In this document: positions 1-64,000 of the stretch, piece after piece
Position numbering within the stretch: the first letter of the stretch is position 1
Layout of the letters: each line of letters opens with the position of its first letter
DNA from: an uncultured delta proteobacterium
GTDB taxonomy: Bacteria > Bdellovibrionota_C > UBA2361 > CAIXSY01
Assembly: GCA_903922175.1 (NCBI GenBank)
Contig: CAIXSY010000024.1
Span: 634-64,633 of the forward strand
Direction of reading: 5' to 3'
Length of the DNA stretch: 64,000 bases
Program-made: the position numbers and the translations under genes
The notes under the pieces: generated by a model
Told to the model about the DNA's origin: nothing
Database searches by the model: none
What the model saw: only the letters and a program-made list of their open reading frames with translations

Positions 1-1
1 C

Positions 2-199
2 GCCGGTGTCGCCATGGATGGTGTGCGTATAGTCGAACGTAACTTACCGCAGCCGACGTCCTGGCTTGCGGTCGAGGTTGAACTTTTAGGAATGCAGGTG
101 CTGGAATGCGATTGTCCCGACTGCCGGGCCCTGCTCGTGACTAAACAGGCGGAGCTGGCAAAGCTTAAGGAATCGATGCAGGAACAGCACCTTAATTAG
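2..199 (+). CDS. C-terminal end of an unidentified protein whose gene starts upstream of the window
   Basis: The frame is open from base 2 and closes at TAG 197-199. The tail LECDCPDCRALLVTKQAELAKLKE has a CxCxxC cluster. No family recognised. Confidence 0.3.
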   Translation, partial: AGVAMDGVRIVERNLPQPTSWLAVEVELLGMQVLECDCPDCRALLVTKQAELAKLKESMQEQHLN

Positions 200-286
200 T
201 TAATTAGATCGACAGCGTCTTTGTTGTTCTTCGACAGGCGAAAAATTATCGCATTGACGAATTGTAGAGTATAACCTACACTTACC

Positions 287-634
287 ATGGAAGCATCACT
301 GAAAATGTTGCGGCTTTTCCGCCTAAAGAATGGTGTCGTGCCGTTCTCTGAGTGGTTTTTAAGTCTCACGGATATTCGGGCGCGGCAAAAAATAATCTCT
401 CGATTAGCTCGTGTGCGAGCGGGCAACCTAGGGAGGGTCGAGTCGGTCGGGGGCGGGGTCCGTGAGCTGAAATTTGATTACGGGCCGGGTTACCGAGTAT
501 ATTTTGGACAGGGTGGCCCGGAAATGGTGCTCTTACTCTGTGGTGGTGATAAGGGATCGCAAAATGACGACATCCAAAAAGCGAAAAAGTATTGGGAAGA
601 ATACAAGAGGGAAAGAGGCTATGCCAACTATTGA
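287..634 (+). CDS. RelE/ParE-superfamily toxin of the addiction-module killer (HigB-like) type
   Basis: 115 aa. FRLKNGVVPFSEWFLSL, RARQKIISRLARV, GGGVRELKFDYGPGYRVYF and VLLLCGGDKGSQNDDIQKAKKYW match the usual killer-protein layout. It overlaps the downstream antidote gene by 14 nt. Confidence 0.8.
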   Translation: MEASLKMLRLFRLKNGVVPFSEWFLSLTDIRARQKIISRLARVRAGNLGRVESVGGGVRELKFDYGPGYRVYFGQGGPEMVLLLCGGDKGSQNDDIQKAKKYWEEYKRERGYANY

Positions 635-926
635 CTACAAAGAATGGCTCCTCGGGCAGCTCAAAGACCTCGACTTCGCCGCTGGGTATCTGACCGAAGC
701 CATCGAGGAGGGGGAGGCGGCATTTCTTCTGGCGATCCGAGATGTCGTGGAGGCTCAGGGCGGAGTGGGGGTTGTTTCCAAGAGTGCAGCTCTTAATCGT
801 GAAGGTCTGTATGCGATGCTTTCAGAAAAGGGGAATCCTCGACTATCGAGCTTGTCCTCGGTGTTCTGCACTCTCGGTTTGCAGCTTGCGGTAACAAAAA
901 AATTGCCTGGAAAAAAGGCTGCCTGA
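621..926 (+). CDS. Addiction-module antidote protein (HigA-family DNA-binding antitoxin)
   Basis: I use the internal ATG at 621 of track ORF 474..926. MPTIDYKEWLLGQLKDLDFAAGYLTEAIEEG...IRDVVEAQGGVGVVSKSAALNREGLYAMLSEKGNPRLSSL is the typical antidote sequence. It sits immediately after the killer gene. Confidence 0.75.
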   Translation: MPTIDYKEWLLGQLKDLDFAAGYLTEAIEEGEAAFLLAIRDVVEAQGGVGVVSKSAALNREGLYAMLSEKGNPRLSSLSSVFCTLGLQLAVTKKLPGKKAA

Positions 927-946
927 GGCGAAGCGGACTGTTTTGT

Positions 947-1090
947 AACTTGTCAGCACTTTTAGTGAACGCGCAGGGAAAATTCGATGACGTTGACGTC
1001 TAATGTCTAACGCCGGAGCCCGGCGTTAGTCGTTTGACGTCAGCGTCATCGATCTTTTAGTTAAATAGTTCCCCAAAGTGCTGACTAGTT
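947..1090. repeat. ~144-bp imperfect palindrome (long hairpin) centred near 1018
   Basis: The left arm AACTTGTCAGCACTTTT...TCGATGACGTTGACGTC...TAACGCCGG pairs with the right arm CCGGCGTTA...GACGTCAGCGTCATCGA...AAAGTGCTGACTAGTT. It lies between the antidote gene and the SNF2 gene and is followed by a T8 run. Confidence 0.7.
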
Positions 1091-1196
1091 ACTTTTTTTT
1101 GTTTACTCAGGTGCTGCGCTCTTGGCTTTTTCTGGCTAGGTACGCTACCTTTTGCTTGTGAGTCCCTCAATTCCTTAAGATCAGGAGGCCCGGAGT

Positions 1197-3953
1197 ATGA
1201 CCATCGCTGCTGCCAACACTGCCTTTTCAGTCAACCAGGAGGCAGCGATAGCTGCCTCCTCTCCTGAAAGTATCCACGAGTCAGAAACCTACGAGCAGCT
1301 GCTGGCGATGGCGGGGAAGCGCTTTCATCCGCTGCCGGCAGATTATCTTGTGCGGCATGTTATGGCCGTTACGCCGATGGGAAATTGGCCGGTGAGGCGC
1401 GCGGCACTTGAGGCTTTGCAGACGCGCCAGGCCAATCTCCTTCGTGATCAGCTGCAAGTGACAGGAGCGGTGCGAGCGAAACGTCCTCATGCGGAATTTA
1501 AGGTGAGTCGGCCTGGTCGGAAGGGGCAAAGCTATCGGGTGCTGTTGCGGGGAGTTTGTCCGCTTGATGCCGCCTGCAGCTGCCCCGACTTTGTGCGTAA
1601 CTCGCTTGGTGTGTGTAAACATATTTTGGCAGTGTTGCGTGCAAAATGCGAGGATCGCGGAGAAGAGATCTTTAACGCGGCAGCGCCAGAAGACAGAGTG
1701 CCTACGCCGGGGCTGCTCTGGAATCCAATTCGCCCGCTTTGTGGAGCCTATGATCTGCTCTCTGGTTTTGAGTGGCGCGGCAGTGCTGATAGTTGCCCGA
1801 CTGGCGCACGTTTCCTGCTACGTAAGTTCTTCACTAAAAAGAGCGACGATAGTCTATCTTTGGCGGATAAGGCGCTTGCAGTGAGTGCCCGCCGTGGAGT
1901 CTTGTTAAAGACGCTACGTGCACTTTTGGATCCATCTCAGGGCTCACCCTCAGACCCGGCGGCAGAAGTTGTATTAGCGACAGAGGAAGCTCGCCAAGCC
2001 CTTCGGACAAGGAGCCGTAAGGCGCTTGAGACACTTTCGGCAGCCCTCAAAAGCTTCAAACAGAAGCTCTATCCCTATCAGATCGAGGGGGTTCGCCGTT
2101 TTCTCGAAAACGGCAGATTGCTTCTGGCTGATGATATGGGGCTCGGTAAAACCATGCAGGCTATCGCCGCTTGTCACGCACTTTGGCAGGCGCACCTCGT
2201 GCGGCGTGGTTTGTTGATCGTGCCGGCCGCGCTAAAATCGCAGTGGCTGCGTGAATGGCAACGTGCCACCGATCTGCCCGTCGTCATTGTTGAGGGCACG
2301 CAGCGTGAGCGTCTGCAGATTTATCGTCGTCATGAGCGTGGCTTTCTGATTGCTAACTATGAGCAGGTCTGGCGTGATCTGGAGGAGATGCATCACTGGC
2401 AACCTGATCTGGTTGTGCTTGATGAAGCGCAGCGCATTAAGAACTGGTCCACAAAAACTGCGCAGTACGTCAAACAGCTCCAGCCGCAGTTTCGGCTCGT
2501 GCTTACCGGCACTCCGATGGAGAATCGCATTGATGAGCTGGTCTCTATCGTCGACTGGGTCGACAGCTTCGCCTTGCAACCGGTGTGGCGGATTAATGCA
2601 CAGCACCTGGTTCTGATAGATGGTCGTTCGGAGGTCGGTGGACTGCGTGATCTGGGGCTACTGCGTGCTCGATTAGATCCCTGCCTTTTACGTCGCTTGC
2701 GCACGGATGTGTTAAAACAGCTTCCGAAGCGCAGCGATACCGTCATTCCGGTGCCGCTTAGCGACGCGCAGAAGGGCGCTCACGCTGATTACGATCAGCC
2801 GATCGTGCAGCTGATGGCTATCGCCAAAAAGCATCCGCTGACCCAAGCACAGTTTCTAAGGCTAATGAGCTATTTTACCTCGCAGCGCATCATCTGTAAC
2901 GGCATAGAGCAGTATCAGTTTGATGATCACTGGCCGGAGCTTTCGCAGGTACGCAACCCGCGTGAGGATTTTTTGGCCTCGCTCAATTCCCCGAAGCTAG
3001 CTGAATTCTACCGTGTCATACGCTCCATAGTCATCGAGCAAGGGCGTAAAGCGGTGGTCTTTAGTCAGTGGCGTCATATGCTTATCTTGGCGCAGTGGGC
3101 CGTGAGTGGATTACTGGCCGAGCACGGTGTGCGCGCCGTCTTTTTTACGGGGCAGGAGTCGCAGAAACGGCGCACGCACAATATTGTCGATTTTCATGAT
3201 GACCCATCGGCGCGCATCTTCTTTGCCACGGATGCTGGAGGGGTCGGCCTAAACCTGCAGCATGCAGCGAATTGCTGCATTAATCTCGATCTGCCGTGGA
3301 ACCCGGCCGTGCTTGAGCAGCGCATCGGTCGCATCTATCGCCTGGGACAGAAGCACCCCATCGATGTCTATAACCTCGTCGCCGAAACAGGGATCGAGGC
3401 TCGCATTAGTACCATTGTGGCCAACAAACGCGCTATGTTTAAGGGGATCTTCGATGGTGGAAGCGATCAAGTTGAGTTCGAGCATCAGGGATCGTTCCTT
3501 GAGCGGATGGCGCGAATAATTGAGCCGGTAGATATTCCAAAGCTTGGCGCAGTAGCTGCACAATCTGAAGATGAAAACTGCATGGAAGAGGTCACGGATC
3601 TAGAGCATGAGGCGTCAGCCGAGGTATCTGTGGAGGCGCCTGTTGGGGCATCTTTGGGTGGAGGATCCAGTCCCGTGCCGTTGTCTGAGGCACCGGCACG
3701 AGTGCTCGCTCCGGTAGCGGCTGCGCTACCACCGAGCGAAGCTGCGGAGACACCCGCGCCGTCAATCGCCGCGCTCTTTTCTCAGGTTACCGTGCAACGT
3801 CGCGAGGATGGAGGAATTACGCTGCAGGCCCCGCCGCAGGCAGCCGCTCAGCTCGCGGGTGCTTTTGACGTTCTGGCGCAGCTGTTGCGGGCGGCGGGGC
3901 AAGTATCGTCAGGCGGCAGCCTACCCCAATCGACTAGCCCGTTGCGCAATTAA
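1197..3953 (+). CDS. SNF2/RAD54-family helicase with an N-terminal SWIM zinc finger and an Ala/Pro-rich tail
   Basis: 918 aa. SWIM CxCx(n)CxH is CSCPDFVRNSLGVCKHILAV. Helicase motifs are LADDMGLGKT (I), VLDEAQRIKN (II), LTGTPMEN (III) and QRIGRIYRLGQ (VI). The last ~130 aa are low-complexity A/P/S. Confidence 0.9.
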   Translation: MTIAAANTAFSVNQEAAIAASSPESIHESETYEQLLAMAGKRFHPLPADYLVRHVMAVTPMGNWPVRRAALEALQTRQANLLRDQLQVTGAVRAKRPHAEFKVSRPGRKGQSYRVLLRGVCPLDAACSCPDFVRNSLGVCKHILAVLRAKCEDRGEEIFNAAAPEDRVPTPGLLWNPIRPLCGAYDLLSGFEWRGSADSCPTGARFLLRKFFTKKSDDSLSLADKALAVSARRGVLLKTLRALLDPSQGSPSDPAAEVVLATEEARQALRTRSRKALETLSAALKSFKQKLYPYQIEGVRRFLENGRLLLADDMGLGKTMQAIAACHALWQAHLVRRGLLIVPAALKSQWLREWQRATDLPVVIVEGTQRERLQIYRRHERGFLIANYEQVWRDLEEMHHWQPDLVVLDEAQRIKNWSTKTAQYVKQLQPQFRLVLTGTPMENRIDELVSIVDWVDSFALQPVWRINAQHLVLIDGRSEVGGLRDLGLLRARLDPCLLRRLRTDVLKQLPKRSDTVIPVPLSDAQKGAHADYDQPIVQLMAIAKKHPLTQAQFLRLMSYFTSQRIICNGIEQYQFDDHWPELSQVRNPREDFLASLNSPKLAEFYRVIRSIVIEQGRKAVVFSQWRHMLILAQWAVSGLLAEHGVRAVFFTGQESQKRRTHNIVDFHDDPSARIFFATDAGGVGLNLQHAANCCINLDLPWNPAVLEQRIGRIYRLGQKHPIDVYNLVAETGIEARISTIVANKRAMFKGIFDGGSDQVEFEHQGSFLERMARIIEPVDIPKLGAVAAQSEDENCMEEVTDLEHEASAEVSVEAPVGASLGGGSSPVPLSEAPARVLAPVAAALPPSEAAETPAPSIAALFSQVTVQRREDGGITLQAPPQAAAQLAGAFDVLAQLLRAAGQVSSGGSLPQSTSPLRN

Positions 3954-5258
3954 GCGCTCTAATCGATCCTTCTCGGTATCTGGTATCCACGCATGAGCAG
4001 CGAGGGCTGCGGCGATATTGGGCAGATTTTTATAGCGTTTTGAGAGATTCTTATATGCCTTTGGCGTGATTCCTAAATAGGTAGCAAAACTCTCAAAGTC
4101 GGATCCTCCTAATTTATTTTTTTTTCCTCCGAGTGGAAGAGCAAGCTCTTCGTCGTCTCCTGGTTCTAGTGCCTCAACAGAGACAAGATCGTAGCACGGT
4201 GTAAGGCGAATTCCAGCTTGGGTAAAAATGGAGAGGTTCTTTAGGTGTAGGTCGCTGTTGCCAACCAAAAATGAGAAAAGTACATGCTCAAAGAAACGAG
4301 TGACATCAAGTCCTGGCTGGCTAGAGTGTTCTTTGATCCATCTTCCGATCTGATTGTAACTACTGCCATATTTTTGAGCGCCTTGATTGCGATCGAATAT
4401 CTGACCAAAATCTTCGACAGAAACCTTTGCCACCGCTGCGTGCTCTTGGCGAACACGATCAAACCTGCGTACGAGGTAGGCGAACGTTCCATCTTGGAGC
4501 GCGATAAGACCGAAAGGTGGTACGGGGATGCCCATAGCTGAAGCTATGTTCATGATCAGATGTTCATTGGCGGCCATGCTGGGAAGTTCTGCGGGGGCGG
4601 GTTTTAAGATGTACTCCCCCCATAATCCGACAATCGTTAGTCGTCCCCCCAGATCGCCCGAATTTCGATCGAGCGAGAGCGAAAGTTTTCTCTGTACGCC
4701 GGTGACGGCGAGTCTCTGGTTAACAACCTCAAGTCCGAGGCGGTCGATGTCGTGCGCAGTGGCATTGATGATCGGGGCATGTGGAGATCCAAAGAGGCTT
4801 TTAGCGCAGGCTTTGTGGTAATGAGCCTCGTCGTGTGTGAGCTTGCCGAGACAACATAGGCAATAGGTCGATGGGGGGAGCTTCTGGGTGGGAGGGAGGG
4901 GGGCCCCATCATTAATCACCGCTTCCACAGGTTCTCGAACTTCGCTTTGCACGGCGACTGAACCGATACAGTCTCCGCACACCGCAAGTAATAGGCGCAT
5001 GCGATCGTTTTTATCTATCTTCCACTGATGAGAAGTAATATTGAGCAGCCAGCCTTCTGGAATTAAACCATCAAAGAATCCGAAGAGTCTATCGGCCTGG
5101 TATGGTAAGGCGCTGCTTGGGAGGGTGACGCTGACTGATTCCGGGGCGGGAAAACCCTTGTTGGTGGCGTCGTAGGTGAAGTGGTAATCTCTCTCGTCAC
5201 TTTCTTCGAGCGTGCCGACGTGCGATCCGTGGTTGGTGATCTCAGCCTTGATGCTCAT
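3921..5258 (-). CDS. hipA: HipA-family serine/threonine kinase toxin
   Basis: 445 aa. The N-terminal coupling domain has LIPEGWLL and GDCIGSVAV. The kinase core has VTGVQRKLSL, ILKP, NEHLIMNIA, YLVRRFDR, LVGNSDLHLKNLS and TPCYDLVS. It shares an ATGA start/stop overlap with hipB. Its 3' end overlaps the SNF2 gene by 33 nt. Confidence 0.9.
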   Translation of the reverse strand: MSIKAEITNHGSHVGTLEESDERDYHFTYDATNKGFPAPESVSVTLPSSALPYQADRLFGFFDGLIPEGWLLNITSHQWKIDKNDRMRLLLAVCGDCIGSVAVQSEVREPVEAVINDGAPLPPTQKLPPSTYCLCCLGKLTHDEAHYHKACAKSLFGSPHAPIINATAHDIDRLGLEVVNQRLAVTGVQRKLSLSLDRNSGDLGGRLTIVGLWGEYILKPAPAELPSMAANEHLIMNIASAMGIPVPPFGLIALQDGTFAYLVRRFDRVRQEHAAVAKVSVEDFGQIFDRNQGAQKYGSSYNQIGRWIKEHSSQPGLDVTRFFEHVLFSFLVGNSDLHLKNLSIFTQAGIRLTPCYDLVSVEALEPGDDEELALPLGGKKNKLGGSDFESFATYLGITPKAYKNLSKRYKNLPNIAAALAAHAWIPDTEKDRLERLIAQRASRLG

Positions 5259-5518
5259 GGCCTTGTCCCTCGTGGCAGGACCAATAGATCGAGGCCTAAG
5301 AATTCTAAAATGACGTAGAGCTTATCAAGGCGTATAGAGCGACTGCCCTGTTCAAATTTACGAATAAAAAAAATACTAATCCCAGAACGTTCAGCAAGCT
5401 CTTGTTGTGTCATCCCCTGTAAAACGCGCGCATCCTTGACTGCGCTTGCCAGCTGATTAATAGGACGAGCGCTTGTTTTTCTGTGTGGCGCACCATGTCC
5501 TCGAGCCTTAAATTGCAT
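5255..5518 (-). CDS. hipB: HipB-like XRE-family helix-turn-helix antitoxin
   Basis: The HTH is MTQQELAERSGISIFFIRKFEQGSRSIRLDKL. The track ORF extends to a TTG at 5554. The ATG at 5518 is preferred but the start is uncertain. Confidence 0.75.
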   Translation of the reverse strand: MQFKARGHGAPHRKTSARPINQLASAVKDARVLQGMTQQELAERSGISIFFIRKFEQGSRSIRLDKLYVILEFLGLDLLVLPRGTRP

Positions 5519-5556
5519 GCTTTTGAATATAATATAACAGTCTATAGATTGCAATA

Positions 5557-5570
5557 TATTCGTTCGAATA
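5557..5570. promoter_or_regulatory. Candidate operator palindrome TATTCG-TT-CGAATA upstream of hipBA
   Basis: It has 6-bp inverted arms in the AT-rich region ~40 nt upstream of the hipB ATG. HipB-type repressors bind palindromes, but this assignment is inference only. Confidence 0.25.
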
Positions 5571-5672
5571 CAATATACTAAATTACTATGGAAGTATATG
5601 TATTAGCATATAACGTAACTATAAAAACTGATATCCTGGTATCTGCTCAATAACCTCGGGGAACTTAATAAT

Positions 5673-5918
5673 TCACAGCCTCCTGGGCATCGACGATGAT
5701 GGTGTGGTCGCAGTCCATTCAATTTTTCGCTGAGTCTGGACACAATCTCTTAAATAAAGATTAATAAGATTTTGGTAAGGGACGCCCATTCCAAGTGCCA
5801 TCGATTTAAAATAACTGATCACATCTGTGCCTAGTCGAATGGTAATAGGTTTTTTTAGACGTGCGGCATAGGGGTTCCGCCGAAATTTCATTTTTGACAG
5901 GTCATACTCTCGTTTCAT
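5673..5918 (-). CDS. brnA: BrnA-family antitoxin (ribbon-helix-helix type)
   Basis: MKREYDLSKMKFRRNPYAARLKKPITIRLGTDVISYFKSMA...GVPYQNLINLYLRDC is typical of BrnA. The ATG at 5918 forms an ATGA overlap with the brnT stop. Confidence 0.8.
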   Translation of the reverse strand: MKREYDLSKMKFRRNPYAARLKKPITIRLGTDVISYFKSMALGMGVPYQNLINLYLRDCVQTQRKIEWTATTPSSSMPRRL

Positions 5919-6208
5919 GGCTTCTCCTCCCAATATTTCTTGGATTCTTCTTTTGTTGCCTTCCTGGCAGAAATAATTCTAACAATGGCCCCAGATTCTC
6001 TTAGGCAATGTGAAACGATCAAAACTCTCGTCTGCGAACTCAATCCGAGCATAAGAAATCTATCTTCATCCACGGAATGTTCTGGGTCCTCAAATTCCAA
6101 AGCATCCTCGTCATAGAAAACAGTGATGGCCTCTTCAAAAGTAACGCCATGCTTTCGTTTGTTTAGTGCTGATTTGCTCTGGTCCCAATCGAACGTTAGG
6201 TCTTCCAT
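5915..6208 (-). CDS. brnT: BrnT-family (DUF497) toxin
   Basis: 97 aa. FDWDQSKSALNKRKHGVTFEEAITVFYDEDALEFEDPEHSVDEDRFLMLGLS...RIISARKATKEE is the BrnT signature layout. Confidence 0.85.
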   Translation of the reverse strand: MEDLTFDWDQSKSALNKRKHGVTFEEAITVFYDEDALEFEDPEHSVDEDRFLMLGLSSQTRVLIVSHCLRESGAIVRIISARKATKEESKKYWEEKP

Positions 6209-6257
6209 ATGTACAATGTCAATATATCATACTCAAGTGAATTGTTCAAATAAAATC

Positions 6258-6965
6258 TCACCATTTCGCCCTACCAGCTGCGGGCAGTAAAAGCGGTGGC
6301 GGCGGCAACGCCGCCACCTTGCAGGTCGCAAGTTCAGCTAACCTCTGCGCATGGACTGGCCCGATGCCCGCAACCTTATCCAGATCTGCCGCCGAAGCAT
6401 CAAAGACGGCGCGCAGCGATCCAAAATGCTCCAACAGTGCCTGGGCGCGGGCTACGCCGATCCCAGGCACGCCGGCCAGGATGAAGCGTTGATAAAAAGC
6501 TCGGGTATCAGGATCGCGTAGCGAGCGCTCTCGAATTTGGCCCGCCGCAGAGAGGAAAGTTTGAAAGGCGAGGTGCAAAAGCTTCTGTGCTGTGTCGTGA
6601 GTGCTACACGTGTAAAGTATCGGAATCTGAAAGGCGCCGATCGTGCGCAGGATAGCTCCCTGGATGGCCCGTTCCGAAAGACGCTTGCTGGCCATGGGCA
6701 TGCCTTCAATAACAAGAAGGCGTCGGCGAAAGGTTCTCTTAAGGATGATCATCTGTCTGAAGAATCGCCCATCGATTAAGGACGAGACCAGATCGGCGCC
6801 TGTTTTGCGCTCGATCCCCATATCGTCGATTATGATATCACCCGAGGAAAGCTGCTGTTCTTGGACATCGACGAACTCCTGGGCCCTGAGTAGCTCGACG
6901 AGCCCACTCTGCTTCTCGCGGGTATCGACGATGATGGCGGGGACGGTGTCTTCTTGGGGCAACAT
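6258..6965 (-). CDS. ERCC4/XPF-Mus81-type nuclease with a C-terminal tandem helix-hairpin-helix
   Basis: 235 aa. The ERCC4 catalytic signature GDx(n)ERKx3D is present as SGDIIIDDMGIERKTGADLVSS. The (HhH)2 region is GVPGIGVARAQALLEHFGSLRAVFDASAADLDKVAGIGPVHAQRL. Confidence 0.8.
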   Translation of the reverse strand: MLPQEDTVPAIIVDTREKQSGLVELLRAQEFVDVQEQQLSSGDIIIDDMGIERKTGADLVSSLIDGRFFRQMIILKRTFRRRLLVIEGMPMASKRLSERAIQGAILRTIGAFQIPILYTCSTHDTAQKLLHLAFQTFLSAAGQIRERSLRDPDTRAFYQRFILAGVPGIGVARAQALLEHFGSLRAVFDASAADLDKVAGIGPVHAQRLAELATCKVAALPPPPLLLPAAGRAKW

Positions 6966-7224
6966 AGGAATTTCGGTAATAAGCGAGAAAAGTGGCTGCT
7001 TCGAGCGCGATTTTACTCGTGCTCCATTTGCTCCAATTATCCTTCGGAGAAAATGCCTTAAAGTTTCTGGCGATTGAACAAAATTCTGGCTCTATTGCAG
7101 AAAGTCAGGATAAAAACATACGATCGATCGTGATCCGTAATTGTTGTGCAATCCAGGATTATTATCACTGGAAGGCTCAACTTGTCGAAAACAAACAACT
7201 TTGCTCTGTTTTGCGCGCGTGTGT

Positions 7225-8424
7225 CTAAAGTATTTCCCCAACAATAGTTAGGTATTGTTTCCAGGGGATGATCTTTATTCCTTGATGATCTTCCGGCGAG
7301 TCGATTTCTGCGACGACGTAGAGCGGGACGTTGGGAAACTCTCGCCGAAAAGATATCAGCCCTTTCGTCAGGGGAGCTTTCCCAGATTTAAACTCAAAAG
7401 CAGCCAAGACGGTGCCGTGTTTTTCAATTAAAAGGTCAACTTCGTTGCCGTCTTTGGTCCGCCAGAAAAACAAATGGGCTTCGCTACGTTTATAGCCACG
7501 CAGACGGAAAGCCTCAAGAATAAGTAAGCTTTCAAAAAGCCTACCCCGATATTGCGGCGTGAACTGCGCAGACAGTAGATTGCCGAGCGCATTCACTATT
7601 CCAAGATCGAACAGATAGAACTTAGCGTGAGCCACCATTTTTTTTCTTTCGCTCAATTCATAGGGCTCAAGCTTAAATCCGAGTAATGTATCCTCAAGGA
7701 TCTCGTAAAATGTCTGCACCGTGGTTCTTTGAACCTGTGCTTCGCGAGCGATGTTAGAGTAGTTAAGCAAGTCACCATTGGTGGAGCCAGCGAGCTGTAA
7801 AAAACGCGCAAAGCTACCGATATTGCGAGTTAGTCCCTCTTCTTTAATCTCCTCTTTTAGGTACAACTCGACATATCCATTTAATATATCACATTGTTCT
7901 TGGACGTTATGTCTCAAGACTGAGGGAGCTGCTGAATCGGTTGTAAAAAACAACCCCGCCAGTGATCCGTAACGCAATACCTCATCGAGATTGAACAGAT
8001 CGCCAAGCTCTTTGTAGGTAAAAGGATAAAGAGAATAACTGGCCAGTCGTCCACCACCTAGATTCACACCAGTGCGTTTCAACTTACGGGCACTCGAGCC
8101 GGTCAAAATAACTTGAAGATTCTTTGTCTTGTACTGCTCGATGAGACTATGGATTTCATCAAGCAGAGACGGCACTTTTTGGATTTCATCGATAAACAAG
8201 ACTGGCTTCTCGGTGCTTGGAAGACCCTCAATCCAGGCTTTAACTCTTGCTTGCAAGAGAGTTGAGTTTTGTGAATATTCTAAAAAGCTTGATGTTTTGA
8301 GCAGGTCAATCCTAAAAGCAGAAGGCGGAATCATCTGGTTGATGAAAGAGGTTTTCCCGGTTTGACGAGCGCCAAACAGAAGAAAAGACAACGATTCCGG
8401 CAATTTGCAGATTCTGTGTAGCAT
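7225..8424 (-). CDS. AAA-family ATPase with a DUF4143-type C-terminal domain (COG1373-like)
   Basis: 399 aa. Walker A is FGARQTGKTS and Walker B-like is LFIDEIQKVPSLLDEIH. The C-terminal WRTKDGNEVDLLIE block is typical of this family. Confidence 0.85.
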   Translation of the reverse strand: MLHRICKLPESLSFLLFGARQTGKTSFINQMIPPSAFRIDLLKTSSFLEYSQNSTLLQARVKAWIEGLPSTEKPVLFIDEIQKVPSLLDEIHSLIEQYKTKNLQVILTGSSARKLKRTGVNLGGGRLASYSLYPFTYKELGDLFNLDEVLRYGSLAGLFFTTDSAAPSVLRHNVQEQCDILNGYVELYLKEEIKEEGLTRNIGSFARFLQLAGSTNGDLLNYSNIAREAQVQRTTVQTFYEILEDTLLGFKLEPYELSERKKMVAHAKFYLFDLGIVNALGNLLSAQFTPQYRGRLFESLLILEAFRLRGYKRSEAHLFFWRTKDGNEVDLLIEKHGTVLAAFEFKSGKAPLTKGLISFRREFPNVPLYVVAEIDSPEDHQGIKIIPWKQYLTIVGEIL

Positions 8425-8726
8425 GCACTCATAAATTACACTTTTTTGAGGCCATAGTCAACGTTTTGCTGTATTCTGGCAATTGCATATTATTTCTGCC
8501 AAAAGAGTGCTGACGAGTTTCTTTTCCAGTACCTACTCTTCGGAGAAAGTGCTTGAAAGTTCTCTTCTCAGCTAGCCAATAATACAGCCTATTCAGAGGT
8601 CGCTTGGCAGGAGTGCCTGGTGTTGAGTGAGAACCATACTGGGGTGATACAGTTGAGTATTAGGCCTAGCGTTTCCATACCCCGTGCAGTATCTATTTCT
8701 AAGGATTTTAGTATGTTGGAGTTGAA

Positions 8727-9545
8727 ATGAAGAGCAAGAAGAAAGGTTCTCGTGGGCCGCGTAAGGTGTCCGGGCGGGTGCGTAAGACGCCGAAAGTCAA
8801 GCGCCGCGCAGGTGCTCCGGCTAAATCAGTGGACTCGCGCTACATTCCACGTAGCGTTCGACGCAAGCACCTTGATAGTCGGCTACAGTCTCTGTATCAG
8901 CGCGCCGTGATCCTCGAAAAGGCACTTATTGACCTAGAGGAGAATCGCTTCTATCGCACCTGCGTGTTCGGCAGCGCTCGTATTAAACCGGATACCGTGG
9001 CTTACAACGAAGTTTACCAACTCGCACGGCTCCTGGCCTGCGAAGGCGTCGATGTGTTGACTGGGGGCGGCCCAGGCCTTATGGATGCGGCAAATAAGGG
9101 AGCTCAGCAGGGAAGGGAGGATAAAAAAACCAAGACCCTCTCCTATGGTATTTCGATTCGCGGCGGCTTCGAGCGCGAGACTAATACCCACATTGACGTC
9201 AAACGGCACCATCAAAAGTTCTCATCAAGGCTTGATGACTTCATGCGCCTATCACAGTCCGTCGTTATTACCCCGGGGGGCATCGGGACATTGCTGGAGC
9301 TATTCTTTACGTGGCAGCTTATCCAGGTAAAGCATATCAGCTATCGGCCCATAGTATTCTTGAATAAAAAGTTTTGGAGCGGCGTTATCGATTGGATGCG
9401 CGCCGTGCCCCTGGCCAATGAGCTGATGAGCCCGCACGATTTCGACTGTATCTCGATTGTCGATACGCCGGAGGAGGTGGCTGCGATCATCGCGGCTCAT
9501 CATCGGGAGTTTTTGGAGAAGAATAAGGTGAATCCTTCGGCTTAG
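8727..9545 (+). CDS. LOG-family (TIGR00730-type) Rossmann-fold nucleotide-binding protein with a basic N-terminal extension
   Basis: The GGGPGLMDAANKGA and PGGIGTLLELF motifs are present. The first ~50 aa are Lys/Arg-rich. Confidence 0.85.
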   Translation: MKSKKKGSRGPRKVSGRVRKTPKVKRRAGAPAKSVDSRYIPRSVRRKHLDSRLQSLYQRAVILEKALIDLEENRFYRTCVFGSARIKPDTVAYNEVYQLARLLACEGVDVLTGGGPGLMDAANKGAQQGREDKKTKTLSYGISIRGGFERETNTHIDVKRHHQKFSSRLDDFMRLSQSVVITPGGIGTLLELFFTWQLIQVKHISYRPIVFLNKKFWSGVIDWMRAVPLANELMSPHDFDCISIVDTPEEVAAIIAAHHREFLEKNKVNPSA

Positions 9546-9602
9546 TTCTTCCGCAAGTGGACCTTTTAGTTTAAAGAGTACTTGTGGCAGAGTGCCGGGA
9601 CT

Positions 9603-10721
9603 ATGTCTAAAGCAATTCATACGCGGTTGAGTATTATTTGTCTGGGGATTTTTTCCGCGCTCATGCTCGTAGAAGGCTCGTTTCGCATCGGCGCTCTCTG
9701 GACACCACCTGCGCCTTCGGAACTTTACGCGAAATCTCTGCTCTACGATTCGTCGATATTTTCGCGACATGTGCTTCAGCCAGGTCCGCGTGAGGTTGAA
9801 ATCCAGCAATCGCCCCAAATTCGTTATCGCATTAATAGCCTCGGATATCGTGGACCAGACTTCCTGGAGGTCAAATCCCCGGGTCGAACGAGAGTAATGA
9901 TATATGGGGGATCTGCTGTTTTTGATGTTACGGCCAATGAAGAGCAAGATTGGCCCCATAAAGTTGGTCGTATCCTCCGGGAGAGAGGGCATGGCGATGT
10001 TGAAGTTATTAACGCTGGGACACCAGGACATGCTTCCTTTGACAATTTAGGAACCTACTTGACCGAGGGACACTCTTTAGGATCGGATTATGTGCTCCTG
10101 ATGAATGAGTGGAATGATATTAAGAGCTTTGGAAACGACGGAAGTCTTCTTCGGTCGATGAAGCCGTATGATCCGTATCACAACCCTTTTATTTATTCCC
10201 AAGGTGCCGTGGACGGATTCTTGGCTGAGCACGTGCTCCTCTATCGCTTTATTCGTGGGAGTCTCATTATCTCTTCTCGATCTGAATTTAACAGCGAAGG
10301 CGAGTTGTTGCGCCAGCCTGGCGTGGCTGGGCATATTTCTGCGCGTGCATTAGCGCAGTTCAAGCTTACGGTTGCAAGCTTTGTCGATGCCGTTAGAAAC
10401 GGTGGGGCAGAGGCTATTTTGGTAACAGAGCCTCACTTGCCTCGCCCCGATAATGAAGCCGTGGCGCGTGCAAAGATTCGCTATGATTACGTAGGGATGA
10501 GCCCTGAAGTGCTCTGCCAGGCGTTTGACGAGGCAGAGGGGGTTGTAAAGGACCTGGCCCATCAGAAAAATGTACCTTTAGTTGATTCCTCTTTGGAGAT
10601 GTCCGGTCGAGAGCAATATTTTGCTGATCATGTCCACCTAACCCCGTTGGGATCGTCTACGATGGCTGTTTTTGTTGCGGATCGGCTGGAGCTTATCTTG
10701 GGTCATCGGGTGGGGCGCTAG
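9603..10721 (+). CDS. Membrane-anchored SGNH/GDSL-family hydrolase (paralogue 1 of 5)
   Basis: I use the ATG at 9603, because track position 9582 is a TTG. The N-terminal hydrophobic helix is LSIICLGIFSALMLVEG. SGNH blocks are MIYGGSAVFD, VINAGTPGHAS and DHVHLTPLG. Confidence 0.7.
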   Translation: MSKAIHTRLSIICLGIFSALMLVEGSFRIGALWTPPAPSELYAKSLLYDSSIFSRHVLQPGPREVEIQQSPQIRYRINSLGYRGPDFLEVKSPGRTRVMIYGGSAVFDVTANEEQDWPHKVGRILRERGHGDVEVINAGTPGHASFDNLGTYLTEGHSLGSDYVLLMNEWNDIKSFGNDGSLLRSMKPYDPYHNPFIYSQGAVDGFLAEHVLLYRFIRGSLIISSRSEFNSEGELLRQPGVAGHISARALAQFKLTVASFVDAVRNGGAEAILVTEPHLPRPDNEAVARAKIRYDYVGMSPEVLCQAFDEAEGVVKDLAHQKNVPLVDSSLEMSGREQYFADHVHLTPLGSSTMAVFVADRLELILGHRVGR

Positions 10722-10722
10722 T

Positions 10723-11004
10723 TCAGTGCTTATATCCCACAATCCACAGCAGCATGAGTTTCGCCCATTCCTGGTACGTGTTGTGGTTAACGCGGCGCTT
10801 TGCTTGTACCAATTTGTCCAAAGAGTCCTGCTCGAAGTTGCCACGAGAAATGCCGAGAAGCTCGGCCTGTAGCATTTTAATCGACTCTGTCGTCTCGCAC
10901 TCAATAAAGCCTTCGACTGCTTTCTGATCGGAGATACCCGCGCTGCCGTAATTGTCGACCCAGTACTTGATCTGTTTAAATATTGGCCGCTCTCTACCGG
11001 CCAT
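10723..11004 (-). CDS. Hypothetical small protein translationally coupled to galU
   Basis: 93 aa with no family recognised. Its ATG overlaps the galU stop (TAATG). Confidence 0.4.
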   Translation of the reverse strand: MAGRERPIFKQIKYWVDNYGSAGISDQKAVEGFIECETTESIKMLQAELLGISRGNFEQDSLDKLVQAKRRVNHNTYQEWAKLMLLWIVGYKH

Positions 11005-11897
11005 TAGCCCTCCTTTTTCGTCTGGGCTAGGACCTCACGCATGTAGGCCAAGAGTTTTGGGCGAATGTCTGGGCGTTTTAAGGCATAGGCGACATTCGCT
11101 TGCAGGAACCCAAACTTGTCGCCAGCATCATAGCGCTGCCCTTCAAACTGGAGCCCCAAAAAGCCGTCGCGCCGCATTAAGGTGGCCATGGCGTCAGTGA
11201 TCTGGATTTCACCACCTTTGCCCGGCGCTTGCTTCTCTAGAATGTCGAAAATCGCGGGAGTGAGGATATATCTACCGACGATGGCGCTGTGAGATGGGGC
11301 CTCGGCGAGTTTGGGCTTCTCCACCATGGCGGAGATCTCCATAATCCTATCGGTCATCATCTTGCCGCCACAGATACCGAATTTGGGAACGTCTTCATCT
11401 GAGACCTCCCATAGACCCACAACGGACTTGCCATATTCCTGGTATACATCCAACATCTGCTTCGTGCAGGGGACCTTGGCATCAACCAGGTCGTCGCCGA
11501 GGAGCACGGCAAAGGGCTCGTCTCCGATTACCTGACGCGCGCAGAGCACGGCGTGTCCAAGGCCACGGGGCGTGCCTTGTCGCACGGAGACGATCTGCAC
11601 CATCGAGCGTACTTTGCGTAGGCAGGCCACGAGGTCGTCTTTCCCCTCTTTCTCAAGTTTAGTTTCGAGGTCGAGGTACTGATCAAAGTGATCTTCGATA
11701 GCCTCTTTGCCGCGCCCCGTGATAAACACGACGGTGTCTATTCCAGCATCCATAACCTCTTGGACGATGTATTGGATGGTTGGGATATCGACAATGGGGA
11801 GGAGCTCTTTCGGCACGGCTTTGGTGGCTGGTAAAAAGCGGGTGCCGAGTCCGGCAGCGGGGATGACAGCTTTGCGTACACGAGGTAAGGTTGGCAT
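11004..11897 (-). CDS. galU: UTP--glucose-1-phosphate uridylyltransferase
   Basis: 297 aa. KAVIPAAGLGTRFLPATKAVPKELLPIVDIPTIQYIVQE, VRQGTPRGLGHAV and VEKP are canonical GalU blocks. Confidence 0.95.
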   Translation of the reverse strand: MPTLPRVRKAVIPAAGLGTRFLPATKAVPKELLPIVDIPTIQYIVQEVMDAGIDTVVFITGRGKEAIEDHFDQYLDLETKLEKEGKDDLVACLRKVRSMVQIVSVRQGTPRGLGHAVLCARQVIGDEPFAVLLGDDLVDAKVPCTKQMLDVYQEYGKSVVGLWEVSDEDVPKFGICGGKMMTDRIMEISAMVEKPKLAEAPSHSAIVGRYILTPAIFDILEKQAPGKGGEIQITDAMATLMRRDGFLGLQFEGQRYDAGDKFGFLQANVAYALKRPDIRPKLLAYMREVLAQTKKEG

Positions 11898-11913
11898 GGA
11901 AACTCCTCTAAAG

Positions 11914-12100
11914 TGAGTAATTGCTCATTAAGTGTGGGTAACCCTTTCCTAGTCCTGGTTTTGGTCGTGGTCCTAAATCCTGGTCATTGTCAATTGGTCA
12001 ATGTTTTCGGCCAAGAAGAACTAAGACAATGACTGAAGACCAGAACCAAGACCAGGACCAAGATCGAGGCGCTTACGCCCGAGGTTAATGCAACTACTAA
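11914..12100. repeat. Copy A of a dispersed long-hairpin repeat with hexamer periodicity
   Basis: The outer arm GTAATTGCTCATTAAGTGTGGG (11917-11938) pairs with CCCGAGGTTAATGCAACTAC. The inner arms are TCCTGG/TTTTGG/TCGTGG hexamers versus GACCAG/AACCAA/GACCAG/GACCAA. The asymmetric core is TCAATTGGTCAATGTTTTCGGCCAAGAA (11990-12017). It lies in the divergent intergenic region between galU and the first GT-C gene. Confidence 0.7.
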
Positions 12101-12177
12101 GATATTTGTCAGCTGGATGAACTTATACTTGATTTTGGTGGAGATCGCCAGTTGCCGAAATCTCGGTATGGGCAGTT

Positions 12178-13794
12178 TTGAAGGTCTGCGTGAAGTCGAT
12201 TATTGAAGCAATTCGTCAACATCGTCGACATTGGTCGGCGGAGATCGTTACCGCCCTCATGTGGGCAATATACTGTTCTGTCGCGATGTTCCTGCCGTGG
12301 AAGCACTCTCCAGATGGGAATGTGTATTATCTTGTTACACTACGTATCTTGCAGGGAAATTTTACCGAGTCGATAGACGGAGTTTTTTCGCCTCTTCTTT
12401 CCTGGTTCATGGTAATCCCTAGCTTGTTTGGGACAGCTCTGCCGGATGCGTACAGGATCGTTAACTGCCTTGCCTTTGGAGTTCTGCTTTGGGCGACATC
12501 TTCGCTTAGCAAAAAGTTCAAGTTTTCACCTCTGTTGCACGGTCTTATCCTTGTTCTTACGACGCTTGAGTGCGCCTATCTTAGTCTGAGGCTGATCACC
12601 TCTGACCTTCTTGCCGCCGGATTGGTTGTATTGTTCGTTGATGGCCTTGTTGCTGACCAGCAGGGGGCGCGGCGCACAAAGTGGTACAGCTATTCGGTTC
12701 TTATCTCGCTGGTGTACCTAGCCAAAGCGTTTCAGCTCCCCATCATCCTGGGAAGCCTCATAGCTTCTTGGTTCTTTGTGCTCCGCCGTGGAGCTGGTGA
12801 GTTTGCACGCCCCACATGGATAGTTTGTATAATCGTAATGGCCTTAGCCTTATGTGCCCCTTGGGTGGCAGTACTAAGCGTCAAATATGGAGCTTTTACT
12901 CTTAGCGCGCAGCAATTCATCTATCACCGACAGCTGCCGCTTGAGTACTCTCCGTTTAACCAGCCTGTACTCGCCGCTGGAGCAGATAGTCGTCACCTCG
13001 CGGTAGTTGCTGCTCCCTCGCTTTTAAGTGAAAGTCTAAGGCGCATTGTTGTAGGGACTACCGAACTGCGCCGTGGAGCGACAACAGCGGTCTTCGGCGA
13101 TGTCGGGCTGTGGTTTTTTATCGGGATGTTGTTCATATCCGCCGTAGCGGCGAGTAGGGCATCCGAGCAGGCGGCCGAATGCAGACTTCTATGGATCTTC
13201 GCCGTCGTCCCCTTTGTTTTCTACCTGCCCATTTGGGGTGGAAGCTTACGCTATTATTTCCCGTCGCTGCCGCTTCTGAATCTATTGGTTGTTCGTGCCA
13301 TATCTCAGACTGATGCCGTCATTCGTCTATGGCGGGTAACCGCTCCCAATCGAGTTCGCTGGGGGGCGGTGATGGCTTACAGGGCGTTAGTCTCAATTAC
13401 GATCATAGGGATCGTGTACCAAAGCGTATCCTTGGTTGTTCGTGATTGGAGTAGCACCTCCGACCACGTCGTCAAGTGGGCCGCTAATTTGCCCGAACTT
13501 CGCGACGGGGCGGGGACGATTGCGGGGTTTGAAGTCAGTGATCCATATCCGTCACTTATTGCCGCTGTGCTTGGACGGCCGATGTGGTTGTATGTTGGGC
13601 TGCATATGCAGGACGCCCCTCGTAGACTGCAGGAGCTACTTGCGCGTGAGACAATTTCTCAAGTGGTCGTTAGTGGTGGGCGCAATACGCATCTCGAGGA
13701 GGTGCCAGGCATTGAGTTTATAGGTGTTTTCTCGCAGCCATCGTACTCCTTTGCACTTTACCATTTTGGCCCCTCTCCGGCGGAGATAAAATGA
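12178..13794 (+). CDS. Polytopic membrane protein, putative GT-C-fold glycosyltransferase
   Basis: 538 aa, hydrophobic throughout with many helix-length segments. It shares an ATGA overlap with the next GT-C-like gene. The start is non-ATG (TTG 12178 or GTG 12190). The family call comes from context and topology only. Confidence 0.45.
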   Translation: MKVCVKSIIEAIRQHRRHWSAEIVTALMWAIYCSVAMFLPWKHSPDGNVYYLVTLRILQGNFTESIDGVFSPLLSWFMVIPSLFGTALPDAYRIVNCLAFGVLLWATSSLSKKFKFSPLLHGLILVLTTLECAYLSLRLITSDLLAAGLVVLFVDGLVADQQGARRTKWYSYSVLISLVYLAKAFQLPIILGSLIASWFFVLRRGAGEFARPTWIVCIIVMALALCAPWVAVLSVKYGAFTLSAQQFIYHRQLPLEYSPFNQPVLAAGADSRHLAVVAAPSLLSESLRRIVVGTTELRRGATTAVFGDVGLWFFIGMLFISAVAASRASEQAAECRLLWIFAVVPFVFYLPIWGGSLRYYFPSLPLLNLLVVRAISQTDAVIRLWRVTAPNRVRWGAVMAYRALVSITIIGIVYQSVSLVVRDWSSTSDHVVKWAANLPELRDGAGTIAGFEVSDPYPSLIAAVLGRPMWLYVGLHMQDAPRRLQELLARETISQVVVSGGRNTHLEEVPGIEFIGVFSQPSYSFALYHFGPSPAEIK

Positions 13795-15218
13795 ACAACA
13801 TTCGTCGCGGGCTAATCCAACTTATATGCGTGGCGGTTGGAGCGTTCTACTTCTGGCTGCTTTATCGAGTTTTGTCCTTCGCCCCGATTAACCCGGATGC
13901 TGGTTACTACCTCTCGGTAGTAGAAAGAGTTCGGGAGGGCCTCGTTCCGTATCGCGATTTTAGGCTTCACTATACTCCGCTCGGGATCTACCTATTGGGA
14001 TGGGGGGCGAATCTGTTGGGAGGTGGTGTCCCCAGCTATGTGGCGTACGTGGAAAGTATGCTTGTGGCGCAGATTCTCTGTTTGATCCTTACCTTCGTCA
14101 TACTTCGCCGTCTGGGATTACCTAAAGTTTCAGCCGCGTTGGCAGCGTTTACGCAAGGTTGTATCTTTATATACTACCAGGGATCTTTCATCGAATTAGA
14201 GCCCTATGTGCTGCTTTTCACCCTCGGCACTATCTATGTCTGCCTTTCTGACGTTGCCCTGTCTCGACGATGCTTTTACGCCGGCTTGTTTGCCGCGCTG
14301 GCTTTTTTGTCTAAGCAGTATGGAGTTGCTGCGCTCGCATCTTCATCTGTTCTCCTTCTTCCAGCCGGGAGTATTTTGGCCAGACTGCGAAGGGGTGCTC
14401 TTATTGCGCTTGGATTTATTTTGCCATTGTTTTTTGCCCTCACGTATTATTGTGTGATCGCGGAGACGTCACTCTCCGCAGTGCTCACGGGTGTTCGGCG
14501 TGCAGACCTAAAATTCGTGCTTAATGAGCCATGGAATTTGACGGCATGGGGGATCGAATGGAGCGTAGCCATTGTTGTTATTATCGCTGCATTCGTGCGT
14601 GCGCAGGCTAAGCAGAGACTTGTGTTCTCAACTCTTGCGCTTGCTGCGTTAAGCTTTGTACCGCAGTTTATGGTGAGGCAGTCGCTGCACTACTTTATGC
14701 TTCCCTCCGCCCCATTGTTTATTTTGGCAGTATATGCGGCGTTTACCCTGATGCAGAAATTTAGAGTGGCTAAAGCGCGACTTCTTTTATGCGGGTTTTC
14801 TCTCTGGTGTGCGATGTTCGTGCTCCTGGCTGGTCAAGAGGTGTTGTCGTTTGGGGATGGCTCATCGAGGCGTCATCAGCTCAAAGAGGGGGAGGAGTTG
14901 CGTGCGCTTTTACCTGTCGAGAGCCGAGCACTTTTAATCGCCGATCCTATGTTTTTTTACACGGCACAACTGCGAAGCTTTAACGAGCTTGGGGTGGGCT
15001 ATGATTATCCAGGGCTTCACTCGGGGACGACGATAGCTGCTTGGGTTCAGGCGGCAACGACTGTGGTTGTCGACCGCGCCGATACTCTATTCTATCAACG
15101 GGTGGAAGAGGAGCTTATGAAGAACGGGGACACGCTGAGCGGTCTGCTAGAGCGGGAAGGATTTGAACAAACGGTGAGTATGCGGCAGGGAGAGGTGGAG
15201 ATTTGGCGGAGGGGATGA
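13791..15218 (+). CDS. GT-C-fold membrane glycosyltransferase (DUF2029/GT87-like)
   Basis: 475 aa. The first loop NPDAGYYLSVVERVREGLVPYRDFRLHYTPLG resembles the D..Y...G..PY.DF..YPP loop of DUF2029/GT87 enzymes. The remainder is polytopic. Confidence 0.6.
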   Translation: MNNIRRGLIQLICVAVGAFYFWLLYRVLSFAPINPDAGYYLSVVERVREGLVPYRDFRLHYTPLGIYLLGWGANLLGGGVPSYVAYVESMLVAQILCLILTFVILRRLGLPKVSAALAAFTQGCIFIYYQGSFIELEPYVLLFTLGTIYVCLSDVALSRRCFYAGLFAALAFLSKQYGVAALASSSVLLLPAGSILARLRRGALIALGFILPLFFALTYYCVIAETSLSAVLTGVRRADLKFVLNEPWNLTAWGIEWSVAIVVIIAAFVRAQAKQRLVFSTLALAALSFVPQFMVRQSLHYFMLPSAPLFILAVYAAFTLMQKFRVAKARLLLCGFSLWCAMFVLLAGQEVLSFGDGSSRRHQLKEGEELRALLPVESRALLIADPMFFYTAQLRSFNELGVGYDYPGLHSGTTIAAWVQAATTVVVDRADTLFYQRVEEELMKNGDTLSGLLEREGFEQTVSMRQGEVEIWRRG

Positions 15219-15301
15219 AAGTAGAATACGACGGCGATGCTGCGGTGCCAGGACGGAAGGGGCAAAGGATGACTTGACTGCCGAAACGATCTGACCGTTT
15301 C

Positions 15302-16477
15302 TTAGCGCAGAAATGAGGGTTGATCCGCTAGTCGGCTACAGACAACATCGGCGATCTTCTGAGCAACCACCCTACTACCTCTATCGTTATAATGACTCGT
15401 ATCTAGGTACACAGGGCTAGCTACCGTAGCAAGGGAATCTTTAATGTCATGGAAGTTAGCCGTAGATATTGCCGCACAACTCGCTAGTGCTTGGAAGAGC
15501 CCAGAGGCTTTTTCTCGGTCGCCATACTTAAGCTCTTTCTCCAAAAAACGAGTGGGCTGAAGAAAAAAGAAAGGCAGGATTGCCTCGACCGTTGAGAGTG
15601 CGTCAATTCGGGCAATATTGCCTGAATACATCTGACAAATTGCTTCTGGCGAGACGAACTCCTTCGATTGTGTTCGCGGATCCGTGAAGGATAAAAAGCG
15701 ACTTGAAGGGGTGGCGGGGTCCCATAACCTCCCCAGGCGTGAGGGGGGAAAGGCTGGTAGTAACTGTAGCCAGTTGTGCTCAGCACCAGATTCTAGGCGA
15801 GTATAGTTTTCGACAATTTGCTGCACTTTATTGCTTAGTAATGGTTCTTCAAGCCCACGTCCTCCAAGCTCAACGTCATTAAAGCCATCGAGGAAGATCG
15901 CAATATGAGATTTCTCCTTACGTTGAAGTAAGGCGGAAAATAGGACACTCTCCATCGTGCTCCAGTAGTAGGCGTGTCCATAATTTACGACATTAATGTT
16001 TCGCCCTGTGCACTTCGAAAGAAGTTTCTGTAGGTGTGCAGGGATAGTTTCGTTGTCTGGCAGCCCCCAACCAAAAACGCTGGACCCTCCAAACATCCAG
16101 ACGAAAACGGGCTTCTGGTTCTGTTCGAGGTTCGAAGAAGAGTTGGATCTGTAGTTGGAGATTGTATCGTTGATAATGTTTAATGTCTTCCCTGTCCGAG
16201 GACTTTCCTGGAACGTGGCGTAGGGGGAATGGGTGAATGTCATTTCCTTGCCCATGTTGTCAAATTCATTCCAAACCTGCTTTATTGTGTCCTGAGTTAG
16301 GTAGGTGTAATCGGCAGAGCTCCATTTTTTTGAGTATACCGGGCCGCTAAGTTTTCCTATGCTTGCGCCGACGAGATCAAGGGCTCCCTTAATCAAATAA
16401 CAAACCAGTAAGAATAATAGTGTCGTCGTAAGGAGGAGGGTTGCGACGGTCTTATACAGGTGGAGAAAGTTCTTCAT
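15302..16477 (-). CDS. Membrane-anchored SGNH/GDSL-family hydrolase (paralogue 2)
   Basis: The N-terminal helix is LLLTTTLLFLLVCYLI. SGNH blocks are VWMFGGSSVFGWG, VVNYGHAYYWS, FLDGFNDV and YLDTSHYNDRG. Confidence 0.65.
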   Translation of the reverse strand: MKNFLHLYKTVATLLLTTTLLFLLVCYLIKGALDLVGASIGKLSGPVYSKKWSSADYTYLTQDTIKQVWNEFDNMGKEMTFTHSPYATFQESPRTGKTLNIINDTISNYRSNSSSNLEQNQKPVFVWMFGGSSVFGWGLPDNETIPAHLQKLLSKCTGRNINVVNYGHAYYWSTMESVLFSALLQRKEKSHIAIFLDGFNDVELGGRGLEEPLLSNKVQQIVENYTRLESGAEHNWLQLLPAFPPSRLGRLWDPATPSSRFLSFTDPRTQSKEFVSPEAICQMYSGNIARIDALSTVEAILPFFFLQPTRFLEKELKYGDREKASGLFQALASCAAISTANFHDIKDSLATVASPVYLDTSHYNDRGSRVVAQKIADVVCSRLADQPSFLR

Positions 16478-16625
16478 ATGGTGAGGATCTAGATAGTGTG
16501 GCGGCCCAATTCCTTTCAGTTCGGCAATTTATTCTTCGGAGATTCTTCCTACTTCGCCTTACGGTAAGTGTGATGTAAAATAAGTCGCAGCGTAATTGTT
16601 CGGTCATTCTGTCGACAGGAACTAA

Positions 16626-17765
16626 TTATATCGCGGAGGAACGATTTTGTGGCAAGTGGTCATCGCCCCCTGACTCGATCCTCTTTTGCCTAACGGCATC
16701 TATGGGTCTTGCGACAAAATAGTAAACGAGAAAGGAGATGATGAGCGTAATAGGAATAACCGTTGCGGCTACCGTGTGGTTAGAGATTCCGATAAAAGTG
16801 ACCACGAGCCAGATAATACTTACATGTATCAAATACACCGGATATGATAGTTCGCCGAGGACGCGATCGACAACCCAAGTTTTGCTCAGGAGGAAAACAT
16901 AGGGAATGCAGGCGCCGAATAGCAACAAAAATCCCCACAATCGTAGCTCTGGCCACTCTCGAAAGAAGTAGGGAAATCCTAATAGGAGAGTTAGTGATAG
17001 AGCGAAGACTTCGCAGAGGCGCAAGTTCGATGGGGGATAGCGCCGAATCCAAACATACCATCGGTATGCCAAGGCACCCCAAACAAAGAGAGCGAGTTCA
17101 TTCGGGAAAAAGCGATGAGCCCAGGGGTCAAACGAGTACCCCGCTGAATACAGCAAGATACGAGTGGCCACACTGGCCATCAAGATTAAGAAGAGTACTG
17201 AGCTTCGGCGAGTCGCAATAGCTGGGGCAATGGCATAGAAGAGCATTTCTATAGAGAGAGACCAGCCCTGAGGCACGACCAGGAGCCGATGTGCAGGAAG
17301 GGCCGCCGCGTGAAAGTTTGTGGTCGGATAAAGTGATCCGGAGATGCTATCGATACCGAGGAACATACTTAAATCCTGACCGAGAATGAAGAGATTCGAC
17401 CACACGGCAAATAACAGCGTGCCGATGCTCATAGGGGAATACAGAGCAATGGGGGTTGTCGGCATCTCTTGAGCGAAGTACCCATGGGTCAGGATCGTCG
17501 CCGCGACGCCAATAAGTAACGCCGCCCAGTACACGGGCAAAAGCCTCAAGAGACGGTTCGAAATGAACAATTGGTAGCAATTTTTCTTATCTGCATACTT
17601 TTCGTTGAGAATGAGGGCCATATAGAAGCCCGAGATCACATAGAAGGTCTGAACGGCGGTCGATCCCGGTAGCAGGGGAAGGTAGAGTATGCCGCCGGAG
17701 TGGCTGGCGACTACCGCGATGGCAAGGATTAGACGAATACATCCCATATAGGTTACACGAATCAC
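16626..17765 (-). CDS. Acyltransferase family 3 (OafA/YrhL-like) integral membrane O-acyltransferase
   Basis: 379 aa and polytopic. RLILAIAVVASHSG and QGWSLSIEMLFYAIAP are typical acyl_transf_3 blocks. The start is GTG 17765 or ATG 17747. Confidence 0.85.
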   Translation of the reverse strand: MIRVTYMGCIRLILAIAVVASHSGGILYLPLLPGSTAVQTFYVISGFYMALILNEKYADKKNCYQLFISNRLLRLLPVYWAALLIGVAATILTHGYFAQEMPTTPIALYSPMSIGTLLFAVWSNLFILGQDLSMFLGIDSISGSLYPTTNFHAAALPAHRLLVVPQGWSLSIEMLFYAIAPAIATRRSSVLFLILMASVATRILLYSAGYSFDPWAHRFFPNELALFVWGALAYRWYVWIRRYPPSNLRLCEVFALSLTLLLGFPYFFREWPELRLWGFLLLFGACIPYVFLLSKTWVVDRVLGELSYPVYLIHVSIIWLVVTFIGISNHTVAATVIPITLIISFLVYYFVARPIDAVRQKRIESGGDDHLPQNRSSAI

Positions 17766-17969
17766 AGAAGATTACTGGCACGTTTTTACCATACTCCTGT
17801 TCTATGGGTAAATGGAGTCAATGGCCCCTTAGTGAGAAGAAGATTGGTATTTCGGGAGCCTCTACCCTAGATATGTATTTTGCTTATTTGCAGATTTCCG
17901 TGCTAATCGTTTACTTGACGCAAGTATAGGGGTCTGCCAGCCGTACCTCAACTGATCCGACACGACCAA

Positions 17970-19613
17970 ATGATGCTATCCGGGAGCGCCACACTTCGAA
18001 AACTTGCCGCTATCTCCGGACGGGAATGGGGTCTACTTGCGGCTGTGTTTTTTGCCGCCGTGCTTCGCCTCTATCACCTACCAGATCAGCTTTTTATCGA
18101 CGACGAATGGCATGCGATACATGCAGCGCTTACGCTCTCTTATTCTAAAATTCTGACAAGCTTCGGAGCCAACCACATCTCAGCACCGATTGCTCTGTGG
18201 TACCGACTGCTGATTGACAGCGTGGGACTTAACGAGTGCCTCGTCCGCTGGCCCTACTGTTTGTTTGGCGTGGCGATCGTTGCACTCGTGCCGCTGCTTT
18301 TGCGCCGATTTATCGGGCGTGAAGCTTCGACTGTGCTAGCGTGGTTGCTGGCTGTCTCCCCACTTCTCGTGTTTTTTAGTCGATTTGCGCGGCCCTATAT
18401 AATAGTTGCCCTGGTAGGCTGGATCGCTGTGTGGGCCTTTTATCACTGGTGGCGTGAGGCCCGTTTCTTTTATGGTGCACTCTATGTGGCAACGGCGACG
18501 ATGAGCGTTTGGCTACTTCCCGTGGCCGCCCCCTTTGTATACGGCCCCTTGCTGCTGAGCCTGGTAGCGCGTGTACGACCTCGAAGCGTCTGGCCTCAAC
18601 TGTCGTTTAGTCGCTGGCTTGGTGTTAGCTTCTGGACCCTTGTGGCTTTCGGCTTAACCATCGGACCAGCGCTCTTCCGAGATTTGGGGAGTCTGACGGG
18701 TAAAAGCGACAATCAGACTGTTGCCCTACACGAAATCCTCTCTGCCTTTGATATGCTTTTGGGTCATAGCAGCAGTCTTATGACTTTCCTGGTTGTTCTC
18801 CTGATCCTGAGGGGATCGCTTTGTCTATGGAAGCGTGAGAAAACACTCATGTACTATCTTCTCGCCTTAAGCGCATTGCAGGTTATCGGTGTCATTCTCG
18901 CGCAACCAGCCTACGGGTTTTTCCCCTTGGTCGTCGCACGCTATCTTTTACTCCTTCTGCCACTACTGCTAACGATGCTCGCGGTAGGGGTTACGGGAAT
19001 TTTTGATAATTGGCACGCCGTTCCTTCGACCGTGCGTAGGAGTGTTATCCCGTCGCTCTTGTGCCTCGGACTGTTTCTGGATGGCCCCTTACCGGGGGTG
19101 TATGGGGCTCCTTCAGCCTGGTTTTCTCAGGTGCTTGGATTAGCATTTCATAGAGCAAATGGTGAGAGTCCATTGCCACCCCCACCATTGGCGAGCTATG
19201 AATTCCTCGGCCGTCTACCGCGGCAGTCAGTTGCGATTATGGAGGTGAGTAATAGCTTCTTTACGCTGTGGGGCAGTGAATTACCTGCCTACGATCACAT
19301 TGCTAATCAACGGGTGCTTATCGGCATGCTCAACGGGGTATGTGGTGGGCCGCGTCCCTACGAGATCCCCTATACTGAGGAGCGTGTGCGTTTTAGCCGT
19401 TACGCGAGTGTTGGTGACGGTGAGCGTCTAAAAGCCCTCAAGGTGAACTATCTCGTATTCCATCGAAAACTTCCCTTCGATGTTTCAACCAGTATGTTTG
19501 CTATGCCACCATTAGATATTAATGCGTGTGTCGAGGAACTAACGCATCTCTTTGGTAGGCCTGTGGTTGAGGATCCTGATGTGCTCCTATTTGAGGTGAG
19601 AGGTAAAACGTGA
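17970..19613 (+). CDS. GT-C-fold membrane glycosyltransferase (GT39/PMT_2-like)
   Basis: 547 aa and polytopic. The acidic first-loop motif is LFIDDEWHAIHAA. It shares a GTGA overlap with the next GT-C gene. Confidence 0.65.
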   Translation: MMLSGSATLRKLAAISGREWGLLAAVFFAAVLRLYHLPDQLFIDDEWHAIHAALTLSYSKILTSFGANHISAPIALWYRLLIDSVGLNECLVRWPYCLFGVAIVALVPLLLRRFIGREASTVLAWLLAVSPLLVFFSRFARPYIIVALVGWIAVWAFYHWWREARFFYGALYVATATMSVWLLPVAAPFVYGPLLLSLVARVRPRSVWPQLSFSRWLGVSFWTLVAFGLTIGPALFRDLGSLTGKSDNQTVALHEILSAFDMLLGHSSSLMTFLVVLLILRGSLCLWKREKTLMYYLLALSALQVIGVILAQPAYGFFPLVVARYLLLLLPLLLTMLAVGVTGIFDNWHAVPSTVRRSVIPSLLCLGLFLDGPLPGVYGAPSAWFSQVLGLAFHRANGESPLPPPPLASYEFLGRLPRQSVAIMEVSNSFFTLWGSELPAYDHIANQRVLIGMLNGVCGGPRPYEIPYTEERVRFSRYASVGDGERLKALKVNYLVFHRKLPFDVSTSMFAMPPLDINACVEELTHLFGRPVVEDPDVLLFEVRGKT

Positions 19614-21106
19614 GAGCAGGAGCTCGGCTAGATCCCCTTCTTTCCTATCTAACCATAGTTGTGGTTGCGGCGGTCGTTGGGCATATGCTTACCGGGCTTG
19701 AGCGCAGTTTGTGGATTGATGAGCTCATTACGTATTGGGTAAGCGCGGACTCTTTCAGCGCCACACTAGATAGGGTCGCTGAGTACCAAGCCCAGGGTCC
19801 GCTCTATTTCTTGCTTATATGGGGAATGCGTCACTGTTTTGGAGAAAGCGAGATCGTCCAACGAATCCCCTCGCTTTTCGCCGGTATCGGGATTTTTGTA
19901 GTTGCCTATAGACTCGCACGGCTTTTTGTCGATCGCAGCGGTGCTGAGATATGTGTGCTCTTACTTGCCGGTGCTTCGTCGATTACCGGGGTCTTCACGT
20001 CGTCTCGTCCCTATGCCCTGGCGATATTGGCCTCACTTCTGGCGACCTACAGCCTCGTGCGCTGGATCAGATGCGGCAAGATACAGTATCAAATAATCTA
20101 TTTCCTATCACTCGTTTCCATGCTGGCGCTCCATTTCTTGTTTGCCGCTCTTATCCCGGCGCATGCTCTGTATGTCCTCGGTATAAAAGGTCGGCAGGCC
20201 TCTCTGGTTAATATCTTCGGAACAATGGGGGCAAGTCTTTTAGTTCTGACTGTGCAGATGTCCCAGCTCCTCACGACGTACTCGCGCCAGGGGGCGTATT
20301 CATTTGTAGAAGCTCCTAATTTAGCTATGGTTGTCGGGGTAGCCTTGCCACTACAGTTGCTCGTTCCGCTGCTTGGTGCTGCCGTCGTTGGCCTTATATG
20401 GACAGCGCTCTATTACAGGCAGGTCAGCCGTCCTTGGACGTTCTCCAGTGATGGAATACGGCTAACCCTCGTTTTGGGGTATGGACCGATGTTAGCCATC
20501 CTTGCCGTATCGCTATGCGGCAAGACCTCGATTTTTTGGGACCGTTATCTGTTAATGAGTCTTATTTATCCCGTATTTCTTGCTGGCTTTTGTATGCGCG
20601 CCTTGTGTCCGGCCCCGGCGGCATGGTGTATCGCTGCCTTTGGGGCGGTTACAGCGCTCCAGATACCCGTCGGCAACCGTCTTGAATATTGGCGCGAGGC
20701 CAATACCTACGCCAATGAAATAATCGCTCGCGATAAACCACTGACTATTGTGTGGATGGGCTTGGTCGAGCAGGAGGACTTAACTTGGTTTAGGAATCCT
20801 AAGCATGAGGCCTACTTTCTTTCGCTCTTGGCAAAATATCCACTCGCAGGGGAGGTGCAGTCTTGGCCGCAGCAGTTTGATGCAGTCGATTTTGACGGGC
20901 AGTATATAGGGCGCTTGGAGCTTTTAAAGACGGAGAAACGACCGGTCCTCCTGGTGATAAGAAACATATTTGACCCTTATCTTTATATGCCACCGGCTCT
21001 TGAGCGCTTCAAGGATCGCTTTGCGCGGCATGGTTTTGAAGAGAGGCTCCGGCGTTGCTTCGTGGGAATCTGTGTTGCGGAGTTTAAGGTGGGCGAAACT
21101 CACTAA
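19610..21106 (+). CDS. GT-C-fold membrane glycosyltransferase (GT39/PMT_2-like)
   Basis: 498 aa and polytopic. The first-loop motif is SLWIDELITYWVS. Confidence 0.7.
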   Translation: MRAGARLDPLLSYLTIVVVAAVVGHMLTGLERSLWIDELITYWVSADSFSATLDRVAEYQAQGPLYFLLIWGMRHCFGESEIVQRIPSLFAGIGIFVVAYRLARLFVDRSGAEICVLLLAGASSITGVFTSSRPYALAILASLLATYSLVRWIRCGKIQYQIIYFLSLVSMLALHFLFAALIPAHALYVLGIKGRQASLVNIFGTMGASLLVLTVQMSQLLTTYSRQGAYSFVEAPNLAMVVGVALPLQLLVPLLGAAVVGLIWTALYYRQVSRPWTFSSDGIRLTLVLGYGPMLAILAVSLCGKTSIFWDRYLLMSLIYPVFLAGFCMRALCPAPAAWCIAAFGAVTALQIPVGNRLEYWREANTYANEIIARDKPLTIVWMGLVEQEDLTWFRNPKHEAYFLSLLAKYPLAGEVQSWPQQFDAVDFDGQYIGRLELLKTEKRPVLLVIRNIFDPYLYMPPALERFKDRFARHGFEERLRRCFVGICVAEFKVGETH

Positions 21107-21328
21107 TGATTGAGTCCGAATAGAGGGTCGTGAAACACTTAAAGTGCCGTCAGGTTTTGCAGTGGCATGGGCTGAAATGCCACGAGGGGTCTATTCTCAT
21201 TTCTTTACCTAGGCAGCATTTAGCAGGTGAACTCAGCGATGCAAGCATACATATCGACGGATTGCCCCAGGTATGAAAACGCTCTAATTTGTTGATTAAC
21301 AGCAGCTTTATATTTCTCAGGGTCATTC

Positions 21329-23443
21329 ATGCGCTATGGATCTTCTCTACGACTTTTTCTCCTCAGCATCTTGATTCTATTTCTAGAAATGATGCTTATC
21401 CGCTGGATCGGGACAGAGATTAGAATTTTTGCCTATGTGCAGAATGTTGTCCTCGTGGTGTGCTTTTTGGGGTTGGGAGTAGGGTGTGCTCGTTCGTCGC
21501 AGAAGGGGAGGCTTTGGCAGCTATGCTTGCCGTTGCTGATACTGATTATCCTCGTCAACGTTCCAGTCACGCGGAATGTTTTGCAGCTCATTAGCTCGGA
21601 CCTTTCGACGTTTGACGATACGATCATTTGGTATAAGGCCGTTGTCAACTCGGAAGTGAGCACGTTCGTTCCTATGCTTCAGGGTGTGTTCCTCGCTTTC
21701 GCCGTGTTGTTGTTAATCTTCGATGCCTTTGAAATCCTCGGAAGACACTTGGGCGCGGAGATGGCCACGTCGTCAGGCCGGATCTCTCGCTACTCGGTAA
21801 ATATCGCTGGAAGCCTCGCCGGTATCTGGCTTTTTACCGCAATGAGTTACTGTTCGAGCCCCCCGGCTATTTGGGCTATCGCTTTGGCAATCTTAATTCT
21901 CCTGAGCTTTGTCGACGAGGTCTTGGCCGAGGGAAGACTGCTACTTCTTATTGCCGCTCTCCCGATACCGTTCGTGATATACACCGAAATGGGGACAACG
22001 ACGACGTGGTCTCCCTATCAGAAGCTTTCGATGTCGCCCTACGTGGAGTCTCCGAACAGCGCACAAATGCTGGTGAATAATGTAGGCTACCAGTTGATGT
22101 TGGACTTGAGTGAAGAAAATGTGTTGGGCCACCCTGATGTTTTCTCTCCGAGTCTGCGTACCCTATCTCACTATGATATTCCATTCCGTTTTTCGCCAAA
22201 TCCGAAGAAGGTGTTACTCCTCGGAGCTGGATCGGGCAATGATGCTGCTGGCGCGTTGCGAAATGGGGCCGAACGAATTACCGCAGTGGAGATTGATCCG
22301 GTAATCATCGATCTGGGGATGCGATCTCATCCAGAACATCCCTATGCGTCCGAGCGAGTTACCGTCGTTAATGACGATGCGCGTACGTTCTTGCAGAAGA
22401 CCAACGAAACCTTCGATGTAATTATCTTTGGACTTCTCGACGCGCATACGGGGAATGCGCTCACGAATGTGCGGCTTGACCACTACATTTATACACGGGA
22501 GGCCTTGCTTCAGGCCAAGAGTAGACTGACTCCAGATGGCAAGTTGTTCCTTAGTTTCGGCATGGGATTCCCTTTTATTGCCGCGCGTATAGATCAGCTA
22601 CTCCGTGATGCTTTTGGCGTGCCCCCTCTGAGCTTTATATCCGGAACAACTCCGGCCTACGGATGGGGCGGTACTATGTTTGTGGCAGCTCGAGAGGGGG
22701 AGGTGCAGCGTGCTCTGGCCCTCGATCCGGCCCTCGCTGCCTGGATCGCGCCGCGGAAGATTGCTCATACTACTGCCACAATTGTCCCCACCGATGACTG
22801 GCCGTATCTCTATCTTTCTGCAGCACGCATTCCATCACTGTATTATGTACTTGGCGCCGTGATAGTTGGAGTATCCGCCTTTAGAGGGCGCGGGCTTTGG
22901 CGGCAGGGGCTTGCCCAATGGGGAATGTTTGAAGGACATCTGTTTCTACTTGGTTTTGCCTTTTTACTTCTTGAGGTCCAGAACATAAACAAAGCGGCTC
23001 TAGTGTTTGGGAATACCTGGACGGTTAACGCGATAGTCGTTAGTGGGATCATGATAATGTCACTCTTGTCGAATGCTGTTGCCGCCCTGTTCCCGAGGAT
23101 CTCTAGCACAATTATTTGCAGCGGGTTGGTACTTTCTCTCGTTCTGCTGATTGCACTCCCGGTTTCATTTTTTGGATTGCTTGGCGTACCATTACGCCAG
23201 CTGCTCTACGGCATCGTCGTCTCACTTCCAGTCTTTTTCAGCGGTATCCTGTTTATACGGGCGTTTAATACTTCACGTAACCCCGCACAAGCCCTGGCCG
23301 CAAACCTCCTGGGCGCCTTGTTCGGTGGCCTTCTCCAGTCACTCTCCTTTGTCACGGGAATGCAGACCCTCTTTCTCCTCACTATCGTCGTTTACCTTGG
23401 TGCAATTATAACAAGGCCAAAGGGGGAGGAGGCTCTTCACTAA
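21329..23443 (+). CDS. Polytopic membrane protein with an embedded spermidine-synthase-like (aminopropyl/methyltransferase fold) domain, paralogue 1
   Basis: 704 aa. The N-terminal TM block contains EMMLIRWIGTEIRIFAYVQN. The central Rossmann block reads VLLLGAGSGNDAAGAL, AVEIDP, VVNDDARTFL, FDVIIFGLLDAHT. TDDWPYLYL and a C-terminal TM block follow. Confidence 0.85.
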   Translation: MRYGSSLRLFLLSILILFLEMMLIRWIGTEIRIFAYVQNVVLVVCFLGLGVGCARSSQKGRLWQLCLPLLILIILVNVPVTRNVLQLISSDLSTFDDTIIWYKAVVNSEVSTFVPMLQGVFLAFAVLLLIFDAFEILGRHLGAEMATSSGRISRYSVNIAGSLAGIWLFTAMSYCSSPPAIWAIALAILILLSFVDEVLAEGRLLLLIAALPIPFVIYTEMGTTTTWSPYQKLSMSPYVESPNSAQMLVNNVGYQLMLDLSEENVLGHPDVFSPSLRTLSHYDIPFRFSPNPKKVLLLGAGSGNDAAGALRNGAERITAVEIDPVIIDLGMRSHPEHPYASERVTVVNDDARTFLQKTNETFDVIIFGLLDAHTGNALTNVRLDHYIYTREALLQAKSRLTPDGKLFLSFGMGFPFIAARIDQLLRDAFGVPPLSFISGTTPAYGWGGTMFVAAREGEVQRALALDPALAAWIAPRKIAHTTATIVPTDDWPYLYLSAARIPSLYYVLGAVIVGVSAFRGRGLWRQGLAQWGMFEGHLFLLGFAFLLLEVQNINKAALVFGNTWTVNAIVVSGIMIMSLLSNAVAALFPRISSTIICSGLVLSLVLLIALPVSFFGLLGVPLRQLLYGIVVSLPVFFSGILFIRAFNTSRNPAQALAANLLGALFGGLLQSLSFVTGMQTLFLLTIVVYLGAIITRPKGEEALH

Positions 23444-24773
23444 TACTTCTCGGGGAGCGCTTAAAGCACCATCCCAGACCGACTATCCCAATTGATACCA
23501 AGGAGCCTTTCCAGTCATAGACGAAGGCATTGTAGGCGAGGTAGAGAGCTGAAATGCAGAATATGGACATGCTGAGGATATTAAAGGGAAATTGGCGCCG
23601 GTTGGTATTGGGGCTGTTCTTATAGCGCAAGATAAGAACAGAAAAACCGGTGAGTGTAAAAAAGATCCATACCACGGCCGTCGTGTAGACCACGGTGCTA
23701 CTAAAGGAGCCCGATAGAACTACGATGAAGATGCTCATCAGTGCTTGGACTAGAAGCGCTCGAAGAGGGGTTCCGCGTGCGCTATTCCATCCCCCAAGGA
23801 TACGAAACAAGGGGTAGTCTCTGCCTAAGACATGCGAGATGCGTGATCCGGTGAGAATCAAGCCATTCATAGCGCCCATCGCAGAAAGGCATATCAGTGC
23901 ACTCATAAATCTTGGCCCCCAGTGTGGGAACACGACTGCCAGCGTGTCGGATGCGGCTATCGTTGATTGGGTGAGTCCGGTGTATCCGAGAGCCCACACG
24001 AAGGCGAAGTTGGTTAGTAGGTAGAGGCAGGTGACTATGAGCACGCAGAGGAGAATTGAACGTGAGAGATTCTTTTCGGGATGCCGCACTTCTGCAGCAA
24101 CGTAGCCTATCTCCTGCCAGCCGCCGTACGTGAAAAGCACCAAAATGAGGGCGAGGCCGAAATTCTGGTTTTTAGAATTTGCGACAGTGACCGATGAGAT
24201 CGATTCACTTGGAGTAACGACGACTGCCGCGACAAATATTGCGAATAGGCCCAGAATTTTTAGTAAGGTTAGGACGTTTTGAGCCCAGGCACTGGCACTG
24301 ACTTTGATGCAGTTAATACCGGTAAGGAGTACCACCCCGCCAGTTGCGAATAGTACCGTGCTGCTACCCTCGAGCAAGGTGCCCCGAAAGGGGGACCACA
24401 ATCCCTCCAGATAATGCGCGAATGGAAAGGCCATGGCCGCAATCGAGCCTGGTCGAATTATGGCAAATGATGCCCATGCGAAAAGATATCCGACCGTGTC
24501 GCCGTAAGCTTTGGAGAGGTAGATGTAGTCACCACCGTTTTGTGGGTATGTCGAGGCTAATTCTGCATAACAGAGTGCTCCTGCCAAAGACAGCACCCCT
24601 CCGAGTGCCCAGACTGTGAGCATACTAACTGTTCCAGGCAGACAGCTCGCCACAAGTGGGGCTGTTTCATAGATACCCACACCAATGACAATGCCCACCA
24701 TGACTGCGGTTGAATCTAGCAGCGAGAAGACAGGCTGTGGTTTTCTTAGTTGATTCTTGGGCTGAGATATCAT
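23406..24773 (-). CDS. APC-superfamily (amino acid/polyamine/organocation) permease
   Basis: 455 aa with about 12 hydrophobic segments. The N-terminal LLDSTAVMVGIVIGVGIYETAP and GGDYIYLSKAYG blocks are typical. Its 3' end overlaps the previous gene by 38 nt. Confidence 0.85.
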   Translation of the reverse strand: MISQPKNQLRKPQPVFSLLDSTAVMVGIVIGVGIYETAPLVASCLPGTVSMLTVWALGGVLSLAGALCYAELASTYPQNGGDYIYLSKAYGDTVGYLFAWASFAIIRPGSIAAMAFPFAHYLEGLWSPFRGTLLEGSSTVLFATGGVVLLTGINCIKVSASAWAQNVLTLLKILGLFAIFVAAVVVTPSESISSVTVANSKNQNFGLALILVLFTYGGWQEIGYVAAEVRHPEKNLSRSILLCVLIVTCLYLLTNFAFVWALGYTGLTQSTIAASDTLAVVFPHWGPRFMSALICLSAMGAMNGLILTGSRISHVLGRDYPLFRILGGWNSARGTPLRALLVQALMSIFIVVLSGSFSSTVVYTTAVVWIFFTLTGFSVLILRYKNSPNTNRRQFPFNILSMSIFCISALYLAYNAFVYDWKGSLVSIGIVGLGWCFKRSPRSISEEPPPPLALL

Positions 24774-24936
24774 AACGACTTCTAGACCATTATCAGGCGA
24801 GGGGAGGAACCCATATTACTTTCTTCTCTTTTCGTCCCAGCTTTTGCAAGTTACGATGCACGTGATTCGGTTAAGGCTCGTTAGCTTCAACAAAACAGTT
24901 GCCTCGTATTAACATGCCCAAGACGGAGATAGCGCT

Positions 24937-25809
24937 ATGGTTCGTTCCTTGATTGTGGCCCTTGTTTTTAGCATCGGGTTCATCGGCTACTACAATTATG
25001 ATACGTTTACGCGTTATGTGCACTATGAGTTGTGGGGCTCGATCAATGTTGATGGGGCGACCATCTTCCTTGATCCCAAGGATTTGGCGGGGACTCCGTA
25101 CTTGCTCGCCGTGCAGCGCAATACAGGAGAGGACGTGGCTCTTCGCACCTTTATAAAGCCTGGCGATACGGTAATCGACGTAGGGGCTGATATAGGCTGG
25201 TTTACCGTACTTGCTGCGCAGCTAGTCGGTGAGCGTGGAAAGGTCATTGCCTTTGAGCCTGATCCGGAGACGTTTGCTATTTTGCAACGCAATGTTGCTG
25301 TCAATGGCTTTAAAAATGTGGTGCTCGAGCAGAAGGCACTATCCAATAAACATGATCGGCTAAAACTATTCCTGGCGCAAGAGAATAGAGGGGATAATCG
25401 CATCTTCGATTTTGGAGATAAGCGCCAATCTGTCGAGGTTGAGGCGTTATCGTTCGATGAGTATGCACGCTCACTTAATCCCCCGCTTAAGGTCGACTTT
25501 GTGAAGATCGATACGCAAGGTGCTGAAGGGGTCATTATCGAGGGGATGAAGGAGACCTTTCAGCGTTTTCCGGAGTTGAAGGTGGACATCGAGTTTTGCC
25601 CGGCGTTTCTTACCAAGAGCGGCTACGAGCCGGCAAAGCTTCTCCAAACTTTTGAGCAGTGGGGATTCGAGTTTTGGAATATTGACTCGTTTGCCTTACC
25701 TTTCAGGCCAGCGACATCGGCACAGTTACTCTCTGAGCTGACGCCTCAAAATGGGCGTCAGGTGAATTTGCTCCTTCGACGACCGGCATGTCATCGTGCA
25801 GAATCGTAG
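24937..25809 (+). CDS. FkbM-family methyltransferase
   Basis: The SAM-binding block is VIDVGADIGWFTVLAA. FVKIDTQGAEGVIIEG is the hallmark FkbM block. Confidence 0.85.
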   Translation: MVRSLIVALVFSIGFIGYYNYDTFTRYVHYELWGSINVDGATIFLDPKDLAGTPYLLAVQRNTGEDVALRTFIKPGDTVIDVGADIGWFTVLAAQLVGERGKVIAFEPDPETFAILQRNVAVNGFKNVVLEQKALSNKHDRLKLFLAQENRGDNRIFDFGDKRQSVEVEALSFDEYARSLNPPLKVDFVKIDTQGAEGVIIEGMKETFQRFPELKVDIEFCPAFLTKSGYEPAKLLQTFEQWGFEFWNIDSFALPFRPATSAQLLSELTPQNGRQVNLLLRRPACHRAES

Positions 25810-25829
25810 GCATTCAACGACGTGGTGCG

Positions 25830-26897
25830 TCAGGGATCTTTCGGCAAGATGGACGTTGAAAGATCGATAAGAGCACGAGCGAGCTTTAAATGTCCGCTCG
25901 CTCTTGGGTGTCCATCCCCTTTGAAAAAGTCTTCTTCAGTCTGGTTAATGAAGTACGGTGTGGCGTCAACGATGTGGTTGCCTTGCTGGGATAGTCCTTG
26001 GACCACAAGATATCGCCAGGTGTCTGATGCCCGTGTGGTAACGTATTCGTTGATTTCATCGACACGTGGAACATAGAGAAACCCGACGACCAATCCCTCA
26101 CGTTCGGCGAACTGAATCATAGGATGCACTACCTTTGTCAACAGTACTTCGACGGCTTGTTTTCTCCTCTCGACGCTCTCTTTCACCGTTGTTCGTCGAA
26201 GGTCAGCTGCAAGAAAGGCTGAAATTTGAGAGGACAAGAAACTCAAGGCTGCGGAAGGCGCCACTATGTGACGAGAGAAAAATGCAGGCAGCCCCGTTTT
26301 TTCAAAAACATATTTCTTTAAGAGAAATTGCTCGGGAAGAGCTAACGGCGGAGTGTCGCTGGTGCGTAACCCTTCAGAGAAATACAGCTGTGGGCCGGCC
26401 TGCTCAAAGCAAAAGATCACAGCGTCGAGGGGAGGGTATTTTCCCTGAACGCCAAAATACTGTGGAAAGTAGTATTCGGAAAAAGCGAGTTGAATGGGGG
26501 AATAGTTTCCACTCCGACCGAGTGCGAGGAATTGAAGAGAGGGGGCAATTCGGTGTGCTTGCTCCGGGAATGTCGAGTCAATTTCAACCTGCAGCGCTTC
26601 AATAAAGCTATCACCCACAACGGCAATTCGGTGACGACACTCTGGACAGGAGGCAAACGACGAGGCATGAAAACCTTCTGCGTTTTTCCTAATAATCTGT
26701 GAGAATTCCTTTTTTACCCAAGGTGCCCCCCTATATATGGTGACGCCTTCGGCGGTATTGAGGTGATAATTTTCGACGGGGTTGTTTAATTCAAAATAAT
26801 TTTCAATATGTAAGATACCATCGATTGCAAAAATAAGCAGCGCCAGCGAAACGGCACAGTTCACAAGCTCAATGGCAATGTCGCGAAGCCTAATCAT
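25830..26897 (-). CDS. Membrane-anchored SGNH/AlgJ-AlgX-like hydrolase or acyl-transfer protein (paralogue 3)
   Basis: The N-terminal helix is VNCAVSLALLIFAI. SGNH blocks are IAVVGDSFIEA and KGDGHPRASGH. It lies directly downstream of the MBOAT gene in the same orientation. Confidence 0.55.
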   Translation of the reverse strand: MIRLRDIAIELVNCAVSLALLIFAIDGILHIENYFELNNPVENYHLNTAEGVTIYRGAPWVKKEFSQIIRKNAEGFHASSFASCPECRHRIAVVGDSFIEALQVEIDSTFPEQAHRIAPSLQFLALGRSGNYSPIQLAFSEYYFPQYFGVQGKYPPLDAVIFCFEQAGPQLYFSEGLRTSDTPPLALPEQFLLKKYVFEKTGLPAFFSRHIVAPSAALSFLSSQISAFLAADLRRTTVKESVERRKQAVEVLLTKVVHPMIQFAEREGLVVGFLYVPRVDEINEYVTTRASDTWRYLVVQGLSQQGNHIVDATPYFINQTEEDFFKGDGHPRASGHLKLARALIDLSTSILPKDP

Positions 26898-26906
26898 ATT
26901 ATGTTA

Positions 26907-28307
26907 TTAGAACTGGAAGTAAACAAAATCCCCTCCAGAGAAATTACCGAACAGTAACGTAGCCAGTACGTAGCCCCAGCACAGAGTCCAGAACGGAAAA
27001 CTATGCTTAAGAATAACACTATCGTACTCAAGCTTGAAATGTGAATGCACGTAATCTAAGGTCAGGGTTACGCAAGACAATCCCACAACATAGGCCACGG
27101 GCTGAGTGATCGTCCCAGGATGTCCGAGTTGCTTGAGAAGGATGAGGGCATCGTTGACTGAGGTCGCACGAAAAAATATCCAGGTGAAGCATACGAGGAG
27201 AAATGTGGAGGGGATAGAGATACTCGATCGCAGCCAAGGAGGTGTACGAGCCCAGAACTTAGGCGGTGAGATGAGATGAGCACAAACTATGTAGACACCG
27301 TGGATTAACCCCCAAAGCATATACGTCATATTGGCGCCGTGCCAAAGCCCACCCAGAACCATCGTCAACATTATATTGCGGCACGTCGTCAGCACGCCGC
27401 TTCGATTGCCTCCGAGGGAGATATAGAGGTAATCCCGCAACCACGTCGATAGAGAGATGTGCCAGCGTCGCCAAAAATCACGTATTCCCGCGGCAAAATA
27501 GGGAGAATTGAAGTTTGTACCGAGATCGTAGCCAAGGATGCGTGCAAATCCACGCGCCATATCGGTGTATCCTGCAAAATCGCCATATATCTGAAATGCG
27601 AAGGCAATGGTTGCCACCACGACATCAATCTGAGATTGACCTGCTGGTCTTGCATAAACTTGCTCAACGATAGGAGCTAAATTGTCGGCGATAGCAATCT
27701 TTTTAAAAAGTCCAGAGCAAACGAGGAAGATACCAGATCTTATCTGTAGCAGAGAAACTTTGGGACCATCCTGCAACTGTCTTAAGAGGTACGATGCTTT
27801 AACAATTGGCCCGGCAACGAGGTGAGGAAAAAAAGCTACATAGAGCGCGTAGGAGAGGAGATTCTTGGCAGGGGTCATTTTCCCTCGGTAGACGTCCACG
27901 GTATAGGTAATGGACTGAAAAGTGTAGAACGAAACCCCGAGGGGAAGTGGAATGTGATAGCTGTACGTCATCCATTGCGGGGCATTTCCACCTAATAGAT
28001 CTGCGCCCAAGCCCAGAGCCCAGGCGATATACTTGAAAAAAAATAAGATAGATAGGTTAGTTCCGACAGAAGCAACGAGGAGAAGTTTCTTCAATGTCGG
28101 ATCGCGTTGGCAGACTATCTGCTTGGCAAGAAAATAATCGAAGCAACTCACGCCAATCAGAACCAGAAGGAGCCGAGCGCTAAACCAGGCATAGAACAGG
28201 TAGCTTGCGCCTAAGAGGACTGATTTCCTAAAGGTGGAATCGCGAGAGTACGCGAAAAACAGCGTACCTACGAAAAGGAGGGCGAATTCTGTGGTGTGAA
28301 AAAGCAT
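26907..28307 (-). CDS. MBOAT-family membrane O-acyltransferase (AlgI/DltB/PatA-like)
   Basis: 466 aa and polytopic. FWRRWHISLSTWLRDYLYISLGGNR and GGLWHGANMTY (conserved His) are MBOAT signatures. Confidence 0.9.
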   Translation of the reverse strand: MLFHTTEFALLFVGTLFFAYSRDSTFRKSVLLGASYLFYAWFSARLLLVLIGVSCFDYFLAKQIVCQRDPTLKKLLLVASVGTNLSILFFFKYIAWALGLGADLLGGNAPQWMTYSYHIPLPLGVSFYTFQSITYTVDVYRGKMTPAKNLLSYALYVAFFPHLVAGPIVKASYLLRQLQDGPKVSLLQIRSGIFLVCSGLFKKIAIADNLAPIVEQVYARPAGQSQIDVVVATIAFAFQIYGDFAGYTDMARGFARILGYDLGTNFNSPYFAAGIRDFWRRWHISLSTWLRDYLYISLGGNRSGVLTTCRNIMLTMVLGGLWHGANMTYMLWGLIHGVYIVCAHLISPPKFWARTPPWLRSSISIPSTFLLVCFTWIFFRATSVNDALILLKQLGHPGTITQPVAYVVGLSCVTLTLDYVHSHFKLEYDSVILKHSFPFWTLCWGYVLATLLFGNFSGGDFVYFQF

Positions 28308-28419
28308 GTTCCCTTAACGAGGGCAGCCCCTTTTCGCCATAGCGCATAGCACCTGCTCTCCCGATGTGTGCAAATTATCAAGAATGTCATCAAGTCACAA
28401 GTTGGAGAAGTATGTATTC

Positions 28420-29331
28420 CTATTCTGAGGAGTGCGACAAGATCTTACTTTTTAGGAAGCCCTCAACGCAATCGGCCCATAGTTGGTGCCCCTTTGGATT
28501 AGGGTGTCCTTCGCCTTCGACGGTTAGATCGGGGGTGAGCGTCATCGTGCAATCCGCAAAAGGAATATTTTTTGACTTAAGGAAGTTGGCGTATGGCTGC
28601 AGTTCGTTATCAAGGTTCGTTAGAATCACCACCCCGAAATTACGGCATCGTTGTTCGCACCGCCTGGCCATTTCTAGGATCAAAAGTTGAGTGGCGCGAT
28701 CCTTGTAACCAGAGCGCTGCCTCGTGACGAGGGACTGAATCCCATTTTGCAGCACATTCATAAAAGCCGAGCGATTGCTCAAAGGCCATATCCAATGTTC
28801 CGCGGGGGGATGGTAGGATAATGCGTTGTTGCCATCCAAAGTCACATAGGGTACTTGGACATGCCCCCGTCGCGAGTGCGCAGTCAGAAACCTTAGCCAC
28901 TGTTCTGTGGCCACATTTCTGTCAGCATCAACGGTACTGAAGCCATAAATTACCGTCGGTCTATTCTGTGTTTTTGTGAGAAGTCTATCGAGCAACATGA
29001 GGGACTGATAGGTGCTGTGTCCTCCTACCCCATAATTTTCGACAGCGTATTCTGGAAGCCGGTTTTGTACTTTCCATAAAAAAGTTTCTTCGTCGGACAC
29101 TGCCCACCCGTTAACGAAGGAATCTCCGAGGAACATTATTTGCTGCTTGTCGGAGCCCCTGCTGCCGTTATCTCTTCGTCCATCAGCCAAGTAGGTAACT
29201 TTCGTGCTTGAGCCAGACGGCGACCAAGGAGGAATCAAATACGAGCCTGGCTTGTTCCGCCATCCTAATTCCGGATCCGGCTCCAGAGTTGCCGGCTCAT
29301 TGGCCGAAGTTCTTGAATATCCCCACAGCAC
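28420..29331 (-). CDS. SGNH/GDSL-family hydrolase (paralogue 4), apparently separated from its own N-terminal membrane anchor by a frameshift
   Basis: SGNH blocks are MFLGDSFVNGW, NYGVGGHSTYQS and GEGHPNPKGH. The ORF starts at a GTG without an anchor. A 56-codon ORF from ATG ~29435, in another frame, encodes the expected anchor VILCAGIVLAVLAGEIYARLIGFE. Confidence 0.7.
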   Translation of the reverse strand: MLWGYSRTSANEPATLEPDPELGWRNKPGSYLIPPWSPSGSSTKVTYLADGRRDNGSRGSDKQQIMFLGDSFVNGWAVSDEETFLWKVQNRLPEYAVENYGVGGHSTYQSLMLLDRLLTKTQNRPTVIYGFSTVDADRNVATEQWLRFLTAHSRRGHVQVPYVTLDGNNALSYHPPAEHWIWPLSNRSAFMNVLQNGIQSLVTRQRSGYKDRATQLLILEMARRCEQRCRNFGVVILTNLDNELQPYANFLKSKNIPFADCTMTLTPDLTVEGEGHPNPKGHQLWADCVEGFLKSKILSHSSE

Positions 29332-29679
29332 ACTTCAAATCCGATAAGCCTGGCGTATATCTCCCCCGCCAATACAGCAAGGACAATCCCAGCGCATAAT
29401 ATTACTGAATTGACGACTCTCTGAGACGTGCCCATATGGAACTATGGCAATTAATAATTCACGGGGTCTTCTATATTTATAGCAAGAAGAAGCCTTATCG
29501 CACTAGACCTACCCCAAAGAAGTTTCCTCCAAGGAGCGATGCGATTCTTAGCAATTCTTGGATAAAAAAGCTCAGCATAGGTGAAAGAACTTATTTTGGG
29601 TAGAACAGTTCGCCATTGTACTTCGTCCGTAAAATAAAAGTTCCTTGTGTTTCTGGGTATTGACCTCATTAGGTGGGTT

Positions 29680-30774
29680 TTATTGCTGATCTGGAATAAC
29701 GTGAGGTGACCCCCGGCTACTCAGGTGACCCCACGCCAGAGCGAGCAAGGGGACGGCTGCATACCAACGCTCGTACCACGCGAAGAACAAAAAGGGCATT
29801 GAGAGCGCAAGGCCAAGCAAGAGGAGGTGATACACATACCTTCTGACAATTTTTGTAAGATATTCGGCGATGGAGCAGTAAGTTGGAAAGAGAAGCACCA
29901 GGGAATGGCTCCACATATAGGGAGCTATGGTTAAGGAAAGAGGGACAATTACCTGCAAGAAATTCTTTGTCGAGAATCGGGTGCGTAATCCGTAAGAAAA
30001 TGCGACTAGGCAACCGATTGTTGGTAGCAGGAGCGACAAATTGCCCCCCCATAGGCTGCGAAATACTTGAGACAACGATGCTCCGGGGAGTGAAAAACCC
30101 GAATCGAAGGTGCCGTGCCTGAGGAAGGAGAGGGTAATTCCAGGCACAAGTGCCTCGCCGAGAAGGAGCTGGAGGGAACCTCCAGCTATGGCCCCTCCAA
30201 TTAAGGCAACGCTCTTGTTGTGCGCCGTGGCCCCCAAAAGATAGGCATATACCCCCATAAAGAGGTTCGGCTTACATAGTGAGAGCGAAAGCACTACACC
30301 TGCCCAAAATAATCTCTGTTGCAGCAATAGGAGAGAGGCGCCGAGGAGTGTTAACAGCAGAAGGAAGTTGTATTGCCCCCAATATATGTTAGACCAATAC
30401 CACGGGAACAGGAGGACGAGAACGAGAGCTGCAGCATTGGACTTTTTTTTATGATGTGGAGCAAGTAGTCCCTGAATCCGAGTCAAGATGATGGCACTTG
30501 CCGCAGCAATTATGCAGGGCCATGCTACTCGAGCGGCCGAAAAAGGAATCAGTGAAAGAATGGCCCATAGCCACAGCGCCCAGGGCGGAGTAAGTACGGC
30601 ATGGGCGTACTCATCCGATGGCCACCCCAATTGATACATGAGCGATGCCAGGGCATTTTGATCATAGACATCCTGTCCATGACGGGCAAGAAATCCACTA
30701 GCCCATAGGTAAAAGACGTCATACCCGAATACGTCTTGGACGGTGTGGGTAGCGGTAGGGTCGAGGATGTCCAT
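29680..30774 (-). CDS. GT87/DUF2029-like GT-C membrane glycosyltransferase
   Basis: 364 aa and polytopic. The first loop is DVFGYDVFYLWASGFLARHGQDVYD. The C-terminal PYMWSHSLVLLFP block is shared with 44604..45860 and with the fragment at 39320..39793. Confidence 0.7.
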   Translation of the reverse strand: MDILDPTATHTVQDVFGYDVFYLWASGFLARHGQDVYDQNALASLMYQLGWPSDEYAHAVLTPPWALWLWAILSLIPFSAARVAWPCIIAAASAIILTRIQGLLAPHHKKKSNAAALVLVLLFPWYWSNIYWGQYNFLLLLTLLGASLLLLQQRLFWAGVVLSLSLCKPNLFMGVYAYLLGATAHNKSVALIGGAIAGGSLQLLLGEALVPGITLSFLRHGTFDSGFSLPGASLSQVFRSLWGGNLSLLLPTIGCLVAFSYGLRTRFSTKNFLQVIVPLSLTIAPYMWSHSLVLLFPTYCSIAEYLTKIVRRYVYHLLLLGLALSMPFLFFAWYERWYAAVPLLALAWGHLSSRGSPHVIPDQQ

Positions 30775-31014
30775 GAAGATCCGTTAGTCGCTAAGACGTT
30801 TAATAAATCTGCAGCCTCATGCCCAGCAATCCGCGGACCACGATAGCAGTGGTGTTTTTAATGTTCAACAGTGATATGGGCAGGGAGGGTACGGGGGCGA
30901 TAGCTCAGCGTCTGCCCTCTGTCGCGCTAAGTCTCCCAAAAAATTACATAGGTGACGCAAGGACCCTGAGTATTTGAGCTTCCTGTAATATTGGAGCTTT
31001 CCCTTTGAAATTAT

Positions 31015-33189
31015 TTAAGAAGGTGAGGTGGCCTTCTTGGTTAGTTGGGCACCACGTATGCTTGTGGCGATCCATGCCGCAGCATATAGCATGATGATGA
31101 CCAGGGTTAGCGCGCGCAGTCCCCATACAAAGGAAAGGACCTGCAGGAACCCACCCGCTACGGCGCCGAGTAAATTGATTCCCAAGGCAAGATTTTTGTC
31201 CTGCGTTTGATCAAATGATCCTGCAAAAATAGAGCTGCTAAAAAAAACTGGGGCCCCGCTTATCAATGCAACCGCCAGTAGTCGCGGTACATACGAGAGA
31301 GTGTAGAGCTGGCTGAAGTCGAGTTTGTATACGAGGAGAAGTGTCACGACGAGCACACCGAAGAGGACGTGTCTGTTGATATGCAGATAGTTTCGCAGCA
31401 ACGTTGCGACAAAGGCCATAAAAAGTACTCCCGAAACGACTGCGGCGCTTACTATCCAGGTTGTTCCACAGAGCAGAGAGGATCGGTTGACAAAATAGAC
31501 TTCCAGAAGCAAAAACGCTGCGCCGAGGAAGAAGAAATGCCACTGATCGCTGTGCCATCGCCAAAAGGTGGCCTGCACGTGCGCCGATCGTCCACCCCAA
31601 AAATAGAGAGCCAGAGTGAGTAAGAAAAGGAAAGCAAAAAGAGAGGGGATCGAGGGGTTTTCTAGGTAAAGATAGGGCCAGTCATCGGTTGAAATTGCGA
31701 ATGATTTGGGACTATTTGACGTAGGCGAGCTTATCATTACGCTAACGACACCATCTGGAAGAAGAGTCCGAAAGCGCTGCAGGCGGTCAGGTGGACCGAT
31801 TACAAATGAGACCGCTCCCGTGTCATATGTGGTCCGTCGTGCTGAAATAGCGAGTGGTGAACTTCCGAAAACGCTGCTGAGCATCTGTTGAATGCGCATG
31901 AATATAAAATTCTCTTGTACGGCAAACCCCAGTACCATCACCCCATCCTTCTTTAGAAGACGCTGTGCGTCACGGAAGCTCTCTTCAGTATAGACATAGT
32001 GATCAAGTCTAATGTTCGAATAGGCAGGTACGGTGTGGGAGTCGAGGAAGGCAAACACAATCAAGTCGAATTTCTTCTTACTTGAACGGAAATACGCACG
32101 AGCGTCGTCATTTACCACGGTAACCCGATCGACTTGGTCGTACGGATGCTCCGGGTGAAAACGCTTACCTATCTCTATAATAGCAGGATCGATATCAACC
32201 GACGTGACATGACGAGCCCCCCAACGCAGAGCTGCTGCAGTATCGTTGCCGGCGCCGGAGCCAACAATCAGGACATTCTCTGGGTTGGGCATCACGAGGT
32301 ACGGAAGATCGTGATCTCCAATAGCGGCTACTGAATTGTGAAACACCTCAGGATGTGCCGCTACCGTGCTGGGAAGTAGGTCGAACATAAACTGGTAGCC
32401 GATATTATTCACGTTGACCTCAAACGAGTTCGGCAAGGAGGTGTGCTGCTTCACGGAAAGCTTTTGATACGGGGACCAGATCTCAAGGATACTGTCGTTG
32501 AGGGGCAAGGCGACACTCCCTCCTAAGACAAAGATTGGGATAATCCACCAGCGCCAGGCTTGGCCGCTAAATACCTGCGAGCGCACAAGGAATAGAATAG
32601 CCAGTGCAAGGCTGCCCCACGCCACCGGCGGAAGCGATGCTAGGCCAACCAGAGCAAAGGCCCAAACTCCGGCCAGGCTCCCCATGATATTCGCACCGTA
32701 CAACGCGAGCGGACGGGAAGTTCGGCCAAAAGCTGAATTTAACGCAACGCCAAAAGGCAGCATCACCTGCCAAACCAGGAGCATGAGAATGAAGCTCAGG
32801 AAGAGTCCTAAGGTAAAGCTCGCGGCGCTTGCTCCCAGTGACGATAGCGCTCCCGGATACCAGATCTGCAAACCATCAAATACGGTAAGGAACAGGCTTG
32901 TCTGCGCGAAAGTCTCTTTAAACGGCGGGAAGGTCAAAAAAGCCCACAATGCGGAGAAGGCGAGTAGAGGGGCTTTGTTGCCACGCAGGACGCCTTTTCC
33001 AAGAAAACCAACTCCCATTGCTAAAAAACAGACGACAAGGATTGAGTTTTGGAGATAGGCGAAAATTCGCACCTCGGTGCTCACCCAGCGGATGAGGAAC
33101 ATCTCCATGAACAATGCTGCGCAGCTCACCGCGAAAACAAATGAGAGCTCTTGGACAGATGAACAACTTTTTAGGTCTTGTTGGCACAT
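31015..33189 (-). CDS. Polytopic membrane protein with an embedded spermidine-synthase-like domain, paralogue 2
   Basis: 724 aa. Blocks are EMFLIRWVSTEVRIFAYLQN, WSPYQKLS, VLIVGSGAGNDTAAAL, SVDIDP, VVNDDARAYF, FDLIVFAFLDSHT and TDDWPYLYL. It is collinear with 21329..23443 but on the opposite strand. Confidence 0.85.
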   Translation of the reverse strand: MCQQDLKSCSSVQELSFVFAVSCAALFMEMFLIRWVSTEVRIFAYLQNSILVVCFLAMGVGFLGKGVLRGNKAPLLAFSALWAFLTFPPFKETFAQTSLFLTVFDGLQIWYPGALSSLGASAASFTLGLFLSFILMLLVWQVMLPFGVALNSAFGRTSRPLALYGANIMGSLAGVWAFALVGLASLPPVAWGSLALAILFLVRSQVFSGQAWRWWIIPIFVLGGSVALPLNDSILEIWSPYQKLSVKQHTSLPNSFEVNVNNIGYQFMFDLLPSTVAAHPEVFHNSVAAIGDHDLPYLVMPNPENVLIVGSGAGNDTAAALRWGARHVTSVDIDPAIIEIGKRFHPEHPYDQVDRVTVVNDDARAYFRSSKKKFDLIVFAFLDSHTVPAYSNIRLDHYVYTEESFRDAQRLLKKDGVMVLGFAVQENFIFMRIQQMLSSVFGSSPLAISARRTTYDTGAVSFVIGPPDRLQRFRTLLPDGVVSVMISSPTSNSPKSFAISTDDWPYLYLENPSIPSLFAFLFLLTLALYFWGGRSAHVQATFWRWHSDQWHFFFLGAAFLLLEVYFVNRSSLLCGTTWIVSAAVVSGVLFMAFVATLLRNYLHINRHVLFGVLVVTLLLVYKLDFSQLYTLSYVPRLLAVALISGAPVFFSSSIFAGSFDQTQDKNLALGINLLGAVAGGFLQVLSFVWGLRALTLVIIMLYAAAWIATSIRGAQLTKKATSPS

Positions 33190-33385
33190 AACTTTTCCTT
33201 ATGGTGCGCCTGTGCTGTTATTGCGCATGAGATTGTTTGCAACAGCCTGAAAGTACCGTAAATAGGGTGTGCATGCTAGCCCCGCCGCTCTGTTGTTGCC
33301 AAGAAAACCACTGGCCGCTTCTGATCCGGGTGGATAGACTCTCTAAGACGAACACTTGTTATGTGTTACGCTTCATCTCAACTCA

Positions 33386-34423
33386 ATGCGCACGCCTAAA
33401 CCCATAGTTCTTTGGCTCTCGTATTTGGCCCCGCTGGGGATAAGCCTCCTGCTGTGTGAAGCCGTGTTGTGGTTGGTTAGCTACCCAAGTTGGTATGGGT
33501 CGAGAACCACTATGGAGCCTCCCATGTATCTCGAGCCAGACGTCCATCTCGGATGGCGGCATCGGCCCGGTTTTTACGAGTTTTACTCCCCATTCAAACA
33601 CGGAAACGCGGTAATGACCTTTGATCGAAACGGATCGAGGAGGAACATTCTGGCAACAAGCACAGTTCCAGCGGCGCTCTGGCTGTTTGGCTGTTCTTTT
33701 GTGGAGGGTTTTTCGCTGAGTAACGAGGAGACTTTCGCTTGGGATTTGGCGTCTCGTTTTAAGGGCGAGTATGCGGTGGTAAATTTTGGCACCGCCGGTT
33801 ATGGGACGTACCAAAGTTTACTGCTCATGAAACAGAAGCTGCAGGAGCAATCCGCGCTAGGGCTCATTACCCCGAAGTGGATCGGGTACCTCCTTAACGA
33901 TTTTCACGAGCCGCGCAACACTGGGGCCTATTCTTTTATGCGTCTCTTGAGTCCGCCCAAGGGTGGAAAGATTCCGTTATTGCCCTATTGTAAGCTTGAC
34001 CGGGAGGGCAGTTTGTCGTGTGACTACGCCGCAGCGGAGGTTATTTGGTCCATATCGTGGTATTCGCGGGTCGTGGCACTTATCAATGAAGCTTATTTCA
34101 CCTTCACGCTTCGCTCTAGAAACCAGAATGGCGAGACGGTGACGGGACAGCTGATCAAGCAGATGCATGAATTGGCACAAGGAGCCAATAGCCGCTTTGG
34201 CGTGATACTGTTTGCACTTTCGGCCGAGAAAAAAGCAAATTACGAGCGTTTCCTGCGTGGTGCGGGGATAGAATTTGTTGATTGCGACCGTGAGGAGAGG
34301 CTCTCTCCTGAGTTTTCCTTGCCGGACGGGCATCCTAATGCAGCCATGAATAAGCTGATCGCGCAGTGTGTGGACGCCTATTTGCGGACCTCCGTCATTT
34401 CCCAAGCAGGAGGGATTCGGTAG
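33386..34423 (+). CDS. Membrane-anchored SGNH/GDSL-family hydrolase (paralogue 5)
   Basis: I use the ATG at 33386, because track position 33356 is a TTG. The anchor is IVLWLSYLAPLGISLLLCEAVLWLV. SGNH blocks are LWLFGCSFVEGF, VNFGTAGYGTYQS and PDGHPNAAMN. Confidence 0.7.
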   Translation: MRTPKPIVLWLSYLAPLGISLLLCEAVLWLVSYPSWYGSRTTMEPPMYLEPDVHLGWRHRPGFYEFYSPFKHGNAVMTFDRNGSRRNILATSTVPAALWLFGCSFVEGFSLSNEETFAWDLASRFKGEYAVVNFGTAGYGTYQSLLLMKQKLQEQSALGLITPKWIGYLLNDFHEPRNTGAYSFMRLLSPPKGGKIPLLPYCKLDREGSLSCDYAAAEVIWSISWYSRVVALINEAYFTFTLRSRNQNGETVTGQLIKQMHELAQGANSRFGVILFALSAEKKANYERFLRGAGIEFVDCDREERLSPEFSLPDGHPNAAMNKLIAQCVDAYLRTSVISQAGGIR

Positions 34424-35817
34424 TGCGTTGGAAGAATTTCATTAGAGGTGGAGCGCTAGCAAACTATGGACTGCCGCTTGTCCTTGGCTTGGTGTTGCTT
34501 TGGTTGTCGAGTGGGAGTGTCAACCCGTATGCTTCCACCTACCCGCTGCCAATTGTAGACCCGACCTGCGGATATCTCTACAACCCAGACCACGAAGGCT
34601 TTCGAGCTCCTTTTTTGCTACTCGATGGTGCGCCCGCGCAAGACTGGATCCAGAGCGAAAACCTCAAGCGATTACTTTACCCATTTATAGCGTATCCTCT
34701 GATGAAGCTTCTCGGCTTCGAGTGGGGAGGCTTTATGATGAATCTGGTTTTATTTGTGGTAAGTTTTGCGGTCCTGTCGCAGCTCCTTACTCGTACGAGC
34801 GGTCCAGCTGCCGCATCTATGGGGCGGTGGCTTTTTGCCACCTTCCCGGGACTCGCCTACTGGGCCGGTCTTCCGTATAGTTATGCTTGCGTTGTCCCGT
34901 TTTCAGTCTTTGCTTTAGACTTGTTTACAGGCATAGCCTATCAAGAACAGCGCTGGGCCCGAACGCTACGTGCAGCGTTCTATGTGGGGCTCTTGTGCCT
35001 CGCCTACGATCTGTTCCTTCCGATATTTCTCGTGGCGCTTTTGGTAGAAGCAGTGGTTCTTCGTTGGCGTGTATGGATACTCCTCAGTGCTGCAGCGGTC
35101 ATGATCTTGCCGACTGTGCTGCTTAATTCTGGGCTCCTGCTGTTTTTGAAGGTGGATCCGCTGAATCCCAATACTGGGCGCTACTTCAAAATCCTTGCCG
35201 CATATCTCAATCCTCCCGCGTTCAGCAGCTGGTTTCTGATCCAAAAGGATCTTCCTTGGATACTGATTCATAACTTTCTCTCTTGTGGCTTTCTCTTTTT
35301 GCCCTTTGTCGCCTTCGTGGTGGCGGCATATTTATATCTCCTCGGTCGTAGGATCAGGCTTGAGAGATCGAAAGAGCTTAAGCTTGCCGAAATGGCCATC
35401 ATTGTCGGGTTAGGAGCAATGTTTATCTTGATAAATGCAGCTCCGCCCTATATCGATAGGTTTCAGATTCGAGGTCCGCAGTATGCAAGGCTCTATGTGC
35501 CGCTTGGGGTGGTGATCATTTCGTACCTGAGCAGCATATATCAAAGCTTGGGACAAAATTTGCGACTTAAGAGGGGAGTAAGCCTACTCTGTGGCATCGC
35601 TGTTATTGGCAACTGCCTCGTGATCACGGGGCCATACTATGCGCCGCAAATATCCGATCTCGTCTACTCCTCCTTCTATGGGCATGGGCCGACGGGGACT
35701 ATGACCAAGAATCTCCTGCTATTTGGGCCCCATCCTTTGGGAGTATGCCGTCCGCCCCCGAATATCGAGGGGTCGTCAGAATTTTTTTCGGACGGTCTAG
35801 GGAGCGTAGGCCGCTAG
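34423..35817 (+). CDS. Polytopic membrane protein of unknown family (possible GT-C-like)
   Basis: A GTG at 34423 overlaps the upstream TAG by 1 nt and is preceded by AGGAGG. About 464 aa, hydrophobic throughout. No diagnostic motif recognised. Confidence 0.5.
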   Translation: MRWKNFIRGGALANYGLPLVLGLVLLWLSSGSVNPYASTYPLPIVDPTCGYLYNPDHEGFRAPFLLLDGAPAQDWIQSENLKRLLYPFIAYPLMKLLGFEWGGFMMNLVLFVVSFAVLSQLLTRTSGPAAASMGRWLFATFPGLAYWAGLPYSYACVVPFSVFALDLFTGIAYQEQRWARTLRAAFYVGLLCLAYDLFLPIFLVALLVEAVVLRWRVWILLSAAAVMILPTVLLNSGLLLFLKVDPLNPNTGRYFKILAAYLNPPAFSSWFLIQKDLPWILIHNFLSCGFLFLPFVAFVVAAYLYLLGRRIRLERSKELKLAEMAIIVGLGAMFILINAAPPYIDRFQIRGPQYARLYVPLGVVIISYLSSIYQSLGQNLRLKRGVSLLCGIAVIGNCLVITGPYYAPQISDLVYSSFYGHGPTGTMTKNLLLFGPHPLGVCRPPPNIEGSSEFFSDGLGSVGR

Positions 35818-37305
35818 CGAAAGCCTGGTTGCTCTTATTAGATTGCGCTCTTCTGGGGCAAGCCCCTCATACTGATACGCCGGGAAGCTTAGAAAGTGTG
35901 GGCCGTAGAGTAAATTTCTTGAAGTGGGCGGCGGGGAAAATGTAGGAAGCAGTCGCGTCACGTGGAAGTAATCGCAGAAGTTAACCAGGGTGAGTTGATT
36001 GCCAAGGAGCGAATCCCCAGGAGCTGGGTGGAGAGGAAGAGAGTAACGTAAGCAGTTCTCTCTCTCTTCGACAAAGGTCAGCCGGTTTATGGTTTCCGCC
36101 GAGGCATGCACTGTATAGAGCCCGTCTCGCGGGTATTCTAGTGCATAGAACTCCTCAACTCGGGGGAGAAATGAACCAAGGCCAAGTGCCACCAGTGCTG
36201 CTCCTAGATATGCTCGAAACGAGCTACCCACGAGAGCATAGAGCCCCCCAACTGTCATAATCACCATAATAGCGTAAGCAGGCAGCAGTAATCGGCCGTA
36301 AAAGACCATGTGTCGTGCAAAGTAGCCCAGCGCGGCGTGCGTAAGGAGCAGTGAGGCGAGGGAAATAGCAATATAGACAAAATCGGGTCGAAGCAGACCG
36401 CGAAGCTTCGCTCGGCCGGTTCGTGTGCCGAGGCAGAGGAGGAAGGCCGCGGCACCGGCAAGAAGTAGTACTCCAATGGGTCCATCAACTTGGATAAGGT
36501 ATTCGGGGAGGAATGTAAAGCTTTCGTCGAACGAACCGATATTCACGGTCTGCGAAAGCTGAGAGAGTACCGCCAAGTATGAAAAACTAAAGCAGGCGGC
36601 GACCGCCTCAATTATGACGAGCGGAAGTAGCGCTCCCGCGCAAAATTGAAGCAGAGGGTGCGGCCACGATGCCCTTCCTAGTTTGAGGAGCAGAGCTCCA
36701 GCTATGGTGGGCACAGCAAAATAGTAGCCAGGGTAGGTGACAAAAGTCAGTGCGCTTAGGCTGCCTAGCGCAAGATAGTGCACAGTCGTCGAGTGCTTGC
36801 CGATATCGAAAAGTCTTAGACAGGCCCAGAGGAAGAAGCACAAGGCAGCATAGTACGGGACAAGGTGGCGAACGTAGTAAAAACTCGGCGTGCAAAAGCT
36901 AAAGAGGAGGGTACAGAGCCATGGAGCCGAAGCGCTTTCAAGGAAACTCTTCCTGGCGAGCAGGTACACCTGCAGACAGCAGACCGTAGCGAGAATGGCA
37001 TTTAGTGCTGTAGGGATGTAAAGTTCGACTGGGCTTAGTAATTGGACCTGGAGAAAATGTTCACGCAGTACCTGCAGAAGTGCTGGCAGGAAAAATACGG
37101 CTACCATCGCTGGGCGGGCGTGGGTTTCGCCGAGAAGTAATGAAAACGCCTGGAACCCATCTCCCTCGAGGAGTAGCCGCATTCCACGGAGGATACCTAT
37201 GTAGCGTTGTTCGTCGATCCAGGTCAAGCTTCCTCGGCCAAGAAGGGATAGACGCAGCAACAACAACGTCGTAAAGAAGAATAAAGAGAATTTTTTTGAG
37301 GACAT
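35797..37305 (-). CDS. GT-C-fold membrane glycosyltransferase (GT39/PMT_2-like)
   Basis: 502 aa and polytopic. The first-loop motif is SLTWIDEQRYIGILRG. It converges on the previous gene with a 21-nt overlap. Confidence 0.6.
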   Translation of the reverse strand: MSSKKFSLFFFTTLLLLRLSLLGRGSLTWIDEQRYIGILRGMRLLLEGDGFQAFSLLLGETHARPAMVAVFFLPALLQVLREHFLQVQLLSPVELYIPTALNAILATVCCLQVYLLARKSFLESASAPWLCTLLFSFCTPSFYYVRHLVPYYAALCFFLWACLRLFDIGKHSTTVHYLALGSLSALTFVTYPGYYFAVPTIAGALLLKLGRASWPHPLLQFCAGALLPLVIIEAVAACFSFSYLAVLSQLSQTVNIGSFDESFTFLPEYLIQVDGPIGVLLLAGAAAFLLCLGTRTGRAKLRGLLRPDFVYIAISLASLLLTHAALGYFARHMVFYGRLLLPAYAIMVIMTVGGLYALVGSSFRAYLGAALVALGLGSFLPRVEEFYALEYPRDGLYTVHASAETINRLTFVEERENCLRYSLPLHPAPGDSLLGNQLTLVNFCDYFHVTRLLPTFSPPPTSRNLLYGPHFLSFPAYQYEGLAPEERNLIRATRLSLAAYAP

Positions 37306-37389
37306 TTAAGATGAATGGTATGTCAGGTTGTAGTCTGTATCCCTCATTCTCAGCAGACTTTCCTCTAAAAGTATAGCTAGGATTTTTAG

Positions 37390-38799
37390 ATGAATCAGAA
37401 ACCATGTGTGCAATACGCTGCGGCGGGGATAACGCTAGTCTTTATGGCAGGGGCAGTGCTCCGCATCCTCTCAGGAGTCCTGAGCGAGTTTTCAATTGAT
37501 GAAGTTTGGTCACTCTATTTTGCCGAGCACTCCAAATCGATTTTGGAGATACTTTTTTTTACCAAGCATGATAACAATCATCCGCTTAACACCATTCTCC
37601 TCCGCTATCTGAGTATTTGGAACAGCCCGCTGCTCTATCGTTTACCCGCGCTTCTCACTGGCCTACTTGTACCGGCTGCGGGATGGTATCTGGCGAAAGG
37701 GTGCCGTACCGCTGCGCGCACGTTGTTTGCTCTTTTTCTGGCAAGCTCTTTCCTTCTTATCTTCTACAGCAGCGAAGCACGCGGGTATTCACTCATGCTT
37801 TTTTTTGGACTTCTTGCCCTTATTTGTTTGCGGGACTATGCGGACTCCCCCAAAGCTAGGAAGGCCTTGCTCTATGCGCTCTGCACGGTTCTGGCAGTAT
37901 TATCACACTTTTCATACCTCCGCTTTTTCTTCAGTAGCGTGTTGCTGTCATTTGTTTGTCTAAACCACGTGCCGATAGGGGATCGCGTGCGGCGATTGGC
38001 TGGAATTCATGCGCTTCCTGCGCTGTTGCTTGCGCTGATATATTTTTTTTCTGTGCGTGGGATGTATGTGGCTGGTGGTCAGTTCGGAAGTAGCGGCGAG
38101 GTGCTGCTTAATACCCTCGCCCTTGTCTTGGGTGGTACGCCATTGGAGATCGCCTGCACGAGCTTGCAGACACGTGCCAATAGTGTGTTGGCCATAGTCG
38201 CTATAGCTACGGCACTTGCAGGAACCTATGTTTTGGCACGCGGGCAGCGCAGTGTTCTTTTGGCGATTCTCGTCGCTCTGTTCGTTGTGCCGGTTACCTC
38301 CGGTCTTTTGATTGAGGATCTGGCGCTCTTCCCGCGCTACTTCCTGCCGGAGGTTGTCTTGCTCTATTTCGTGGTCGCGGCGCTGTGTGCTGAGTTGTGG
38401 AGTTCGAAGTCGCTGGGTAAAATTCTTGCGGGTATCGTTGCTAGTGTGATTGTATTCCTAAACTTCTCCCAAGGTATTCGGTTCGTCGAATATGGACGTG
38501 GTGGGGTTTTAACGGCGCTGCGCACTATTGCGGAAGCGCCTCAAGACTCTCCCCAGCGCGTGGCGGCACTTGACAATGGGCGTCTTGGCTGGTTGGTCGA
38601 CTATTACCTGGTGCATGCAAAATTGCCAGGCGTTCTGCGAAATGAGAACGAGCCGATGTGGATTCTCGGCACATCAAGAAGCTCCTGTCCTTCGCCGATT
38701 ACGCAGCTGCGACACCACTCAGAGAACTATGTACTTGTAACGTCCATTCCCTTCTGGGGGCTGTCTGGAGAGGAGACAATGCTCTACCGACGTGAGTGA
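37390..38799 (+). CDS. GT-C-fold membrane glycosyltransferase (GT39/PMT_2-like), intact copy of a duplicated gene
   Basis: 469 aa. The first-loop motif is EFSIDEVWSLYFAE. Its last ~320 codons are repeated at 39830..40793. Confidence 0.65.
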   Translation: MNQKPCVQYAAAGITLVFMAGAVLRILSGVLSEFSIDEVWSLYFAEHSKSILEILFFTKHDNNHPLNTILLRYLSIWNSPLLYRLPALLTGLLVPAAGWYLAKGCRTAARTLFALFLASSFLLIFYSSEARGYSLMLFFGLLALICLRDYADSPKARKALLYALCTVLAVLSHFSYLRFFFSSVLLSFVCLNHVPIGDRVRRLAGIHALPALLLALIYFFSVRGMYVAGGQFGSSGEVLLNTLALVLGGTPLEIACTSLQTRANSVLAIVAIATALAGTYVLARGQRSVLLAILVALFVVPVTSGLLIEDLALFPRYFLPEVVLLYFVVAALCAELWSSKSLGKILAGIVASVIVFLNFSQGIRFVEYGRGGVLTALRTIAEAPQDSPQRVAALDNGRLGWLVDYYLVHAKLPGVLRNENEPMWILGTSRSSCPSPITQLRHHSENYVLVTSIPFWGLSGEETMLYRRE

Positions 38800-38910
38800 T
38801 GAAAATATAGTCCTTCATTTGTACTCACAGGCTTGTTTTAGCTGCCGGTAAGTTGGTATGTTCATAGTAGATAAATTGATCCTGTATACCGCAAACTAGT
38901 GGAGGCGCAA

Positions 38911-39087
38911 ATGAGTGAAATCAAAGAGATTATTAAAAAAGATCACTCTCAGGAAGAGGAGAAAGCGGCAACCTTAGTCGAATATGCCTTACTTGTTGCC
39001 TTGATTGCTGTTGTTTGCATCGTTTCGGTTCGCATAATAGGCCAGAAAACCTCACAGAAATTTTCAATGTTGGCGAGCTCTCTTTAG
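38911..39087 (+). CDS. flp: Flp/Fap-family type IVb pilin prepeptide
   Basis: 58 aa from ATG 38911, with GGAGG 5 nt upstream. A charged leader is followed by ATLVEYALLVALIAVVCIVSV....TSQKFSMLASSL, matching the Flp motif (xEY + hydrophobic helix + S/T-rich tail). Confidence 0.7.
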   Translation: MSEIKEIIKKDHSQEEEKAATLVEYALLVALIAVVCIVSVRIIGQKTSQKFSMLASSL

Positions 39088-39319
39088 CCTGCGGCGATTG
39101 ACTCAGAGGGCTCGTAATCGCAAACAAGCTCTCAGCATTGTAATTCCTGCTCTTGTGGCATCCACATATCCACGCGATGTGCCTGATTGGGGCGCTCTTG
39201 TCTGATGGCTCATCTATTCCCCTACAGGTCGACCCAGAGAAGCTCTGTCGGCAGTTCCCGCAGAGAGTTCTCGCAGCGCTTGTGGAAAAATAGCCGGAAG
39301 GCATGCGCCCCAATACTGT

Positions 39320-39793
39320 TCAGGCTTCGAATCGGCACAAAATCTTACTTCGAATGAGGACATACAGCATGGCAAGAAAGATGATGCCGCAGACGACAAA
39401 ACTCCAGCCGGGGACGAAGAAATGATAGGCTAAGGCTAGCGGGATCGTTGCCTGTAACGCGAGGAGAGTGATTAGTGGTCCGCTCCAAATTGATCTCTGC
39501 GAGCGCAAGGCCTGCGCGCTATAGCCACATAGGTATAGGAAGGGGAGACATAACAGGTAGTCGTGCCCCCAGGTGAATGGCGATAAGGTGCAGGCAATCG
39601 GAAGCAGGCATAGGCTGACGACGGTCGGAGGCCATTGCCGTTTCTTGGTCCCTAGCCAGATAGCGCATACGAGGATGGCAATAAAGGGGAGGAATCGCAG
39701 CAGTCCCGCGTCATCGGGGCTAACTGCAGCTAAGACTGAGGGGATACTGGCATTGGTCATGAAGGTTGGAGGAGCGCTGCGGTAAAGCACCAC
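39320..39793 (-). pseudogene. 3' fragment of a GT87/DUF2029-like glycosyltransferase paralogue
   Basis: PFTWGHDYLLCLPFL and FFVPGWSFVV align with PNAWGHDFILLAP and FWVPGYSFAL at the C terminus of 44604..45860. Only ~150 aa are present, versus 360-420 in the intact paralogues. Confidence 0.5.
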
Positions 39794-39829
39794 GAACTCC
39801 TCAACTATGCGCGGTCTTAATCCGACGGC

Positions 39830-40793
39830 ATTATGCGGCTGCCCCTGGAGCTAGGAAGGCCTTCCTCTATGCGCTCTGTACGGTGCGGCAGTATTATCAC
39901 ACTATTCATATCTCCGCTTTTTCTTCAGTAGCGTGTTGCTGTCATTCGTTTGCCTAAACCACGTACCGATAGGGAATCGCGTGCGGCGACTAGTTGGGAG
40001 GCCTGCGCTTCCTGCGCTGCTGCTTACGTTGATCTATTTTCTTTCCGTGCGCGGGATGTATGTAGCTGGTGGTCAGTTCGGAAGTAGCGGCGAGGTGCTG
40101 CTTAATACCCTCGCCCTCGTCTTGGGTGGTACGCCATTGGGGCTCGCCTGCACGAGCTTGCAGGCACGTGCCAATAGTATGTTGGCCATAGTCGCCATAG
40201 GTACGGCACTTGCAGGAACCTATGTTTTGACACGCGGACAACGCAGTGTTCCTTTAGATCTTCTCGTCACTCTGTTCGTCGTGCCGGTTGCCTCCGGTCT
40301 TTTGATTGAGAATCTTGCGATCTTCCCTCGCTACTTCCTGCCGGAGGTTGTTTTGCTCTATTTCGTGGCAGCGACGCTTTGCGCTGAGCTATGGTCCTCG
40401 ACGGCGCTTGGTCGGTTGCTGGCAGGCCTCCTCGTTAGTGTCCTCATCTTCTTTAACCTTGTGCAAGGTGCTAATTTTCTTGTCGATGGACGTGGTGGAG
40501 TTTTAGCGGCGCTGCGCACGGTTGCAAGAGCATCGCAGGAGATCCCCACGCAGGTGGGGGTTCTTGATAGTGAGAGCCTAAGCTGGCTGGTCAACTATTA
40601 TCTGGCGCATGCCCTCATAGAGCAGGTTAAGCGAGATGACCGAGATCCAACTTGGCTGCTGACGGCATCTCGCAGTCCTTATCTGGCGCCAGGCTCGGTT
40701 TTGCAGAGCGGACCTCGGCTCTATGTTCTTAATGCCATGTTCTCCTTCGGCGGGTTGTCGGGAGAGCAGGTAAGGCTCTACCGGCGTAAATGA
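39830..40793 (+). pseudogene. 5'-truncated, frameshifted duplicate of the GT39-like gene 37390..38799
   Basis: ARKAFLYALCTV (track ORF 39766..39957) and then VLSHYSYLRFFFSSVLLSFVCLNHVPIGN (another frame, ORF 39933..40793) follow copy 1 (ARKALLYALCTVLAVLSHFSYLRFFFSSVLLSFVCLNHVPIGD). A 1-nt deletion is seen (GTTCTGGCA versus GTGCGGCA). The first ~150 codons, including the acidic loop motif, are absent. Confidence 0.7.
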
Positions 40794-40955
40794 CGGCTGT
40801 CGTATTCGCCGTCTAGGGAAAGGGAGAACGAGAGGGCTCGGAGCCTGCCCTGCGAGTGGTGTAATCTTTCCTATTGAGAGGATTTGAAGTAAGGTGCAGA
40901 CCAGGTGCGACCTATGATACAAAGTTTTTCAGCACCTATCGAGAAACAAGAGTAA

Positions 40956-42005
40956 GTGTTGTCGTCTATGGATAGTGCAGATTCATCTCTACTTAACGCT
41001 AAGCGCGTTCTGATTACGGGCGGAACTGGATCGTTTGGACATTTCATGGTCCAGCGTTTGCTGACGACCAGTATAGCGGAAGTCCGCGTCTTTAGCCGAG
41101 ATGAGAAAAAGCAGTTCGACATGCGCAAGCAATTCGCCGCTTCACCCCAGGTTACCTTTATGATTGGCGATGTCCGGGATGCTGCTCAACTTGACCGAGC
41201 TTGTAGTGGTATTGACATGGTTTTTCATGCAGCAGCCTTGAAGCAAGTTCCCAGCTGCGAGCTCTTCCCCGGCGAGGCTCTGAAGACGAACCTGATCGGA
41301 GCGCAGAATTTGATTGGTGCAGCCATCGCCAATAACGTTGAGCGGGTAGTCGCCGTTAGTACCGATAAGGCTGTGAAGCCGGTGAATGTCATGGGGATGA
41401 CCAAAGCCATCCAAGAGCGTTTAATTATCAATGCCAACCAGCTTTCCCATAATCAGAAGACCCGCTTTTGCTGTGTGCGCTATGGCAACGTCATGAACTC
41501 TCGCGGTTCGGTGCTTCCGCTTTTTCGTCGTTTGTTGCGAGATGGAAAGCCTTTGACCGTGACACACCCAGAGATGACTCGTTTTATGCTTACCTTTGGG
41601 GATGCAATAGATCTCGTTATCTATGCGCTTGTGCATATGCGCGGCGGCGAACTCTTCGTGAAAAAAGCGCCAGCCGCCTACATGGTTGATGTTGCCGCTG
41701 TGTTTGCCGAGATGCATGGGGCACCGGCACAGCCGATTTCGTTTATTGGGCAGTTCGCTGGTGAGAAACTCCATGAAATATTGTTATCCGATGAAGAGCT
41801 TATTCGGAGTAAGGATTGTGGCGACTACTTCGTGGTCGCGCCATGGTCAATGCCGCCGCATAGCGAGTCCCTCGGTGGTGTAAATAAAGAGTATGGCTCG
41901 CGCGATAATATCGTAGGACGTGAGGTGCTGCGGGGGCTCCTTGAGCGATCCGATCGGGAGGTGCGCACCATGCAGTATGAAGATAGTTATTTTGTTGTCT
42001 CATGA
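40956..42005 (+). CDS. UDP-N-acetylglucosamine 4,6-dehydratase-type SDR (PseB/FlaA1/PglF-like)
   Basis: 349 aa. Blocks are VLITGGTGSFGH, VFSRDEKKQ, FHAAALKQVPSCE and STDKAVKPVNVMGMTKA. The start is GTG 40956 or ATG 40968. Confidence 0.85.
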   Translation: MLSSMDSADSSLLNAKRVLITGGTGSFGHFMVQRLLTTSIAEVRVFSRDEKKQFDMRKQFAASPQVTFMIGDVRDAAQLDRACSGIDMVFHAAALKQVPSCELFPGEALKTNLIGAQNLIGAAIANNVERVVAVSTDKAVKPVNVMGMTKAIQERLIINANQLSHNQKTRFCCVRYGNVMNSRGSVLPLFRRLLRDGKPLTVTHPEMTRFMLTFGDAIDLVIYALVHMRGGELFVKKAPAAYMVDVAAVFAEMHGAPAQPISFIGQFAGEKLHEILLSDEELIRSKDCGDYFVVAPWSMPPHSESLGGVNKEYGSRDNIVGREVLRGLLERSDREVRTMQYEDSYFVVS

Positions 42006-42628
42006 TTGATTTTATTATAATGGGGGCGGGCGGGGCGGGGCGTACCGTTCTTGGCACCTGTGCGGATATATCTTCACGTGTAGGCTTTCTTGATGATAAT
42101 TGTGCAGCCACGGTGGTAAACGGCGCCCCGGTTCTTGGAACCACCAACGAGCGAGGCCGTTTGCGAGGTTGCAAATATATCATCGCTTTCGGTAGCCGCT
42201 TCCAGCGTGAACGCAGTAGCGTCTTTGCGACGATGCAGGCAGAAGGATATACTTTTTTTAACGCAATCAATTCACAGGCCTATGTCGATCGCTTCGCCGT
42301 GGTTGGGCAGGGTGTCTTCGTTGGCGCGCAATCAGCGATATTACCGAATGCCAATGTCGGCAATAACTGCTACATCTGTGTAGGTTGTAGCGTCGATCAT
42401 GATTGCGTTGTGGAATGCGGTACCTATCTTGCTCCGGGCGTACATCTTGCTGGTGGAGTTCATGTCGGGGAGAGCGTTTTTATTGGAATAGGGGCCGTGG
42501 TCCTTCCTTTGGTGCGGGTTGGCGCAGGTGCTGTTATTGGTGCCGGAGCCGTCGTTATGCACGATGTCGTACCCGGAGCCGTAGTCGCTGGGGTGCCGGC
42601 GCGAACTTTGCATAAGAAGGAGAGCTGA
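42002..42628 (+). CDS. NeuD/PglD-family hexapeptide-repeat sugar N-acetyltransferase
   Basis: 208 aa. The N-terminal Rossmann-like segment IIMGAGGAGR is followed by left-handed beta-helix repeats (VGNNCYICVGCSVDHDCVVECGTYLAPGVHLAGGVHVGESVFIGIGAVV). It shares an ATGA overlap with the dehydratase gene. Confidence 0.85.
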   Translation: MIDFIIMGAGGAGRTVLGTCADISSRVGFLDDNCAATVVNGAPVLGTTNERGRLRGCKYIIAFGSRFQRERSSVFATMQAEGYTFFNAINSQAYVDRFAVVGQGVFVGAQSAILPNANVGNNCYICVGCSVDHDCVVECGTYLAPGVHLAGGVHVGESVFIGIGAVVLPLVRVGAGAVIGAGAVVMHDVVPGAVVAGVPARTLHKKES

Positions 42629-42632
42629 GCGA

Positions 42633-43754
42633 ATGGATACAATCCCAATTATGCGACCGTGGCTGCCAAGTTTTGAGACACTTGCCCCGATGCTGCGGGA
42701 GGTGGTTGAAAATGGGTTGATAACGAACGGCAAGTACGTTCGGCTCTTCGAAGAGCGTGTGGCAGCATACCTTGGTGTGCGCAACTGTGTTGCGGTGAGC
42801 AGTGGAACACTGGCACTGACCATCGCCATGGGCATGCTGGAGCTTACGGGTGAAGTTATCATGCCCAGCTTCACGTTTACGGCGACGGCACATGCGGCCA
42901 TCTGGAATAAACTTGATGTTGTCCTCGTTGATATAGACCCTGAAACGTTTAACATCAATCCAGACTTAATTGAGAAGCTCATCTCTCCCCGCACCAGTGC
43001 CCTCGTTGCCGTGCATATGTTTGGGAATCCATGTGATGTCGACCGCCTGGCTGAGATCGCGAACAAGCATAAGCTGCGTTTAATTTACGATTCGGCTCAT
43101 GCGCTGGGCAGTCATTACCGGGCCAAGCCTCTAGCAGGTTTTGGCAATGTTGAGATATTCAGCTTGAGCCCGACGAAGATAGTGACAAGCGCGGAAGGGG
43201 GCCTTATTGCAACGAATGACGACGCGCTCGCCGAACGTTGTCGACTCGCTCGTAACCAGGGGGTGCATGCAGATTACGACTGTAGTCTTCTTGGTACGAA
43301 TGCCCGCATGTCCGAGCTGCATGGTATTCTCGGTCTTGGCAGCATGGATATTATTGATGCCGCCGTGGAGAAGAAAAATGTATTGGTGGGCTACTACAGG
43401 AAGCAACTTGAGGCTCATCCCGGAATAAGGCTACAGCGCCTATTAGATTCAACGGTTCGGTCTACCTATAAGGATTTTAATATTATTATTGACGCGAACA
43501 TATTCGGGATGAATCGCGATGGGGTAGCGCAGGTCTTGGCCGCACGTGGCATTGCTACAAAAAAGTATTATTCCCCGCCCGTTCATCGACAGAGCTTCTA
43601 CCGCACGCGGACGCAATGCTATGATGTCGCTCTCCCCGTGACGGACTTTGTATCTTCGAATACCCTTACCTTGCCGCTATTTCCGGAGATGACCTTCGCT
43701 GAGGTTGACCGGGTATGCCAAGCTGTGGCTGCCGCAGGTGAACATGTCGGATAG
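42633..43754 (+). CDS. DegT/DnrJ/EryC1/StrS-family PLP-dependent sugar aminotransferase (PglE/PseC/ArnB-like)
   Basis: 373 aa. Blocks are SGTLALTIA, YDSAHALG and the PLP-lysine block FSLSPTKIVTSAEGG. Confidence 0.9.
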   Translation: MDTIPIMRPWLPSFETLAPMLREVVENGLITNGKYVRLFEERVAAYLGVRNCVAVSSGTLALTIAMGMLELTGEVIMPSFTFTATAHAAIWNKLDVVLVDIDPETFNINPDLIEKLISPRTSALVAVHMFGNPCDVDRLAEIANKHKLRLIYDSAHALGSHYRAKPLAGFGNVEIFSLSPTKIVTSAEGGLIATNDDALAERCRLARNQGVHADYDCSLLGTNARMSELHGILGLGSMDIIDAAVEKKNVLVGYYRKQLEAHPGIRLQRLLDSTVRSTYKDFNIIIDANIFGMNRDGVAQVLAARGIATKKYYSPPVHRQSFYRTRTQCYDVALPVTDFVSSNTLTLPLFPEMTFAEVDRVCQAVAAAGEHVG

Positions 43755-43768
43755 TTGGAGAGGATTGC

Positions 43769-44587
43769 ATGGGTGTTTCTAAGTGGCTCTCTGCGCTGCG
43801 TCGGCCAGGTAATGTTTCAATAGCGCTTTTACCAGCGTACAATGAGGCTAAAAGTATAGCTTCGGTGTTGGATCGTGTGGCGCCACATGTTGACGCTATT
43901 CTTGTCGTTGATGATTGTTCTACGGATGAGACGGTGAACGTTGTACGTCAGTGGGGGCAGCAGCACGAAGGAGCATATCTTGTAGCGCTGCCGCACAATG
44001 TCGGGGCGTCGGGTGCCCTGCGCGCTGGGTATGTCTTGGTGAGCTATCTGCTGCGCATTGGAGTTCTTGCTCCCGACGATGTAATTGTGGAGCTCGATTC
44101 CGATGGGCAGCATGATCCCATCTATATTCCACAGCTGCTTCAATTCTTCCGAGAGGCAAAGCCGTTTGACGTGGTGTTGACGCGACGCGATTTTTCGGTG
44201 TATCCGGCTTACAAGCGCATCGGGAATTGTGGGCTTTCGTTGATTGCTTCGATATTTAGTGACTATTGGTATCGCGATGTGGAATCAAACTTTCGCGCAT
44301 CACGAGTACGAGTGTTTCCGGAACTTCTAAAATATTTCTCCGGATATCGTTATAGTGGCGCTTTTGAAGTCGGAATTATTCATGCGCTGTGTAAGCAGCG
44401 TATTCACAATGAGATGAGCGTTAACGTACCTTTTTATAGGCCAGGCGCAAGCGCGATAGATGGCTTGCATGTGTTGATGTTTGGACTTATTGCAATGCTG
44501 AGAGTTCGGCTGGGCATCGGCAGAGCCGACTTCCAGTCAGAGGAAGAACTGGTATTGAAGTACAGCGAGAGTATCGGGCCCGGATAG
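43769..44587 (+). CDS. GT2 glycosyltransferase of the polyprenyl-phosphate sugar synthase type (DPM1/GtrB/ArnC-like)
   Basis: 272 aa. Blocks are LPAYNEAKSI, VVDDCSTDET, LDSDGQHDP (compare MDADLQHPP in GtrB/ArnC) and a C-terminal hydrophobic segment LHVLMFGLIAML. Confidence 0.8.
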   Translation: MGVSKWLSALRRPGNVSIALLPAYNEAKSIASVLDRVAPHVDAILVVDDCSTDETVNVVRQWGQQHEGAYLVALPHNVGASGALRAGYVLVSYLLRIGVLAPDDVIVELDSDGQHDPIYIPQLLQFFREAKPFDVVLTRRDFSVYPAYKRIGNCGLSLIASIFSDYWYRDVESNFRASRVRVFPELLKYFSGYRYSGAFEVGIIHALCKQRIHNEMSVNVPFYRPGASAIDGLHVLMFGLIAMLRVRLGIGRADFQSEEELVLKYSESIGPG

Positions 44588-44603
44588 GTCGTCGCCCTGA
44601 TCG

Positions 44604-45860
44604 TCATTCGAGAGTTGTCGATTCTGATCTCTTGATGAGCTGCAAGGCATCTATGGAGACGATTTCCCTCAGTGGTTTTATAAGTGCAAGGCCCACGAGT
44701 ACTGGATAGAGGGCGAATGAATATCCCGGCACCCAGAAGCGTACTGCCAACAAGAGCACATAGCATTGGGCAAGCGAGAGGATAAGAAGGCTTGGCAGAT
44801 ACTGAGTTAGCGTCTTTTTATTCATCCATGCATATGAAGTAAGCCATGCACATGCGGGCGCGAGGAGGATGAAATCGTGTCCCCAAGCGTTGGGCGCAAA
44901 GGCGAGTGCCCAGGGTGAGAACAGGGCGAGCGCGGTGCCTATTCTGCGCACTCGCCACCCGACGCATGCGCCGACAACACATAACAGTAACTGAGGTGCG
45001 AGTAAAAGATAGAAGGGAATATGCCGAGGGAAGAGTCCGTGGACCAGACTTGGTAGTGATGCGCTCGTGATGACCATAGAACCACTCGCTTTCCAGTCGG
45101 CCAAAAAATGGGCGCCAATCTGCGGATCGAGGTACAAGGAGAGCAGCCCACACGCCAGAGTGACGAAAAAGGTAGTCGCGATGAGCGTCCAGTGACGTTG
45201 GTGGAGGGACCACATAACGACAATCGCCACAAGCGGTGCAGTAACGTGAGGTTTGAGGCAGAGAAAGAAGAGCGCTACGCCGGGCAGCACTCCTCCCTTT
45301 GTAGGACCGCAATGGTCAATCAAGATGGCCAGCGCAATCCACATAATCCATGAAGGCGACCCCCAATTGACGCCATGGATCAGCGTTCCAAAGGGCACGA
45401 TCAGCATCGCTACCCAGCCAGCAGAAAAAAGCGAGCCCACGTTGCCAAGTGCCTGTTGGCGAGATCGGATTGTGAGCCATAGGGCAGTTATAGTGCCCAT
45501 AAATTCTGTTAGGAGGAATATTGACTTGGCCGTGGGCAGGGTGAAGAGGCTAAAAATAAGAAAGGGCGTCAACATTGGTGGAAGCCAGAGGAGGCTGAGG
45601 CTAGGACCATTTGGAGACGGTCCCCGTGCAGGGAGGGCGTGTTCCACGAATGCGGTGCTGTCGGGCAGCGCATAGGGGTTCTGACCGCTGCGAAGCAGGT
45701 GTGCTGCTTTCCATAAGCGTGTGAAATCAAAGAGTGACTGATCGGGAAGTAGATACCAGAGGAGGAGGGTGATAATGCTTATCGCCATCCATATGCATGG
45801 ATGAGAAGCGGACAGCTTGACGCATTTTTCCTGTGATTGGGTTGTTTGACTTAAGTTCAT
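44604..45860 (-). CDS. GT87/DUF2029-like GT-C membrane glycosyltransferase
   Basis: I prefer the ATG at 45860, because the track start 45950 overlaps the upstream gene by 68 nt. The first loop is LFDFTRLWKAAHLLRSGQNPY. Polytopic. Confidence 0.65.
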   Translation of the reverse strand: MNLSQTTQSQEKCVKLSASHPCIWMAISIITLLLWYLLPDQSLFDFTRLWKAAHLLRSGQNPYALPDSTAFVEHALPARGPSPNGPSLSLLWLPPMLTPFLIFSLFTLPTAKSIFLLTEFMGTITALWLTIRSRQQALGNVGSLFSAGWVAMLIVPFGTLIHGVNWGSPSWIMWIALAILIDHCGPTKGGVLPGVALFFLCLKPHVTAPLVAIVVMWSLHQRHWTLIATTFFVTLACGLLSLYLDPQIGAHFLADWKASGSMVITSASLPSLVHGLFPRHIPFYLLLAPQLLLCVVGACVGWRVRRIGTALALFSPWALAFAPNAWGHDFILLAPACAWLTSYAWMNKKTLTQYLPSLLILSLAQCYVLLLAVRFWVPGYSFALYPVLVGLALIKPLREIVSIDALQLIKRSESTTLE

Positions 45861-45882
45861 TAGTGCCCGTGGTCTCAGTGCC

Positions 45883-47049
45883 TTAGTTCTGCCCTTGAGA
45901 AGGCAGGGATGGATTAAAGTGATTTTTAAGTCGTAGAAAAGGATATTCAAAGTAGTGGTAGCTCAGAACGCTCAGTGCGATTGAAAGAGCGAGAGCGGCG
46001 AGGGCCTGCAATACAAAAAAAATGAAAGAGCTATGGAACCAGCTAGCCCAGCCATCTACATATCTAAAAATAGTGATCGGGATCATGTGGAGTAAATACA
46101 GACTGTAAGTGTATTTCCCTAGTTTTGTGAAGTATGACAGCCTACTCATTTTAAAGAGTGAGTTTTCGCAGTAGTTCTGTTCGATGATAACAAACGAAAA
46201 AAATAAGGCATTTATCACTTGCCCCGACGGTGACCCCATGACGTCGACGGCAAATAGCCAGGTTATTCCAAATAAGTAAGCGAGCGCAATCCACCGCCCA
46301 TCCAATCTCTGCAGATTCCCTTGGATTCGGACGGAATAGGTGCATATCCAGGCAGCGATGCCGCCGCAGGCGAGATCCCCCATCGCAGAGAATGAATGGA
46401 AGATTAGTTCCGAATGTTCGGAGGGGGCGCTGTGCGCCAGACGAAACGCCACGGAAGAAAAAAAGATGATGACCATCAAAGCTAGTTGCGATGCTGAATG
46501 TTTAACTTTGAGCAGCCACGGCCAAATTGCGTAGAACTGCTCTTCAATGGCGACACTCCACTGTACGCCGAGGATCGGCGAGGGAAATACATGCATGGTA
46601 TCAAAATTTGCAGCGAGAAATAAGAATGCGGTAAGGTTGCAGTGCTCTTGGTAGTTTTGCCCCAACGCGCGGACGAGGCAGGGGTAAAGACCAAACCCGA
46701 GCAGTATCACGAGGTAATAAAGAGGCCAGATGCGCAAGATCCTACGTGCGTAGAATTTCCGAATATGGATCCTGCCATGCTGTAACTGTTCGTGTAGTAA
46801 TAAGAAGGTTATGAGAAATCCGCTCAGTACAAAAAAGAATTGCACGCCGATGAGCCCACTCGCACCGTTGATAGTCATTAAAATACGAGCGAATATTTGG
46901 AAATTTGATTTCGGTTCTGGAGCTAGCCACAGGAAGGAATGGAGAGAGAAGACCGCAAGGAAGGCCAACGTTCGGAACCCATCAAGGTTTTTAAAGATGA
47001 TGTCTTTTTTTTGGGGGGGGGCGTTTTGCGCTGACTCTCTGCATCTCAT
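45883..47049 (-). CDS. Acyltransferase family 3 (OafA-like) membrane O-acyltransferase
   Basis: 388 aa. Blocks are LDGFRTLAFLAVFSLHS and VQWSVAIEEQFYAIWP. It carries the T8G9 tract in codons 10-15. Confidence 0.85.
   Translation of the reverse strand: MRCRESAQNAPPQKKDIIFKNLDGFRTLAFLAVFSLHSFLWLAPEPKSNFQIFARILMTINGASGLIGVQFFFVLSGFLITFLLLHEQLQHGRIHIRKFYARRILRIWPLYYLVILLGFGLYPCLVRALGQNYQEHCNLTAFLFLAANFDTMHVFPSPILGVQWSVAIEEQFYAIWPWLLKVKHSASQLALMVIIFFSSVAFRLAHSAPSEHSELIFHSFSAMGDLACGGIAAWICTYSVRIQGNLQRLDGRWIALAYLFGITWLFAVDVMGSPSGQVINALFFSFVIIEQNYCENSLFKMSRLSYFTKLGKYTYSLYLLHMIPITIFRYVDGWASWFHSSFIFFVLQALAALALSIALSVLSYHYFEYPFLRLKNHFNPSLPSQGQN
47005..47021. repeat. Homopolymer tract T8G9 (C9A8 on the coding strand) inside the 5' end of the acyltransferase gene
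   Basis: The plus strand reads GTC TTTTTTTT GGGGGGGGG C. The tract encodes A-P-P-Q-K-K, and the run lengths agree with the track translation QNAPPQKKD. Confidence 0.85.
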
Positions 47050-47236
47050 ATGGAATCATTATTTGGGTCGCAGATCTCTTGATGAATCTTAGTTATTGAA
47101 CGACATGGCCACTCACTGCACGGTATCCTATGGATTGGTGTCATGTAAACTGGTTGTACCTGGGAGAACACAAGAGAGCCGTGGAACCTCAAACTTGGCG
47201 TAGAAATGCTTCATGCGCGGGGAGGTGGCATCGAGA

Positions 47237-48718
47237 TTAACTTTGCCGTAATGTGAAAGGCATTGTTTCCCCCATTATGCCGCGGGCTCGAAGAAAAATT
47301 ACCATAATTAAAAGGTAGGTGCAGGCAATACCAATTTTTATAACAACTTGAAGCCCAGCTTCCACTTGGCTAAAAAAAGGCTCGATAAGGGGGAGTAGGC
47401 ATGGGAGAAGAGCAATGAACGATGCCTCGAATATCGGCCAGGGAAGCTTTATTAACTTTTGACAAAACAGATATACCGCTGCTACCAATAACATGTTGGC
47501 AAAGACGGCTCCTATTGCTGCTCCGAGGACAGATAGCGTGACAATTAGGACGAGTGTGGTTAGGAAAGAACTGGAGAGGGCGACAAGCGTTATCACCGCC
47601 AGTAGTCTGGATTTTTTCTGCTGATAGATAACGAGAACGAGATTCGAGTAAATTACCCAGAAAAGCATCGCTGAGAGAAGTACTGGAATAAATTGCGATG
47701 TTGAGTGAAATGTAGGTGAGGTTAGTAATGATACTAGATTGGGAGCAAAAAGGCCGAAAGCTATTGCCGCAGCTGAAAAGCCTGCTGTCGACAAGAGGAG
47801 CATGTCCGTAACCTGACGCCAATGTTTTGTTTGTGATAGCTGAAAGAATCGAGGGTTGTTCGATGCTGCAAATGAATTAACTCCCAGGTAGAACGGCTGT
47901 ACGATATTCACTGCTACAAAATAAATGCCGGCGGCCTGTGTGGTGGTAAAATAAGAAAGCGCTATCCGATCTCCGAATCCTTTAATCCAATGCGCAAAGT
48001 TATGAGGAACTAGGGGGGTGGAGAATGAGAGCAACTCTCTTATCTTGGGTAACTTCTCCCTGGTATCTACTCTTCCCCACCAGAGTGTCAACAGTGCGGT
48101 TATGCTGTTAGAAAAAACGGCAGCTAATATGATGCTTAATGCATTGCGCTGAAAATAGATGAGAAATAAAACCGCGAGAGTTGTTGTCAGTGTGAACTGG
48201 ATTCCTCCAAAAAGAGAATATTCTTTCATTCGCTCTGATGCACGAAGCTGCTCTTGTGATGTGACAAAGAAGCCCCCGAGTAGGCCAGCCATGAGGGAGA
48301 AAAAAAGATATGGGTATACGGGGATATTGAAAATAAGTTTGTTCTTTAGCCAGATGGTTAATAAGACAACCCCAGATGCCGCGAGGAGAAATACCCGCGA
48401 TTGAAAATGAAGCGCAACTCGCAAGATGCTGCCAGGAGGGGACTCGCTGCGAAGAGAGAGAAAATAAACAGCATCTGAAATACCCAAGAAAACCAAAAGC
48501 GGAGCTAGTGTCGATACGGAAGCGCAAACTGACACGATCCCCAGGTTGTATTGATCAAGATAGTAAGTATAAATAGGCAGGAGCGCGCAGCTAATTAGTT
48601 TTTGTGCAATCGAGACAAAAAAATAGAGGCTTGAGTTTGAAAATCGTTTATTCAACTTCGGGACTCCAGAGATGCACGGCGTCTTGTCATGGCGCGCTTG
48701 AACTAACCCTGCTTGCAA
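47237..48718 (-). CDS. Wzx-like oligosaccharide flippase (MOP/polysaccharide biosynthesis protein family)
   Basis: 493 aa with about 12-14 hydrophobic segments. The N-terminal FFVSIAQKLISCALLPIYTYYLDQYNLGIVSV is typical. The start is non-ATG (TTG 48718 or TTG ~48655). Confidence 0.7.
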   Translation of the reverse strand: MQAGLVQARHDKTPCISGVPKLNKRFSNSSLYFFVSIAQKLISCALLPIYTYYLDQYNLGIVSVCASVSTLAPLLVFLGISDAVYFLSLRSESPPGSILRVALHFQSRVFLLAASGVVLLTIWLKNKLIFNIPVYPYLFFSLMAGLLGGFFVTSQEQLRASERMKEYSLFGGIQFTLTTTLAVLFLIYFQRNALSIILAAVFSNSITALLTLWWGRVDTREKLPKIRELLSFSTPLVPHNFAHWIKGFGDRIALSYFTTTQAAGIYFVAVNIVQPFYLGVNSFAASNNPRFFQLSQTKHWRQVTDMLLLSTAGFSAAAIAFGLFAPNLVSLLTSPTFHSTSQFIPVLLSAMLFWVIYSNLVLVIYQQKKSRLLAVITLVALSSSFLTTLVLIVTLSVLGAAIGAVFANMLLVAAVYLFCQKLIKLPWPIFEASFIALLPCLLPLIEPFFSQVEAGLQVVIKIGIACTYLLIMVIFLRARGIMGETMPFTLRQS

Positions 48719-49634
48719 GGTGTAACCTCTTCTCTAGGCGCACCCTGAGCGTTCTCCATAATAGAATGAGCATAGATTGAGAAGGATGAAAAAATATTTC
48801 TTGCAATAGTCCGCATAGTCCCCATGCAGCTCCTTCGAAGAAAGGTTTTCTCTCATTTTTTGGTGGCAACTCACGATAATTCGAATATAGGGCACTCAAG
48901 TAGTTTTCGGCATTTGCTGGGCCACTGAGGGTTAGTCCAGCGAATTTATAGCGAGTAATCGGAAAAACATCGATATATTTGTAGGCGGGGCGCTGGAGTG
49001 GGGTGCCAGCGCTTTTGGTATCAGCAGCCCATTCATGAAATGCGTATGTAACTCGGCAGTTGTTCGGTTCGCTTGTCAGGTAATCGAATTTCGTCAAGTA
49101 ATTTTCGGTGGTAAGCAATTCCAAAAAAATAGAAGTCTCCTCCCGCAGGCCAGCAGAAATGCCATTTAGAGCGGATTTGGTACGATTTCTGTCCTCATCT
49201 ATGAAGCCTGGTGAGTTGGGGAGAATTTTTGCATTTGAGATATCCAGCCCAAAGTGTTGGAATGAATGTCCGAGTCGGCGAAATCCATCCAGCGAGTTCA
49301 AAGACATGTGCATGTGGTCCAGGACATTTCGTGGAGATCTTGCATTGTGGGATATAAAAAAACGAGGATGCCATCTTGTTTCATCGATCAAGACCTTCCT
49401 TAATCTTTCGAAGCTTGCGGCAAGCACGCAAACGTCAGCATCATCATCCCAGGGAATAAATCCCTGATGGCGTATGGCACCAAGGAGCGTACCGCCATCC
49501 ATCCAGTAGTTTATAGCATGCTTTTTGCAAACCCAATCAAGGAATGAAAGTAAATCAAGGAGAACGAGCTGATAACGAAGGAGCCCAGGGTAGCTCTGAT
49601 ATTCGCAAGTGTGATCCGCGGGCTCGCTTATCAT
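48687..49634 (-). CDS. LicD-family phosphotransferase (CDP-alcohol to glycan transfer)
   Basis: 315 aa. The hallmark block is YWMDGGTLLGAIRHQGFIPWDDDADVCV. It shares an ATGA overlap with the upstream methyltransferase gene. Confidence 0.85.
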   Translation of the reverse strand: MISEPADHTCEYQSYPGLLRYQLVLLDLLSFLDWVCKKHAINYWMDGGTLLGAIRHQGFIPWDDDADVCVLAASFERLRKVLIDETRWHPRFFISHNARSPRNVLDHMHMSLNSLDGFRRLGHSFQHFGLDISNAKILPNSPGFIDEDRNRTKSALNGISAGLREETSIFLELLTTENYLTKFDYLTSEPNNCRVTYAFHEWAADTKSAGTPLQRPAYKYIDVFPITRYKFAGLTLSGPANAENYLSALYSNYRELPPKNERKPFFEGAAWGLCGLLQEIFFHPSQSMLILLWRTLRVRLEKRLHLASRVSSSAP

Positions 49635-50272
49635 GCTTTCTCGCCAAGTATGGCATAGTAGTGAGTATTATGCCATTTGTTGAACTTTGCCGGATATATA
49701 TCAAAGGCTTCGACGTGCCGAAATCCCAGTTCTTCCAACAGTGAGATCTCCTGTTGGAGCTTCCTATATTCTGCGAAATAATGCTGGCCGACCTCTTTCG
49801 ACGGACCCTCGACAACAACATTCTCTATCACGCCGAATTGATTCTTAACTATGAATTTTCCGCCCTTCTTTAGCATTCTTAGGCAGTTGCGGTATATCTC
49901 CTGCACCTCTGCTCGGTTAAAGTGGTGAAGTACTCCAAATGCGGTGATGAGGCTAAACGCCTTGTCTACAATAAAGTCTTTCAAGTCCGCATTAATTATC
50001 GTTATATTGGGACGCCTGACGATGAAATTTGAAAACTCCGGAAGAAATTCGACGCAAGTAATTTCACTGACGAGTTGAGCAATCTGGTTCACAATAAGTC
50101 CGGTGCCACTTCCTAGATCGAGCACGGTGCTGTCTGTGCATAGGTATGGCAGCAGAAAATTTACATCAAGCTGCGGAAGCGCGTGAGCATCGTTTTTTAG
50201 TTTAATATCCTCAGGAACTTTAATCTGACCCGATAGCCATCGGTAGAATTCCAAACTCTGCTTATTCTCCAT
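49631..50272 (-). CDS. Class I SAM-dependent methyltransferase
   Basis: 213 aa. Motif I is VLDLGSGTGLIVNQ, and the post-I/II blocks are VEFLPEF and ITAFGVLHHF. Confidence 0.8.
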   Translation of the reverse strand: MENKQSLEFYRWLSGQIKVPEDIKLKNDAHALPQLDVNFLLPYLCTDSTVLDLGSGTGLIVNQIAQLVSEITCVEFLPEFSNFIVRRPNITIINADLKDFIVDKAFSLITAFGVLHHFNRAEVQEIYRNCLRMLKKGGKFIVKNQFGVIENVVVEGPSKEVGQHYFAEYRKLQQEISLLEELGFRHVEAFDIYPAKFNKWHNTHYYAILGEKA

Positions 50273-50975
50273 TGCAACTCCCTGACGCCGACCTAACTAG
50301 GTATCTCGCGAGTTCTGTGCACGAGTCTACGAGGATCGTTGGTAAATTATGGGTTCTCGGATCGAATTTAACGCTCAATTCAGTACAGCCTAAAATAATA
50401 ATATCGGGGCGATATTTGTCGTACACCAATCCCATTACTGCAGCCAGCTGCTCTGTTTGTGCCGTCGACGGAAAATCCTTTATGCTATAAATAATCTTCT
50501 CTACGAGCAATTGAATGTCCTCATCGTGGTTGAGGTATTCCATCCCAAGCGCATTAATGAAAGGTTTGTAGGTTTGCTTTTTATAAGTAATCGGCGCGCC
50601 TAAAACCATAACAGAGCGCGAGTGATCTCGAAATTGCTTCAGCGCGGTGCACGTCCTTTCAATAATATTGATGACAGGGACAGCTACTTGACGGCGAATA
50701 TCGTCAATAAAAAAACAAGCGCTGTTACAAGGGATATAAACTTCATCGACCGGGTAAGATTGAAGTCTCTTTAGAGAGTCCACCATTCCAGGTACCGGGC
50801 TAGCTTCGCCGTATAAGATGTGCCGCGTGCGGCTTGGGATGTGTGGGTTGACGTCGAGTATTATCCGCAGGTGATCGCGATCAGTCGTAGCTGGAGTCAG
50901 GGCGAGGACACGCTTATAAAACTCAAACGAGGCATACGGCCCCATCCCCCCTAGAATTCCAATAGTCTTGGTCAT
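50262..50975 (-). CDS. Aspartate/glutamate-family amino-acid racemase
   Basis: 237 aa. IGILGGMGPYAS is present, and both catalytic Cys blocks are present (IPCNSA and LGCTELS). Confidence 0.85.
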   Translation of the reverse strand: MTKTIGILGGMGPYASFEFYKRVLALTPATTDRDHLRIILDVNPHIPSRTRHILYGEASPVPGMVDSLKRLQSYPVDEVYIPCNSACFFIDDIRRQVAVPVINIIERTCTALKQFRDHSRSVMVLGAPITYKKQTYKPFINALGMEYLNHDEDIQLLVEKIIYSIKDFPSTAQTEQLAAVMGLVYDKYRPDIIILGCTELSVKFDPRTHNLPTILVDSCTELARYLVRSASGSCNGE

Positions 50976-51619
50976 CGTCTGCCGACTGAGTTTTTTAGAA
51001 AAAGTTTAGCTTTTGAAAAATCTCTCATGGTGTCAATATCCATAGCTCGTACGCACACGCCACGGATTGGTAGAAAACTTGCAATATGCTGATAAACGTG
51101 AAGCTTTTTATGAGCAGCGAGATGCTCACGTCGTAAGCATGCCGGCCCTAGCCATTCGTATTCGCCGCTTCTTCGAGTAAAGGAAATTACGTGCTCTTTG
51201 TCGTCGAGCCTTACATATACGGGTTCCTCCGAAGTTTTTTTTGTGAAGCCGATGAATTCCTCTGACATGGCCAGTAATCTCTTCATGTCGTCGGGGTGTA
51301 CAAGGAGGTCTCCATCGATAGAGAAAACCAAATCATGTCCGTACTGCGCGCCTAGGTAAAGACTTGCCAGGGTTTTGGTGTTGAAATAATCGTGATTATA
51401 GATGAAAAGGATGTCGTTCCTTACTTGTCGAACCACTTCTATTAGTCTGTCCGCTTCGAACCCAACTACAATACGAACATCTTCAACTTCTTTGAGCATA
51501 TCAAGTTGCCAGTGAATAATCGGACGGCCCGAAATCTCGATCAGTGATTTGGTATGACCAAGTCCCAGGCGGCTTCCGATCCCGGCACAGGTTATAACAA
51601 CTGTTTTAGGAATGTGCAT
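50972..51619 (-). CDS. Nucleotidyltransferase (LicC/IspD/MobA-like, probable cytidylyltransferase for a phospho-alcohol)
   Basis: 215 aa. The N-terminal VVITCAGIGSRLGLGHTKSLIEISGRPII is the G-x-G-x-R...K nucleotidyltransferase loop. Confidence 0.75.
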   Translation of the reverse strand: MHIPKTVVITCAGIGSRLGLGHTKSLIEISGRPIIHWQLDMLKEVEDVRIVVGFEADRLIEVVRQVRNDILFIYNHDYFNTKTLASLYLGAQYGHDLVFSIDGDLLVHPDDMKRLLAMSEEFIGFTKKTSEEPVYVRLDDKEHVISFTRRSGEYEWLGPACLRREHLAAHKKLHVYQHIASFLPIRGVCVRAMDIDTMRDFSKAKLFLKNSVGRR

Positions 51620-52260
51620 AATCGCTCGGCAGAATATACAGCATGTGTAGCGACGCTCCTGACCGTTCGGGAGGGGGGATGAACTCCACCGAAGGCGATC
51701 GAAATATCGGACACCATCATCGCTTGCGCATCATTGTTTCCCTCCCCAATAAAAACTACGCGCTCTGCACTACGGCGGCACTGGGCCGTCACCTGCTCTT
51801 TATTTATGATCTGGTCAAGCCGAATCACGTGGTCGTCTTTTACGCACGCCGTTGATACAAAATAAGCACAGCCTAGCCTTTTCAAGAGAGGAACAACCCA
51901 GCAATCTAGGTTTTGGGTAATAACTCGGCAATTTCTCGGGTGTGTGACGATGAACGACGCTATATGGGAATTTAATTTGGTTTTTGTAATCAAGTCTCTT
52001 ATCTGAGAGACTGGGAGTTTTCCTAAGACGTTCACTCTTTTGATGAAGGACTCAATGAAAGGTACTTTTCCCTCTATCGTATCTTTGGTGAGCGCTTCAA
52101 TATCTTCTTTAATGCCCGGGAAATTCTTAGCAATTAGAGGAAGTGTCTCCTCCTCGGTGACCGTTCCGTCAAGGTCGAAAAGAAAAAGAGTCTCTGCTAT
52201 CTTTGTTTTAAAGCTACTTGCCACATTGTTGAAGATACCCTTCTTGGAAAAACAAAACAA
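51592..52260 (-). CDS. HAD-superfamily hydrolase, subfamily IB (phosphoserine-phosphatase-like)
   Basis: Motif I is LFDLDGTVT and motif IV is GEGNNDAQAM. The start is non-ATG (TTG 52260 or GTG 52224). Confidence 0.8.
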   Translation of the reverse strand: MFCFSKKGIFNNVASSFKTKIAETLFLFDLDGTVTEEETLPLIAKNFPGIKEDIEALTKDTIEGKVPFIESFIKRVNVLGKLPVSQIRDLITKTKLNSHIASFIVTHPRNCRVITQNLDCWVVPLLKRLGCAYFVSTACVKDDHVIRLDQIINKEQVTAQCRRSAERVVFIGEGNNDAQAMMVSDISIAFGGVHPPSRTVRSVATHAVYSAERLCTFLKQLL

Positions 52261-52378
52261 CTAGCAGGCTGCCTCCGAGGTTTATTACCTGTGGCGTCGT
52301 TCACTCTAATAAGGCAGCTTATAATATCAAATAATGCTGGCTGTTAATATTTATAGGGTCGAGAAGACTCTGGAACTG

Positions 52379-52768
52379 GTCAGGTAGGTAGCTGTTTTAT
52401 TATTGACCCATTTTTTCTAACTAATTAGCACTATTGATGGGGGCACCATATACGCAATATTTCGCACGGAGACGCACCGATCGCCCGGAAAAATACGGAG
52501 CGGAATGTGCCTGCCTTCATCACGCAGTCTCCTATAGGACTCCGTGGTTCCATTGTGCCTCTTGGTGTGAAACATACTGCTAAAAATGCCAAAAGTGCTG
52601 AATGGTTACCATTTTTTTAGACGACAAACCGTATCGAATTTTACTTTTGGGTCTCGGATGAAGCACTATCGCTTGGTCCGACTCGGCGCATGTCATAGTT
52701 TGCCAGAAAGGATAGGCACCATACAGCGGGCTTTGTGCCTTTGCTCTTGAAAACAGCTACCTATTGAC
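52379..52768. repeat. Pair of ~19-bp inverted repeats enclosing ~350 bp of non-coding DNA (MITE-like or relic)
   Basis: GTCAGGTAGGTAGCTGTTTT (52379-52398) faces AAAACAGCTACCTATTGAC (52750-52768). The pair lies inside the 568-bp ORF-free gap between divergent operons. Confidence 0.4.
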
Positions 52769-52828
52769 TTAAACTTGGTAACAGGTTTTTCTACTTGCGT
52801 AATCAGTCAGATTGTATATCACCTTTAG

Positions 52829-53887
52829 ATGAGTCTGCTTCTCGGATTCAAGGGCACAATGCCGAGGTTTTTTTGTACCTATCTTAATATAAATTACCTC
52901 TCTCGTGGAATTGCGCTCCTGCATTCTCTGCATGCTGTGGTAGGCGATTTCATGTTGTTGGTGGTGTGTTTTGATGAAACATCTCTTGCAGCGTGCCGTG
53001 CGCTGAACGATGAAAGACTTCAGAGCGTATCTATCGACTCGGTGGAGCAGGCTGTTCCTGCCTTGTGCGAGCTAAAATCGGTGCGTTCAGCAGTTGAATA
53101 TTTTTTTTCGGCAACCCCGTGTGTTATCGATTATGCCCTCGAGTTCTTTTCAGAGGCTCAGCTTATTACCTACCTCGATGCGGATCTTTTTTTCTTTGCC
53201 TCTCCAGAGCCCATCTTCGCAGAGATTGGGGATGCCTCAGTTGGAATTATTGAGCACCGTTTTTCGGGGCGTAATGAGCATTTAAATAAGTTTGGACGCT
53301 TCAATGTCGGTTGGGTTTCTTTTCGCCGTGACGGTGATGGTCTCGCTTGTTTACAGTGGTGGAAGGAGAGCTGTCTTGAGTGGTGCTTCGATCGACTCGA
53401 TGGCGATCGATACGCCGATCAGAAGTATCTCGATCAGTGGCCGACGCGCTTTAACAAAGTCAGAGTCATTGCGCATCAAGGGGCTAACGTAGCACCTTGG
53501 AATATGGAAAATCTTCCACTCTCAAAGACGGCCGGGCAGTTGGAGGTGGGGCGCTGGCCGCTTATTTTCTTTCACTTCCAAGGTCTTCGTCAATTGACCT
53601 CAAAGATATTTAATAGTGGGGTCGGGCGTTATGGCGTAGCCCTTGATGCCTCGTGGCGCACGCTGGTATTTGAGCCGTATGTTGGGGCATTAATTGACGC
53701 CGGTGCCTTGTTACGAGATTGTGCGCCGCATGCCTCTGCCGCGACTACGAGCCGTGTTCCTCAGCCGTTCTCAAATCGCCTTGTGGCCGTTGTTTATAGT
53801 AGCTACAATCGTGCGCGGTCCGCGTTACGTCTCGTGCGTGATGCGGCCCTATTTAGGGCGTTGGTGCGAGCCCACAAATCTTCTTAA
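52829..53887 (+). CDS. GT-A-fold nucleotide-diphospho-sugar transferase (GT8-like)
   Basis: 352 aa. The DxD block is ITYLDADLFFFASP. The N-terminal CTYLNINYLSRGIALLHSL is typical of this poorly characterised group. Confidence 0.55.
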   Translation: MSLLLGFKGTMPRFFCTYLNINYLSRGIALLHSLHAVVGDFMLLVVCFDETSLAACRALNDERLQSVSIDSVEQAVPALCELKSVRSAVEYFFSATPCVIDYALEFFSEAQLITYLDADLFFFASPEPIFAEIGDASVGIIEHRFSGRNEHLNKFGRFNVGWVSFRRDGDGLACLQWWKESCLEWCFDRLDGDRYADQKYLDQWPTRFNKVRVIAHQGANVAPWNMENLPLSKTAGQLEVGRWPLIFFHFQGLRQLTSKIFNSGVGRYGVALDASWRTLVFEPYVGALIDAGALLRDCAPHASAATTSRVPQPFSNRLVAVVYSSYNRARSALRLVRDAALFRALVRAHKSS

Positions 53888-53900
53888 TGGAGACGATTGC

Positions 53901-54743
53901 GTGCAGTGGCGAAAGATTCTAAGGCCGTTTGTCCCTCCGCTTTTATGGCAAGCTGGCCGTCTTCTTATGGGCGAGCAGGACTCGCTGCGGTTTTATGGCC
54001 CCGTTGCTTCATGGGAGGATGCCCTCGGTCGTTGCGCAGGGTATGGCTCGCCGCTTATTCTTGAGGCTGCCAAGCAAGCGCGCTTAAAAGTTGAGCGGGG
54101 GGAGGCAGCATGGGAGCGTGATGGGGTTGCCTTTTCTTCCGGCAATCCACCGTTTCCGCTTTTGTGCGCGATCCTTGTGGCATCATTAAACATCAAGCAC
54201 CGCCTCGTCGTGCTTGATTACGGCGGTGCGCTTGGGAGTTCCTACACACAGTGCCGACATTTTTTAAAAAATTTACCTGAGATATTGTGGTTAGTTGTGG
54301 AACAACCGCACATTGCGCAATGTGGACGTGAGCTTTTTGAATCATCCTCGCTAAGGTTTTTTGACAGCATTGAGGACGCTAGTCGTGCTGCAACCCCGGA
54401 CATTGTCGTTCTCTCAGGCGTGCTTCAGTATCTTTCGCGACCGTATGAGGTGCTTGCAACACTAGTCAAGCTTCGGGCCTCAGTACTCTTTATTGATCGC
54501 ACATCTTTTTCAACTTCCGCAGATCTGCTTACTGTGCAACTGGTACCAAGCGTGCACTCGGCGATTAGCTACCCTTGTTGGTTCCTTGATCAAGGGGCAG
54601 TACTTTCCATGGTAGCGGAGCAATATCTTGCATTAACTACTTTTGATTGCCCAGAGGGATTTTATAGCAGGGCGAGGCTTTGTGCGCACTTTCGGGGAAT
54701 ACTTTTTAGTCTAAAGAACTATTCGCCGTCTGAGAAAGCATAG
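53901..54743 (+). CDS. SAM-dependent methyltransferase of the TIGR04325 (LIC12133-like) type
   Basis: I use the GTG at 53901, preceded by GGAGA. Track start 53694 overlaps the previous gene. FYGPVASWEDALGRCAGYGSPLILE....GEAAWERDGV and VLDYGGALGSSY resemble that family. Confidence 0.6.
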   Translation: MQWRKILRPFVPPLLWQAGRLLMGEQDSLRFYGPVASWEDALGRCAGYGSPLILEAAKQARLKVERGEAAWERDGVAFSSGNPPFPLLCAILVASLNIKHRLVVLDYGGALGSSYTQCRHFLKNLPEILWLVVEQPHIAQCGRELFESSSLRFFDSIEDASRAATPDIVVLSGVLQYLSRPYEVLATLVKLRASVLFIDRTSFSTSADLLTVQLVPSVHSAISYPCWFLDQGAVLSMVAEQYLALTTFDCPEGFYSRARLCAHFRGILFSLKNYSPSEKA

Positions 54744-55167
54744 TTATACAAGAGTTTTAAGATGGTTCTAGGTGCATGCCAGTGTCAGTTATCGACCGAA
54801 TGGGATGACTTGACTCGTCCGTGGAGCGTTCGCAACATTTGCTTGGTTTGTGTGCACCCTTCGTAGCATTTGAGAGCTTGTCGGTTAATGAATTGGTGTA
54901 TTAGGAGGCTATGAGAAACTCCATTTCATGATTCTCCTCACCACTCTTGCAGTCCTCCTTGTGTGGAAACACTAGGTCTTTCATTAAGAGAACGGCGAGG
55001 AAACCGAATATTTCAGGGGTCCCCGCTAATCTAGTTAGTTTTGTTGATGAATTCAGTGCTTGAGATAGTCAGTATTAGAAGAAGGAGATCCTTGGTTATC
55101 TTGGCATGCCCTTGGCGATTCATGCTAGGCTCCTTGCGCTTAGTAGGTACGATAGTAGTGTGGAGCA

Positions 55168-56319
55168 TTGACGAAGGTGGAAGATCAGGGAGGAGTGGGT
55201 TTGGGCATTCGAGTTGCGGCACGGCGTCGTTTACTCTTTGTTATCCCCACATTGGGGTGTGGCGGGGCCGAGCGCATCTCGGCATTACTGGCTAATGCCT
55301 TTGCCCGCCGTGGTATGGTTGTTCAGATCGTTAGGCTGGACCGAGGGGCTGATCCAGTGTTCGTTAATCTAGAGCCAGAGATAAAGGTGCATGCCCTTGG
55401 CTTATTGAGCGGTTGGCAAACGATATTCCGGTTACCAGGGGCATTATTGAAGCTGCGCCGGCTCCTTCGGCATTCTGATTGTGTCATCTCTTCGGTTACG
55501 GGCGCCAGCGTACTTTCAATCCTCTCTCTTGTCGGGAGTCGTGTGCCGGCGGTCATCATCGATCATTCGCACCCGAGCTATTACACGCGCCGGATTATAC
55601 ATCGTCTGGCCCGTTCTCTGTTCTACCGCAGGGCTAATCGCATCGTCGTACTTACGGAGGAGTCAGGCCGAGCACTTAAGCATCTTGGGGCCCGGGTCTT
55701 GGTCATCCCGAATCCTGTTGAAGTGGATTCTATAGAGAGGCAAAAGGGAGAGGCTCTCAAGCTTGAGAGAATCTCCTCGGTACGCATCGTCGCCATGGGG
55801 CGACTTGTCCCAGTCAAGGGATTTGAACGTCTTCTTACGGCCTTTGCCACGGTCGTCGCCCATCATCCAGCAGCGGAGTTGGTAATTTGGGGTGAGGGGC
55901 CGATGCGGACAGAATTGGAAAGTCTTTCAACTCGCCTTGGCATCTCCGCACGGGTGAGCTTTCCTGGCGTAACCAGAAACCCAAGCCTTGAGCTCGCCGC
56001 GGCTGATATCTTTGTTCTGTCTTCCTATACGGAGGGCTTCCCCGGTGTGCTGTGCGAAGCCATGGCCTGTGGAACAGCCGCAGTAAGCTTCGCCTGCCCG
56101 GCTGGCCCAGCTGAAATTATTCAGCACGAGAAAAATGGTTTGCTCGTCCCCAATGGGGATGTGCAGGCGTTGGTAGGTGCAATGGATCGGTTAATCATGG
56201 ATAAGGAACTGCGTGCTCGGCTAGGGCATGAGGCTACGAGGGTAGTGGTGGAGTATTCGTTGGATAAGATTGTCGCCCGGTACACAAGCTTAATCGATGA
56301 GGTGGACTGCGCTGGCTAA
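55168..56319 (+). CDS. GT4-family (GT-B fold) glycosyltransferase
   Basis: The N-terminal block is LLFVIPTLGCGGAERISALLANAF. The C-terminal block EGFPGVLCEAMACGTAAVS is the E-x7-E-type motif. The start is uncertain (TTG 55168 or GTG 55177). Confidence 0.85.
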   Translation: MTKVEDQGGVGLGIRVAARRRLLFVIPTLGCGGAERISALLANAFARRGMVVQIVRLDRGADPVFVNLEPEIKVHALGLLSGWQTIFRLPGALLKLRRLLRHSDCVISSVTGASVLSILSLVGSRVPAVIIDHSHPSYYTRRIIHRLARSLFYRRANRIVVLTEESGRALKHLGARVLVIPNPVEVDSIERQKGEALKLERISSVRIVAMGRLVPVKGFERLLTAFATVVAHHPAAELVIWGEGPMRTELESLSTRLGISARVSFPGVTRNPSLELAAADIFVLSSYTEGFPGVLCEAMACGTAAVSFACPAGPAEIIQHEKNGLLVPNGDVQALVGAMDRLIMDKELRARLGHEATRVVVEYSLDKIVARYTSLIDEVDCAG

Positions 56320-56339
56320 AGAATTTCAGGTTTCTCACT

Positions 56340-57338
56340 ATGCACTTCTTAAGACTACGCAAAATACCAAACGGCCCTCTGCGCATCGAAATTCAGAGCA
56401 CTGCTGAAGGCACCAGAATTGTTAAGCTATTTTCGTCTGAGATGCAGGCACCCTCATTGGTTCATGAATTTGAGACGAAATATACAGTTGAGCTCATTGA
56501 AGCTCTTTTAAAGACTCATGGAGCTGCGTCTCTTTGGGATGAAATTCGGCGCGATGAGGACCCGACGCATATTCGGCGTCGCTTGGGGGCCTTGATTGAG
56601 GCGCATGGAATTGTCCCCTCAAAAACACATCGCATCTTGGATTTTGGATGTGGGGCGGGAGCCTCAACCCTAAACCTATCGCGTTTTTTCCCGAGTGCTG
56701 AGGTAATCGGTATTGAGCCACAGCGCCAGATGATAGAAGTTGCAAGGAAACGCGCTGATTTTTGGGAGCTCTCAAACATCTCTTTCTTACCTTCTGAGAG
56801 TGACACAAAGTTGCCCGAGGTGAGGGGCCCTTTTGATTTAATTCTTCTCAATGCTGTTTATGAGCATCTACTTCCCGATGAAAGGAGGCTCCTTTTGCCT
56901 CAGTTATGGAGGGCTCTTCGTCCACAGGGAATAGTTATAATCACCGCGACCCCTCACCGCTATTATCCATTTGAAATTCATAGCACAAGCCTTCCTCTTA
57001 TAAACTACCTGCCGGATTCATTGGCCTTCCACTGTGCCAAGAAATTCTCCCGAAGGGTATGCGGAGATCCGACATGGGAGAGCCTTCTCAAGGGGGGGAT
57101 TCGTGGTGGCACGCCTAGAGGAGTGCTTGCTCACCTTACTGCAGGCAATTTGCAGGAGGGGGAAATTCTTGTGCCACGCGGAGAGAATATAAAAGATAGT
57201 GTGGACCTCTGGTGGTCGGCGACAGATCCATTGAGAAGCAAATTTCAACGCCGAGTGGCTTTTGTAATCGGAAAAATTGGAGGCATTTTCGGTCTTGAAC
57301 TGCTTCCTAGCTTGGAAATGGCTATAAGAAAAGTTTAG
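56340..57338 (+). CDS. Class I SAM-dependent methyltransferase
   Basis: Blocks are ILDFGCGAGASTLNLS, VIGIEP and LLNAVYEHL. Confidence 0.8.
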   Translation: MHFLRLRKIPNGPLRIEIQSTAEGTRIVKLFSSEMQAPSLVHEFETKYTVELIEALLKTHGAASLWDEIRRDEDPTHIRRRLGALIEAHGIVPSKTHRILDFGCGAGASTLNLSRFFPSAEVIGIEPQRQMIEVARKRADFWELSNISFLPSESDTKLPEVRGPFDLILLNAVYEHLLPDERRLLLPQLWRALRPQGIVIITATPHRYYPFEIHSTSLPLINYLPDSLAFHCAKKFSRRVCGDPTWESLLKGGIRGGTPRGVLAHLTAGNLQEGEILVPRGENIKDSVDLWWSATDPLRSKFQRRVAFVIGKIGGIFGLELLPSLEMAIRKV

Positions 57339-57625
57339 GGTGCTTATAGGAAGAAGAATAAAAGACCCCCTAGGATTTCGTCTTGTCCCCGGAAGGTGCA
57401 TAGCAATTCTCCCGCACATTCCTGTTCTGGTGTATCTGTCTGACGAGCAGATTTAGATACGGTGCGATGAGAGAGGCTGCGTAACGGTTACACGGGACGG
57501 CGCACCTAATTAATTTCGTTGCTTTGTGTTAGCATGCGCCTATGGGGAATGAGGCTGCAATGCTATGCTGCTTCCAAGGTGACTCAGCATGTGAGACGCC
57601 CCACGAACATTCTTTAAGGATAACT

Positions 57626-58423
57626 ATGTCGCCTACCATCAGCGTCGTGACTGCCTGCCGGAACGCGGTTAGCTGTATTGATCGAGCGATCTGCTCAGTT
57701 GAAGCGCAAGGTGTGGCCGGGGTTGAGTACATTGTCATCGATGGTGCCAGCACTGATGGTACGGCGGAGATAATAAAAAAGCATGCTTCTTCTATTGCCT
57801 ATTGGGTGAGCGAGCCGGATCAGGGTCTGACCGATGCCTTGATTAAGGGGTTTAGCCGGGCGACAGGGGATATCTTATGCTGGCTAAACGCAGATGATCA
57901 CTTTGAAGCAGGGGCGTTTAAGCAGGTACTGTTTGCTGTCGAGAGAGCGCCGGATGCGGTCGCTTGGGTCGGGGCGGCCAGGCGCAGGTCAAAAGGGGGC
58001 CGGCCAAAGAGGGTAGCAACACCCGCTCTTGAAGGGTTCCCTGGGCAGGGGGTGTGGTGGAAAGAGGTGCGCATTCCACAGGCGGCGTGTTTCTTTTCAG
58101 CTGCAGCCTATAGAAAGGTAGGTGGTTTAGATTCGCGTTTTAACCTGACGATGGACCTTGATCTTTGGCTGCGGTTGGCGAAGGTGGGACGGTTTGAGGC
58201 CATCCCCCAGGTGCTGGCTAATGTTACGATCGATGATGGGACCCTGTCTGGGCGTGATCCGGCCCTTACCATGAGCGAGGCGATTAGCGCTTACTGTGTT
58301 AACGGGCACCATCAGCTCGCAGCGCGGCTTTTTGAGCACTATGCGCGCCATGAGTACTGGAAGCAGACTTTGTACCGTAGCGGGCCGGTAAAGGCGCTTC
58401 GGGGGTGGTTGGAGCCGGAGTAG
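57626..58423 (+). CDS. GT2-family glycosyltransferase
   Basis: I use the ATG at 57626, preceded by AAGGA. Blocks are ISVVTACRN, YIVIDGASTDGT, EPDQGLTDAL and LNADD. Confidence 0.8.
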   Translation: MSPTISVVTACRNAVSCIDRAICSVEAQGVAGVEYIVIDGASTDGTAEIIKKHASSIAYWVSEPDQGLTDALIKGFSRATGDILCWLNADDHFEAGAFKQVLFAVERAPDAVAWVGAARRRSKGGRPKRVATPALEGFPGQGVWWKEVRIPQAACFFSAAAYRKVGGLDSRFNLTMDLDLWLRLAKVGRFEAIPQVLANVTIDDGTLSGRDPALTMSEAISAYCVNGHHQLAARLFEHYARHEYWKQTLYRSGPVKALRGWLEPE

Positions 58424-58429
58424 CTGATA

Positions 58430-58738
58430 TTAAGCCGCAATTCTTTCAAGTTGCTTCAGGTGGGCGTATTTGGAGCTGTCAACTTGGCTAAGTTCCCACT
58501 GTTTCTGCATATTGAGCCACATCTGCGCGCTGACCCCGAAAACGCGACCGAGTGCCGTAGCCATTTCAGCAGATACGCCTCGCTTGCCTCGGCAGATCTC
58601 GTTAATTTTTGCCGGATCCACCCCAAGATGACGGGCTAGTTTTAATTGTGAGGCGCCGCAATCCTTAAGCCAATCCTGCAAAATCTCGCCAGGATGAACA
58701 GCAATCGGGAAATCCCCGTTTAAATCCTTCTTCGTCAT
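58430..58738 (-). CDS. higA: HigA-family HTH antitoxin
   Basis: 102 aa. HPGEILQDWLKDCGASQLKLARHLGVDPAKINEICRGKRGVSAEMATALGRVFGVSAQMWLNMQ is canonical HigA/VapI. Confidence 0.85.
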   Translation of the reverse strand: MTKKDLNGDFPIAVHPGEILQDWLKDCGASQLKLARHLGVDPAKINEICRGKRGVSAEMATALGRVFGVSAQMWLNMQKQWELSQVDSSKYAHLKQLERIAA

Positions 58739-58749
58739 AAAATTCTTCC

Positions 58750-59046
58750 TTAGTGGTAGTCTGTAATCTCAACTCGATCGGCATCCGCTCCGCTCCAACG
58801 AAAACAGATTCGATACTGGTCGTTTATCCTTATAGCAAACTGCCCCTTGCGATCCTTTTGCAATGAATGCAGGTTTAACCCAGGCGCTTTTTTTAAGTCA
58901 GCCAAGGACGTTGCGGAAGCCAGTACAAATAACTTCTTTCTTCCCATTCGATGTAATACTTCGGGCAGCACTTTACGTGATTCCTTAGATTGCTGTCTAA
59001 GCGCAATATCCTTGGTTCCAGAATCGTAGTAGGACCTGATTGCCAT
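58750..59046 (-). CDS. higB: HigB-family (RelE/ParE superfamily) toxin
   Basis: From internal ATG 59046. LADLKKAPGLNLHSLQKDRKGQFAIRINDQYRICFRWSGADADRVEITDYH is the plasmid-maintenance killer signature. It lies upstream of higA, the usual reversed order. Confidence 0.8.
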   Translation of the reverse strand: MAIRSYYDSGTKDIALRQQSKESRKVLPEVLHRMGRKKLFVLASATSLADLKKAPGLNLHSLQKDRKGQFAIRINDQYRICFRWSGADADRVEITDYH

Positions 59047-59123
59047 ATTGACAGTATGGCACATTGGGCCAATAACCTCAAGCAACAATTGTGCCTTTAC
59101 GCCCTCTGTCATCCCGAAGAGCG

Positions 59124-59447
59124 CTAGCGACGAGCGGCCTCCGTCGTTGGGGGCGACGGAGGCCGCTCGTCGTTCTCCCCTTTTTTAAGGCGGTAAGTAT
59201 TAAGACTCGCCTGCACCAGAGGCAGCAATCGCTGCGCGGTATCGTTATGCCCTTTTATGTTCCAATGTCCATCGATGCGATAATAGAGATCGCTAGCCTC
59301 TGGTTTCGAAGGCAGGCGCACCAGCGCTATTCCGAGGGCGGCAAGGCGCTGCTCAAGGATCTTAGCCCGCTCACCTTCTGCGCCGACACAGGCAAATACC
59401 ACAGGCCACCCATTCTTTTGACAGAGGGCTAGGGGCCTGTCCTTCAA
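59124..59447 (-). pseudogene. C-terminal remnant of an SGNH-family hydrolase
   Basis: Only the last ~90 residues are present, with the block V motif IDGHWNIKGH (compare GEGHPNPKGH in 28420..29331). There is no block I and no anchor. The 3' end of the ORF runs into the hairpin. Confidence 0.45.
59128..59186 (+). terminator. Perfect 19-bp GC-rich hairpin followed by a T-rich run (intrinsic-terminator-like)
   Basis: CGACGAGCGGCCTCCGTCG - TTGGGGG - CGACGGAGGCCGCTCGTCG is followed by TTCTCCCCTTTTTT. No convincing plus-strand gene ends here, so its role is unclear. Confidence 0.45.
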
Positions 59448-59592
59448 GTTCCTTCATGTGGTCGTATTTGGAACTGTCAATTTGGCTAGCTTTAATTGTG
59501 ATGCACCGCACTCCTTAAGCCAATCCTGCTCAGCGCAAGAGTTCCTCGGTGGTGATAATTCGATCAAAGTATGCACCTTGAGCCATCTCTTT
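59444..59592 (-). pseudogene. Decayed higA-like antitoxin gene with an internal deletion
   Basis: Bases 59444-59489 match higA 58445-58492, and 59490-59529 match higA 58640-58680. The junction falls at a GGCTAG microhomology present at both deletion ends in the intact gene. The frame is broken. Confidence 0.55.
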
Positions 59593-59810
59593 GGAAACGG
59601 TGCCCGCGCTTATCAAAATGCGTTGCAGAGAGCAGTTTTTGGGGAGAGGGAATTCGGCGAAACGATCAAGATGCCCAACTATAGCTGTTTTGCATACTAT
59701 TTGGGTAGTAATAGTTATATCGTATGCCCAAATACTGTCTTAGATTGTCATATTTGGCGTGTCTGTATATTCACGTGTGCGGGAAATGTTAAAAATAGTT
59801 TATAAAAACA

Positions 59811-60010
59811 AGTAGTTAAGGCTTAATCGAGTAACTGCTCAATGACCCCGGGCGGAAGTGCCCAGATCCTAGCCCTGGTCTTGATTCTGGCCTAAGTCAT
59901 AGTCGTGTTCTTGGCCGAAATCATTGACCAATTGATCATGACCAGGATTTAGGACCAGGACCAAAGCCAAAACCAAGACTGTAGTACCCGGGGTTATTGA
60001 GCACTTACCA
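59811..60010. repeat. Copy B of the dispersed long-hairpin repeat, inverted relative to copy A
   Basis: The outer arms are GTAACTGCTCAATGACCCCGGG (59831-59852) and CCCGGGGTTATTGAGCACTTAC (59987-60008). The core TTCTTGGCCGAAATCATTGACCAATTGA (59908-59935) is the reverse complement of the copy A core, with 27 of 28 nt identical. Confidence 0.7.
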
Positions 60011-60186
60011 AGAATCGCTCTAACCAATTGATCATACATGTCTTATTTGAACGTTCCGAATTTAGAAAGTGATAACTTTCTAAATTTAGAAAATGTACTA
60101 TTTGCAAAATCAGCAGCCGTCAAGTGGCCCCGACATTTTTTATCCTGGTAGCGATTTATTACTAGCTCCTGTCCGTAGGACAGGAA

Positions 60187-62214
60187 CTACTTCACGATAC
60201 TCCACAAGCTGGCATAATCATCAGTCCATAGCCTAAAATCCGGCTGGGCGATGAGTGGCTGCGAAGCCTCGGCGAGTAATGGATGTTGAAAGATCGCTTC
60301 GGAACGGCTCAGGATCACGTACTCATTCTCCATTGAGCCTTGAGCCGCATCACCAGAACTTTCGGTGTACCTGCCTTCCAGGTGTAGCCTCTCTGCTGCC
60401 CGGGCGAGTACGGGTTTAAGGTCGAGGTAGAGGTTGGAGATGTGAAAAACGATGACACCGCTGGAGGTAAGATGTGAAAGATAAAGTTCGAGTGCCTCGT
60501 GGGTTACGAGGTGCACCGGGATGGAGTCTCCGTTAAAAGCATCTATGATGATTATGTCGTAGAGAGCCTGTGCACTAAGGCGCTCCATTCCCAATCTGCC
60601 GTCACCGTAAACCACCTTTACGCTAGCTGGAGTCATCGAGAGAAAAGAGAAATTTGCTTGCGCGACATCGATAATGTCCGGGTTAATGTCCCAGAAGGTA
60701 ATACGATCACCGGCTTGCCCGTAAGCGGCTAGCGTTCCACTGCCCAGGCCAATGATGGCGATATCTCGGCCCTGGTTGTGGTTGAAAGATCGGAACACTC
60801 TGCCGACGCCACTTGTTGGTGCGTAATAGGTAGTTGGGCGCATCGGGTCATCTATAAATTGGATGCCGTGGCGTATGGTGCCGTGAAATAGCTCTCGTCG
60901 CCTGTGGCCTTGTCGGTCAGTTGATTCGCGTACCCTGGTGACGCCAAAGAAACTTCGTCTTGAGATCAAGTCAGTGTTGTCGCTCCCCATGCGCAGGCTA
61001 AGTGCAGTACCACCGCAGGCAAGGAGCAGAAGAGAGATCGTCGCCATGCTCCTGGTGAGTAATCCGCGACTAAAGACCTTGTCGGATTCGAGGAGCCGCA
61101 GCAGCACGAGGAGCGCGCAGAACTGAAAGCCAAGGGCGTATTCTGTATAATCAGAGAAGATATGCGGTGCGATAACCGAAACAAATAGGGCCCCCACGGC
61201 ACCACCAAGGGCGGTGACGAAGTAAAAGAGCGAGAGATACCTAGCCGCAGGCTTACAGGCGACGAGCTCTCCATTGCAGAGTAGGCAGCCAAAGAATAGC
61301 GCGCTAAGGGCAGTGATGATAAGGAGTTGCAGTGACCCTCCCTGGAGGTGCAGGAGGGTCATCAAGCTAAGTGCCACAAAGTAGAGAATGATAACAATTT
61401 TGCGTTTATAGAGTGGTCGGCGAGCAAAGGTGACGACGTAGGAGAGAAGGAACAGGGCGAGCGGGATAACCCAGAGGAGGGGGATAGAAGCTACGTCTCG
61501 GCAGAGGTGGTTTGTAGTGGCAAGGAGCAGCCACGAGGAGCAAACCGAGAGAAGGAACCATTCAAAGATAATCCGTCCACAGGGACGAGCCTCGGCGATC
61601 TCTGCCGTGGAAGGCAGCGCCGCTTTGGCTGTGGTGTCGGTCTGGCGGTAGTACTGGATCGCTTGAATGACGATCATCGCCGAAAATATGGCAAAGCCCC
61701 AGGACCAGAGGATGCTCTGACTGCTTAGGTAGAGGCTCGGCTCGACTAAGAATGGGTACGATAGCAGTCCTAGGAATGATCCGAGATTTGAAAGCGCGTA
61801 GAGCCAGTAGGGCGACTTTTCTGAGCGAAAGGTATGGCGCCAGGATTGGAGCAGCGGGGCGGTCGCGGATAAGATAAAGAAAGGAGCTCCGAGGGTTCGC
61901 ATCAATACCCAGAGCAGGTGAACTATCGGATCCTCCGTGCCGAGCGGACGAAGCGTAGCTTGAGGGACGATCGGTAGTGTGTAAAGCGCAGCTGCGAGTG
62001 CCAGCAGATGCAAGATAAGCTGCGTTCGCGGCCGACAAAACTTAGAAAGTAGGTAGGCCCAGCCATAACCTAGGAGAAGCACTGTTTGGAAGAAAAGCAG
62101 GCAGGTCGTCCAGACGCTGGCCACCCCACCGTACCAGGGCAGGATCCACTTGCTGATCAACGGTTCTACCAGGAAGAGGAGGAAGGCGCTTAGGAATGTT
62201 AGGGTGGGGGTCAT
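60187..62214 (-). CDS. Polytopic membrane protein with a C-terminal spermidine-synthase-like domain, paralogue 3
   Basis: 675 aa. About 11 N-terminal hydrophobic helices are followed by IAIIGLGSGTLAAY, FWDINP, VVYGDGRLGM and YDIIIIDAFNGDSIPVHL. Confidence 0.85.
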   Translation of the reverse strand: MTPTLTFLSAFLLFLVEPLISKWILPWYGGVASVWTTCLLFFQTVLLLGYGWAYLLSKFCRPRTQLILHLLALAAALYTLPIVPQATLRPLGTEDPIVHLLWVLMRTLGAPFFILSATAPLLQSWRHTFRSEKSPYWLYALSNLGSFLGLLSYPFLVEPSLYLSSQSILWSWGFAIFSAMIVIQAIQYYRQTDTTAKAALPSTAEIAEARPCGRIIFEWFLLSVCSSWLLLATTNHLCRDVASIPLLWVIPLALFLLSYVVTFARRPLYKRKIVIILYFVALSLMTLLHLQGGSLQLLIITALSALFFGCLLCNGELVACKPAARYLSLFYFVTALGGAVGALFVSVIAPHIFSDYTEYALGFQFCALLVLLRLLESDKVFSRGLLTRSMATISLLLLACGGTALSLRMGSDNTDLISRRSFFGVTRVRESTDRQGHRRRELFHGTIRHGIQFIDDPMRPTTYYAPTSGVGRVFRSFNHNQGRDIAIIGLGSGTLAAYGQAGDRITFWDINPDIIDVAQANFSFLSMTPASVKVVYGDGRLGMERLSAQALYDIIIIDAFNGDSIPVHLVTHEALELYLSHLTSSGVIVFHISNLYLDLKPVLARAAERLHLEGRYTESSGDAAQGSMENEYVILSRSEAIFQHPLLAEASQPLIAQPDFRLWTDDYASLWSIVK

Positions 62215-62258
62215 AGTGGCTGGAAAGTTATGGCACTAGCCTTCCCTTATGCGGAAAA

Positions 62259-63059
62259 TCAACCTTCGGCGGAGATTATCGGCCAAGCTCCGAACAGCGA
62301 GCCACGATGGCGCTGAAGTTTTATAAATTGCGGATCTGACGGTTCGGGAAGAACTGGGGTTCGGGTGCGAGGATCAAGGTACAGACACCCCACTTCAGTG
62401 GCTGGTAATGCACAGAACAGTTTCTCACTTTCCGCCTTAGCAATGGTCCAGTTCCGCCGAATAGTGACCGCATCAATCGGCATGAATAGGCTTAGCTCTG
62501 CGATCTGCTGAGGTGAGATTGCACGGTGCTGGTCGATACACTCTAGTAGTGCCTCTGGTGAAAATCCGGGGTCTTTGCCGCAGGCAGCCCAGATCAATGC
62601 GCCGACGTGCAGATAAGTCGAGTGCAGATAAAGGAGGTCGATAAAGTCCCGTGCCTCTCTTCGGCCTCCGGCGGCCAGAGTTTTATTTACGGCCACATCG
62701 GCCAGATGTAAGGCGTAACCAAAGTCAGGATCCGCTACAACGGGGAAAAACCTAAACGTGGTATCCTGCACCCACTCCAATTTAAGCGTATCATTACCCT
62801 TGGAGATAACAGCTCGGCAGAATCCGGGTTGCCTTAGAAGCCAGGTAACCAAAAACTCGTTTTGCTCCAAAGTTTTGACATCTGATTCGGCCGCTCGGAG
62901 GGTGAGCTGCTGAGAATCATGAAAAAAGTCGATATCGGCGGAGTAGCGTGGCGTGTCCTGCCCGCGGTTAATTACCAAGCCCCCAGCAACATGGCTCTCC
63001 GCTGAGCGGTTGGCTGCGATCAACCGAAGTACAAGTTTTTGAAATGGTGTTAAGGGCAT
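62259..63059 (-). CDS. Nucleotidyltransferase-fold protein, possibly an AbiEii/DUF1814-like toxin
   Basis: 266 aa. HVAGGLVINRGQDTPRYSADIDFFHD fits the G[GS]x(9-13)DxD nucleotidyltransferase motif. It overlaps a small upstream ORF by 10 nt. Confidence 0.45.
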   Translation of the reverse strand: MPLTPFQKLVLRLIAANRSAESHVAGGLVINRGQDTPRYSADIDFFHDSQQLTLRAAESDVKTLEQNEFLVTWLLRQPGFCRAVISKGNDTLKLEWVQDTTFRFFPVVADPDFGYALHLADVAVNKTLAAGGRREARDFIDLLYLHSTYLHVGALIWAACGKDPGFSPEALLECIDQHRAISPQQIAELSLFMPIDAVTIRRNWTIAKAESEKLFCALPATEVGCLYLDPRTRTPVLPEPSDPQFIKLQRHRGSLFGAWPIISAEG

Positions 63060-63328
63060 AGGGAACGGGCAATTAAATAATCTTCGCGTGAGCCGTTTTT
63101 CCTGAGCGCACGGGCGATGCTCGGGAGCATCTCTTCAGAGATAACCAAATCTCTGGGCATATACCAGAAACAGCTAGCATACTTAATTCGAAACTGCTCT
63201 TTGGCAAGTGCTAGTCTTTGCTTCAAAGATAACGCTTCGTCGGCACTCATAGTTTTCATTTTAGCATGTAGAGCGATTATTGGAAACTTGGCTAGGGATA
63301 CACGTAATTGCTCATCAAGTGTGGGCAC
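63050..63328 (-). CDS. Small hypothetical protein upstream of the nucleotidyltransferase (possible antitoxin); true start probably internal
   Basis: The track ORF starts at GTG 63328, inside repeat copy C. The ATG codons near 63259/63250 (MKTMSADE) are more plausible starts. No family recognised. Confidence 0.3.
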   Translation of the reverse strand: MPTLDEQLRVSLAKFPIIALHAKMKTMSADEALSLKQRLALAKEQFRIKYASCFWYMPRDLVISEEMLPSIARALRKNGSREDYLIARSLCP

Positions 63329-63420
63329 TACAGTCTTGGTTCTGGTTTTGGTCCTGGTCTTAATATCTTGGTCTTGTGCCTGGTCTTGGTCAAAAAGGCC
63401 AAAAATGACCAGAAGTTAGG
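63304..63420. repeat. Copy C (shorter variant) of the dispersed hairpin repeat
   Basis: GTAATTGCTCATCAAGTGTGGG (63304-63325) matches the copy A outer arm at 21 of 22 nt. TCTTGG/TTCTGG/TTTTGG/TCCTGG hexamers follow, with a reduced core TTGGTCAAAAAGGCCAAAAATGACCA. Confidence 0.55.
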
Positions 63421-63465
63421 ACCGATGGCGTTGATGTCATTGGCGATGGTGGTGACGCTGCCGTA

Positions 63466-63708
63466 GTGCTGCCCGCAGCCGAGGTAGCTTCCGAAAACAC
63501 CGACACGGCGGCGGCGGCCTTGCAGCAGGCCAAATCGCTGCGCCAGCGCGCGCAGAGCTTGCTCGCAAAGAAAATTGAGGTCAGCGACGCCGAGGAGATA
63601 CGAGTGCTCATGGGGCAGAGCCTGCAAGCCGTGGAACAGAAAGACTGGGGCTCTCTTGCAGGTTGCAACGAGCGCATGTCTGATGTGCTCTTTTATCTGG
63701 AGGACTAG
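63466..63708 (+). CDS. Hypothetical protein (helical; possibly a fragment)
   Basis: 80 aa from a GTG start. The frame opens only at ~63409, at the edge of repeat copy C, and ends at TAG 63706-63708. An open frame follows immediately in the same phase. Confidence 0.3.
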   Translation: MLPAAEVASENTDTAAAALQQAKSLRQRAQSLLAKKIEVSDAEEIRVLMGQSLQAVEQKDWGSLAGCNERMSDVLFYLED

Positions 63709-64000
63709 GTGGATCTGTGCTGTCCGTGCTGCGCTAAGCATTTAGAGTTTGGTCAGGGATCCTCTCTTCACGTAGCAGATGTTGCGGCAGATCCGCAGCC
63801 GACTACCTGTGCGCGTTGTCGTGCCGAGTTAGCACCGATTATAGAAGTGAGGCTATACGCGGAAGCGTGGCGCTATGCTGCCGAGGCGGCTCTACGAAGC
63901 GGTGATTCGGCACGCGCACGGAGCTGTGCCGGCAAGTCTTGGGAGTTGCAGCATGATGCGCACACTGCCTGGCTATTGATGCTCGCAGGTATAATGGCGG
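63709..64000 (+). CDS. N-terminal part of a hypothetical zinc-ribbon protein running out of the window
   Basis: A GTG at 63709 opens VDLCCPCCAKHLEF...TTCARCRAEL (two CxxC pairs), followed by a helical Ala-rich segment. There is no stop before base 64000. Confidence 0.3.
   Translation, partial: MDLCCPCCAKHLEFGQGSSLHVADVAADPQPTTCARCRAELAPIIEVRLYAEAWRYAAEAALRSGDSARARSCAGKSWELQHDAHTAWLLMLAGIMA

What the first reader, a model, noticed from the sequence alone, without database searches (positions are those of the whole stretch)
9603..58423. A ~49-kb envelope-glycan supercluster built around GT-C enzymes, with no recognisable initiating, polymerising or export machinery
Seen in sequence: the locus has about nine intact polytopic GT-C-like genes (12178, 13791, 17970, 19610, 29680, 34423, 35797, 37390, 44604) plus two fragments. 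It also has five SGNH paralogues, one MBOAT, two acyl_transf_3 genes, four to five methyltransferases, one Wzx-like flippase, one polyprenyl-phosphate-type GT2, and only three cytoplasmic-type GTs (GT-A, GT4, GT2). I find no PglC/WbaP/WecA-type phosphoglycosyltransferase, no Wzy, no Wzz and no ABC or OPX exporter. Established knowledge: GT-C enzymes use polyprenyl-phosphate sugars on the outer face of the membrane (ArnT, PMT, PimE/GT87, PglB). Inference: the locus mainly encodes extracytoplasmic, stepwise decoration of a pre-existing acceptor (a protein, lipid or polymer made elsewhere), not a classical O-antigen or capsule pathway. This density of GT-C paralogues in one locus is unusual.
Basis: partly seen in the sequence, partly recalled or inferred. 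Interest (0 to 1): 0.7.

Follow-up and report, generated by a model that had tools for sequence, protein, structure and literature searches.

The report
Surface-glycan island packed with GT-C glycosyltransferases
An uncultured bacterium carries a roughly 49-kb cell-surface sugar locus with nine membrane-embedded GT-C glycosyltransferase genes plus many acyl- and methyl-transferases, which looks like a very large, still uncharacterised version of the known systems that decorate envelope sugars on the outer face of the cell membrane.

Summary
The gene inventory is real. All nine polytopic ORFs are at the stated coordinates, and eight have tool evidence for a GT-C fold:
- 19610 and 29680 pass Pfam thresholds (PMT_2, GT87).
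- 17970 and 44604 hit the same families just below threshold.
- 34366 and 35797 give AlphaFold models (pLDDT about 92) whose top Foldseek PDB hits are all GT-C enzymes.
- 12178 and 13791 link to these by profile-profile comparison and by homologues that hit PMT_2.
- 37390 rests on motif and architecture only.

No phosphoglycosyltransferase, Wzy, Wzz, ABC or OPX gene was found, and no unassigned gap exceeds 570 nt.

The "decoration only" reading is partly supported. A UDP-amino-sugar operon ending in a polyprenyl-phosphate-type GT2 lies beside a GT87-like gene and a Wzx-like flippase, which resembles a known three-component glycosylation module. But 47–58 kb looks like ordinary Wzx-dependent cytoplasmic assembly, so the acceptor may be made by this locus.

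The density is high but has precedent: a Thermoanaerobaculia MAG has seven consecutive polytopic genes in 11 kb, five with GT-C-type or related evidence. A relative keeps the left junction while its GT-C gene has diverged, which suggests a variable surface-glycan island.

I rate it a new variant of a known kind, of moderate interest.

The parts
9582..10721 (+). Membrane-anchored SGNH/GDSL-like esterase or acyltransferase (weak)
   Evidence: Pfam Lipase_GDSL_2 E 8.5e-5, below threshold. One N-terminal TM segment. GxS and DxxH blocks seen by eye.
11004..11897 (-). GalU, UTP-glucose-1-phosphate uridylyltransferase
   Evidence: NCBIfam TIGR01099, 354 bits against a cutoff of 326.8. Pfam NTP_transferase.
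12178..13794 (+). GT-C-like polytopic glycosyltransferase, family without a Pfam model
   Evidence: 40 related metagenome loci. 7 of 35 homologues hit PMT_2. Invariant D46 in a PDG motif and invariant S71-P72 in an SPLLSW motif. hhalign to the 13791 family gives 95.6% probability, E 1e-8.
13791..15218 (+). GT-C-like polytopic glycosyltransferase, rare family
   Evidence: Only 3 homologues found. Invariant D36, R55-D56 and the T-P of a YTPL motif. hhalign to the 35797 family gives 81.6% probability, E 1e-5. Homologue P0012 sits in an Arn-like module inside a Wzt-ABC cluster.
15302..16477 (-). Membrane-anchored SGNH-like protein directly downstream of the AT3 gene (a split OafA/OatA-like pair)
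   Evidence: NCBIfam GDSL_LA_2486 E 1.2e-4. phmmer E 0.002 to 33356. The pairing with 16626 is inferred from adjacency.
16626..17765 (-). Acyl_transf_3 (AT3) membrane acyltransferase
   Evidence: Pfam PF01757, 64.6 bits.
17970..19613 (+). GT-C-like, PMT_2-related (below threshold)
   Evidence: Pfam PMT_2 E 8.5e-4, 20 bits against 26.1. DDE motif after TM1.
19610..21106 (+). GT-C glycosyltransferase, PMT_2 family
   Evidence: Pfam PMT_2, 35.2 bits, above the gathering score. DE motif after TM1.
21329..23443 (+). Polytopic membrane protein with a central spermidine-synthase-like domain (paralogue 1)
   Evidence: Pfam Spermine_synth E 4.7e-13. About 10 TM segments. 39% identical to 31015.
23406..24773 (-). 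APC-family amino acid/polyamine permease
   Evidence: Pfam AA_permease_2 E 2e-50.
24937..25809 (+). FkbM-family methyltransferase
   Evidence: Pfam Methyltransf_21 E 3.7e-19. In other genomes its homologues lie directly beside, or are fused to, 34366-family genes.
25830..26897 (-). Putative SGNH-like partner of the MBOAT (motif level only)
   Evidence: No family hit. GDS and DGH motifs and an N-terminal anchor. Lies immediately downstream of the MBOAT gene.
26907..28307 (-). MBOAT membrane O-acyltransferase
   Evidence: Pfam MBOAT E 1.5e-25.
28420..29331 (-). SGNH/GDSL hydrolase-fold protein
   Evidence: Pfam Lipase_GDSL_2, 34.7 bits against 32.9.
29680..30774 (-). GT87 (PimE/DUF2029-type) GT-C glycosyltransferase, with no TM helix before the acidic motif
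   Evidence: Pfam GT87, 40.9 bits against 25. No upstream coding extension in any frame.
31015..33189 (-). Polytopic spermidine-synthase-like fusion (paralogue 2)
   Evidence: Pfam Spermine_synth E 2.5e-15. PDB sequence hits are spermidine synthases, best E 7e-10.
33356..34423 (+). Membrane-anchored SGNH paralogue of 28420
   Evidence: BLASTP E 4e-41 to 28420. NCBIfam GDSL_LA_2486 E 1.4e-7.
34366..35817 (+). GT-C-fold glycosyltransferase of an unnamed family (274 cluster representatives)
   Evidence: Representative search. Invariant D75 and R375. 13 of 93 homologues hit PMT_2. AF2 pLDDT 92.5. Foldseek top hits are ArnT, AglB, ALG9/3/12, Emb, AftA/B, Pmt4, DPY19 and PglB.
35797..37305 (-). GT-C-fold glycosyltransferase of an unnamed family
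   Evidence: 20 homologues, one named RgtA/B/C/D-like by UniRef. Invariant D31-E32. AF2 pLDDT 91.8. Foldseek top hit ALG9, E 2e-5, TM 0.55, followed by AftB, STT3, Emb, Pmt4, AftA and ArnT.
37390..38799 (+). Probable GT-C-like polytopic protein (least supported of the nine)
   Evidence: About 10 TM segments. Weak PTPS_related hit, E 0.008. D-E after TM1 and an HPL motif. No PDB sequence hit.
38899..39087 (+). Small Flp-type pilin-like ORF (62 aa)
   Evidence: Sequence AATLVEYALLVALIAVV, read by eye. Not tested against a family model.
39320..39793 (-). Fragment of a GT87-like gene (C-terminal part)
   Evidence: BLASTP E 7e-5 and phmmer E 6e-7 to 44604.
39826..40793 (+). Partial, frameshifted duplicate of 37390
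   Evidence: Direct repeat of 37831-38192, 83-91% DNA identity. 68% protein identity over 286 aa.
40956..42005 (+). UDP-GlcNAc 4,6-dehydratase of the FnlA/PseB type
   Evidence: Pfam Polysacc_synt_2 E 1e-97. NCBIfam FnlA E 6e-105 and PseB E 7e-100, both below equivalog cutoffs.
42002..42628 (+). NeuD/PglB/VioB-family sugar N-acetyltransferase
   Evidence: NCBIfam TIGR03570, 181 bits against 160.8. Pfam PglD_N plus Hexapep.
42633..43754 (+). DegT/DnrJ/EryC1 sugar aminotransferase
   Evidence: Pfam E 5e-102. NCBIfam DesI-, PseC- and ArnB-like, all below cutoffs.
43769..44587 (+). GT2 of the polyprenyl-phosphate glycosyltransferase type
   Evidence: The only PDB sequence hits are ArnC, E 2e-4. 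The five best NCBIfam hits are PpgS, AglJ, ArnC, PgfS and Dol-P-hexose transferase, all far below cutoffs. DSDGQHDP motif.
44604..45950 (-). GT87-like GT-C glycosyltransferase (just below threshold)
   Evidence: Pfam GT87 E 8.4e-5, 22.9 bits against 25. Convergent with, and 17 nt from, the GT2 at 43769.
45883..47049 (-). Acyl_transf_3 membrane acyltransferase
   Evidence: Pfam E 3.6e-27.
47237..48718 (-). Wzx-like MOP-superfamily flippase
   Evidence: Pfam Polysacc_synt, 53 bits against 28.2. About 11 TM segments.
48687..52260 (-). Phospho-substituent cassette: LicD, methyltransferase, Asp/cysteate-type racemase, MobA/IspD-like nucleotidyltransferase, HAD-IB phosphatase
   Evidence: Pfam and NCBIfam. 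GC content drops to 0.45-0.46 here.
52829..53887 (+).
   Evidence: No Pfam, NCBIfam or PDB hit. Homologues occur in 6 of the 34366-family loci and in L082.
53694..58423 (+). Cytoplasmic assembly genes: TIGR04325 methyltransferase, GT4, methyltransferase, GT2
   Evidence: NCBIfam TIGR04325, 169 bits against 80. Pfam Glycos_transf_1, Methyltransf_25 and Glycos_transf_2. PDB hits for the GT2.
60187..62214 (-). Third polytopic spermidine-synthase-like fusion, outside the finding's range
   Evidence: Pfam Spermine_synth E 0.0026. BLASTP E 3e-5 to 21329. About 11 TM segments.

Best explanation
The locus is a mosaic, probably strain-variable island for a cell-surface glycan (O-antigen-like, exopolysaccharide-like or glycoconjugate) in an uncultured bacterium. 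I read it as three layers.

1. Cytoplasmic assembly, 47-58 kb. GT4, GT2 and possibly the DxD protein, with three methyltransferases and a LicD-type phospho-substituent cassette, build and modify a polyprenyl-linked oligosaccharide. The Wzx-like protein flips it. This layer is inferred from enzyme classes.

2. A three-component-type module, 40.9-48.7 kb. A dehydratase, an aminotransferase and an N-acetyltransferase convert UDP-GlcNAc to a UDP-4-acetamido-4,6-dideoxy-hexosamine-type sugar. The GT2 at 43769 loads it onto polyprenyl phosphate. A flippase, possibly the same MOP protein, moves it across the membrane. The adjacent GT87-like GT-C at 44604 transfers it to the glycan on the outer face. 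Enzyme classes are shown; the sugar and the order of steps are inferred.

3. Further outside-face decoration, 9.6-39 kb. Eight more GT-C enzymes from at least six sequence families add branches from polyprenyl-phosphate sugars. AT3, MBOAT and anchored SGNH proteins O-acylate the product.

The initiating phosphoglycosyltransferase, any polymerase or ligase, and the export machinery lie elsewhere in the genome or are not needed.
For: - GT-C identity of eight of the nine polytopic genes.
- An acidic residue after TM1 is invariant within each family alignment: D36, D75, D31-E32 and D46.
- The N-termini are rich in basic residues, read by eye. This fits an inside N-terminus and an outside first loop.
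- The GT2 at 43769 resembles only polyprenyl-phosphate sugar synthases. It ends an operon of UDP-amino-sugar enzymes and abuts a GT-C gene and a MOP flippase.
- Published three-component systems use exactly a lipid-phosphate sugar synthase, a flippase (MATE family in Citrobacter) and a GT-C enzyme (PMC11127046; PMC8035078).
- Homologue P0012 of 13791 sits between DegT and hexapeptide-transferase genes, near a GT2 and a small EamA protein, inside a Wzt-ABC cluster. Homologues of 35797 lie in polysaccharide clusters with Wzx, GT2, GT4, PMT_2 or Wzy_C genes.
- Variable island: in contig L065 the LOG and GalU genes are 66% and 76% identical to the window, but the adjoining GT-C gene is only 34% identical and the SGNH gene is missing. 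The window also has a partial duplication and gene fragments, a GC dip at 46-52 kb and toxin-antitoxin genes on both flanks.
Against: - No acceptor, donor or product is known.
- Only one polyprenyl-phosphate sugar synthase is visible for nine GT-C genes.
- No GtrA- or SMR-type small flippase is present.
- 37390, 25830 and 52829 are assigned by motif only.
- The locus has no initiating enzyme, polymerase or exporter, so assembly of a complete glycan cannot be shown from this contig.
- A strict polyprenyl-phosphate GT2 motif is rarely found next to homologues of the 34366 family (5 of 62) or the 12178 family (0 of 49) in other genomes.
- Some 35797 homologues sit among housekeeping genes.
- The organism, and therefore its envelope type, is unknown. 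No close relative was found in GTDB species representatives.
Confidence: 0.55

Rival explanations
1. The locus is a largely self-contained assembly line on the outer face of the membrane. The nine GT-C enzymes do not merely decorate. They build most of a branched glycan stepwise from polyprenyl-phosphate monosaccharides, as in mycobacterial arabinan/LAM or the luminal ALG3/9/12/6/8/10 steps of eukaryotic N-glycan synthesis. The cytoplasmic genes make only a short primer.
For: - Nine GT-C genes from at least six families, against only two or three cytoplasmic GTs.
- No Wzy.
- The best structural match of 35797 is ALG9, and 34366 matches ALG9/3/12, Emb and Aft enzymes.
- A comparable run of seven polytopic genes exists in L016.
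Against: - Only one lipid-phosphate sugar synthase is seen.
- No decaprenyl-phospho-arabinose-type donor pathway is present.
- Fold similarity among GT-C enzymes does not indicate their role.
- The abundance of acyl- and methyl-transferases is typical of decoration.
Confidence: 0.2
2. The locus is a protein glycosylation system. The PMT_2- and GT87-like enzymes glycosylate envelope or secreted proteins (S-layer, pilins, Ser/Thr-rich regions), as bacterial Pmt, streptococcal PgfM or Pseudomonas TfpW do.
For: - PMT_2 is the protein O-mannosyltransferase-related family.
- A Flp-type pilin-like ORF lies inside the locus at 38899-39087.
- NCBIfam's weak hits for the GT2 at 43769 include PgfS and AglJ, both protein-glycosylation synthases.
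- TfpW is a GT-C enzyme that glycosylates pilin (bioRxiv 10.1101/2020.04.19.049825, listed).
Against: - No STT3/PglB or PglL signature was found.
- The pilin ORF sits in a rearranged stretch between gene fragments and was not tested against a family model.
- MBOAT, AT3 and SGNH sets and LicD are typical of polysaccharide modification.
Confidence: 0.15
3. The GT-C genes modify lipid A or the LPS core, in the manner of ArnT or RgtA-D, to change charge and resist antimicrobial peptides.
For: - ArnT is the top structural hit for 34366.
- A 35797 homologue is named RgtA/B/C/D-like.
- The aminotransferase and the GT2 have weak ArnB- and ArnC-like hits.
Against: - Nine enzymes far exceed the known lipid A or core modification sites.
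- There are no ArnA/ArnD or ArnE/F equivalents.
- The predicted sugar is N-acetylated, so it would not add positive charge.
- No LPS core genes are present in the window.
Confidence: 0.07
4. Several of the polytopic proteins are divergent Wzy polymerases, O-antigen ligases or transporters, so the locus is a classical Wzx/Wzy cluster after all.
For: - Five of the nine had no Pfam hit of their own.
- Wzy proteins are notoriously divergent.
- A Wzx-like gene is present.
Against: - In both Foldseek searches the hits scored at high probability were almost all GT-C enzymes. Transporters scored below 0.25 probability, and no Wzy or WaaL entry was listed.
- The 12178 and 13791 families link to those GT-C families and to PMT_2.
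- Homologues co-occur with genuine Wzy_C or Wzt genes.
Confidence: 0.03

Closest known systems
Three-component / multi-component transmembrane glycosylation systems (GtrA/GtrB/Gtr-type in Shigella and Salmonella; ArnC/ArnEF/ArnT; CsbB/GtcA/YfhO; the Citrobacter polyprenyl-phosphoribose synthase / MATE / GT136 system, PMC11127046; review PMC8035078)
   Same: - A GT2 that resembles only polyprenyl-phosphate sugar synthases (43769).
- A MOP-superfamily flippase candidate (47237) and a GT-C transferase (44604), all within 5 kb.
- Sugar-nucleotide tailoring genes upstream in the same operon, as with ArnA/B.
- Predicted post-export modification on the outer face of the membrane.
   Different: - Nine GT-C genes instead of one.
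- No GtrA- or SMR-type flippase.
- The GT2 is far below every named family's cutoff.
- The predicted donor sugar, a 4-acetamido-4,6-dideoxy-hexosamine type, is not known to me as a monophosphoryl-lipid donor (from memory).
- The acceptor is unknown.
Streptococcal rhamnose-polysaccharide side-chain systems (GacI/J/K/L; S. mutans SccN/M/P/Q, PMC11754754)
   Same: - A GT2 lipid-phosphate sugar synthase.
- A Wzx-like flippase used for a monophosphoryl-lipid sugar (from my own knowledge of GacK).
- More than one GT-C enzyme adding different side chains.
- An added phospho-substituent.
   Different: - Those loci also encode the backbone GTs and an ABC exporter.
- They have two or three GT-C genes, not nine.
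- They belong to Gram-positive hosts.
Mycobacterial arabinogalactan/LAM assembly (EmbA/B/C, AftA-D, PimE and other GT-C mannosyltransferases)
   Same: - Many GT-C paralogues working on one envelope glycan, including a GT87 (PimE-type) member.
- Structural matches to Emb, AftA and AftB.
   Different: - No decaprenyl-phospho-arabinose or polyprenyl-phospho-mannose synthesis genes are seen.
- The mycobacterial genes are spread over several loci.
- Homologues here come from Acidobacteriota, Myxococcota, Bdellovibrionota and others, not Actinobacteria.
AT3-SGNH (OafA/OatA) and MBOAT-SGNH (AlgI/AlgJ/AlgX, PatA/PatB) glycan O-acyltransferase pairs
   Same: - An AT3 gene followed by an anchored SGNH-like gene (16626/15302).
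- An MBOAT gene followed by an anchored protein with SGNH motifs (26907/25830).
   Different: - The partners are separate genes, not fusions.
- Two of the five SGNH assignments are weak and one rests on motifs only.
- The substrates are unknown.
GT-C gene arrays in uncultured Acidobacteriota (Thermoanaerobaculia MAG contig DASZZV010000288, locus L016)
   Same: Seven consecutive same-strand polytopic genes in 11.3 kb. They include one 34366-family member, two 12178-family members, and DUF2142, PMT_2 and weak DUF2079 hits.
   Different: - No acyltransferase or SGNH set was detected by similarity to the window's genes.
- The gene order differs.
- I found no description of it in the literature.

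Membership tests
GT-C fold glycosyltransferase superfamily | Polytopic membrane protein with about 8-13 TM helices | tested here: met
   The crude hydropathy scan gives 5-10 TM segments for the nine genes. The AF2 models of 34366 and 35797 are all-helical bundles, and 35797 also has a small C-terminal mixed domain.
GT-C fold glycosyltransferase superfamily | Conserved acidic residue in the first extracytoplasmic loop after TM1 | tested here: met
   Invariant D36 (13791 family), D75 (34366 family, 93 sequences), D31-E32 (35797 family) and D46 (12178 family, 35 sequences). DE/DDE motifs in 17970, 19610 and 37390, and a D in 29680 and 44604, by eye. 29680 has no TM helix before the motif.
GT-C fold glycosyltransferase superfamily | Three-dimensional similarity to solved GT-C enzymes | tested here: met
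   Met for 34366 and 35797 only: Foldseek probability 1.0, TM 0.44-0.55, against ArnT, STT3/AglB/PglB, ALG3/9/12, Emb, AftA/B, Pmt4 and DPY19.
GT-C fold glycosyltransferase superfamily | Sequence membership in a curated GT-C family (PMT_2, GT87 and others) above threshold | tested here: inconclusive
   Above threshold: 19610 and 29680. Below threshold: 17970, 44604 and 37390. No direct hit: 12178, 13791, 34366 and 35797, although 7 of 35 and 13 of 93 homologues of 12178 and 34366 hit PMT_2.
GT-C fold glycosyltransferase superfamily | Uses a polyprenyl-phosphate-linked sugar donor on the outer face of the membrane | not testable with these tools
   Needs biochemistry. Only the presence of one candidate donor synthase (43769) was shown.
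Three-component transmembrane glycosylation system | GT2 polyprenyl-phosphate sugar synthase | tested here: inconclusive
   The only PDB hits of 43769 are ArnC (E 2e-4). The top five NCBIfam hits are all lipid-phosphate sugar synthases, but at 32-44 bits against cutoffs of 325-529. The DSDGQHDP motif is present. There is one C-terminal hydrophobic segment.
Three-component transmembrane glycosylation system | Dedicated flippase (GtrA, SMR/ArnEF, or MATE/Wzx-like) | tested here: inconclusive
   A Wzx-like MOP protein lies 2.6 kb away (47237). There is no unassigned space larger than 570 nt for a small flippase gene, but ORFs under 150 aa were not systematically scanned. Which lipid the MOP protein flips is unknown.
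Three-component transmembrane glycosylation system | GT-C transferase encoded next to the synthase | tested here: met
   The GT87-like gene 44604-45950 lies 17 nt from the end of the GT2 at 43769-44587, convergent with it.
Wzx/Wzy-dependent O-antigen or capsule pathway | Initiating phosphoglycosyltransferase (Bac_transf or Glycos_transf_4) | tested here: not met
   No hit in any ORF of 150 aa or more at E <= 0.01. The rest of the genome is not available.
Wzx/Wzy-dependent O-antigen or capsule pathway | Wzx flippase | tested here: met
   47237, Polysacc_synt, 53 bits.
Wzx/Wzy-dependent O-antigen or capsule pathway | Wzy polymerase and Wzz/PCP chain-length regulator | tested here: not met
   No Wzy_C, O-ag_pol_Wzy, EpsG or Wzz hits. 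The polytopic candidates resolve as GT-C.
ABC-transporter-dependent polysaccharide pathway / OPX export | Wzm/Wzt ABC transporter; Poly_export (Wza) protein | tested here: not met
   No ABC_tran, ABC2_membrane or Poly_export hits.
Mycobacterial-type arabinan/mannan assembly | Donor pathway for decaprenyl-phospho-arabinose or polyprenyl-phospho-mannose, together with multiple GT-C enzymes | tested here: not met
   Multiple GT-C genes are present, but no UbiA-type phosphoribosyltransferase, DprE-like epimerase or Ppm1-like hit.

The most novel reading that the evidence does not exclude
This uncultured, non-actinobacterial bacterium builds most of a branched envelope glycan on the outer face of the cytoplasmic membrane. 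It does so with an array of GT-C enzymes from families that have no curated model, fed by polyprenyl-phosphate monosaccharides that include a new 4-acetamido-4,6-dideoxy-hexosamine lipid donor. That would be a bacterial counterpart of mycobacterial arabinan synthesis, or of the luminal ALG steps of eukaryotes, encoded in one locus. Similar arrays, such as the one in Thermoanaerobaculia, would then mark a widespread and unrecognised mode of glycan assembly.
Probability: 0.2. Interest if true: 0.75.

Novelty: new variant of a known kind. Interest (0 to 1): 0.5.

Why it matters
GT-C enzymes are the least charted glycosyltransferase class in bacteria.

- **New families.** Four of the nine proteins here belong to families with no Pfam or NCBIfam model.
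- **A testable case.** A locus that concentrates nine such enzymes with one donor-synthesis operon and a full set of acyltransferases is a compact place to ask how far bacteria outside the Actinobacteria rely on outside-face, lipid-phosphate-sugar glycosylation.
- **A conserved trio.** An FkbM methyltransferase, a 34366-family GT-C gene and a GT2 recur together in other genomes. That gives a concrete target for functional work.
- **Annotation.** If the locus is only a hypervariable O-antigen-like island, it still shows that standard annotation misses most of its key enzymes.

Tried and rejected
- **Concatenated query.** A concatenated 12178+13791 query to the search for homologous proteins returned nothing, not even the proteins themselves. 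The 8000-candidate word filter was saturated, so one search was wasted.
- **First GTDB scan.** A scan of GTDB species representatives with 19610 found no relative. The taxonomy therefore stays unresolved.
- **Cluster look-ups.** Exact-sequence look-ups gave no names. Most window proteins are the sole member of their 90% cluster.
- **PDB sequence searches.** Profile or sequence searches against PDB for the 13791, 34366, 35797 and 12178 families, and for 37390, 19610 and 52829, gave no meaningful hit. Only structure comparison worked.
- **Single-sequence hhalign.** Comparing single window proteins with family profiles was uninformative. Profile-profile comparison was needed.
- **Alignment too diverse.** The 93-sequence alignment could not be used for the search for related loci. 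A 12-sequence subset worked.
- **Donor-synthase neighbours.** A strict polyprenyl-phosphate GT2 motif search near GT-C homologues in other genomes found few cases. It neither supports nor refutes the donor inference.
- **Wzy/ligase/transporter reading.** Considered and rejected for the modelled proteins.
- **Literature.** Searches found no description of GT-C-dense loci.
- **Archaeal origin.** Considered because of the ERCC4 and AglJ-like hits. Rejected because all related loci are bacterial and GalU, HipA, LicD and the Flp-like ORF are bacterial-type.

Full report
**Provenance**

The window matches an ENA metagenome scaffold, BUCK21-1_SAMEA6872894_METAG-scaffold_326, of 64,671 bp. Almost identical contigs exist in a few other assemblies, the longest 65,033 bp. 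The sample label suggests the stratified-lake dataset of Buck et al. 2021 (PMC8121793). That is my inference and was not verified.

GC content is about 0.50, with a dip to 0.45-0.46 at 46-52 kb. No tRNA genes are present. Most of the proteins looked up are the only member of their 90%-identity cluster, and none carries a name. A scan of GTDB species representatives with the PMT_2 gene found no relative. The organism is therefore an unplaced bacterium.

**Inventory**

I scanned every ORF of 150 aa or more against Pfam and the unassigned ones against NCBIfam. Inside 9.6-58.4 kb the largest unassigned gap is 568 nt. The finding's list holds up.

- There are two fragments. 39320-39793 resembles the C-terminus of 44604. 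The stretch from about 39826 to 40793 is a partial tandem copy of 37390.
- One MBOAT (26907), two Acyl_transf_3 genes (16626, 45883) and one Wzx-like Polysacc_synt gene (47237).
- One GT4 (55168), one soluble GT2 (57542) and one GT2 of the polyprenyl-phosphate type (43769).
- Four ordinary methyltransferases (24937 FkbM type, 49631, 53694 TIGR04325 type, 56340).
- Of the five SGNH genes, 28420 passes Pfam and 33356 is its clear paralogue. 9582 and 15302 are weak. 25830 has only the GDS and DGH motifs plus its position downstream of the MBOAT gene.
- The 'GT-A' at 52829 has no family or PDB match.
- No ORF hit Bac_transf, Glycos_transf_4, Wzy_C, Wzz, ABC_tran or Poly_export.

**Are the polytopic proteins GT-C enzymes?**

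This was the finding's stated point of refutation.

- Direct Pfam evidence covers four genes. 19610 (PMT_2) and 29680 (GT87) are above threshold. 17970 (PMT_2, E 8.5e-4) and 44604 (GT87, 22.9 bits against 25) are below it. The other five had nothing usable even at E <= 10.
- For 34366, an exhaustive HMMER search found 274 cluster representatives. Thirteen of 93 aligned homologues hit PMT_2, and D75 and R375 are invariant. AlphaFold2 on that alignment gave pLDDT 92.5. The top 21 Foldseek PDB hits are all GT-C enzymes (ArnT, AglB/STT3/PglB, ALG9/3/12, EmbB, AftA/B, Pmt4, DPY19) at probability of about 1.0 and TM 0.36-0.49. Transporters score below 0.25.
- For 35797, 20 homologues were found, one named RgtA/B/C/D-like by UniRef. 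D31-E32 is invariant and the model has pLDDT 91.8. The top hits are ALG9 (E 2e-5, TM 0.55), AftB, STT3, Emb, Pmt4, AftA and ArnT.
- For 13791, only three homologues were found. Even so, its profile matches the 35797 family at 81.6% probability (E 1e-5). That is as strong as the control comparison between the two structurally confirmed families, at 84%.
- For 12178, a metagenome scan returned 40 related loci. Seven of 35 homologues hit PMT_2. The family profile matches the 13791 family at 95.6% (E 1e-8) over 180 columns, including the acidic motif.
- 37390 remains supported only by about 10 TM segments, a D-E motif after TM1 and a weak PTPS_related hit.

So eight of nine have tool-based support, and none looks like a Wzy, ligase or transporter protein. 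Homologues also sit in loci that have their own Wzt ABC exporter or Wzy_C gene. That argues against those roles.

**A recognisable module**

Genes 40956-44587 lie head to tail on one strand, separated by at most 14 nt or overlapping by 4 nt, which suggests one operon. They encode four proteins:

- an FnlA/PseB-type UDP-GlcNAc 4,6-dehydratase;
- a NeuD/PglB/VioB-family N-acetyltransferase, above its NCBIfam cutoff;
- a DegT aminotransferase;
- a GT2 whose only PDB hits are ArnC. Its five best NCBIfam hits (PpgS, AglJ, ArnC, PgfS, Dol-P-hexose transferase) are all polyprenyl-phosphate sugar synthases, and it carries a DSDGQHDP motif.

All the GT2 scores are far below family cutoffs. It is of that type but belongs to none of those families. 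Seventeen nucleotides away, on the opposite strand, the GT87-like gene 44604 ends an operon that also holds an AT3 acyltransferase and the Wzx-like MOP protein.

This is the layout of the published three-component or multi-component transmembrane glycosylation systems. Those consist of a lipid-phosphate sugar synthase, a flippase (MATE family in the Citrobacter system) and a GT-C transferase (PMC11127046; PMC8035078). The identity of the sugar, a 4-acetamido-4,6-dideoxy-hexosamine type, is inferred from the enzyme classes.

**The rest of the locus**

- From 47 to 58 kb the genes are of cytoplasmic-assembly type. They include a LicD phosphotransferase with a nucleotidyltransferase, an Asp/cysteate-type racemase, a HAD-IB phosphatase and a methyltransferase. 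Next come the DxD protein, a TIGR04325 methyltransferase, GT4, another methyltransferase and GT2.
- With Wzx, this is what a lipid-linked oligosaccharide unit pathway looks like, minus its initiating enzyme. The acceptor for the GT-C enzymes may therefore be encoded here and need not be 'made elsewhere'.
- From 9.6 to 39 kb, GT-C genes alternate with acyl-transfer genes. The AT3 gene 16626 is followed by the anchored SGNH-like gene 15302, and the MBOAT gene 26907 by 25830. These resemble split OafA/OatA-like and AlgI/AlgJ-like pairs (my own knowledge of those systems).

**Comparison with other genomes**

- *34366 family.* It occurs in Thermoanaerobaculia and other Acidobacteriota, Polyangia, Bdellovibrionota, Magnetococcales, Desulfarculus, Opitutaceae and Phycisphaerales (59 loci).
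- *Polytopic ORF counts.* These loci extend up to 10 kb on each side. The crude count of polytopic ORFs has a median of 2 per locus and a maximum of 8, in L016.
- *The L016 array.* Seven consecutive same-strand polytopic genes span 11.3 kb. They are one 34366-family member, a weak DUF2079 hit, one unassigned gene, two 12178-family members, a DUF2142 gene and a PMT_2 gene. Dense arrays of GT-C-like genes therefore exist elsewhere, so the window is at the high end and not unique. I found no paper describing such arrays.
- *Conserved order.* A short JGI contig carries the 34366 homologue (60% identity) next to the 35797 homologue (48%), in the same relative order and orientation as in the window.
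- *A variable junction.* Contig L065 keeps LOG (66% identity) and GalU (76%) but is followed by a 12178-like gene of only 34% identity. It has no room for the SGNH gene. That is the pattern expected of a variable surface-glycan island with a conserved junction.
- *Flanks.* Toxin-antitoxin and defence-type genes lie on both sides: HipA, an AbiEii-like gene, and HigB/HigA-like ORFs recognised by eye.

**Limits**

- Only one lipid-phosphate sugar synthase is visible for nine GT-C genes.
- No small flippase gene is present.
- The acceptor, the donors, the envelope type and the organism are all unknown.

**Verdict**

The 'GT-C supercluster without initiation, polymerisation or export genes' is real. 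The interpretation as outside-face decoration is partly supported. The most likely description is a mosaic, variable surface-glycan island that combines ordinary Wzx-type cytoplasmic assembly, a three-component-type lipid-phosphate sugar module, and an unusually large set of extra GT-C and O-acyl transferases. It is a new variant of a known kind.

Noticed in passing
window 21329-23443 (+), 31015-33189 (-), 60187-62214 (-): Three paralogous polytopic proteins of about 675-725 aa and about 10 TM segments carry a spermidine-synthase / aminopropyltransferase-like domain. The domain is central in the first two and near the C-terminus in the third. An APC-family permease (23406-24773) overlaps the end of the first. 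Their role in a glycan locus is unexplained; one possibility is polyamine or aminopropyl modification.
   Followed up: partly
L004-L062 (59 GTDB loci) and protein P0016; window 24937, 34366, 57542: In about 18 of 59 loci an FkbM-type methyltransferase gene lies directly beside the 34366-family GT-C gene, at most 16 nt apart or overlapping. P0016 is a fusion of the two. A GT2 like 57542 is adjacent in 9 loci and lies within 3 kb in about 20 loci. This conserved trio has no known function. In the window the three genes are dispersed.
   Followed up: partly
L016:5145-16497 (Thermoanaerobaculia MAG contig DASZZV010000288): Seven consecutive same-strand polytopic genes: one 34366-family member, a weak DUF2079 hit, one unassigned gene, two 12178-family members, a DUF2142 gene and a PMT_2 gene. 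This array of GT-C-like genes is denser than the window's.
   Followed up: partly
window 37831-38799 and 39826-40793: A tandem partial duplication with 1994-1995 nt spacing, 91% DNA identity over 300 nt and lower identity further on. The second copy is frameshifted. A Flp-like ORF and a GT87-like gene fragment lie between the copies, which suggests a recent rearrangement.
   Followed up: yes
window 38899-39087 (+): A 62-aa ORF with a Flp/Fap pilin-like core (AATLVEYALLVALIAVV) and a Ser/Thr-rich C-terminus sits in the middle of the glycosylation locus. It could be a glycosylation target.
   Followed up: no
L065 (JGI contig Ga0105048_10027242) against window 8727-13794: A relative keeps LOG (66% identity) and GalU (76%), but the next GT-C gene is only 34% identical and the SGNH gene is absent. 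The junction is conserved while the cluster content has diverged.
   Followed up: partly
window 58430-59112 (-), 59124-59447 (-), 3921-5258 (-), 62259-63059 (-), 474-926 (+): Toxin-antitoxin and defence-type genes flank the locus: a HigA-like 102-aa ORF and a HigB-like 120-aa ORF (by eye), HipA, AbiEii, and an HI1420-type antidote. ORF 59124-59447 ends in a DGHWN motif and may be a sixth SGNH fragment, although phmmer found no similar sequence.
   Followed up: partly
window 46000-52000: GC content falls to 0.45-0.46, against about 0.51 elsewhere, across the Wzx-LicD-racemase-nucleotidyltransferase-HAD cassette. This suggests separate acquisition of the cassette.
   Followed up: no
window 29680-30774 (-): The GT87 protein starts directly at the acidic motif (DVFGYDVFY), with no preceding TM helix. 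No upstream coding extension exists in any frame, unlike its paralogue 44604. It may be truncated or have an atypical topology.
   Followed up: partly
proteins P0041, P0057, P0083, P0086 (homologues of 34366): Some family members carry an N-terminal extension of about 200 or more residues with a PA14/GLEYA-like sequence pattern (SDD.S.L..DG...DN.G.H), read by eye. This would be a carbohydrate-binding add-on. Others carry a different conserved N-terminal domain of about 190 residues.
   Followed up: no

Follow-up and report, generated by a model that had tools for sequence, protein, structure and literature searches.

The window, by which we mean the whole stretch of 64,000 nucleotides analyzed here, belongs to an ENA metagenome contig about 65 kb long. 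Pfam scans and precomputed annotations show in it a large region of polysaccharide and glycosyltransferase genes, with the toxin–antitoxin modules HipBA, BrnTA, HigBA, and AbiE on its flanks. The gene galU is located on the minus strand (11004-11897), and its 5′ leader contains a full-length repeat element of 181 nt (copy A, 11917-12097, plus strand), 19 nt before the galU ATG. The original prediction had placed this element in the gap between galU and the first GT-C gene. The position in the galU leader is confirmed, but the adjoining open reading frame on the plus strand (12178/12286-13794) has no Pfam match and the PMT_2 gene lies farther along.

The surroundings of the element deserve a short description. 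Many GT-C/PMT_2, GT87, and acyltransferase genes form an unusually dense envelope-glycan locus, amid which three large membrane proteins of 675–724 aa are encoded (21329-23443, 31015-33189, and 60187-62214). These proteins look paralogous. The first two carry a Spermine_synth/methyltransferase Pfam domain; the third has no Pfam match and is grouped with them by size and membrane character only. Within the glycan-biosynthesis region there are also two direct repeats of about 360 nt (37831-38192 and 39826-40186; 83–91% identical, 1994 nt apart), which look like a duplicated gene segment; the open reading frames concerned (37390-38799 and 39933-40793) are both without a Pfam match. A contig from a second sample (L002) was compared with L001. 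The two do not differ around galU and copy A, but L002 continues with different genes (tRNA U5-methyltransferase, YkuD, Vut_1, and GH3) from window position ~17.9 kb on, about 6 kb into the glycan cluster. Thus, the glycan cluster, which is bounded by copies A and B, varies between strains.

The galU hairpin and its dispersed copies

Copy A starts with a left terminal inverted repeat of the GTGTGGG type (GTAATTGCTCATTAAGTGTGGG, 11917-11938, plus strand). Its right outer arm (CCCGAGGTTAATGCAACTAC, 12078-12097), read as reverse complement on the minus strand (GTAGTTGCATTAACCTCGGG), is the right terminal inverted repeat, which is of the CCyCGGG type and has a 2-nt deletion. Between the two repeats follow a left stem arm of tandem TGGTCY-type hexamers (11953-11989, plus strand; TCCTGG TTTTGG TCGTGG), a non-palindromic apex that contains a stretch of 28 nt termed the core (TCAATTGGTCAATGTTTTCGGCCAAGAA, 11990-12017, plus strand), and a right stem arm of GACCAR hexamers (12025-12063, plus strand; GACCAG and AACCAA) with a TRF period of 6/12. 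Arms, hexamers, and core are present where they had been described. The RNA is predicted to fold into one long hairpin of −71.9 kcal/mol (z −5.3), a value reached by 0 of 200 shuffles, and the DNA fold has a z of −4.0. The hexamer periodicity is real as well: autocorrelation at period 6 is significant in copies A, B, C, and D (z 3.7–5.9, with 5.9 for copy A) and TRF reports period-6 arrays at 12036-12063 in copy A (period 6/12) and at 63333-63391 in copy C.

The long-hairpin architecture indeed belongs to a dispersed repeat family. Copy B is likewise full-length (178 nt, 59831-60008, minus strand), and both of its ends, at 59831-59852 and 59987-60008, are of the CCCCGGG type. It aligns to copy A with 75% identity over 183 columns (BLASTN E 3e-30) and has a DNA fold with a z of −4.6. 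With a single change, the core of copy A recurs at 59908-59935 (minus strand); shuffles give an expectation of 0 such matches. The predicted second copy with a 27/28 core on the opposite strand is therefore correct, but its span has to be narrowed from 59811-60010 to the coordinates given above. Copy B is flanked by debris of a HigBA toxin–antitoxin module and by the 3′ end of a gene for a 675-aa protein. The debris consists of a pair of HigB-like toxin and HTH antitoxin, after which the 5′ region of the antitoxin is present once more in degenerate form (58430-59576), visible as a direct repeat of 91% identity (58634-58679 and 59484-59529). On the other side, in the interval from copy B to the stop codon of the gene for the 675-aa protein, a spermidine-synthase-like membrane protein, there is an AT-rich near-palindrome (GAATTTAGAAAGTGATAACTTTCTAAATTTAGAAAATG..., 60058-60111).

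Copy C (63304 to ~63421, plus strand) was thought to be a shortened hairpin. It is related, but it is 3′-truncated: the left repeat of the A type (63304-63325) is followed by a B-type subterminal stretch and the period-6 array (63333-63391), the apex is partly deleted, the right repeat is missing, and the fold is not significant (z −1.6). The putative start of AbiEi is about 47 nt downstream of it. Two open reading frames inside copies B and C, which encode 56 aa (59869-60039, minus strand) and 100 aa (63117-63419, plus strand) and are called genes in public assemblies, are almost certainly spurious since they translate the hexamer arms into LVLVLV... and DQDQ... stretches. Used as bait against the protein collection, the 56-aa sequence matched itself alone. 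Recognition of the family removes both from the annotation.

The search for more copies, which the original prediction had proposed, was productive. A fuzzy search with the terminal 22-mer retrieved a solo terminal repeat, copy F (GTATCTGCTCAATAACCTCGGGG, 5639-5661, plus strand). It sits directly past the BrnA stop codon, between the BrnT/BrnA module and an HTH/HipA module, and is what remains of an earlier insertion into this toxin–antitoxin cluster. Copy D lies past the end of the window (equivalent to window ~64008-64378) and was read from a sister assembly of the same contig (L014:1-371, minus strand of L014). It is 371 nt long, starts with GTAACTGCTCAATAACCCCGGG and finishes with ...CAGGGGTTATTTGCATAC, a degenerate right end that is located exactly at the end of the 65,033-nt contig. 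Its interior is composed of CTTGGC-type hexamers and forms two long hairpins (z −6.6).

Further members are found in a second organism. The nearest GTDB relative by GalU, and the only close one, is a MAG named 'uncultured Bdellovibrionales bacterium' (L018) with 76% GalU identity. It carries element E (L018:17872-18012), which has the ends GTAATTACTCATTAACCCCGGGG and, as reverse complement, GTAACAAGTCATTAAGTGTGGGTAGC. The interior of element E is a hairpin of CTCTGTG repeats (z −8.1) without hexamer periodicity. A deleted copy, E2, is found 2.6 kb away (L018:~20595-20693), and a further 7 kb of this MAG contig contained no additional intact copy. In two other loci (L106:12930-13010 and, in another relative, L099:13470-13570) there are degenerate E-like CACAGAG/CTCTGTG hairpins, which are intergenic, 3′ of genes and bordered by A-runs and T-runs at either side. 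These look like decayed E-type copies which now resemble bidirectional terminators. The GalU neighborhoods of more distant relatives (L100-L104 and L107-L109) contain no copies. About eight copies of the family are known from two metagenomic lineages: the 65-kb contig has them at five dispersed loci, and 21 kb of the related MAG contain at least two. The copies are 145–371 nt in size, and their internal open reading frames are only low-complexity artefacts.

Terminal repeats, interiors, and apex

What the members have in common are their ends. In both genomes we find a terminal inverted repeat of about 22 nt with the consensus GTAAyTGCTCAwTAA(GTGT/CCCC)GGG; as a 22-nt search pattern it reads GTAAYTGCTCAWTAASYSYGGG. 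With up to 3 mismatches allowed, the 22-mer has 5 matches in the 64-kb window versus 0 in 1.35 Mb of unrelated genomes. Copies A, B, D, and E have this repeat at both ends, and C, F, and E2 at a single end. A run of 16 consecutive nucleotides, TCATTAAGTGTGGGTA, is identical between the left end of copy A and one end of element E, and on the GTGTGGG side the homology of A and E reaches about 36 nt. The two end subtypes, ...AAGTGTGGG and ...AACCCCGGG, are both present in both organisms. Copies A and E bear one end of each subtype, as would be expected if the left and right ends of a parent element differ slightly.

The interiors, in contrast to the ends, are swapped wholesale between members: TGGTCY hexamers in the copies described first, CTTGGC hexamers in copy D, and CTCTGTG heptamers in element E. 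The family is defined by its ends and not by the stem repeats or the apex. Searches outside the two lineages found no further members. The exact core pattern has no match in the GTDB species genomes, the 22-nt terminal-repeat pattern none in IMG/VR, and plasmids and phages yielded no BLASTN match to copy A. A 21-nt pattern from the arms (TGGYTTTGGTCSTGGTCYTAA) gave 8 matches in JGI metagenomes, all of them unrelated GGTCTT arrays or chance matches without the family ends. Several of the JGI contigs (L006:2400-2520, L009:1480-1560, L010:2000-2120, and L011:1000-1070) contain a different dispersed repeat of an AT-rich organism, in which one-sided GGTCTT hexamer arrays without an inverted partner arm are framed by TTTGTTTACTTCCGG...GGTCTTGTTTACATCACTG. 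The 21–27 nt common to these arrays and the arms of copy C are low-complexity convergence. An origin in cyanobacteria or a relation to STRR/HIP1 repeats was also considered and discarded, with 0 HIP1 sites found. Chance similarity as an explanation of the whole family, which could appeal to the low complexity of the hexamer arms and to the matches of the 21-nt arm pattern in unrelated JGI GGTCTT arrays, is refuted by the A/B alignment (E 3e-30), by the terminal repeats occurring 5 times here versus not at all in 1.35 Mb, and by the preservation of the ends in a second genome.

From the near-perfect conservation of the apical core the original prediction had proposed a protein-binding site or a structured RNA loop. 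This claim is not supported. The core is present only in copies A and B; the apex is partly deleted in C and replaced by other sequence in D and E. Permutation of the A/B mismatch positions shows that a 28-nt block with 27/28 identities is not significant (p 0.07). The best block of 46 nt reaches p 0.013, was chosen post hoc, and runs into the left arm but not into its partner. Moreover, copy C is a mosaic in which an A-type end is joined to a B-type subterminal stretch; the copies thus exchange segments. Such exchange is a simpler source of locally high A/B identity than a conserved core. As to compensatory changes between the arms, for which the original prediction had proposed a test, three stem pairs are indeed altered on both sides between A and B, but one of the three lies within the terminal repeat and a comparison of two sequences says little.

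Insertion sites

The empty-site comparison concerns one site, that of copy A. A metagenomic relative with a 91% identical GalU (L098) supplies 100 nt upstream of galU, and in this leader nothing resembles the element. The block of the ribosome binding site is homologous (CTTTAGGGGAG versus CTTTAGAGGAG), a ATCAAGTATA box is found, and the window from which copy A has been removed aligns with L098 across the junction. Copy A itself is located between a putative −10 box and the ribosome binding site of galU. Judged by this alignment the site of copy A is empty in the close relative, which amounts to a filled/empty polymorphism at galU. After removal of copy A, the distance from the −10-like box to the ribosome binding site is about 10 nt longer in the window than in L098. 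Such an excess could result from an 8-bp duplication together with small indels, but it does not prove one.

Flanking sequences were compared for direct duplications. The 8-bp flanks match at 6 of 8 positions in element E (p about 0.004), at 4 of 8 in copy A, and at 1 of 8 in copy B. An inversion between A and B as cause of the mismatched flanks was rejected, as the swapped flanks match at just 4 of 8 and 2 of 8 positions. The insertions are found in AT-rich intergenic DNA, often 20–50 nt before start codons (A, C, and E) or right after stop codons (B and F), and both orientations relative to the neighboring genes occur. An AAA_14/DUF4143 ATPase open reading frame adjoining element E has no close orthologue. 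Logan short-read unitigs terminate within copies A and C, and the 65-kb contig stops at the terminus of copy D, as expected of a multi-copy repeat. The family thus explains why assemblies of this uncultured lineage break at these places, and it marks the edges of the strain-variable glycan region and the toxin–antitoxin clusters as sites of mobile-element traffic.

Proposed origin and comparison with known systems

[quoted passage not shown] The copies are small and non-coding, they share terminal repeats, they occur multiple times, and one site, at galU, is filled here and empty in a relative. The ends start with GTAA and resemble those of IS66/ISBst12 members, as would be expected of a derivative. 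The original prediction recognized no known class in the element. This is correct with respect to REP and BIME, attC sites, riboswitches, and the Rfam families, but the anatomy is that of a MITE and the ends are of the IS66/ISBst12 type. What had been named as fatal to the prediction, membership in a known IS or MITE family, has thus largely come true in kind.

We suggest that the mobilization proceeds as follows. The enzyme would be a DDE transposase whose gene lies elsewhere in the genome, with the ISBst12 group of the IS66 family as its most likely affiliation. It would bind both ends and insert the element into AT-rich intergenic DNA close to the starts of genes. Insertion probably makes an 8-bp target duplication. 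The interior would be dispensable cargo, which need only be short, and could change rapidly, through slippage of its short tandem repeats and through exchange of segments among the copies, while self-complementarity is kept. This would explain why each copy folds as one long hairpin, and why hexamer stems are found here and heptamer stems in the relative within the same terminal frame. Our statements on the rebuilding of the interior by slippage, on the transposase, on the length of the target duplication, and on current activity of the family are inferences. Copy A would then be a passenger hairpin in the galU leader, and effects on the expression of galU or AbiE are possible as secondary consequences.

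It is also conceivable, although rather unlikely, that the long snap-back stem itself is under selection, be it for a role as transposition intermediate or for one as exapted RNA hairpin. A near-perfect stem rebuilt at least three times from different tandem repeats in one terminal frame would imply selection for snap-back. An exapted RNA module could be a target of RNase III or a leader hairpin tuning galU and the AbiE toxin–antitoxin pair. If this reading were true, the apex of A and B would be a real binding site.

Less probable still is a structured RNA family, that is, a cis-regulatory leader or small RNA with a functional apical loop and a stem kept by compensatory changes. The very stable RNA fold, the position of copy A in the galU leader between the putative −10 box and the ribosome binding site, the 27/28 core, and the three two-sided pair changes would fit such an RNA. 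They have to be weighed against the p of 0.07 for core conservation, an apex that C has lost in part and that D and E lack, although all of them have kept termini of the family, and one of the three apparently compensatory pairs falling into the terminal repeat. In addition, the copies are found upstream (A, C, and E) as well as downstream (B and F) of genes and in both orientations. At gathering thresholds Rfam gave 0 matches, and permissive searches returned generic eukaryotic miRNA-hairpin models only (18–28 bits versus gathering thresholds of 77–150), so that no family comes near its threshold. Searches for tRNA, tmRNA, or another known RNA family gave no match. A promoter scan found no consensus promoter within the element and likewise no outward-directed one.

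A REPIN-like doublet would consist of two inverted REPs mobilized by a RAYT, an IS200-like Y1 transposase. REPs have a GTAG head. The ends of the present family begin with GTAA or GTAG, the whole unit is a hairpin, and the flanking duplications of A and B are unclean, all of which is reminiscent of a REPIN, and like REP, BIME, and REPIN sequences the copies are dispersed intergenic palindromes. A REP unit, however, is itself a palindrome of 20–40 nt which is moved by a RAYT without target duplication, whereas the 22-nt end is not palindromic beyond CCCCGGGG and a RAYT gene is present neither in the window nor in the annotations of the related loci. The 6/8 match of the 8-bp flanks of element E fits DDE transposition, and the outer 11 nt match an IS66-family end. 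We therefore regard a REPIN as improbable.

Very improbable, finally, is a palindrome exapted by the host as an intrinsic terminator or mRNA-stabilizing hairpin and spread by recombination instead of transposition. It would account for the E-like hairpins of L099 and L106, which lie between genes with A/T runs on both sides, and for the location of copy B downstream of a gene. But copies A, B, and C have no T-run past the stem, and a terminator scan finds none in the element. Copies A, C, and E are located upstream of start codons, with A and E between genes that are not convergent, and the conserved ends lie outside the stem where a terminator does not need them.

We return to the MITE and the question of its parent. 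Pfam scans and precomputed annotations revealed no transposase in the window, and none was seen in the related loci (about 150 kb, including L018 and L099-L109). IS66-family ends begin with GTAA(GCG), and the family makes 8-bp duplications (PMC11946415; PMC12888890). ISDge4 of Deinococcus geothermalis, which belongs to the ISBst12 group of the IS66 family, has the ends GTGACTACTCAGCA and GTAACTGCTCAGCA, an 8-bp direct repeat, and a transposase of 449 aa which makes it autonomous (PMC12898284). At the ends of copies B and D the outermost 11 nt, GTAACTGCTCA, are the same as in an ISDge4 end (PMC12898284), as seen by comparing GTAACTGCTCAGCA with GTAACTGCTCAATAACCCCGGG, and the 8-bp repeats of ISDge4 fit the 6/8 flanks of element E. 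ISDge4 differs from our family in that the ends diverge after position 11, the host belongs to another phylum, and the element is autonomous. Classical IS66 elements with GTAAGCG ends (PMC11946415, PMC12888890) and ISGka4 on pHTA426 (GTyGTAwCTATTCAGCCC; classed as ISLre2 in PMC8024623 and as 'IS66-like' in the plasmid record) also have GTAA... ends and 8–9-bp duplications. Here the likeness is confined to the first 4–6 nt and the elements are full-length insertion sequences with transposase genes. The identity of 11 nt to ISDge4, the GTAA ends, and the 8-bp flanks of element E make an IS66/ISBst12-like parent our best guess. We put it forward tentatively, at somewhat short of even odds, the link being the 11-nt identity to one published repeat. 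Our literature search retrieved no MITE family with ends of this type; if the link is true, the present elements add one.

Compared with bacterial MITEs such as Correia/CREE of Neisseria, ERIC/IRU of enterobacteria, RUP of pneumococcus, Nezha of cyanobacteria, MITEAba12, and MITEPsy1/2, the general anatomy is the same. These are non-coding elements of 100–400 nt that are bounded by terminal inverted repeats. Their intergenic copies are numerous, lie in either orientation, and are in part truncated; they form long stem–loops, can be missing from a relative, and are often transcribed together with the neighboring genes. Our family has zero sequence similarity to them, and its ends are IS66/ISBst12-like and not IS630-, IS5-, or IS1-like. 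Further differences are the unclean flanking duplications and the stem, which is made of tandem 6–7-nt repeats that differ by subfamily.

In summary, the family is an ordinary kind of genomic parasite which is unusual only in its stem of short tandem repeats. The stem is a small curiosity with regard to how palindromic elements evolve, and none of the results touches a long-standing open question. Foldback (FB) elements of Drosophila and other eukaryotes likewise have long inverted arms composed of short tandem repeats, by which the entire element folds back on itself into a hairpin. This likeness is an analogy only: foldback elements are eukaryotic, of kilobase scale, and unrelated to the present family in sequence and transposase.

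Follow-up and report, generated by a model that had tools for sequence, protein, structure and literature searches.

Introduction

Spermidine synthases of the SpeE/PABS type carry a glycine loop (GGGD/EG) whose Asp contacts the amine group of decarboxylated SAM (PMC3725402, PMC6514230) and is believed to keep SAM out by repelling its carboxylate. In a plant spermidine synthase the substitution D103I alone abolishes aminopropyl transfer and brings a weak methyl transfer, and plant putrescine N-methyltransferase (PMT) is a SpeE fold that has gone over from aminopropyl transfer with decarboxylated SAM to methyl transfer with SAM (PMC3725402). SAM-dependent methyl transfer is possible on this scaffold once the glycine-loop Asp is lost (PMC3725402, PMC6514230).

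SpeE-like domains also occur joined covalently to polytopic membrane domains, as in the NCBIfam family NF037959, "fused MFS/spermidine synthase". Related MFS-SpdSyn fusions were reportedly found by Li et al. in 2019 (Biochem J 476:2579, cited in PMC11237479) to be linked to genes for SAM decarboxylase (AdoMetDC), and are said to have been proposed to aminopropylate a substrate other than putrescine, such a fusion reportedly failing to complement an E. coli speE deletion.

Here we describe three proteins, A, B and C, encoded in a 64-kb window (the whole stretch of DNA analysed), and propose, with a probability of about 0.35, that A and B are membrane-coupled SAM-type alkyl transferases acting on the outer face of the membrane, which would modify an envelope glycan or lipid-linked intermediate and would not be polyamine synthases.

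Results and Discussion

Two diverged copies of a membrane protein family

21329..23443, + strand: protein A (ORF and translation), 704 aa; 7 TM, SpeE-like domain, 7 TM
21329..21985, + strand: N-terminal membrane block of A, residues 1-219, TM1-7 (hydropathy, helix list)
22001..22828, + strand: SpeE-fold domain of A, residues 225-500 (Pfam PF01564, Foldseek, 1uir profile)
22835..23440, + strand: C-terminal membrane block of A, residues 503-704, TM8-14
31015..33189, - strand: protein B (ORF and translation), 724 aa; same 7 TM, SpeE-like, 7 TM plan
31651..32484, - strand: SpeE-fold domain of B, residues 236-513, with GSGAGND, VDIDP, VVNDDAR and FLDSHT

The two proteins are intact and align end to end at 39% identity (BLASTP, E = 8e-145), which bears out the original prediction that they are collinear paralogues. 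Its three ORFs, of 704, 724 and 675 aa, were all recovered, and every motif that it listed for A and B is in the translations: EM(M/F)LIRW..TE(I/V)RIFAY.QN, WSPYQKLS and TDDWPYLYL, together with GAGSGND/GSGAGND, VEIDP/VDIDP, VVNDDAR and FD.I.F..LD(A/S)HT in the soluble domain. The AlphaFold2 model of A (pLDDT 86.5, pTM 0.87) consists of seven helices, a beta/alpha domain at residues 225-500 and a further seven helices, the arrangement of a soluble domain between two multi-helix blocks that had been foreseen.

A homologue search returned 2748 homologues of A. Most of the aligned family members share 44-47% identity with A, and its closest database relatives 54-59%; for B the nearest database relative is at ~41% identity, with none closer. 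A and B, which have diverged from each other, represent a widespread and uncharacterised family of polytopic proteins of the inner membrane; many members carry the database name "spermidine synthase". As the original prediction had it, the literature searched holds no assigned function for proteins of this type.

The first membrane block of A has invariant residues (E20, R25, W26, T29, E30, Y36, Q38 and N39) around the first outer loop, and the second has H537, E549, T563, W564 and N659, the invariant polar residues of the family being clustered in the outer loops and at the junction of domain and membrane. The TM13 motif ALGANLxGALxG is similar to the TM5 motif YSVNxAGSLxG. No fold could be assigned to the membrane blocks of A and B, their comparisons with C and with the PDB being non-significant, and thus an "MFS-like conduit" is for these two proteins an analogy only.

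A complete SpeE fold with a different acceptor site

The soluble blocks of both A (49.5 bits, E = 4.7e-13) and B (56.9 bits, E = 2.5e-15) score above the threshold for Pfam Spermine_synth (PF01564). The B domain is also above threshold for Methyltransf_25, Methyltransf_11 and Methyltransf_31, and was aligned to 1iy9 by phmmer. The top 50 PDB matches to the A model found by Foldseek are all aminopropyltransferases, with 232-308 aligned columns that include the N-terminal beta domain, and a profile search matched the A domain to 1uir at E = 9.5e-18. The whole two-domain fold is thus common to A, B and the SpeE/PABS enzymes (Thermus thermophilus 1uir/3anx, E. coli 3o4f, human 2o06). They also share the ARL..YT.E segment, the glycine-rich loop, the acid that binds ribose and, in DDAR, the Asp that binds adenine, where the site is identical to Thermus "DDARAY".

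Column frequencies were taken from family alignments of 40 A-family and 36 C-family sequences (76 in total). The A domain contains a WSPYQK hairpin, G299xGxGxD305, E321-I-D323-P, HPExPY, D349-D-A-R, F-D363, L-D371-(S/A)-H-T, NxRLDHYxYTxE and D489-D-W-P-Y. Invariant in all 40 A-family sequences are G299, G301, G303, D305, D323, D349, R352 and D363, while position 321, the ribose-binding acid, is Glu in 34 and Asp in six. Two further invariant residues are Q231, in the N-terminal hairpin, and D371, one Asp of motif IV; D371 corresponds either to the catalytic Asp or to the second Asp, the 1uir profile alignment and the A-versus-C hhalign alignment disagreeing on this. The domain of A and B is a complete SpeE fold in which the adenosine-binding half of the active site is kept, and it is not dead. 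Among the cofactor residues singled out in the original prediction, the adenosine motifs GxGxGxD, E/D321 and DDAR have been retained, but the acid specific for decarboxylated SAM is absent.

The other half differs. In place of the D-x-x-D-P of SpeE, and after a longer strand, A and B have L-D-(S/A)-H-T, the alteration of DSxDP that had been predicted, and YHE/YQE is not conserved. Around the former acceptor site H334, E336, Y339, D371, H373, T374, N380, R382, D384, H385, Y388 and E391 are invariant, and judging from these columns the polyamine pocket appears to be replaced by the family-specific invariant polar set HPExPY, LD(S/A)HT, NxRLDHYxYTxE and DDWPY. It is therefore highly improbable that A and B are genuine spermidine or polyamine synthases anchored in the membrane: the Pfam match and the source names fit such a function, but the glycine-loop acid and both acceptor motifs are lost or altered, the NCBIfam aminopropyltransferase equivalogs score 38-63 bits against cut-offs of 250-472, and an MFS-SpdSyn fusion, as noted above, reportedly could not replace speE.

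Protein C and the fused MFS/spermidine synthases

60187..62214, - strand: protein C, 675 aa; 12-TM MFS fold, 13th helix, C-terminal SpeE-like domain
60190..60957, - strand: SpeE-like domain of C, residues 420-675 (hhalign to A domain, column frequencies)

Protein C belongs to NF037959 (63.7 bits against a cut-off of 40), a model that matches neither A nor B. Its domain carries GLGSGT, WDINP and IIIIDAFNGDSIP, all found in the translation as originally read, as well as GDGR, IIID558AFNGD563SIP and WTDDY. The soluble block scores 17.8 bits with Pfam Spermine_synth, below the threshold of 22.9, and hhalign aligns it to the A domain with a probability of 96.5% (E = 7.6e-10). The model of residues 1-415 (pLDDT 88.2) finds MFS transporters as all of its top 50 Foldseek matches (E from 2e-5, TM-score 0.45-0.58), and the membrane domain has no significant similarity to the membrane blocks of A and B. 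Of the three paralogues originally proposed, A and B stand as such, but C is not a true third, being related to them, as far as these comparisons indicate, through the soluble domain alone.

Like A and B, the NF037959 proteins have a polytopic membrane domain joined to a SpeE-like domain ending in TDD(W/Y); the domains are homologous, both families lack the glycine-loop acid, and in neither would the function be polyamine synthesis. In A and B, however, the domain is central, between two 7-helix blocks, whereas in NF037959 it is C-terminal. Neither the A nor the C family here adjoins AdoMetDC or DUF350 genes.

Loss of the glycine-loop acid

The position of the glycine-loop acid is Ser in 30, Thr in five, Ala in four and Val in one of the 40 A-family sequences, and A13/T13/I5/S2/V2 in the C family (36 sequences aligned), and is never acidic in either. 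PMT likewise combines a SpeE scaffold and a kept adenosyl site with a non-acidic residue here, which is Ile in PMT and in 5/36 C-family members and Ser, Thr or Ala in others. Unlike A and B, PMT is a soluble, cytosolic enzyme that shares ~60% identity with plant spermidine synthases and retains the putrescine site; A and B show only ~20% identity to any SpeE and have a different acceptor site.

The original prediction allowed aminopropyl as well as methyl transfer; in its aminopropyl form, A and B would be membrane-bound aminopropyltransferases that place a cationic aminopropyl group from decarboxylated SAM on an envelope glycan or lipid, comparable to Ara4N or phosphoethanolamine. The uniformly aminopropyltransferase-like structural matches and the invariant Q231 and D371 agree with this, as do the AdoMetDC link and the earlier proposal of aminopropylation of a non-putrescine substrate, both reported for MFS-SpdSyn fusions. 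The invariant D305 lies three residues beyond the missing acid and might take its place, so that decarboxylated SAM could again be bound. Against this, the acid is absent in 76/76 aligned sequences, a spermidine synthase deprived of it no longer transfers aminopropyl groups (PMC3725402), no AdoMetDC gene was found in the 64-kb window or in nine annotated homologue contexts, and the scores lie far under the aminopropyltransferase equivalog cut-offs. The missing acid, the D103I precedent and the lack of AdoMetDC in the window together make aminopropyl transfer the less likely chemistry, and we consider this version of the function distinctly unlikely.

Membrane topology

We called the topology by counting K/R in short loops on the domain side and on the opposite side. 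In the A family the opposite-side loops hold 13.2 K/R against 5.0, with the same bias in 40/40 sequences, and in the C family 13.3 against 2.5 (36/36 sequences). In the A model two extra helices, TM7 and TM8, bracket the SpeE-like domain, and in C a 13th helix leads to it from the 12-helix MFS fold. In known structures the MFS fold has both termini in the cytoplasm; a 13th helix would thus put the domain of C outside the cytoplasmic membrane, in agreement with the charge bias. In one C-family homologue (P0187) a TPM domain, usually extracytoplasmic, is fused directly after the SpeE-like domain. In A and B as in C the SpeE-like domain is accordingly predicted, from loop charges and models, to face the periplasm, provided that TM7, TM8 and TM13 are true spans; in this the domain differs from the SpeE/PABS enzymes, as it does in being membrane-embedded. 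The periplasmic face had not been foreseen in the original prediction.

Any chemistry with SAM or decarboxylated SAM in a periplasmic domain depends on export of the donor. To our knowledge all bacterial SAM enzymes described so far are cytoplasmic; none that depends on SAM is known to work outside the cytoplasm, and the periplasm is not known to contain SAM. This general pattern, the intact SAM-binding motifs, and a TM7 of only moderate hydrophobicity, interrupted by prolines in the model, would all suit a wrong topology call, with the domain being cytoplasmic and the protein an ordinary SAM methyltransferase tethered to the membrane, whose substrate would be a lipid or lipid-linked glycan intermediate at the inner leaflet. 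We hold this to be unlikely, as the charge bias is present in every sequence of two independent families, the MFS fold and 13th hydrophobic helix of C agree independently with an outside location, insertion of a cytoplasmic domain has no need of the two bracketing helices in A, and the TPM fusion points the same way.

A glycan locus

17970..21106, + strand: two overlapping GT-C (PMT_2-like) genes (Pfam PMT_2, E = 8.5e-4 and 1.9e-8)
24937..25809, + strand: FkbM-type methyltransferase, between A and B (Pfam Methyltransf_21, E = 3.7e-19)
26907..28307, - strand: MBOAT gene (Pfam), in the array downstream of B
28420..29331, - strand: GDSL/SGNH gene (Pfam), in the same array
29680..30774, - strand: GT87 gene (Pfam, E = 2.5e-10), downstream of B

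The GT-C pair immediately precedes A in the same orientation, across a gap of 222 bp that contains no terminator-like site. The GT-C neighbours originally predicted are thus present, as PMT_2 (19610..21106, the match at E = 1.9e-8) and GT87 (29680..30774). The array downstream of B (25830..30774, - strand) is co-directional and includes a 355-aa ORF without a family match, and the interval between B and GT87 has no minus-strand terminator-like site. A and B lie within an island of glycan genes very rich in GT-C, with ~10 GT-C-like genes accompanied by AT3 and MBOAT/SGNH systems in the local context; the outer face is where all of these act. In a second lineage (contig_9907) the order is GT87, A homologue, GT87, GT87, with an FkbM gene adjoining.

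A conserved association with glycan genes, as had been expected, did not emerge. GT-C adjacency is seen in 1/6 annotated contexts and ~2/77 other genome loci, most members being stand-alone genes among unrelated neighbours, so that a glycan acceptor is supported only locally; the association with GT-C genes is patchy and not conserved across the family. Such stand-alone genes, which both families mostly are, are common for transporters, and together with the genuine MFS transporter fold of C and the retention of adenosine motifs after loss of the aminopropyl-specific acid they could speak for a transporter or sensor in which the domain has no catalytic role but binds a ligand or acts as a gate, capturing an adenosyl compound or polyamine (SAM, MTA or spermidine) in the periplasm and feeding or regulating the membrane domain. 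We regard this as unlikely, given that the dense invariant His, Asp, Glu, Arg and Tyr residues at the former acceptor site form a catalytic-looking pattern and that the gene is embedded among glycan-building enzymes in two lineages.

Proposed mechanism

For an outer-face alkyl transferase, methyl transfer would be the most likely chemistry, transfer of 3-amino-3-carboxypropyl or aminopropyl being less likely. The membrane core may hand the outward-facing domain a donor from the cytoplasm or a lipid-linked acceptor, and the domain would in turn modify a glycan of the envelope or a lipid-linked intermediate. Plant GoSAMTs, MFS proteins that supply SAM to the Golgi for lumenal glycan methylation (10.1101/2021.07.06.451061; PMC9946043), offer a functional analogy only, in that SAM reaches a non-cytosolic compartment through an MFS protein; they are eukaryotic, and their transporter and transferases are separate proteins. 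A conceptual analogy is given by the AT3-SGNH and MBOAT-SGNH O-acyltransferases (PMC7448272), both encoded in the locus of A and B, in which a group taken from a donor in the cytoplasm is handed through a polytopic membrane domain to an outward catalytic domain that decorates envelope glycans, though their folds are different and their chemistry is acyl rather than alkyl, and group translocation by A and B is hypothetical. The two diverged copies would have been recruited here into a GT-C-rich glycan locus and, since they lie within it, their local acceptor may be the glycan that is built there.

A membrane-embedded protein pair and a partly related third protein

The window encodes three proteins with a spermidine-synthase-like domain, here called A, B and C.

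Proteins with a spermidine-synthase-like domain
21329..23443, + strand, protein A, intact ORF of 704 aa
31015..33189, − strand, protein B, intact ORF of 724 aa
60187..62214, − strand, protein C, intact ORF of 675 aa

The original prediction treated these as three paralogues. All three ORFs and every motif quoted for them are present in the translations, and A and B are collinear, aligning end to end at 39% identity (E = 8e-145). The paralogy therefore stands for A and B, but C is related to them through its soluble domain alone. As judged by profile comparison, this domain is homologous to that of A and B from the glycine loop to the TDD(W/Y) motif common to both (hhalign probability 96.5%, E = 7.6e-10), whereas the membrane domain of C, of the MFS type, gives non-significant matches to the A/B membrane blocks (E = 0.15–0.68). 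The domain lies centrally in A and B and C-terminally in C.

The Pfam family PF01564 (Spermine_synth; gathering threshold 22.9 bits) matches residues 284–408 of A (E = 4.7e-13, 49.5 bits) and 295–464 of B (E = 2.5e-15, 56.9 bits). C stays under this threshold at 17.8 bits and passes the NCBIfam model NF037959 'fused MFS/spermidine synthase' (63.7 bits against a cut-off of 40), which at that cut-off matches neither A nor B. The PF01564 matches might be taken to mean that A and B are true spermidine synthases, a reading that we consider very improbable: the NCBIfam equivalogs PRK00811, TIGR00417 and PRK03612 reach 38–63 bits, far under their cut-offs of 250–472.

A search for homologues of A returned 2748 database matches, nearly all about 45% identical across the full length. 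Relatives of A and B occur in at least 571 GTDB species genomes, among them Planctomycetota, Chloroflexota (Anaerolineales), Desulfobacterota, Myxococcota, Acidobacteriota, Gemmatimonadota and Verrucomicrobiota, and metagenomic members number in the thousands. Source databases call them 'spermidine synthase' or 'methyltransferase domain-containing protein', names that are probably incorrect or carry little information. In an alignment of 40 family sequences (the A family) about 90 columns are invariant, spread across both membrane blocks and the soluble domain. The closest relative of B is at most about 41% identical to it, so B is a lineage-specific, diverged duplicate. Two copies of the family are also found on different contigs of a Phycisphaerae genome (S.5.sp1_bin.29; loci L012 and L057) and of an Anaerolineaceae genome (Bin_61_36; loci L039 and L070), and its duplication is thus not unique to the window.

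Fold and predicted cofactor site of the soluble domain

The AlphaFold2 model of A (pLDDT 86.5, pTM 0.87) consists of seven helices, a beta/alpha domain at residues 225–500 and seven further helices. When the model was compared with the PDB by Foldseek, the best 50 matches were all aminopropyltransferases with 232–308 aligned columns, an extent implying that the whole two-domain SpeE architecture, N-terminal beta-hairpin domain and Rossmann domain, is present in A. Against BFVD, the full model gave methyltransferase-fold matches only. Generic Pfam methyltransferase models score B above threshold (Methyltransf_25, 32.9 against 27; _11, 27.7 against 21.2; _31, 27.3 against 27) and A just under it (26.9 against 27).

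Had the SAM- or decarboxylated-SAM-binding residues been missing, the domain could be regarded as dead; the adenosyl-site motifs are invariant or nearly so in the A family. G299xG301xG303 (motif I, GxGxG) is found in all 40 sequences, the ribose-binding acid at position 321 is Glu in 34 and Asp in six, and D349, the adenine-N6-binding Asp within DDAR, is invariant and the same as in the 'DDARAY' of Thermus SpeE. The position of the glycine-loop acid, the Asp or Glu of GGGD/EG in aminopropyltransferases, is S302 in A and A313 in B, and is never acidic in the A family (30 Ser, five Thr, four Ala, one Val) or among 36 sequences related to C, the C family (13 Ala, 13 Thr, five Ile, two Ser, two Val). 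Published work assigns to this Asp the binding of the decarboxylated-SAM amine and, presumably, repulsion of the SAM carboxylate (PMC3725402; residue roles in PMC6514230). On a spermidine synthase scaffold the single substitution D103I abolished aminopropyl transfer and made SAM-dependent methyl transfer detectable (PMC3725402). On residue conservation, then, the A family keeps the adenosyl half of the site and not the aminopropyl half: the SpeE-like domain does not look dead, yet it fails a defining feature of aminopropyltransferases.

The catalytic region differs as well. In place of D-x-x-D-P, and after a strand three residues longer, the A family has L-D371-(S/A)-H373-T374, in which D371 is the one invariant Asp kept. 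Whether D371 would correspond to the catalytic Asp, which in aminopropyltransferases ends strand beta-4, or to the second Asp depends on the alignment: HMMER puts G368 at the catalytic position and D371 at that of the second Asp, and hhalign pairs D371 with D558, the first Asp of C. Around the former polyamine site lies a family-specific, invariant polar set of H334, E336, Y339, N380, R382, D384, H385, Y388, T389 and E391.

The original prediction proposed transfer of an aminopropyl or methyl group from (decarboxylated) SAM. With the glycine-loop acid missing, and with putrescine N-methyltransferase (PMT) as precedent, methyl transfer appears the most likely chemistry for A and B. Aminopropyl transfer from decarboxylated SAM is less favoured, since the acid is absent from both families and the window holds no AdoMetDC gene, and we regard it as improbable. 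Li and colleagues reportedly found that MFS-SpdSyn fusions co-occur with functional AdoMetDC genes and do not rescue a speE deletion, and reportedly suggested a substrate other than putrescine for aminopropylation; the original prediction is therefore close to one already published for the C-type architecture. Near C, none of the AdoMetDC, DUF350 and DUF4178 genes of published MFS-SpdSyn clusters was found. PMC11237479 gives Li et al. 2019 as its source for 'aminopropylation of other substrates'.

Membrane blocks and predicted topology

Hydropathy gives 7 + 7 helices for A and B, as does the structural model. Lys and Arg in the short loops of the A family average 13.2 on the side opposite the soluble domain and 5.0 on the domain side, a bias seen in 40/40 sequences, and a similar picture emerges for the 13-helix C family (13.3 against 2.5, 36/36). 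The face that the domain occupies, which the original prediction had left to topology analysis, is thus predicted by the positive-inside rule to be extracytoplasmic in A, B and C alike. A model of C residues 1–415 (pLDDT 88.2) had MFS transporters as all of its best 50 PDB matches, with about 400 aligned columns, TM-scores of 0.45–0.58 and E-values from 2e-5. The N- and C-termini of MFS proteins both face the cytoplasm, and after this 12-helix fold the 13th helix of C would place its SpeE-like domain on the outer side. The soluble domain of A is bracketed by a pair of additional helices, TM7 and TM8; they would be unneeded for a cytoplasmic insertion and so fit an outward-facing domain. In one 840-residue homologue of C (P0187) a TPM domain (PF04536) follows the SpeE-like domain directly, and no membrane helix lies between the two. 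Domains of the TPM type usually lie outside the cytoplasm and, if so here, the fusion lends weak support to the outward topology.

Two alternatives bear on this placement. Were the topology mis-predicted, A and B could be ordinary cytoplasmic methyltransferases. The charge bias, present in every sequence of both families, points the other way, and we think this quite unlikely. The domain could also serve a transporter as a binding or gating module with no catalytic role, which would sit well with the MFS fold of C and with the kept adenosyl-site motifs, and less well with the invariant polar residues around the former acceptor site; we hold this to be unlikely.

The membrane part of A and B itself found nothing in a profile search against PDB sequences. 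A GT-C-like reading of these blocks was rejected, no GT-C Pfam family matching at E <= 0.1 and the first outer loop being only 9 residues long, where GT-C enzymes have a long one with juxtamembrane helices and a catalytic acid. There are hints, with weak statistics, that the two blocks of A arose by duplication of a 6-helix unit: TM5 and TM13 (residues 143–165 and 644–666; window 21755–21823 and 23258–23326) align over 23 residues (hhalign E = 0.0014, probability 18%), with the repeat motifs YSVNxAGSLxG (TM5) and ALGANLxGALxG (TM13), and also FLE..LIRW (TM1) and FLLLEVQN (TM9).

The surrounding glycan locus

Roughly 9.5–58 kb of the window forms one glycan island with about ten polytopic GT-C-like genes, four with a PMT_2 or GT87 match and six with no family match.

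Features of the glycan island and its edges
1197–3953, + strand, SNF2/SWIM helicase, upstream of the island
6258–6965, − strand, short ERCC4 nuclease of 235 aa that carries an HhH2 domain, comparable to archaeal XPF in size, upstream of the island
9582–10721, SGNH-like ORF
12178–13794, GT-C-like polytopic ORF without Pfam/NCBIfam match
13791–15218, the same
15302–16477, SGNH-like ORF
16626–17765, AT3 acyltransferase
19610–21106, PMT_2 gene
23406–24773, − strand, APC-family amino-acid permease (best NCBIfam model L-type amino acid transporter, E = 2e-61, below cut-off)
26907–29331, MBOAT with adjacent GDSL/SGNH
29680–30774, GT87 gene
33356–34423, SGNH-like ORF
34366–35817, GT-C-like polytopic ORF without Pfam/NCBIfam match
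35797–37305, the same
37390–38799, the same
39933–40793, the same
47237–52260, − strand, co-directional block of Wzx flippase, LicD, SAM methyltransferase, Asp/Glu racemase, cytidylyltransferase and HAD hydrolase
474–926, 3921–5554, 58430–59112 and 62259–63059, toxin–antitoxin/abortive-infection modules (HipA + HTH, HigB-like + HTH, AbiEii, addiction-module antidote)

Polytopic GT-C-like ORFs are unusually dense between 12178 and 45950. Their position beside PMT_2 and GT87 members suggests that lipid-linked sugars are built into an elaborate glycan on the outer face. The AT3, MBOAT and SGNH-like genes give the locus several glycan O-acylation systems, and two of the three separate SGNH-like ORFs weakly match the LA_2486 SGNH family. 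The island also holds PglF/PglD/DegT-like amino-sugar genes, a Wzx flippase, LicD, and GT1 and GT2 enzymes, and the block at 47237–52260 looks like a route to a CDP-activated glycan decoration, possibly D-amino-acid- or phospho-linked.

The GT-C genes claimed as neighbours of A and B are indeed there, as PMT_2 and GT87 members. Two same-strand PMT_2 genes precede A, and B is the first gene of a co-directional array that also holds GT87, SGNH and MBOAT; co-transcription with GT-C genes is possible, and scans for promoters and terminators near A and B remained at chance level. The APC-family permease runs convergently to A, with a 38-bp overlap at the 3′ end of A. C lies at the island edge between toxin–antitoxin modules and, as these modules flank both it and the island, belongs to a mobile-looking edge region outside the glycan operons.

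Gene neighbourhoods in other genomes

We judged neighbours of other homologues by Pfam scans of ORFs, as a tblastn of the window proteins against 80 homologue loci missed known GT87 genes in one of them (L017). A GT-C array was seen in one of six annotated contexts, the Planctomycetota MAG contig_9907, where the order is GT87, homologue, GT87, GT87 with FkbM beside. In a set of 118 nearest-neighbour ORFs, drawn from 64 loci, Pfam families appeared five times at most and no GT-C family was in the top 25, and GT87 accounted for three of 24 polytopic ORFs within 5 kb at 77 loci, two of those three in contig_9907. Neighbours in three C-family contexts were likewise unrelated. The co-occurrence with GT-C and GT87 genes expected by the original prediction is therefore not conserved; the glycan link is recurrent but rare (about 2/77 loci), and local rather than a family property.

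A possible function on the outer face

The transferase interpretation thus keeps its intact SAM-type pocket but loses the aminopropyl-specific acid and a family-wide glycan connection. Our preferred reading, to which we would give roughly one chance in three, makes A and B membrane-coupled SAM-type transferases that act on the outer face and are not polyamine synthases. The catalytic SpeE-like domain would work at the outer face, the membrane core would deliver a cytoplasmic donor or present a lipid-linked acceptor, and in this contig the acceptor would be the glycan that the adjacent GT-C enzymes assemble. A more specific and rather speculative version is a self-contained 'export-and-transfer' system, in which a transporter-like core carries SAM or a SAM-derived donor into the fused periplasmic SpeE-fold transferase, and glycans or lipids of the envelope would be alkylated there. 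The preferred reading has a functional precedent in plant Golgi SAM transporters of the MFS, which feed lumenal polysaccharide methyltransferases, and a conceptual parallel within the locus itself, in its AT3 and MBOAT systems.

In agreement with the original prediction that no function had been assigned, we found no functional study of either architecture in the literature searched, where the central insertion of A and B and their outward topology also appear undescribed. A consistently predicted periplasmic location together with an intact SAM-type pocket is surprising and directly testable. If the domain were only a binding module, the result would be more modest, a new transporter accessory domain. 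If outward topology and intact pocket both hold, bacteria would have a means to put an alkyl donor of the cytoplasm to use beyond the cytoplasmic membrane, and the family would form a new class of envelope modification alongside AT3, MBOAT, EptA and ArnT-type systems. 'Export-and-transfer', if true, would for bacteria be the first SAM-dependent modification system outside the cytoplasm, and would provide a testable explanation of the related, enigmatic MFS-SpdSyn fusions as a class.
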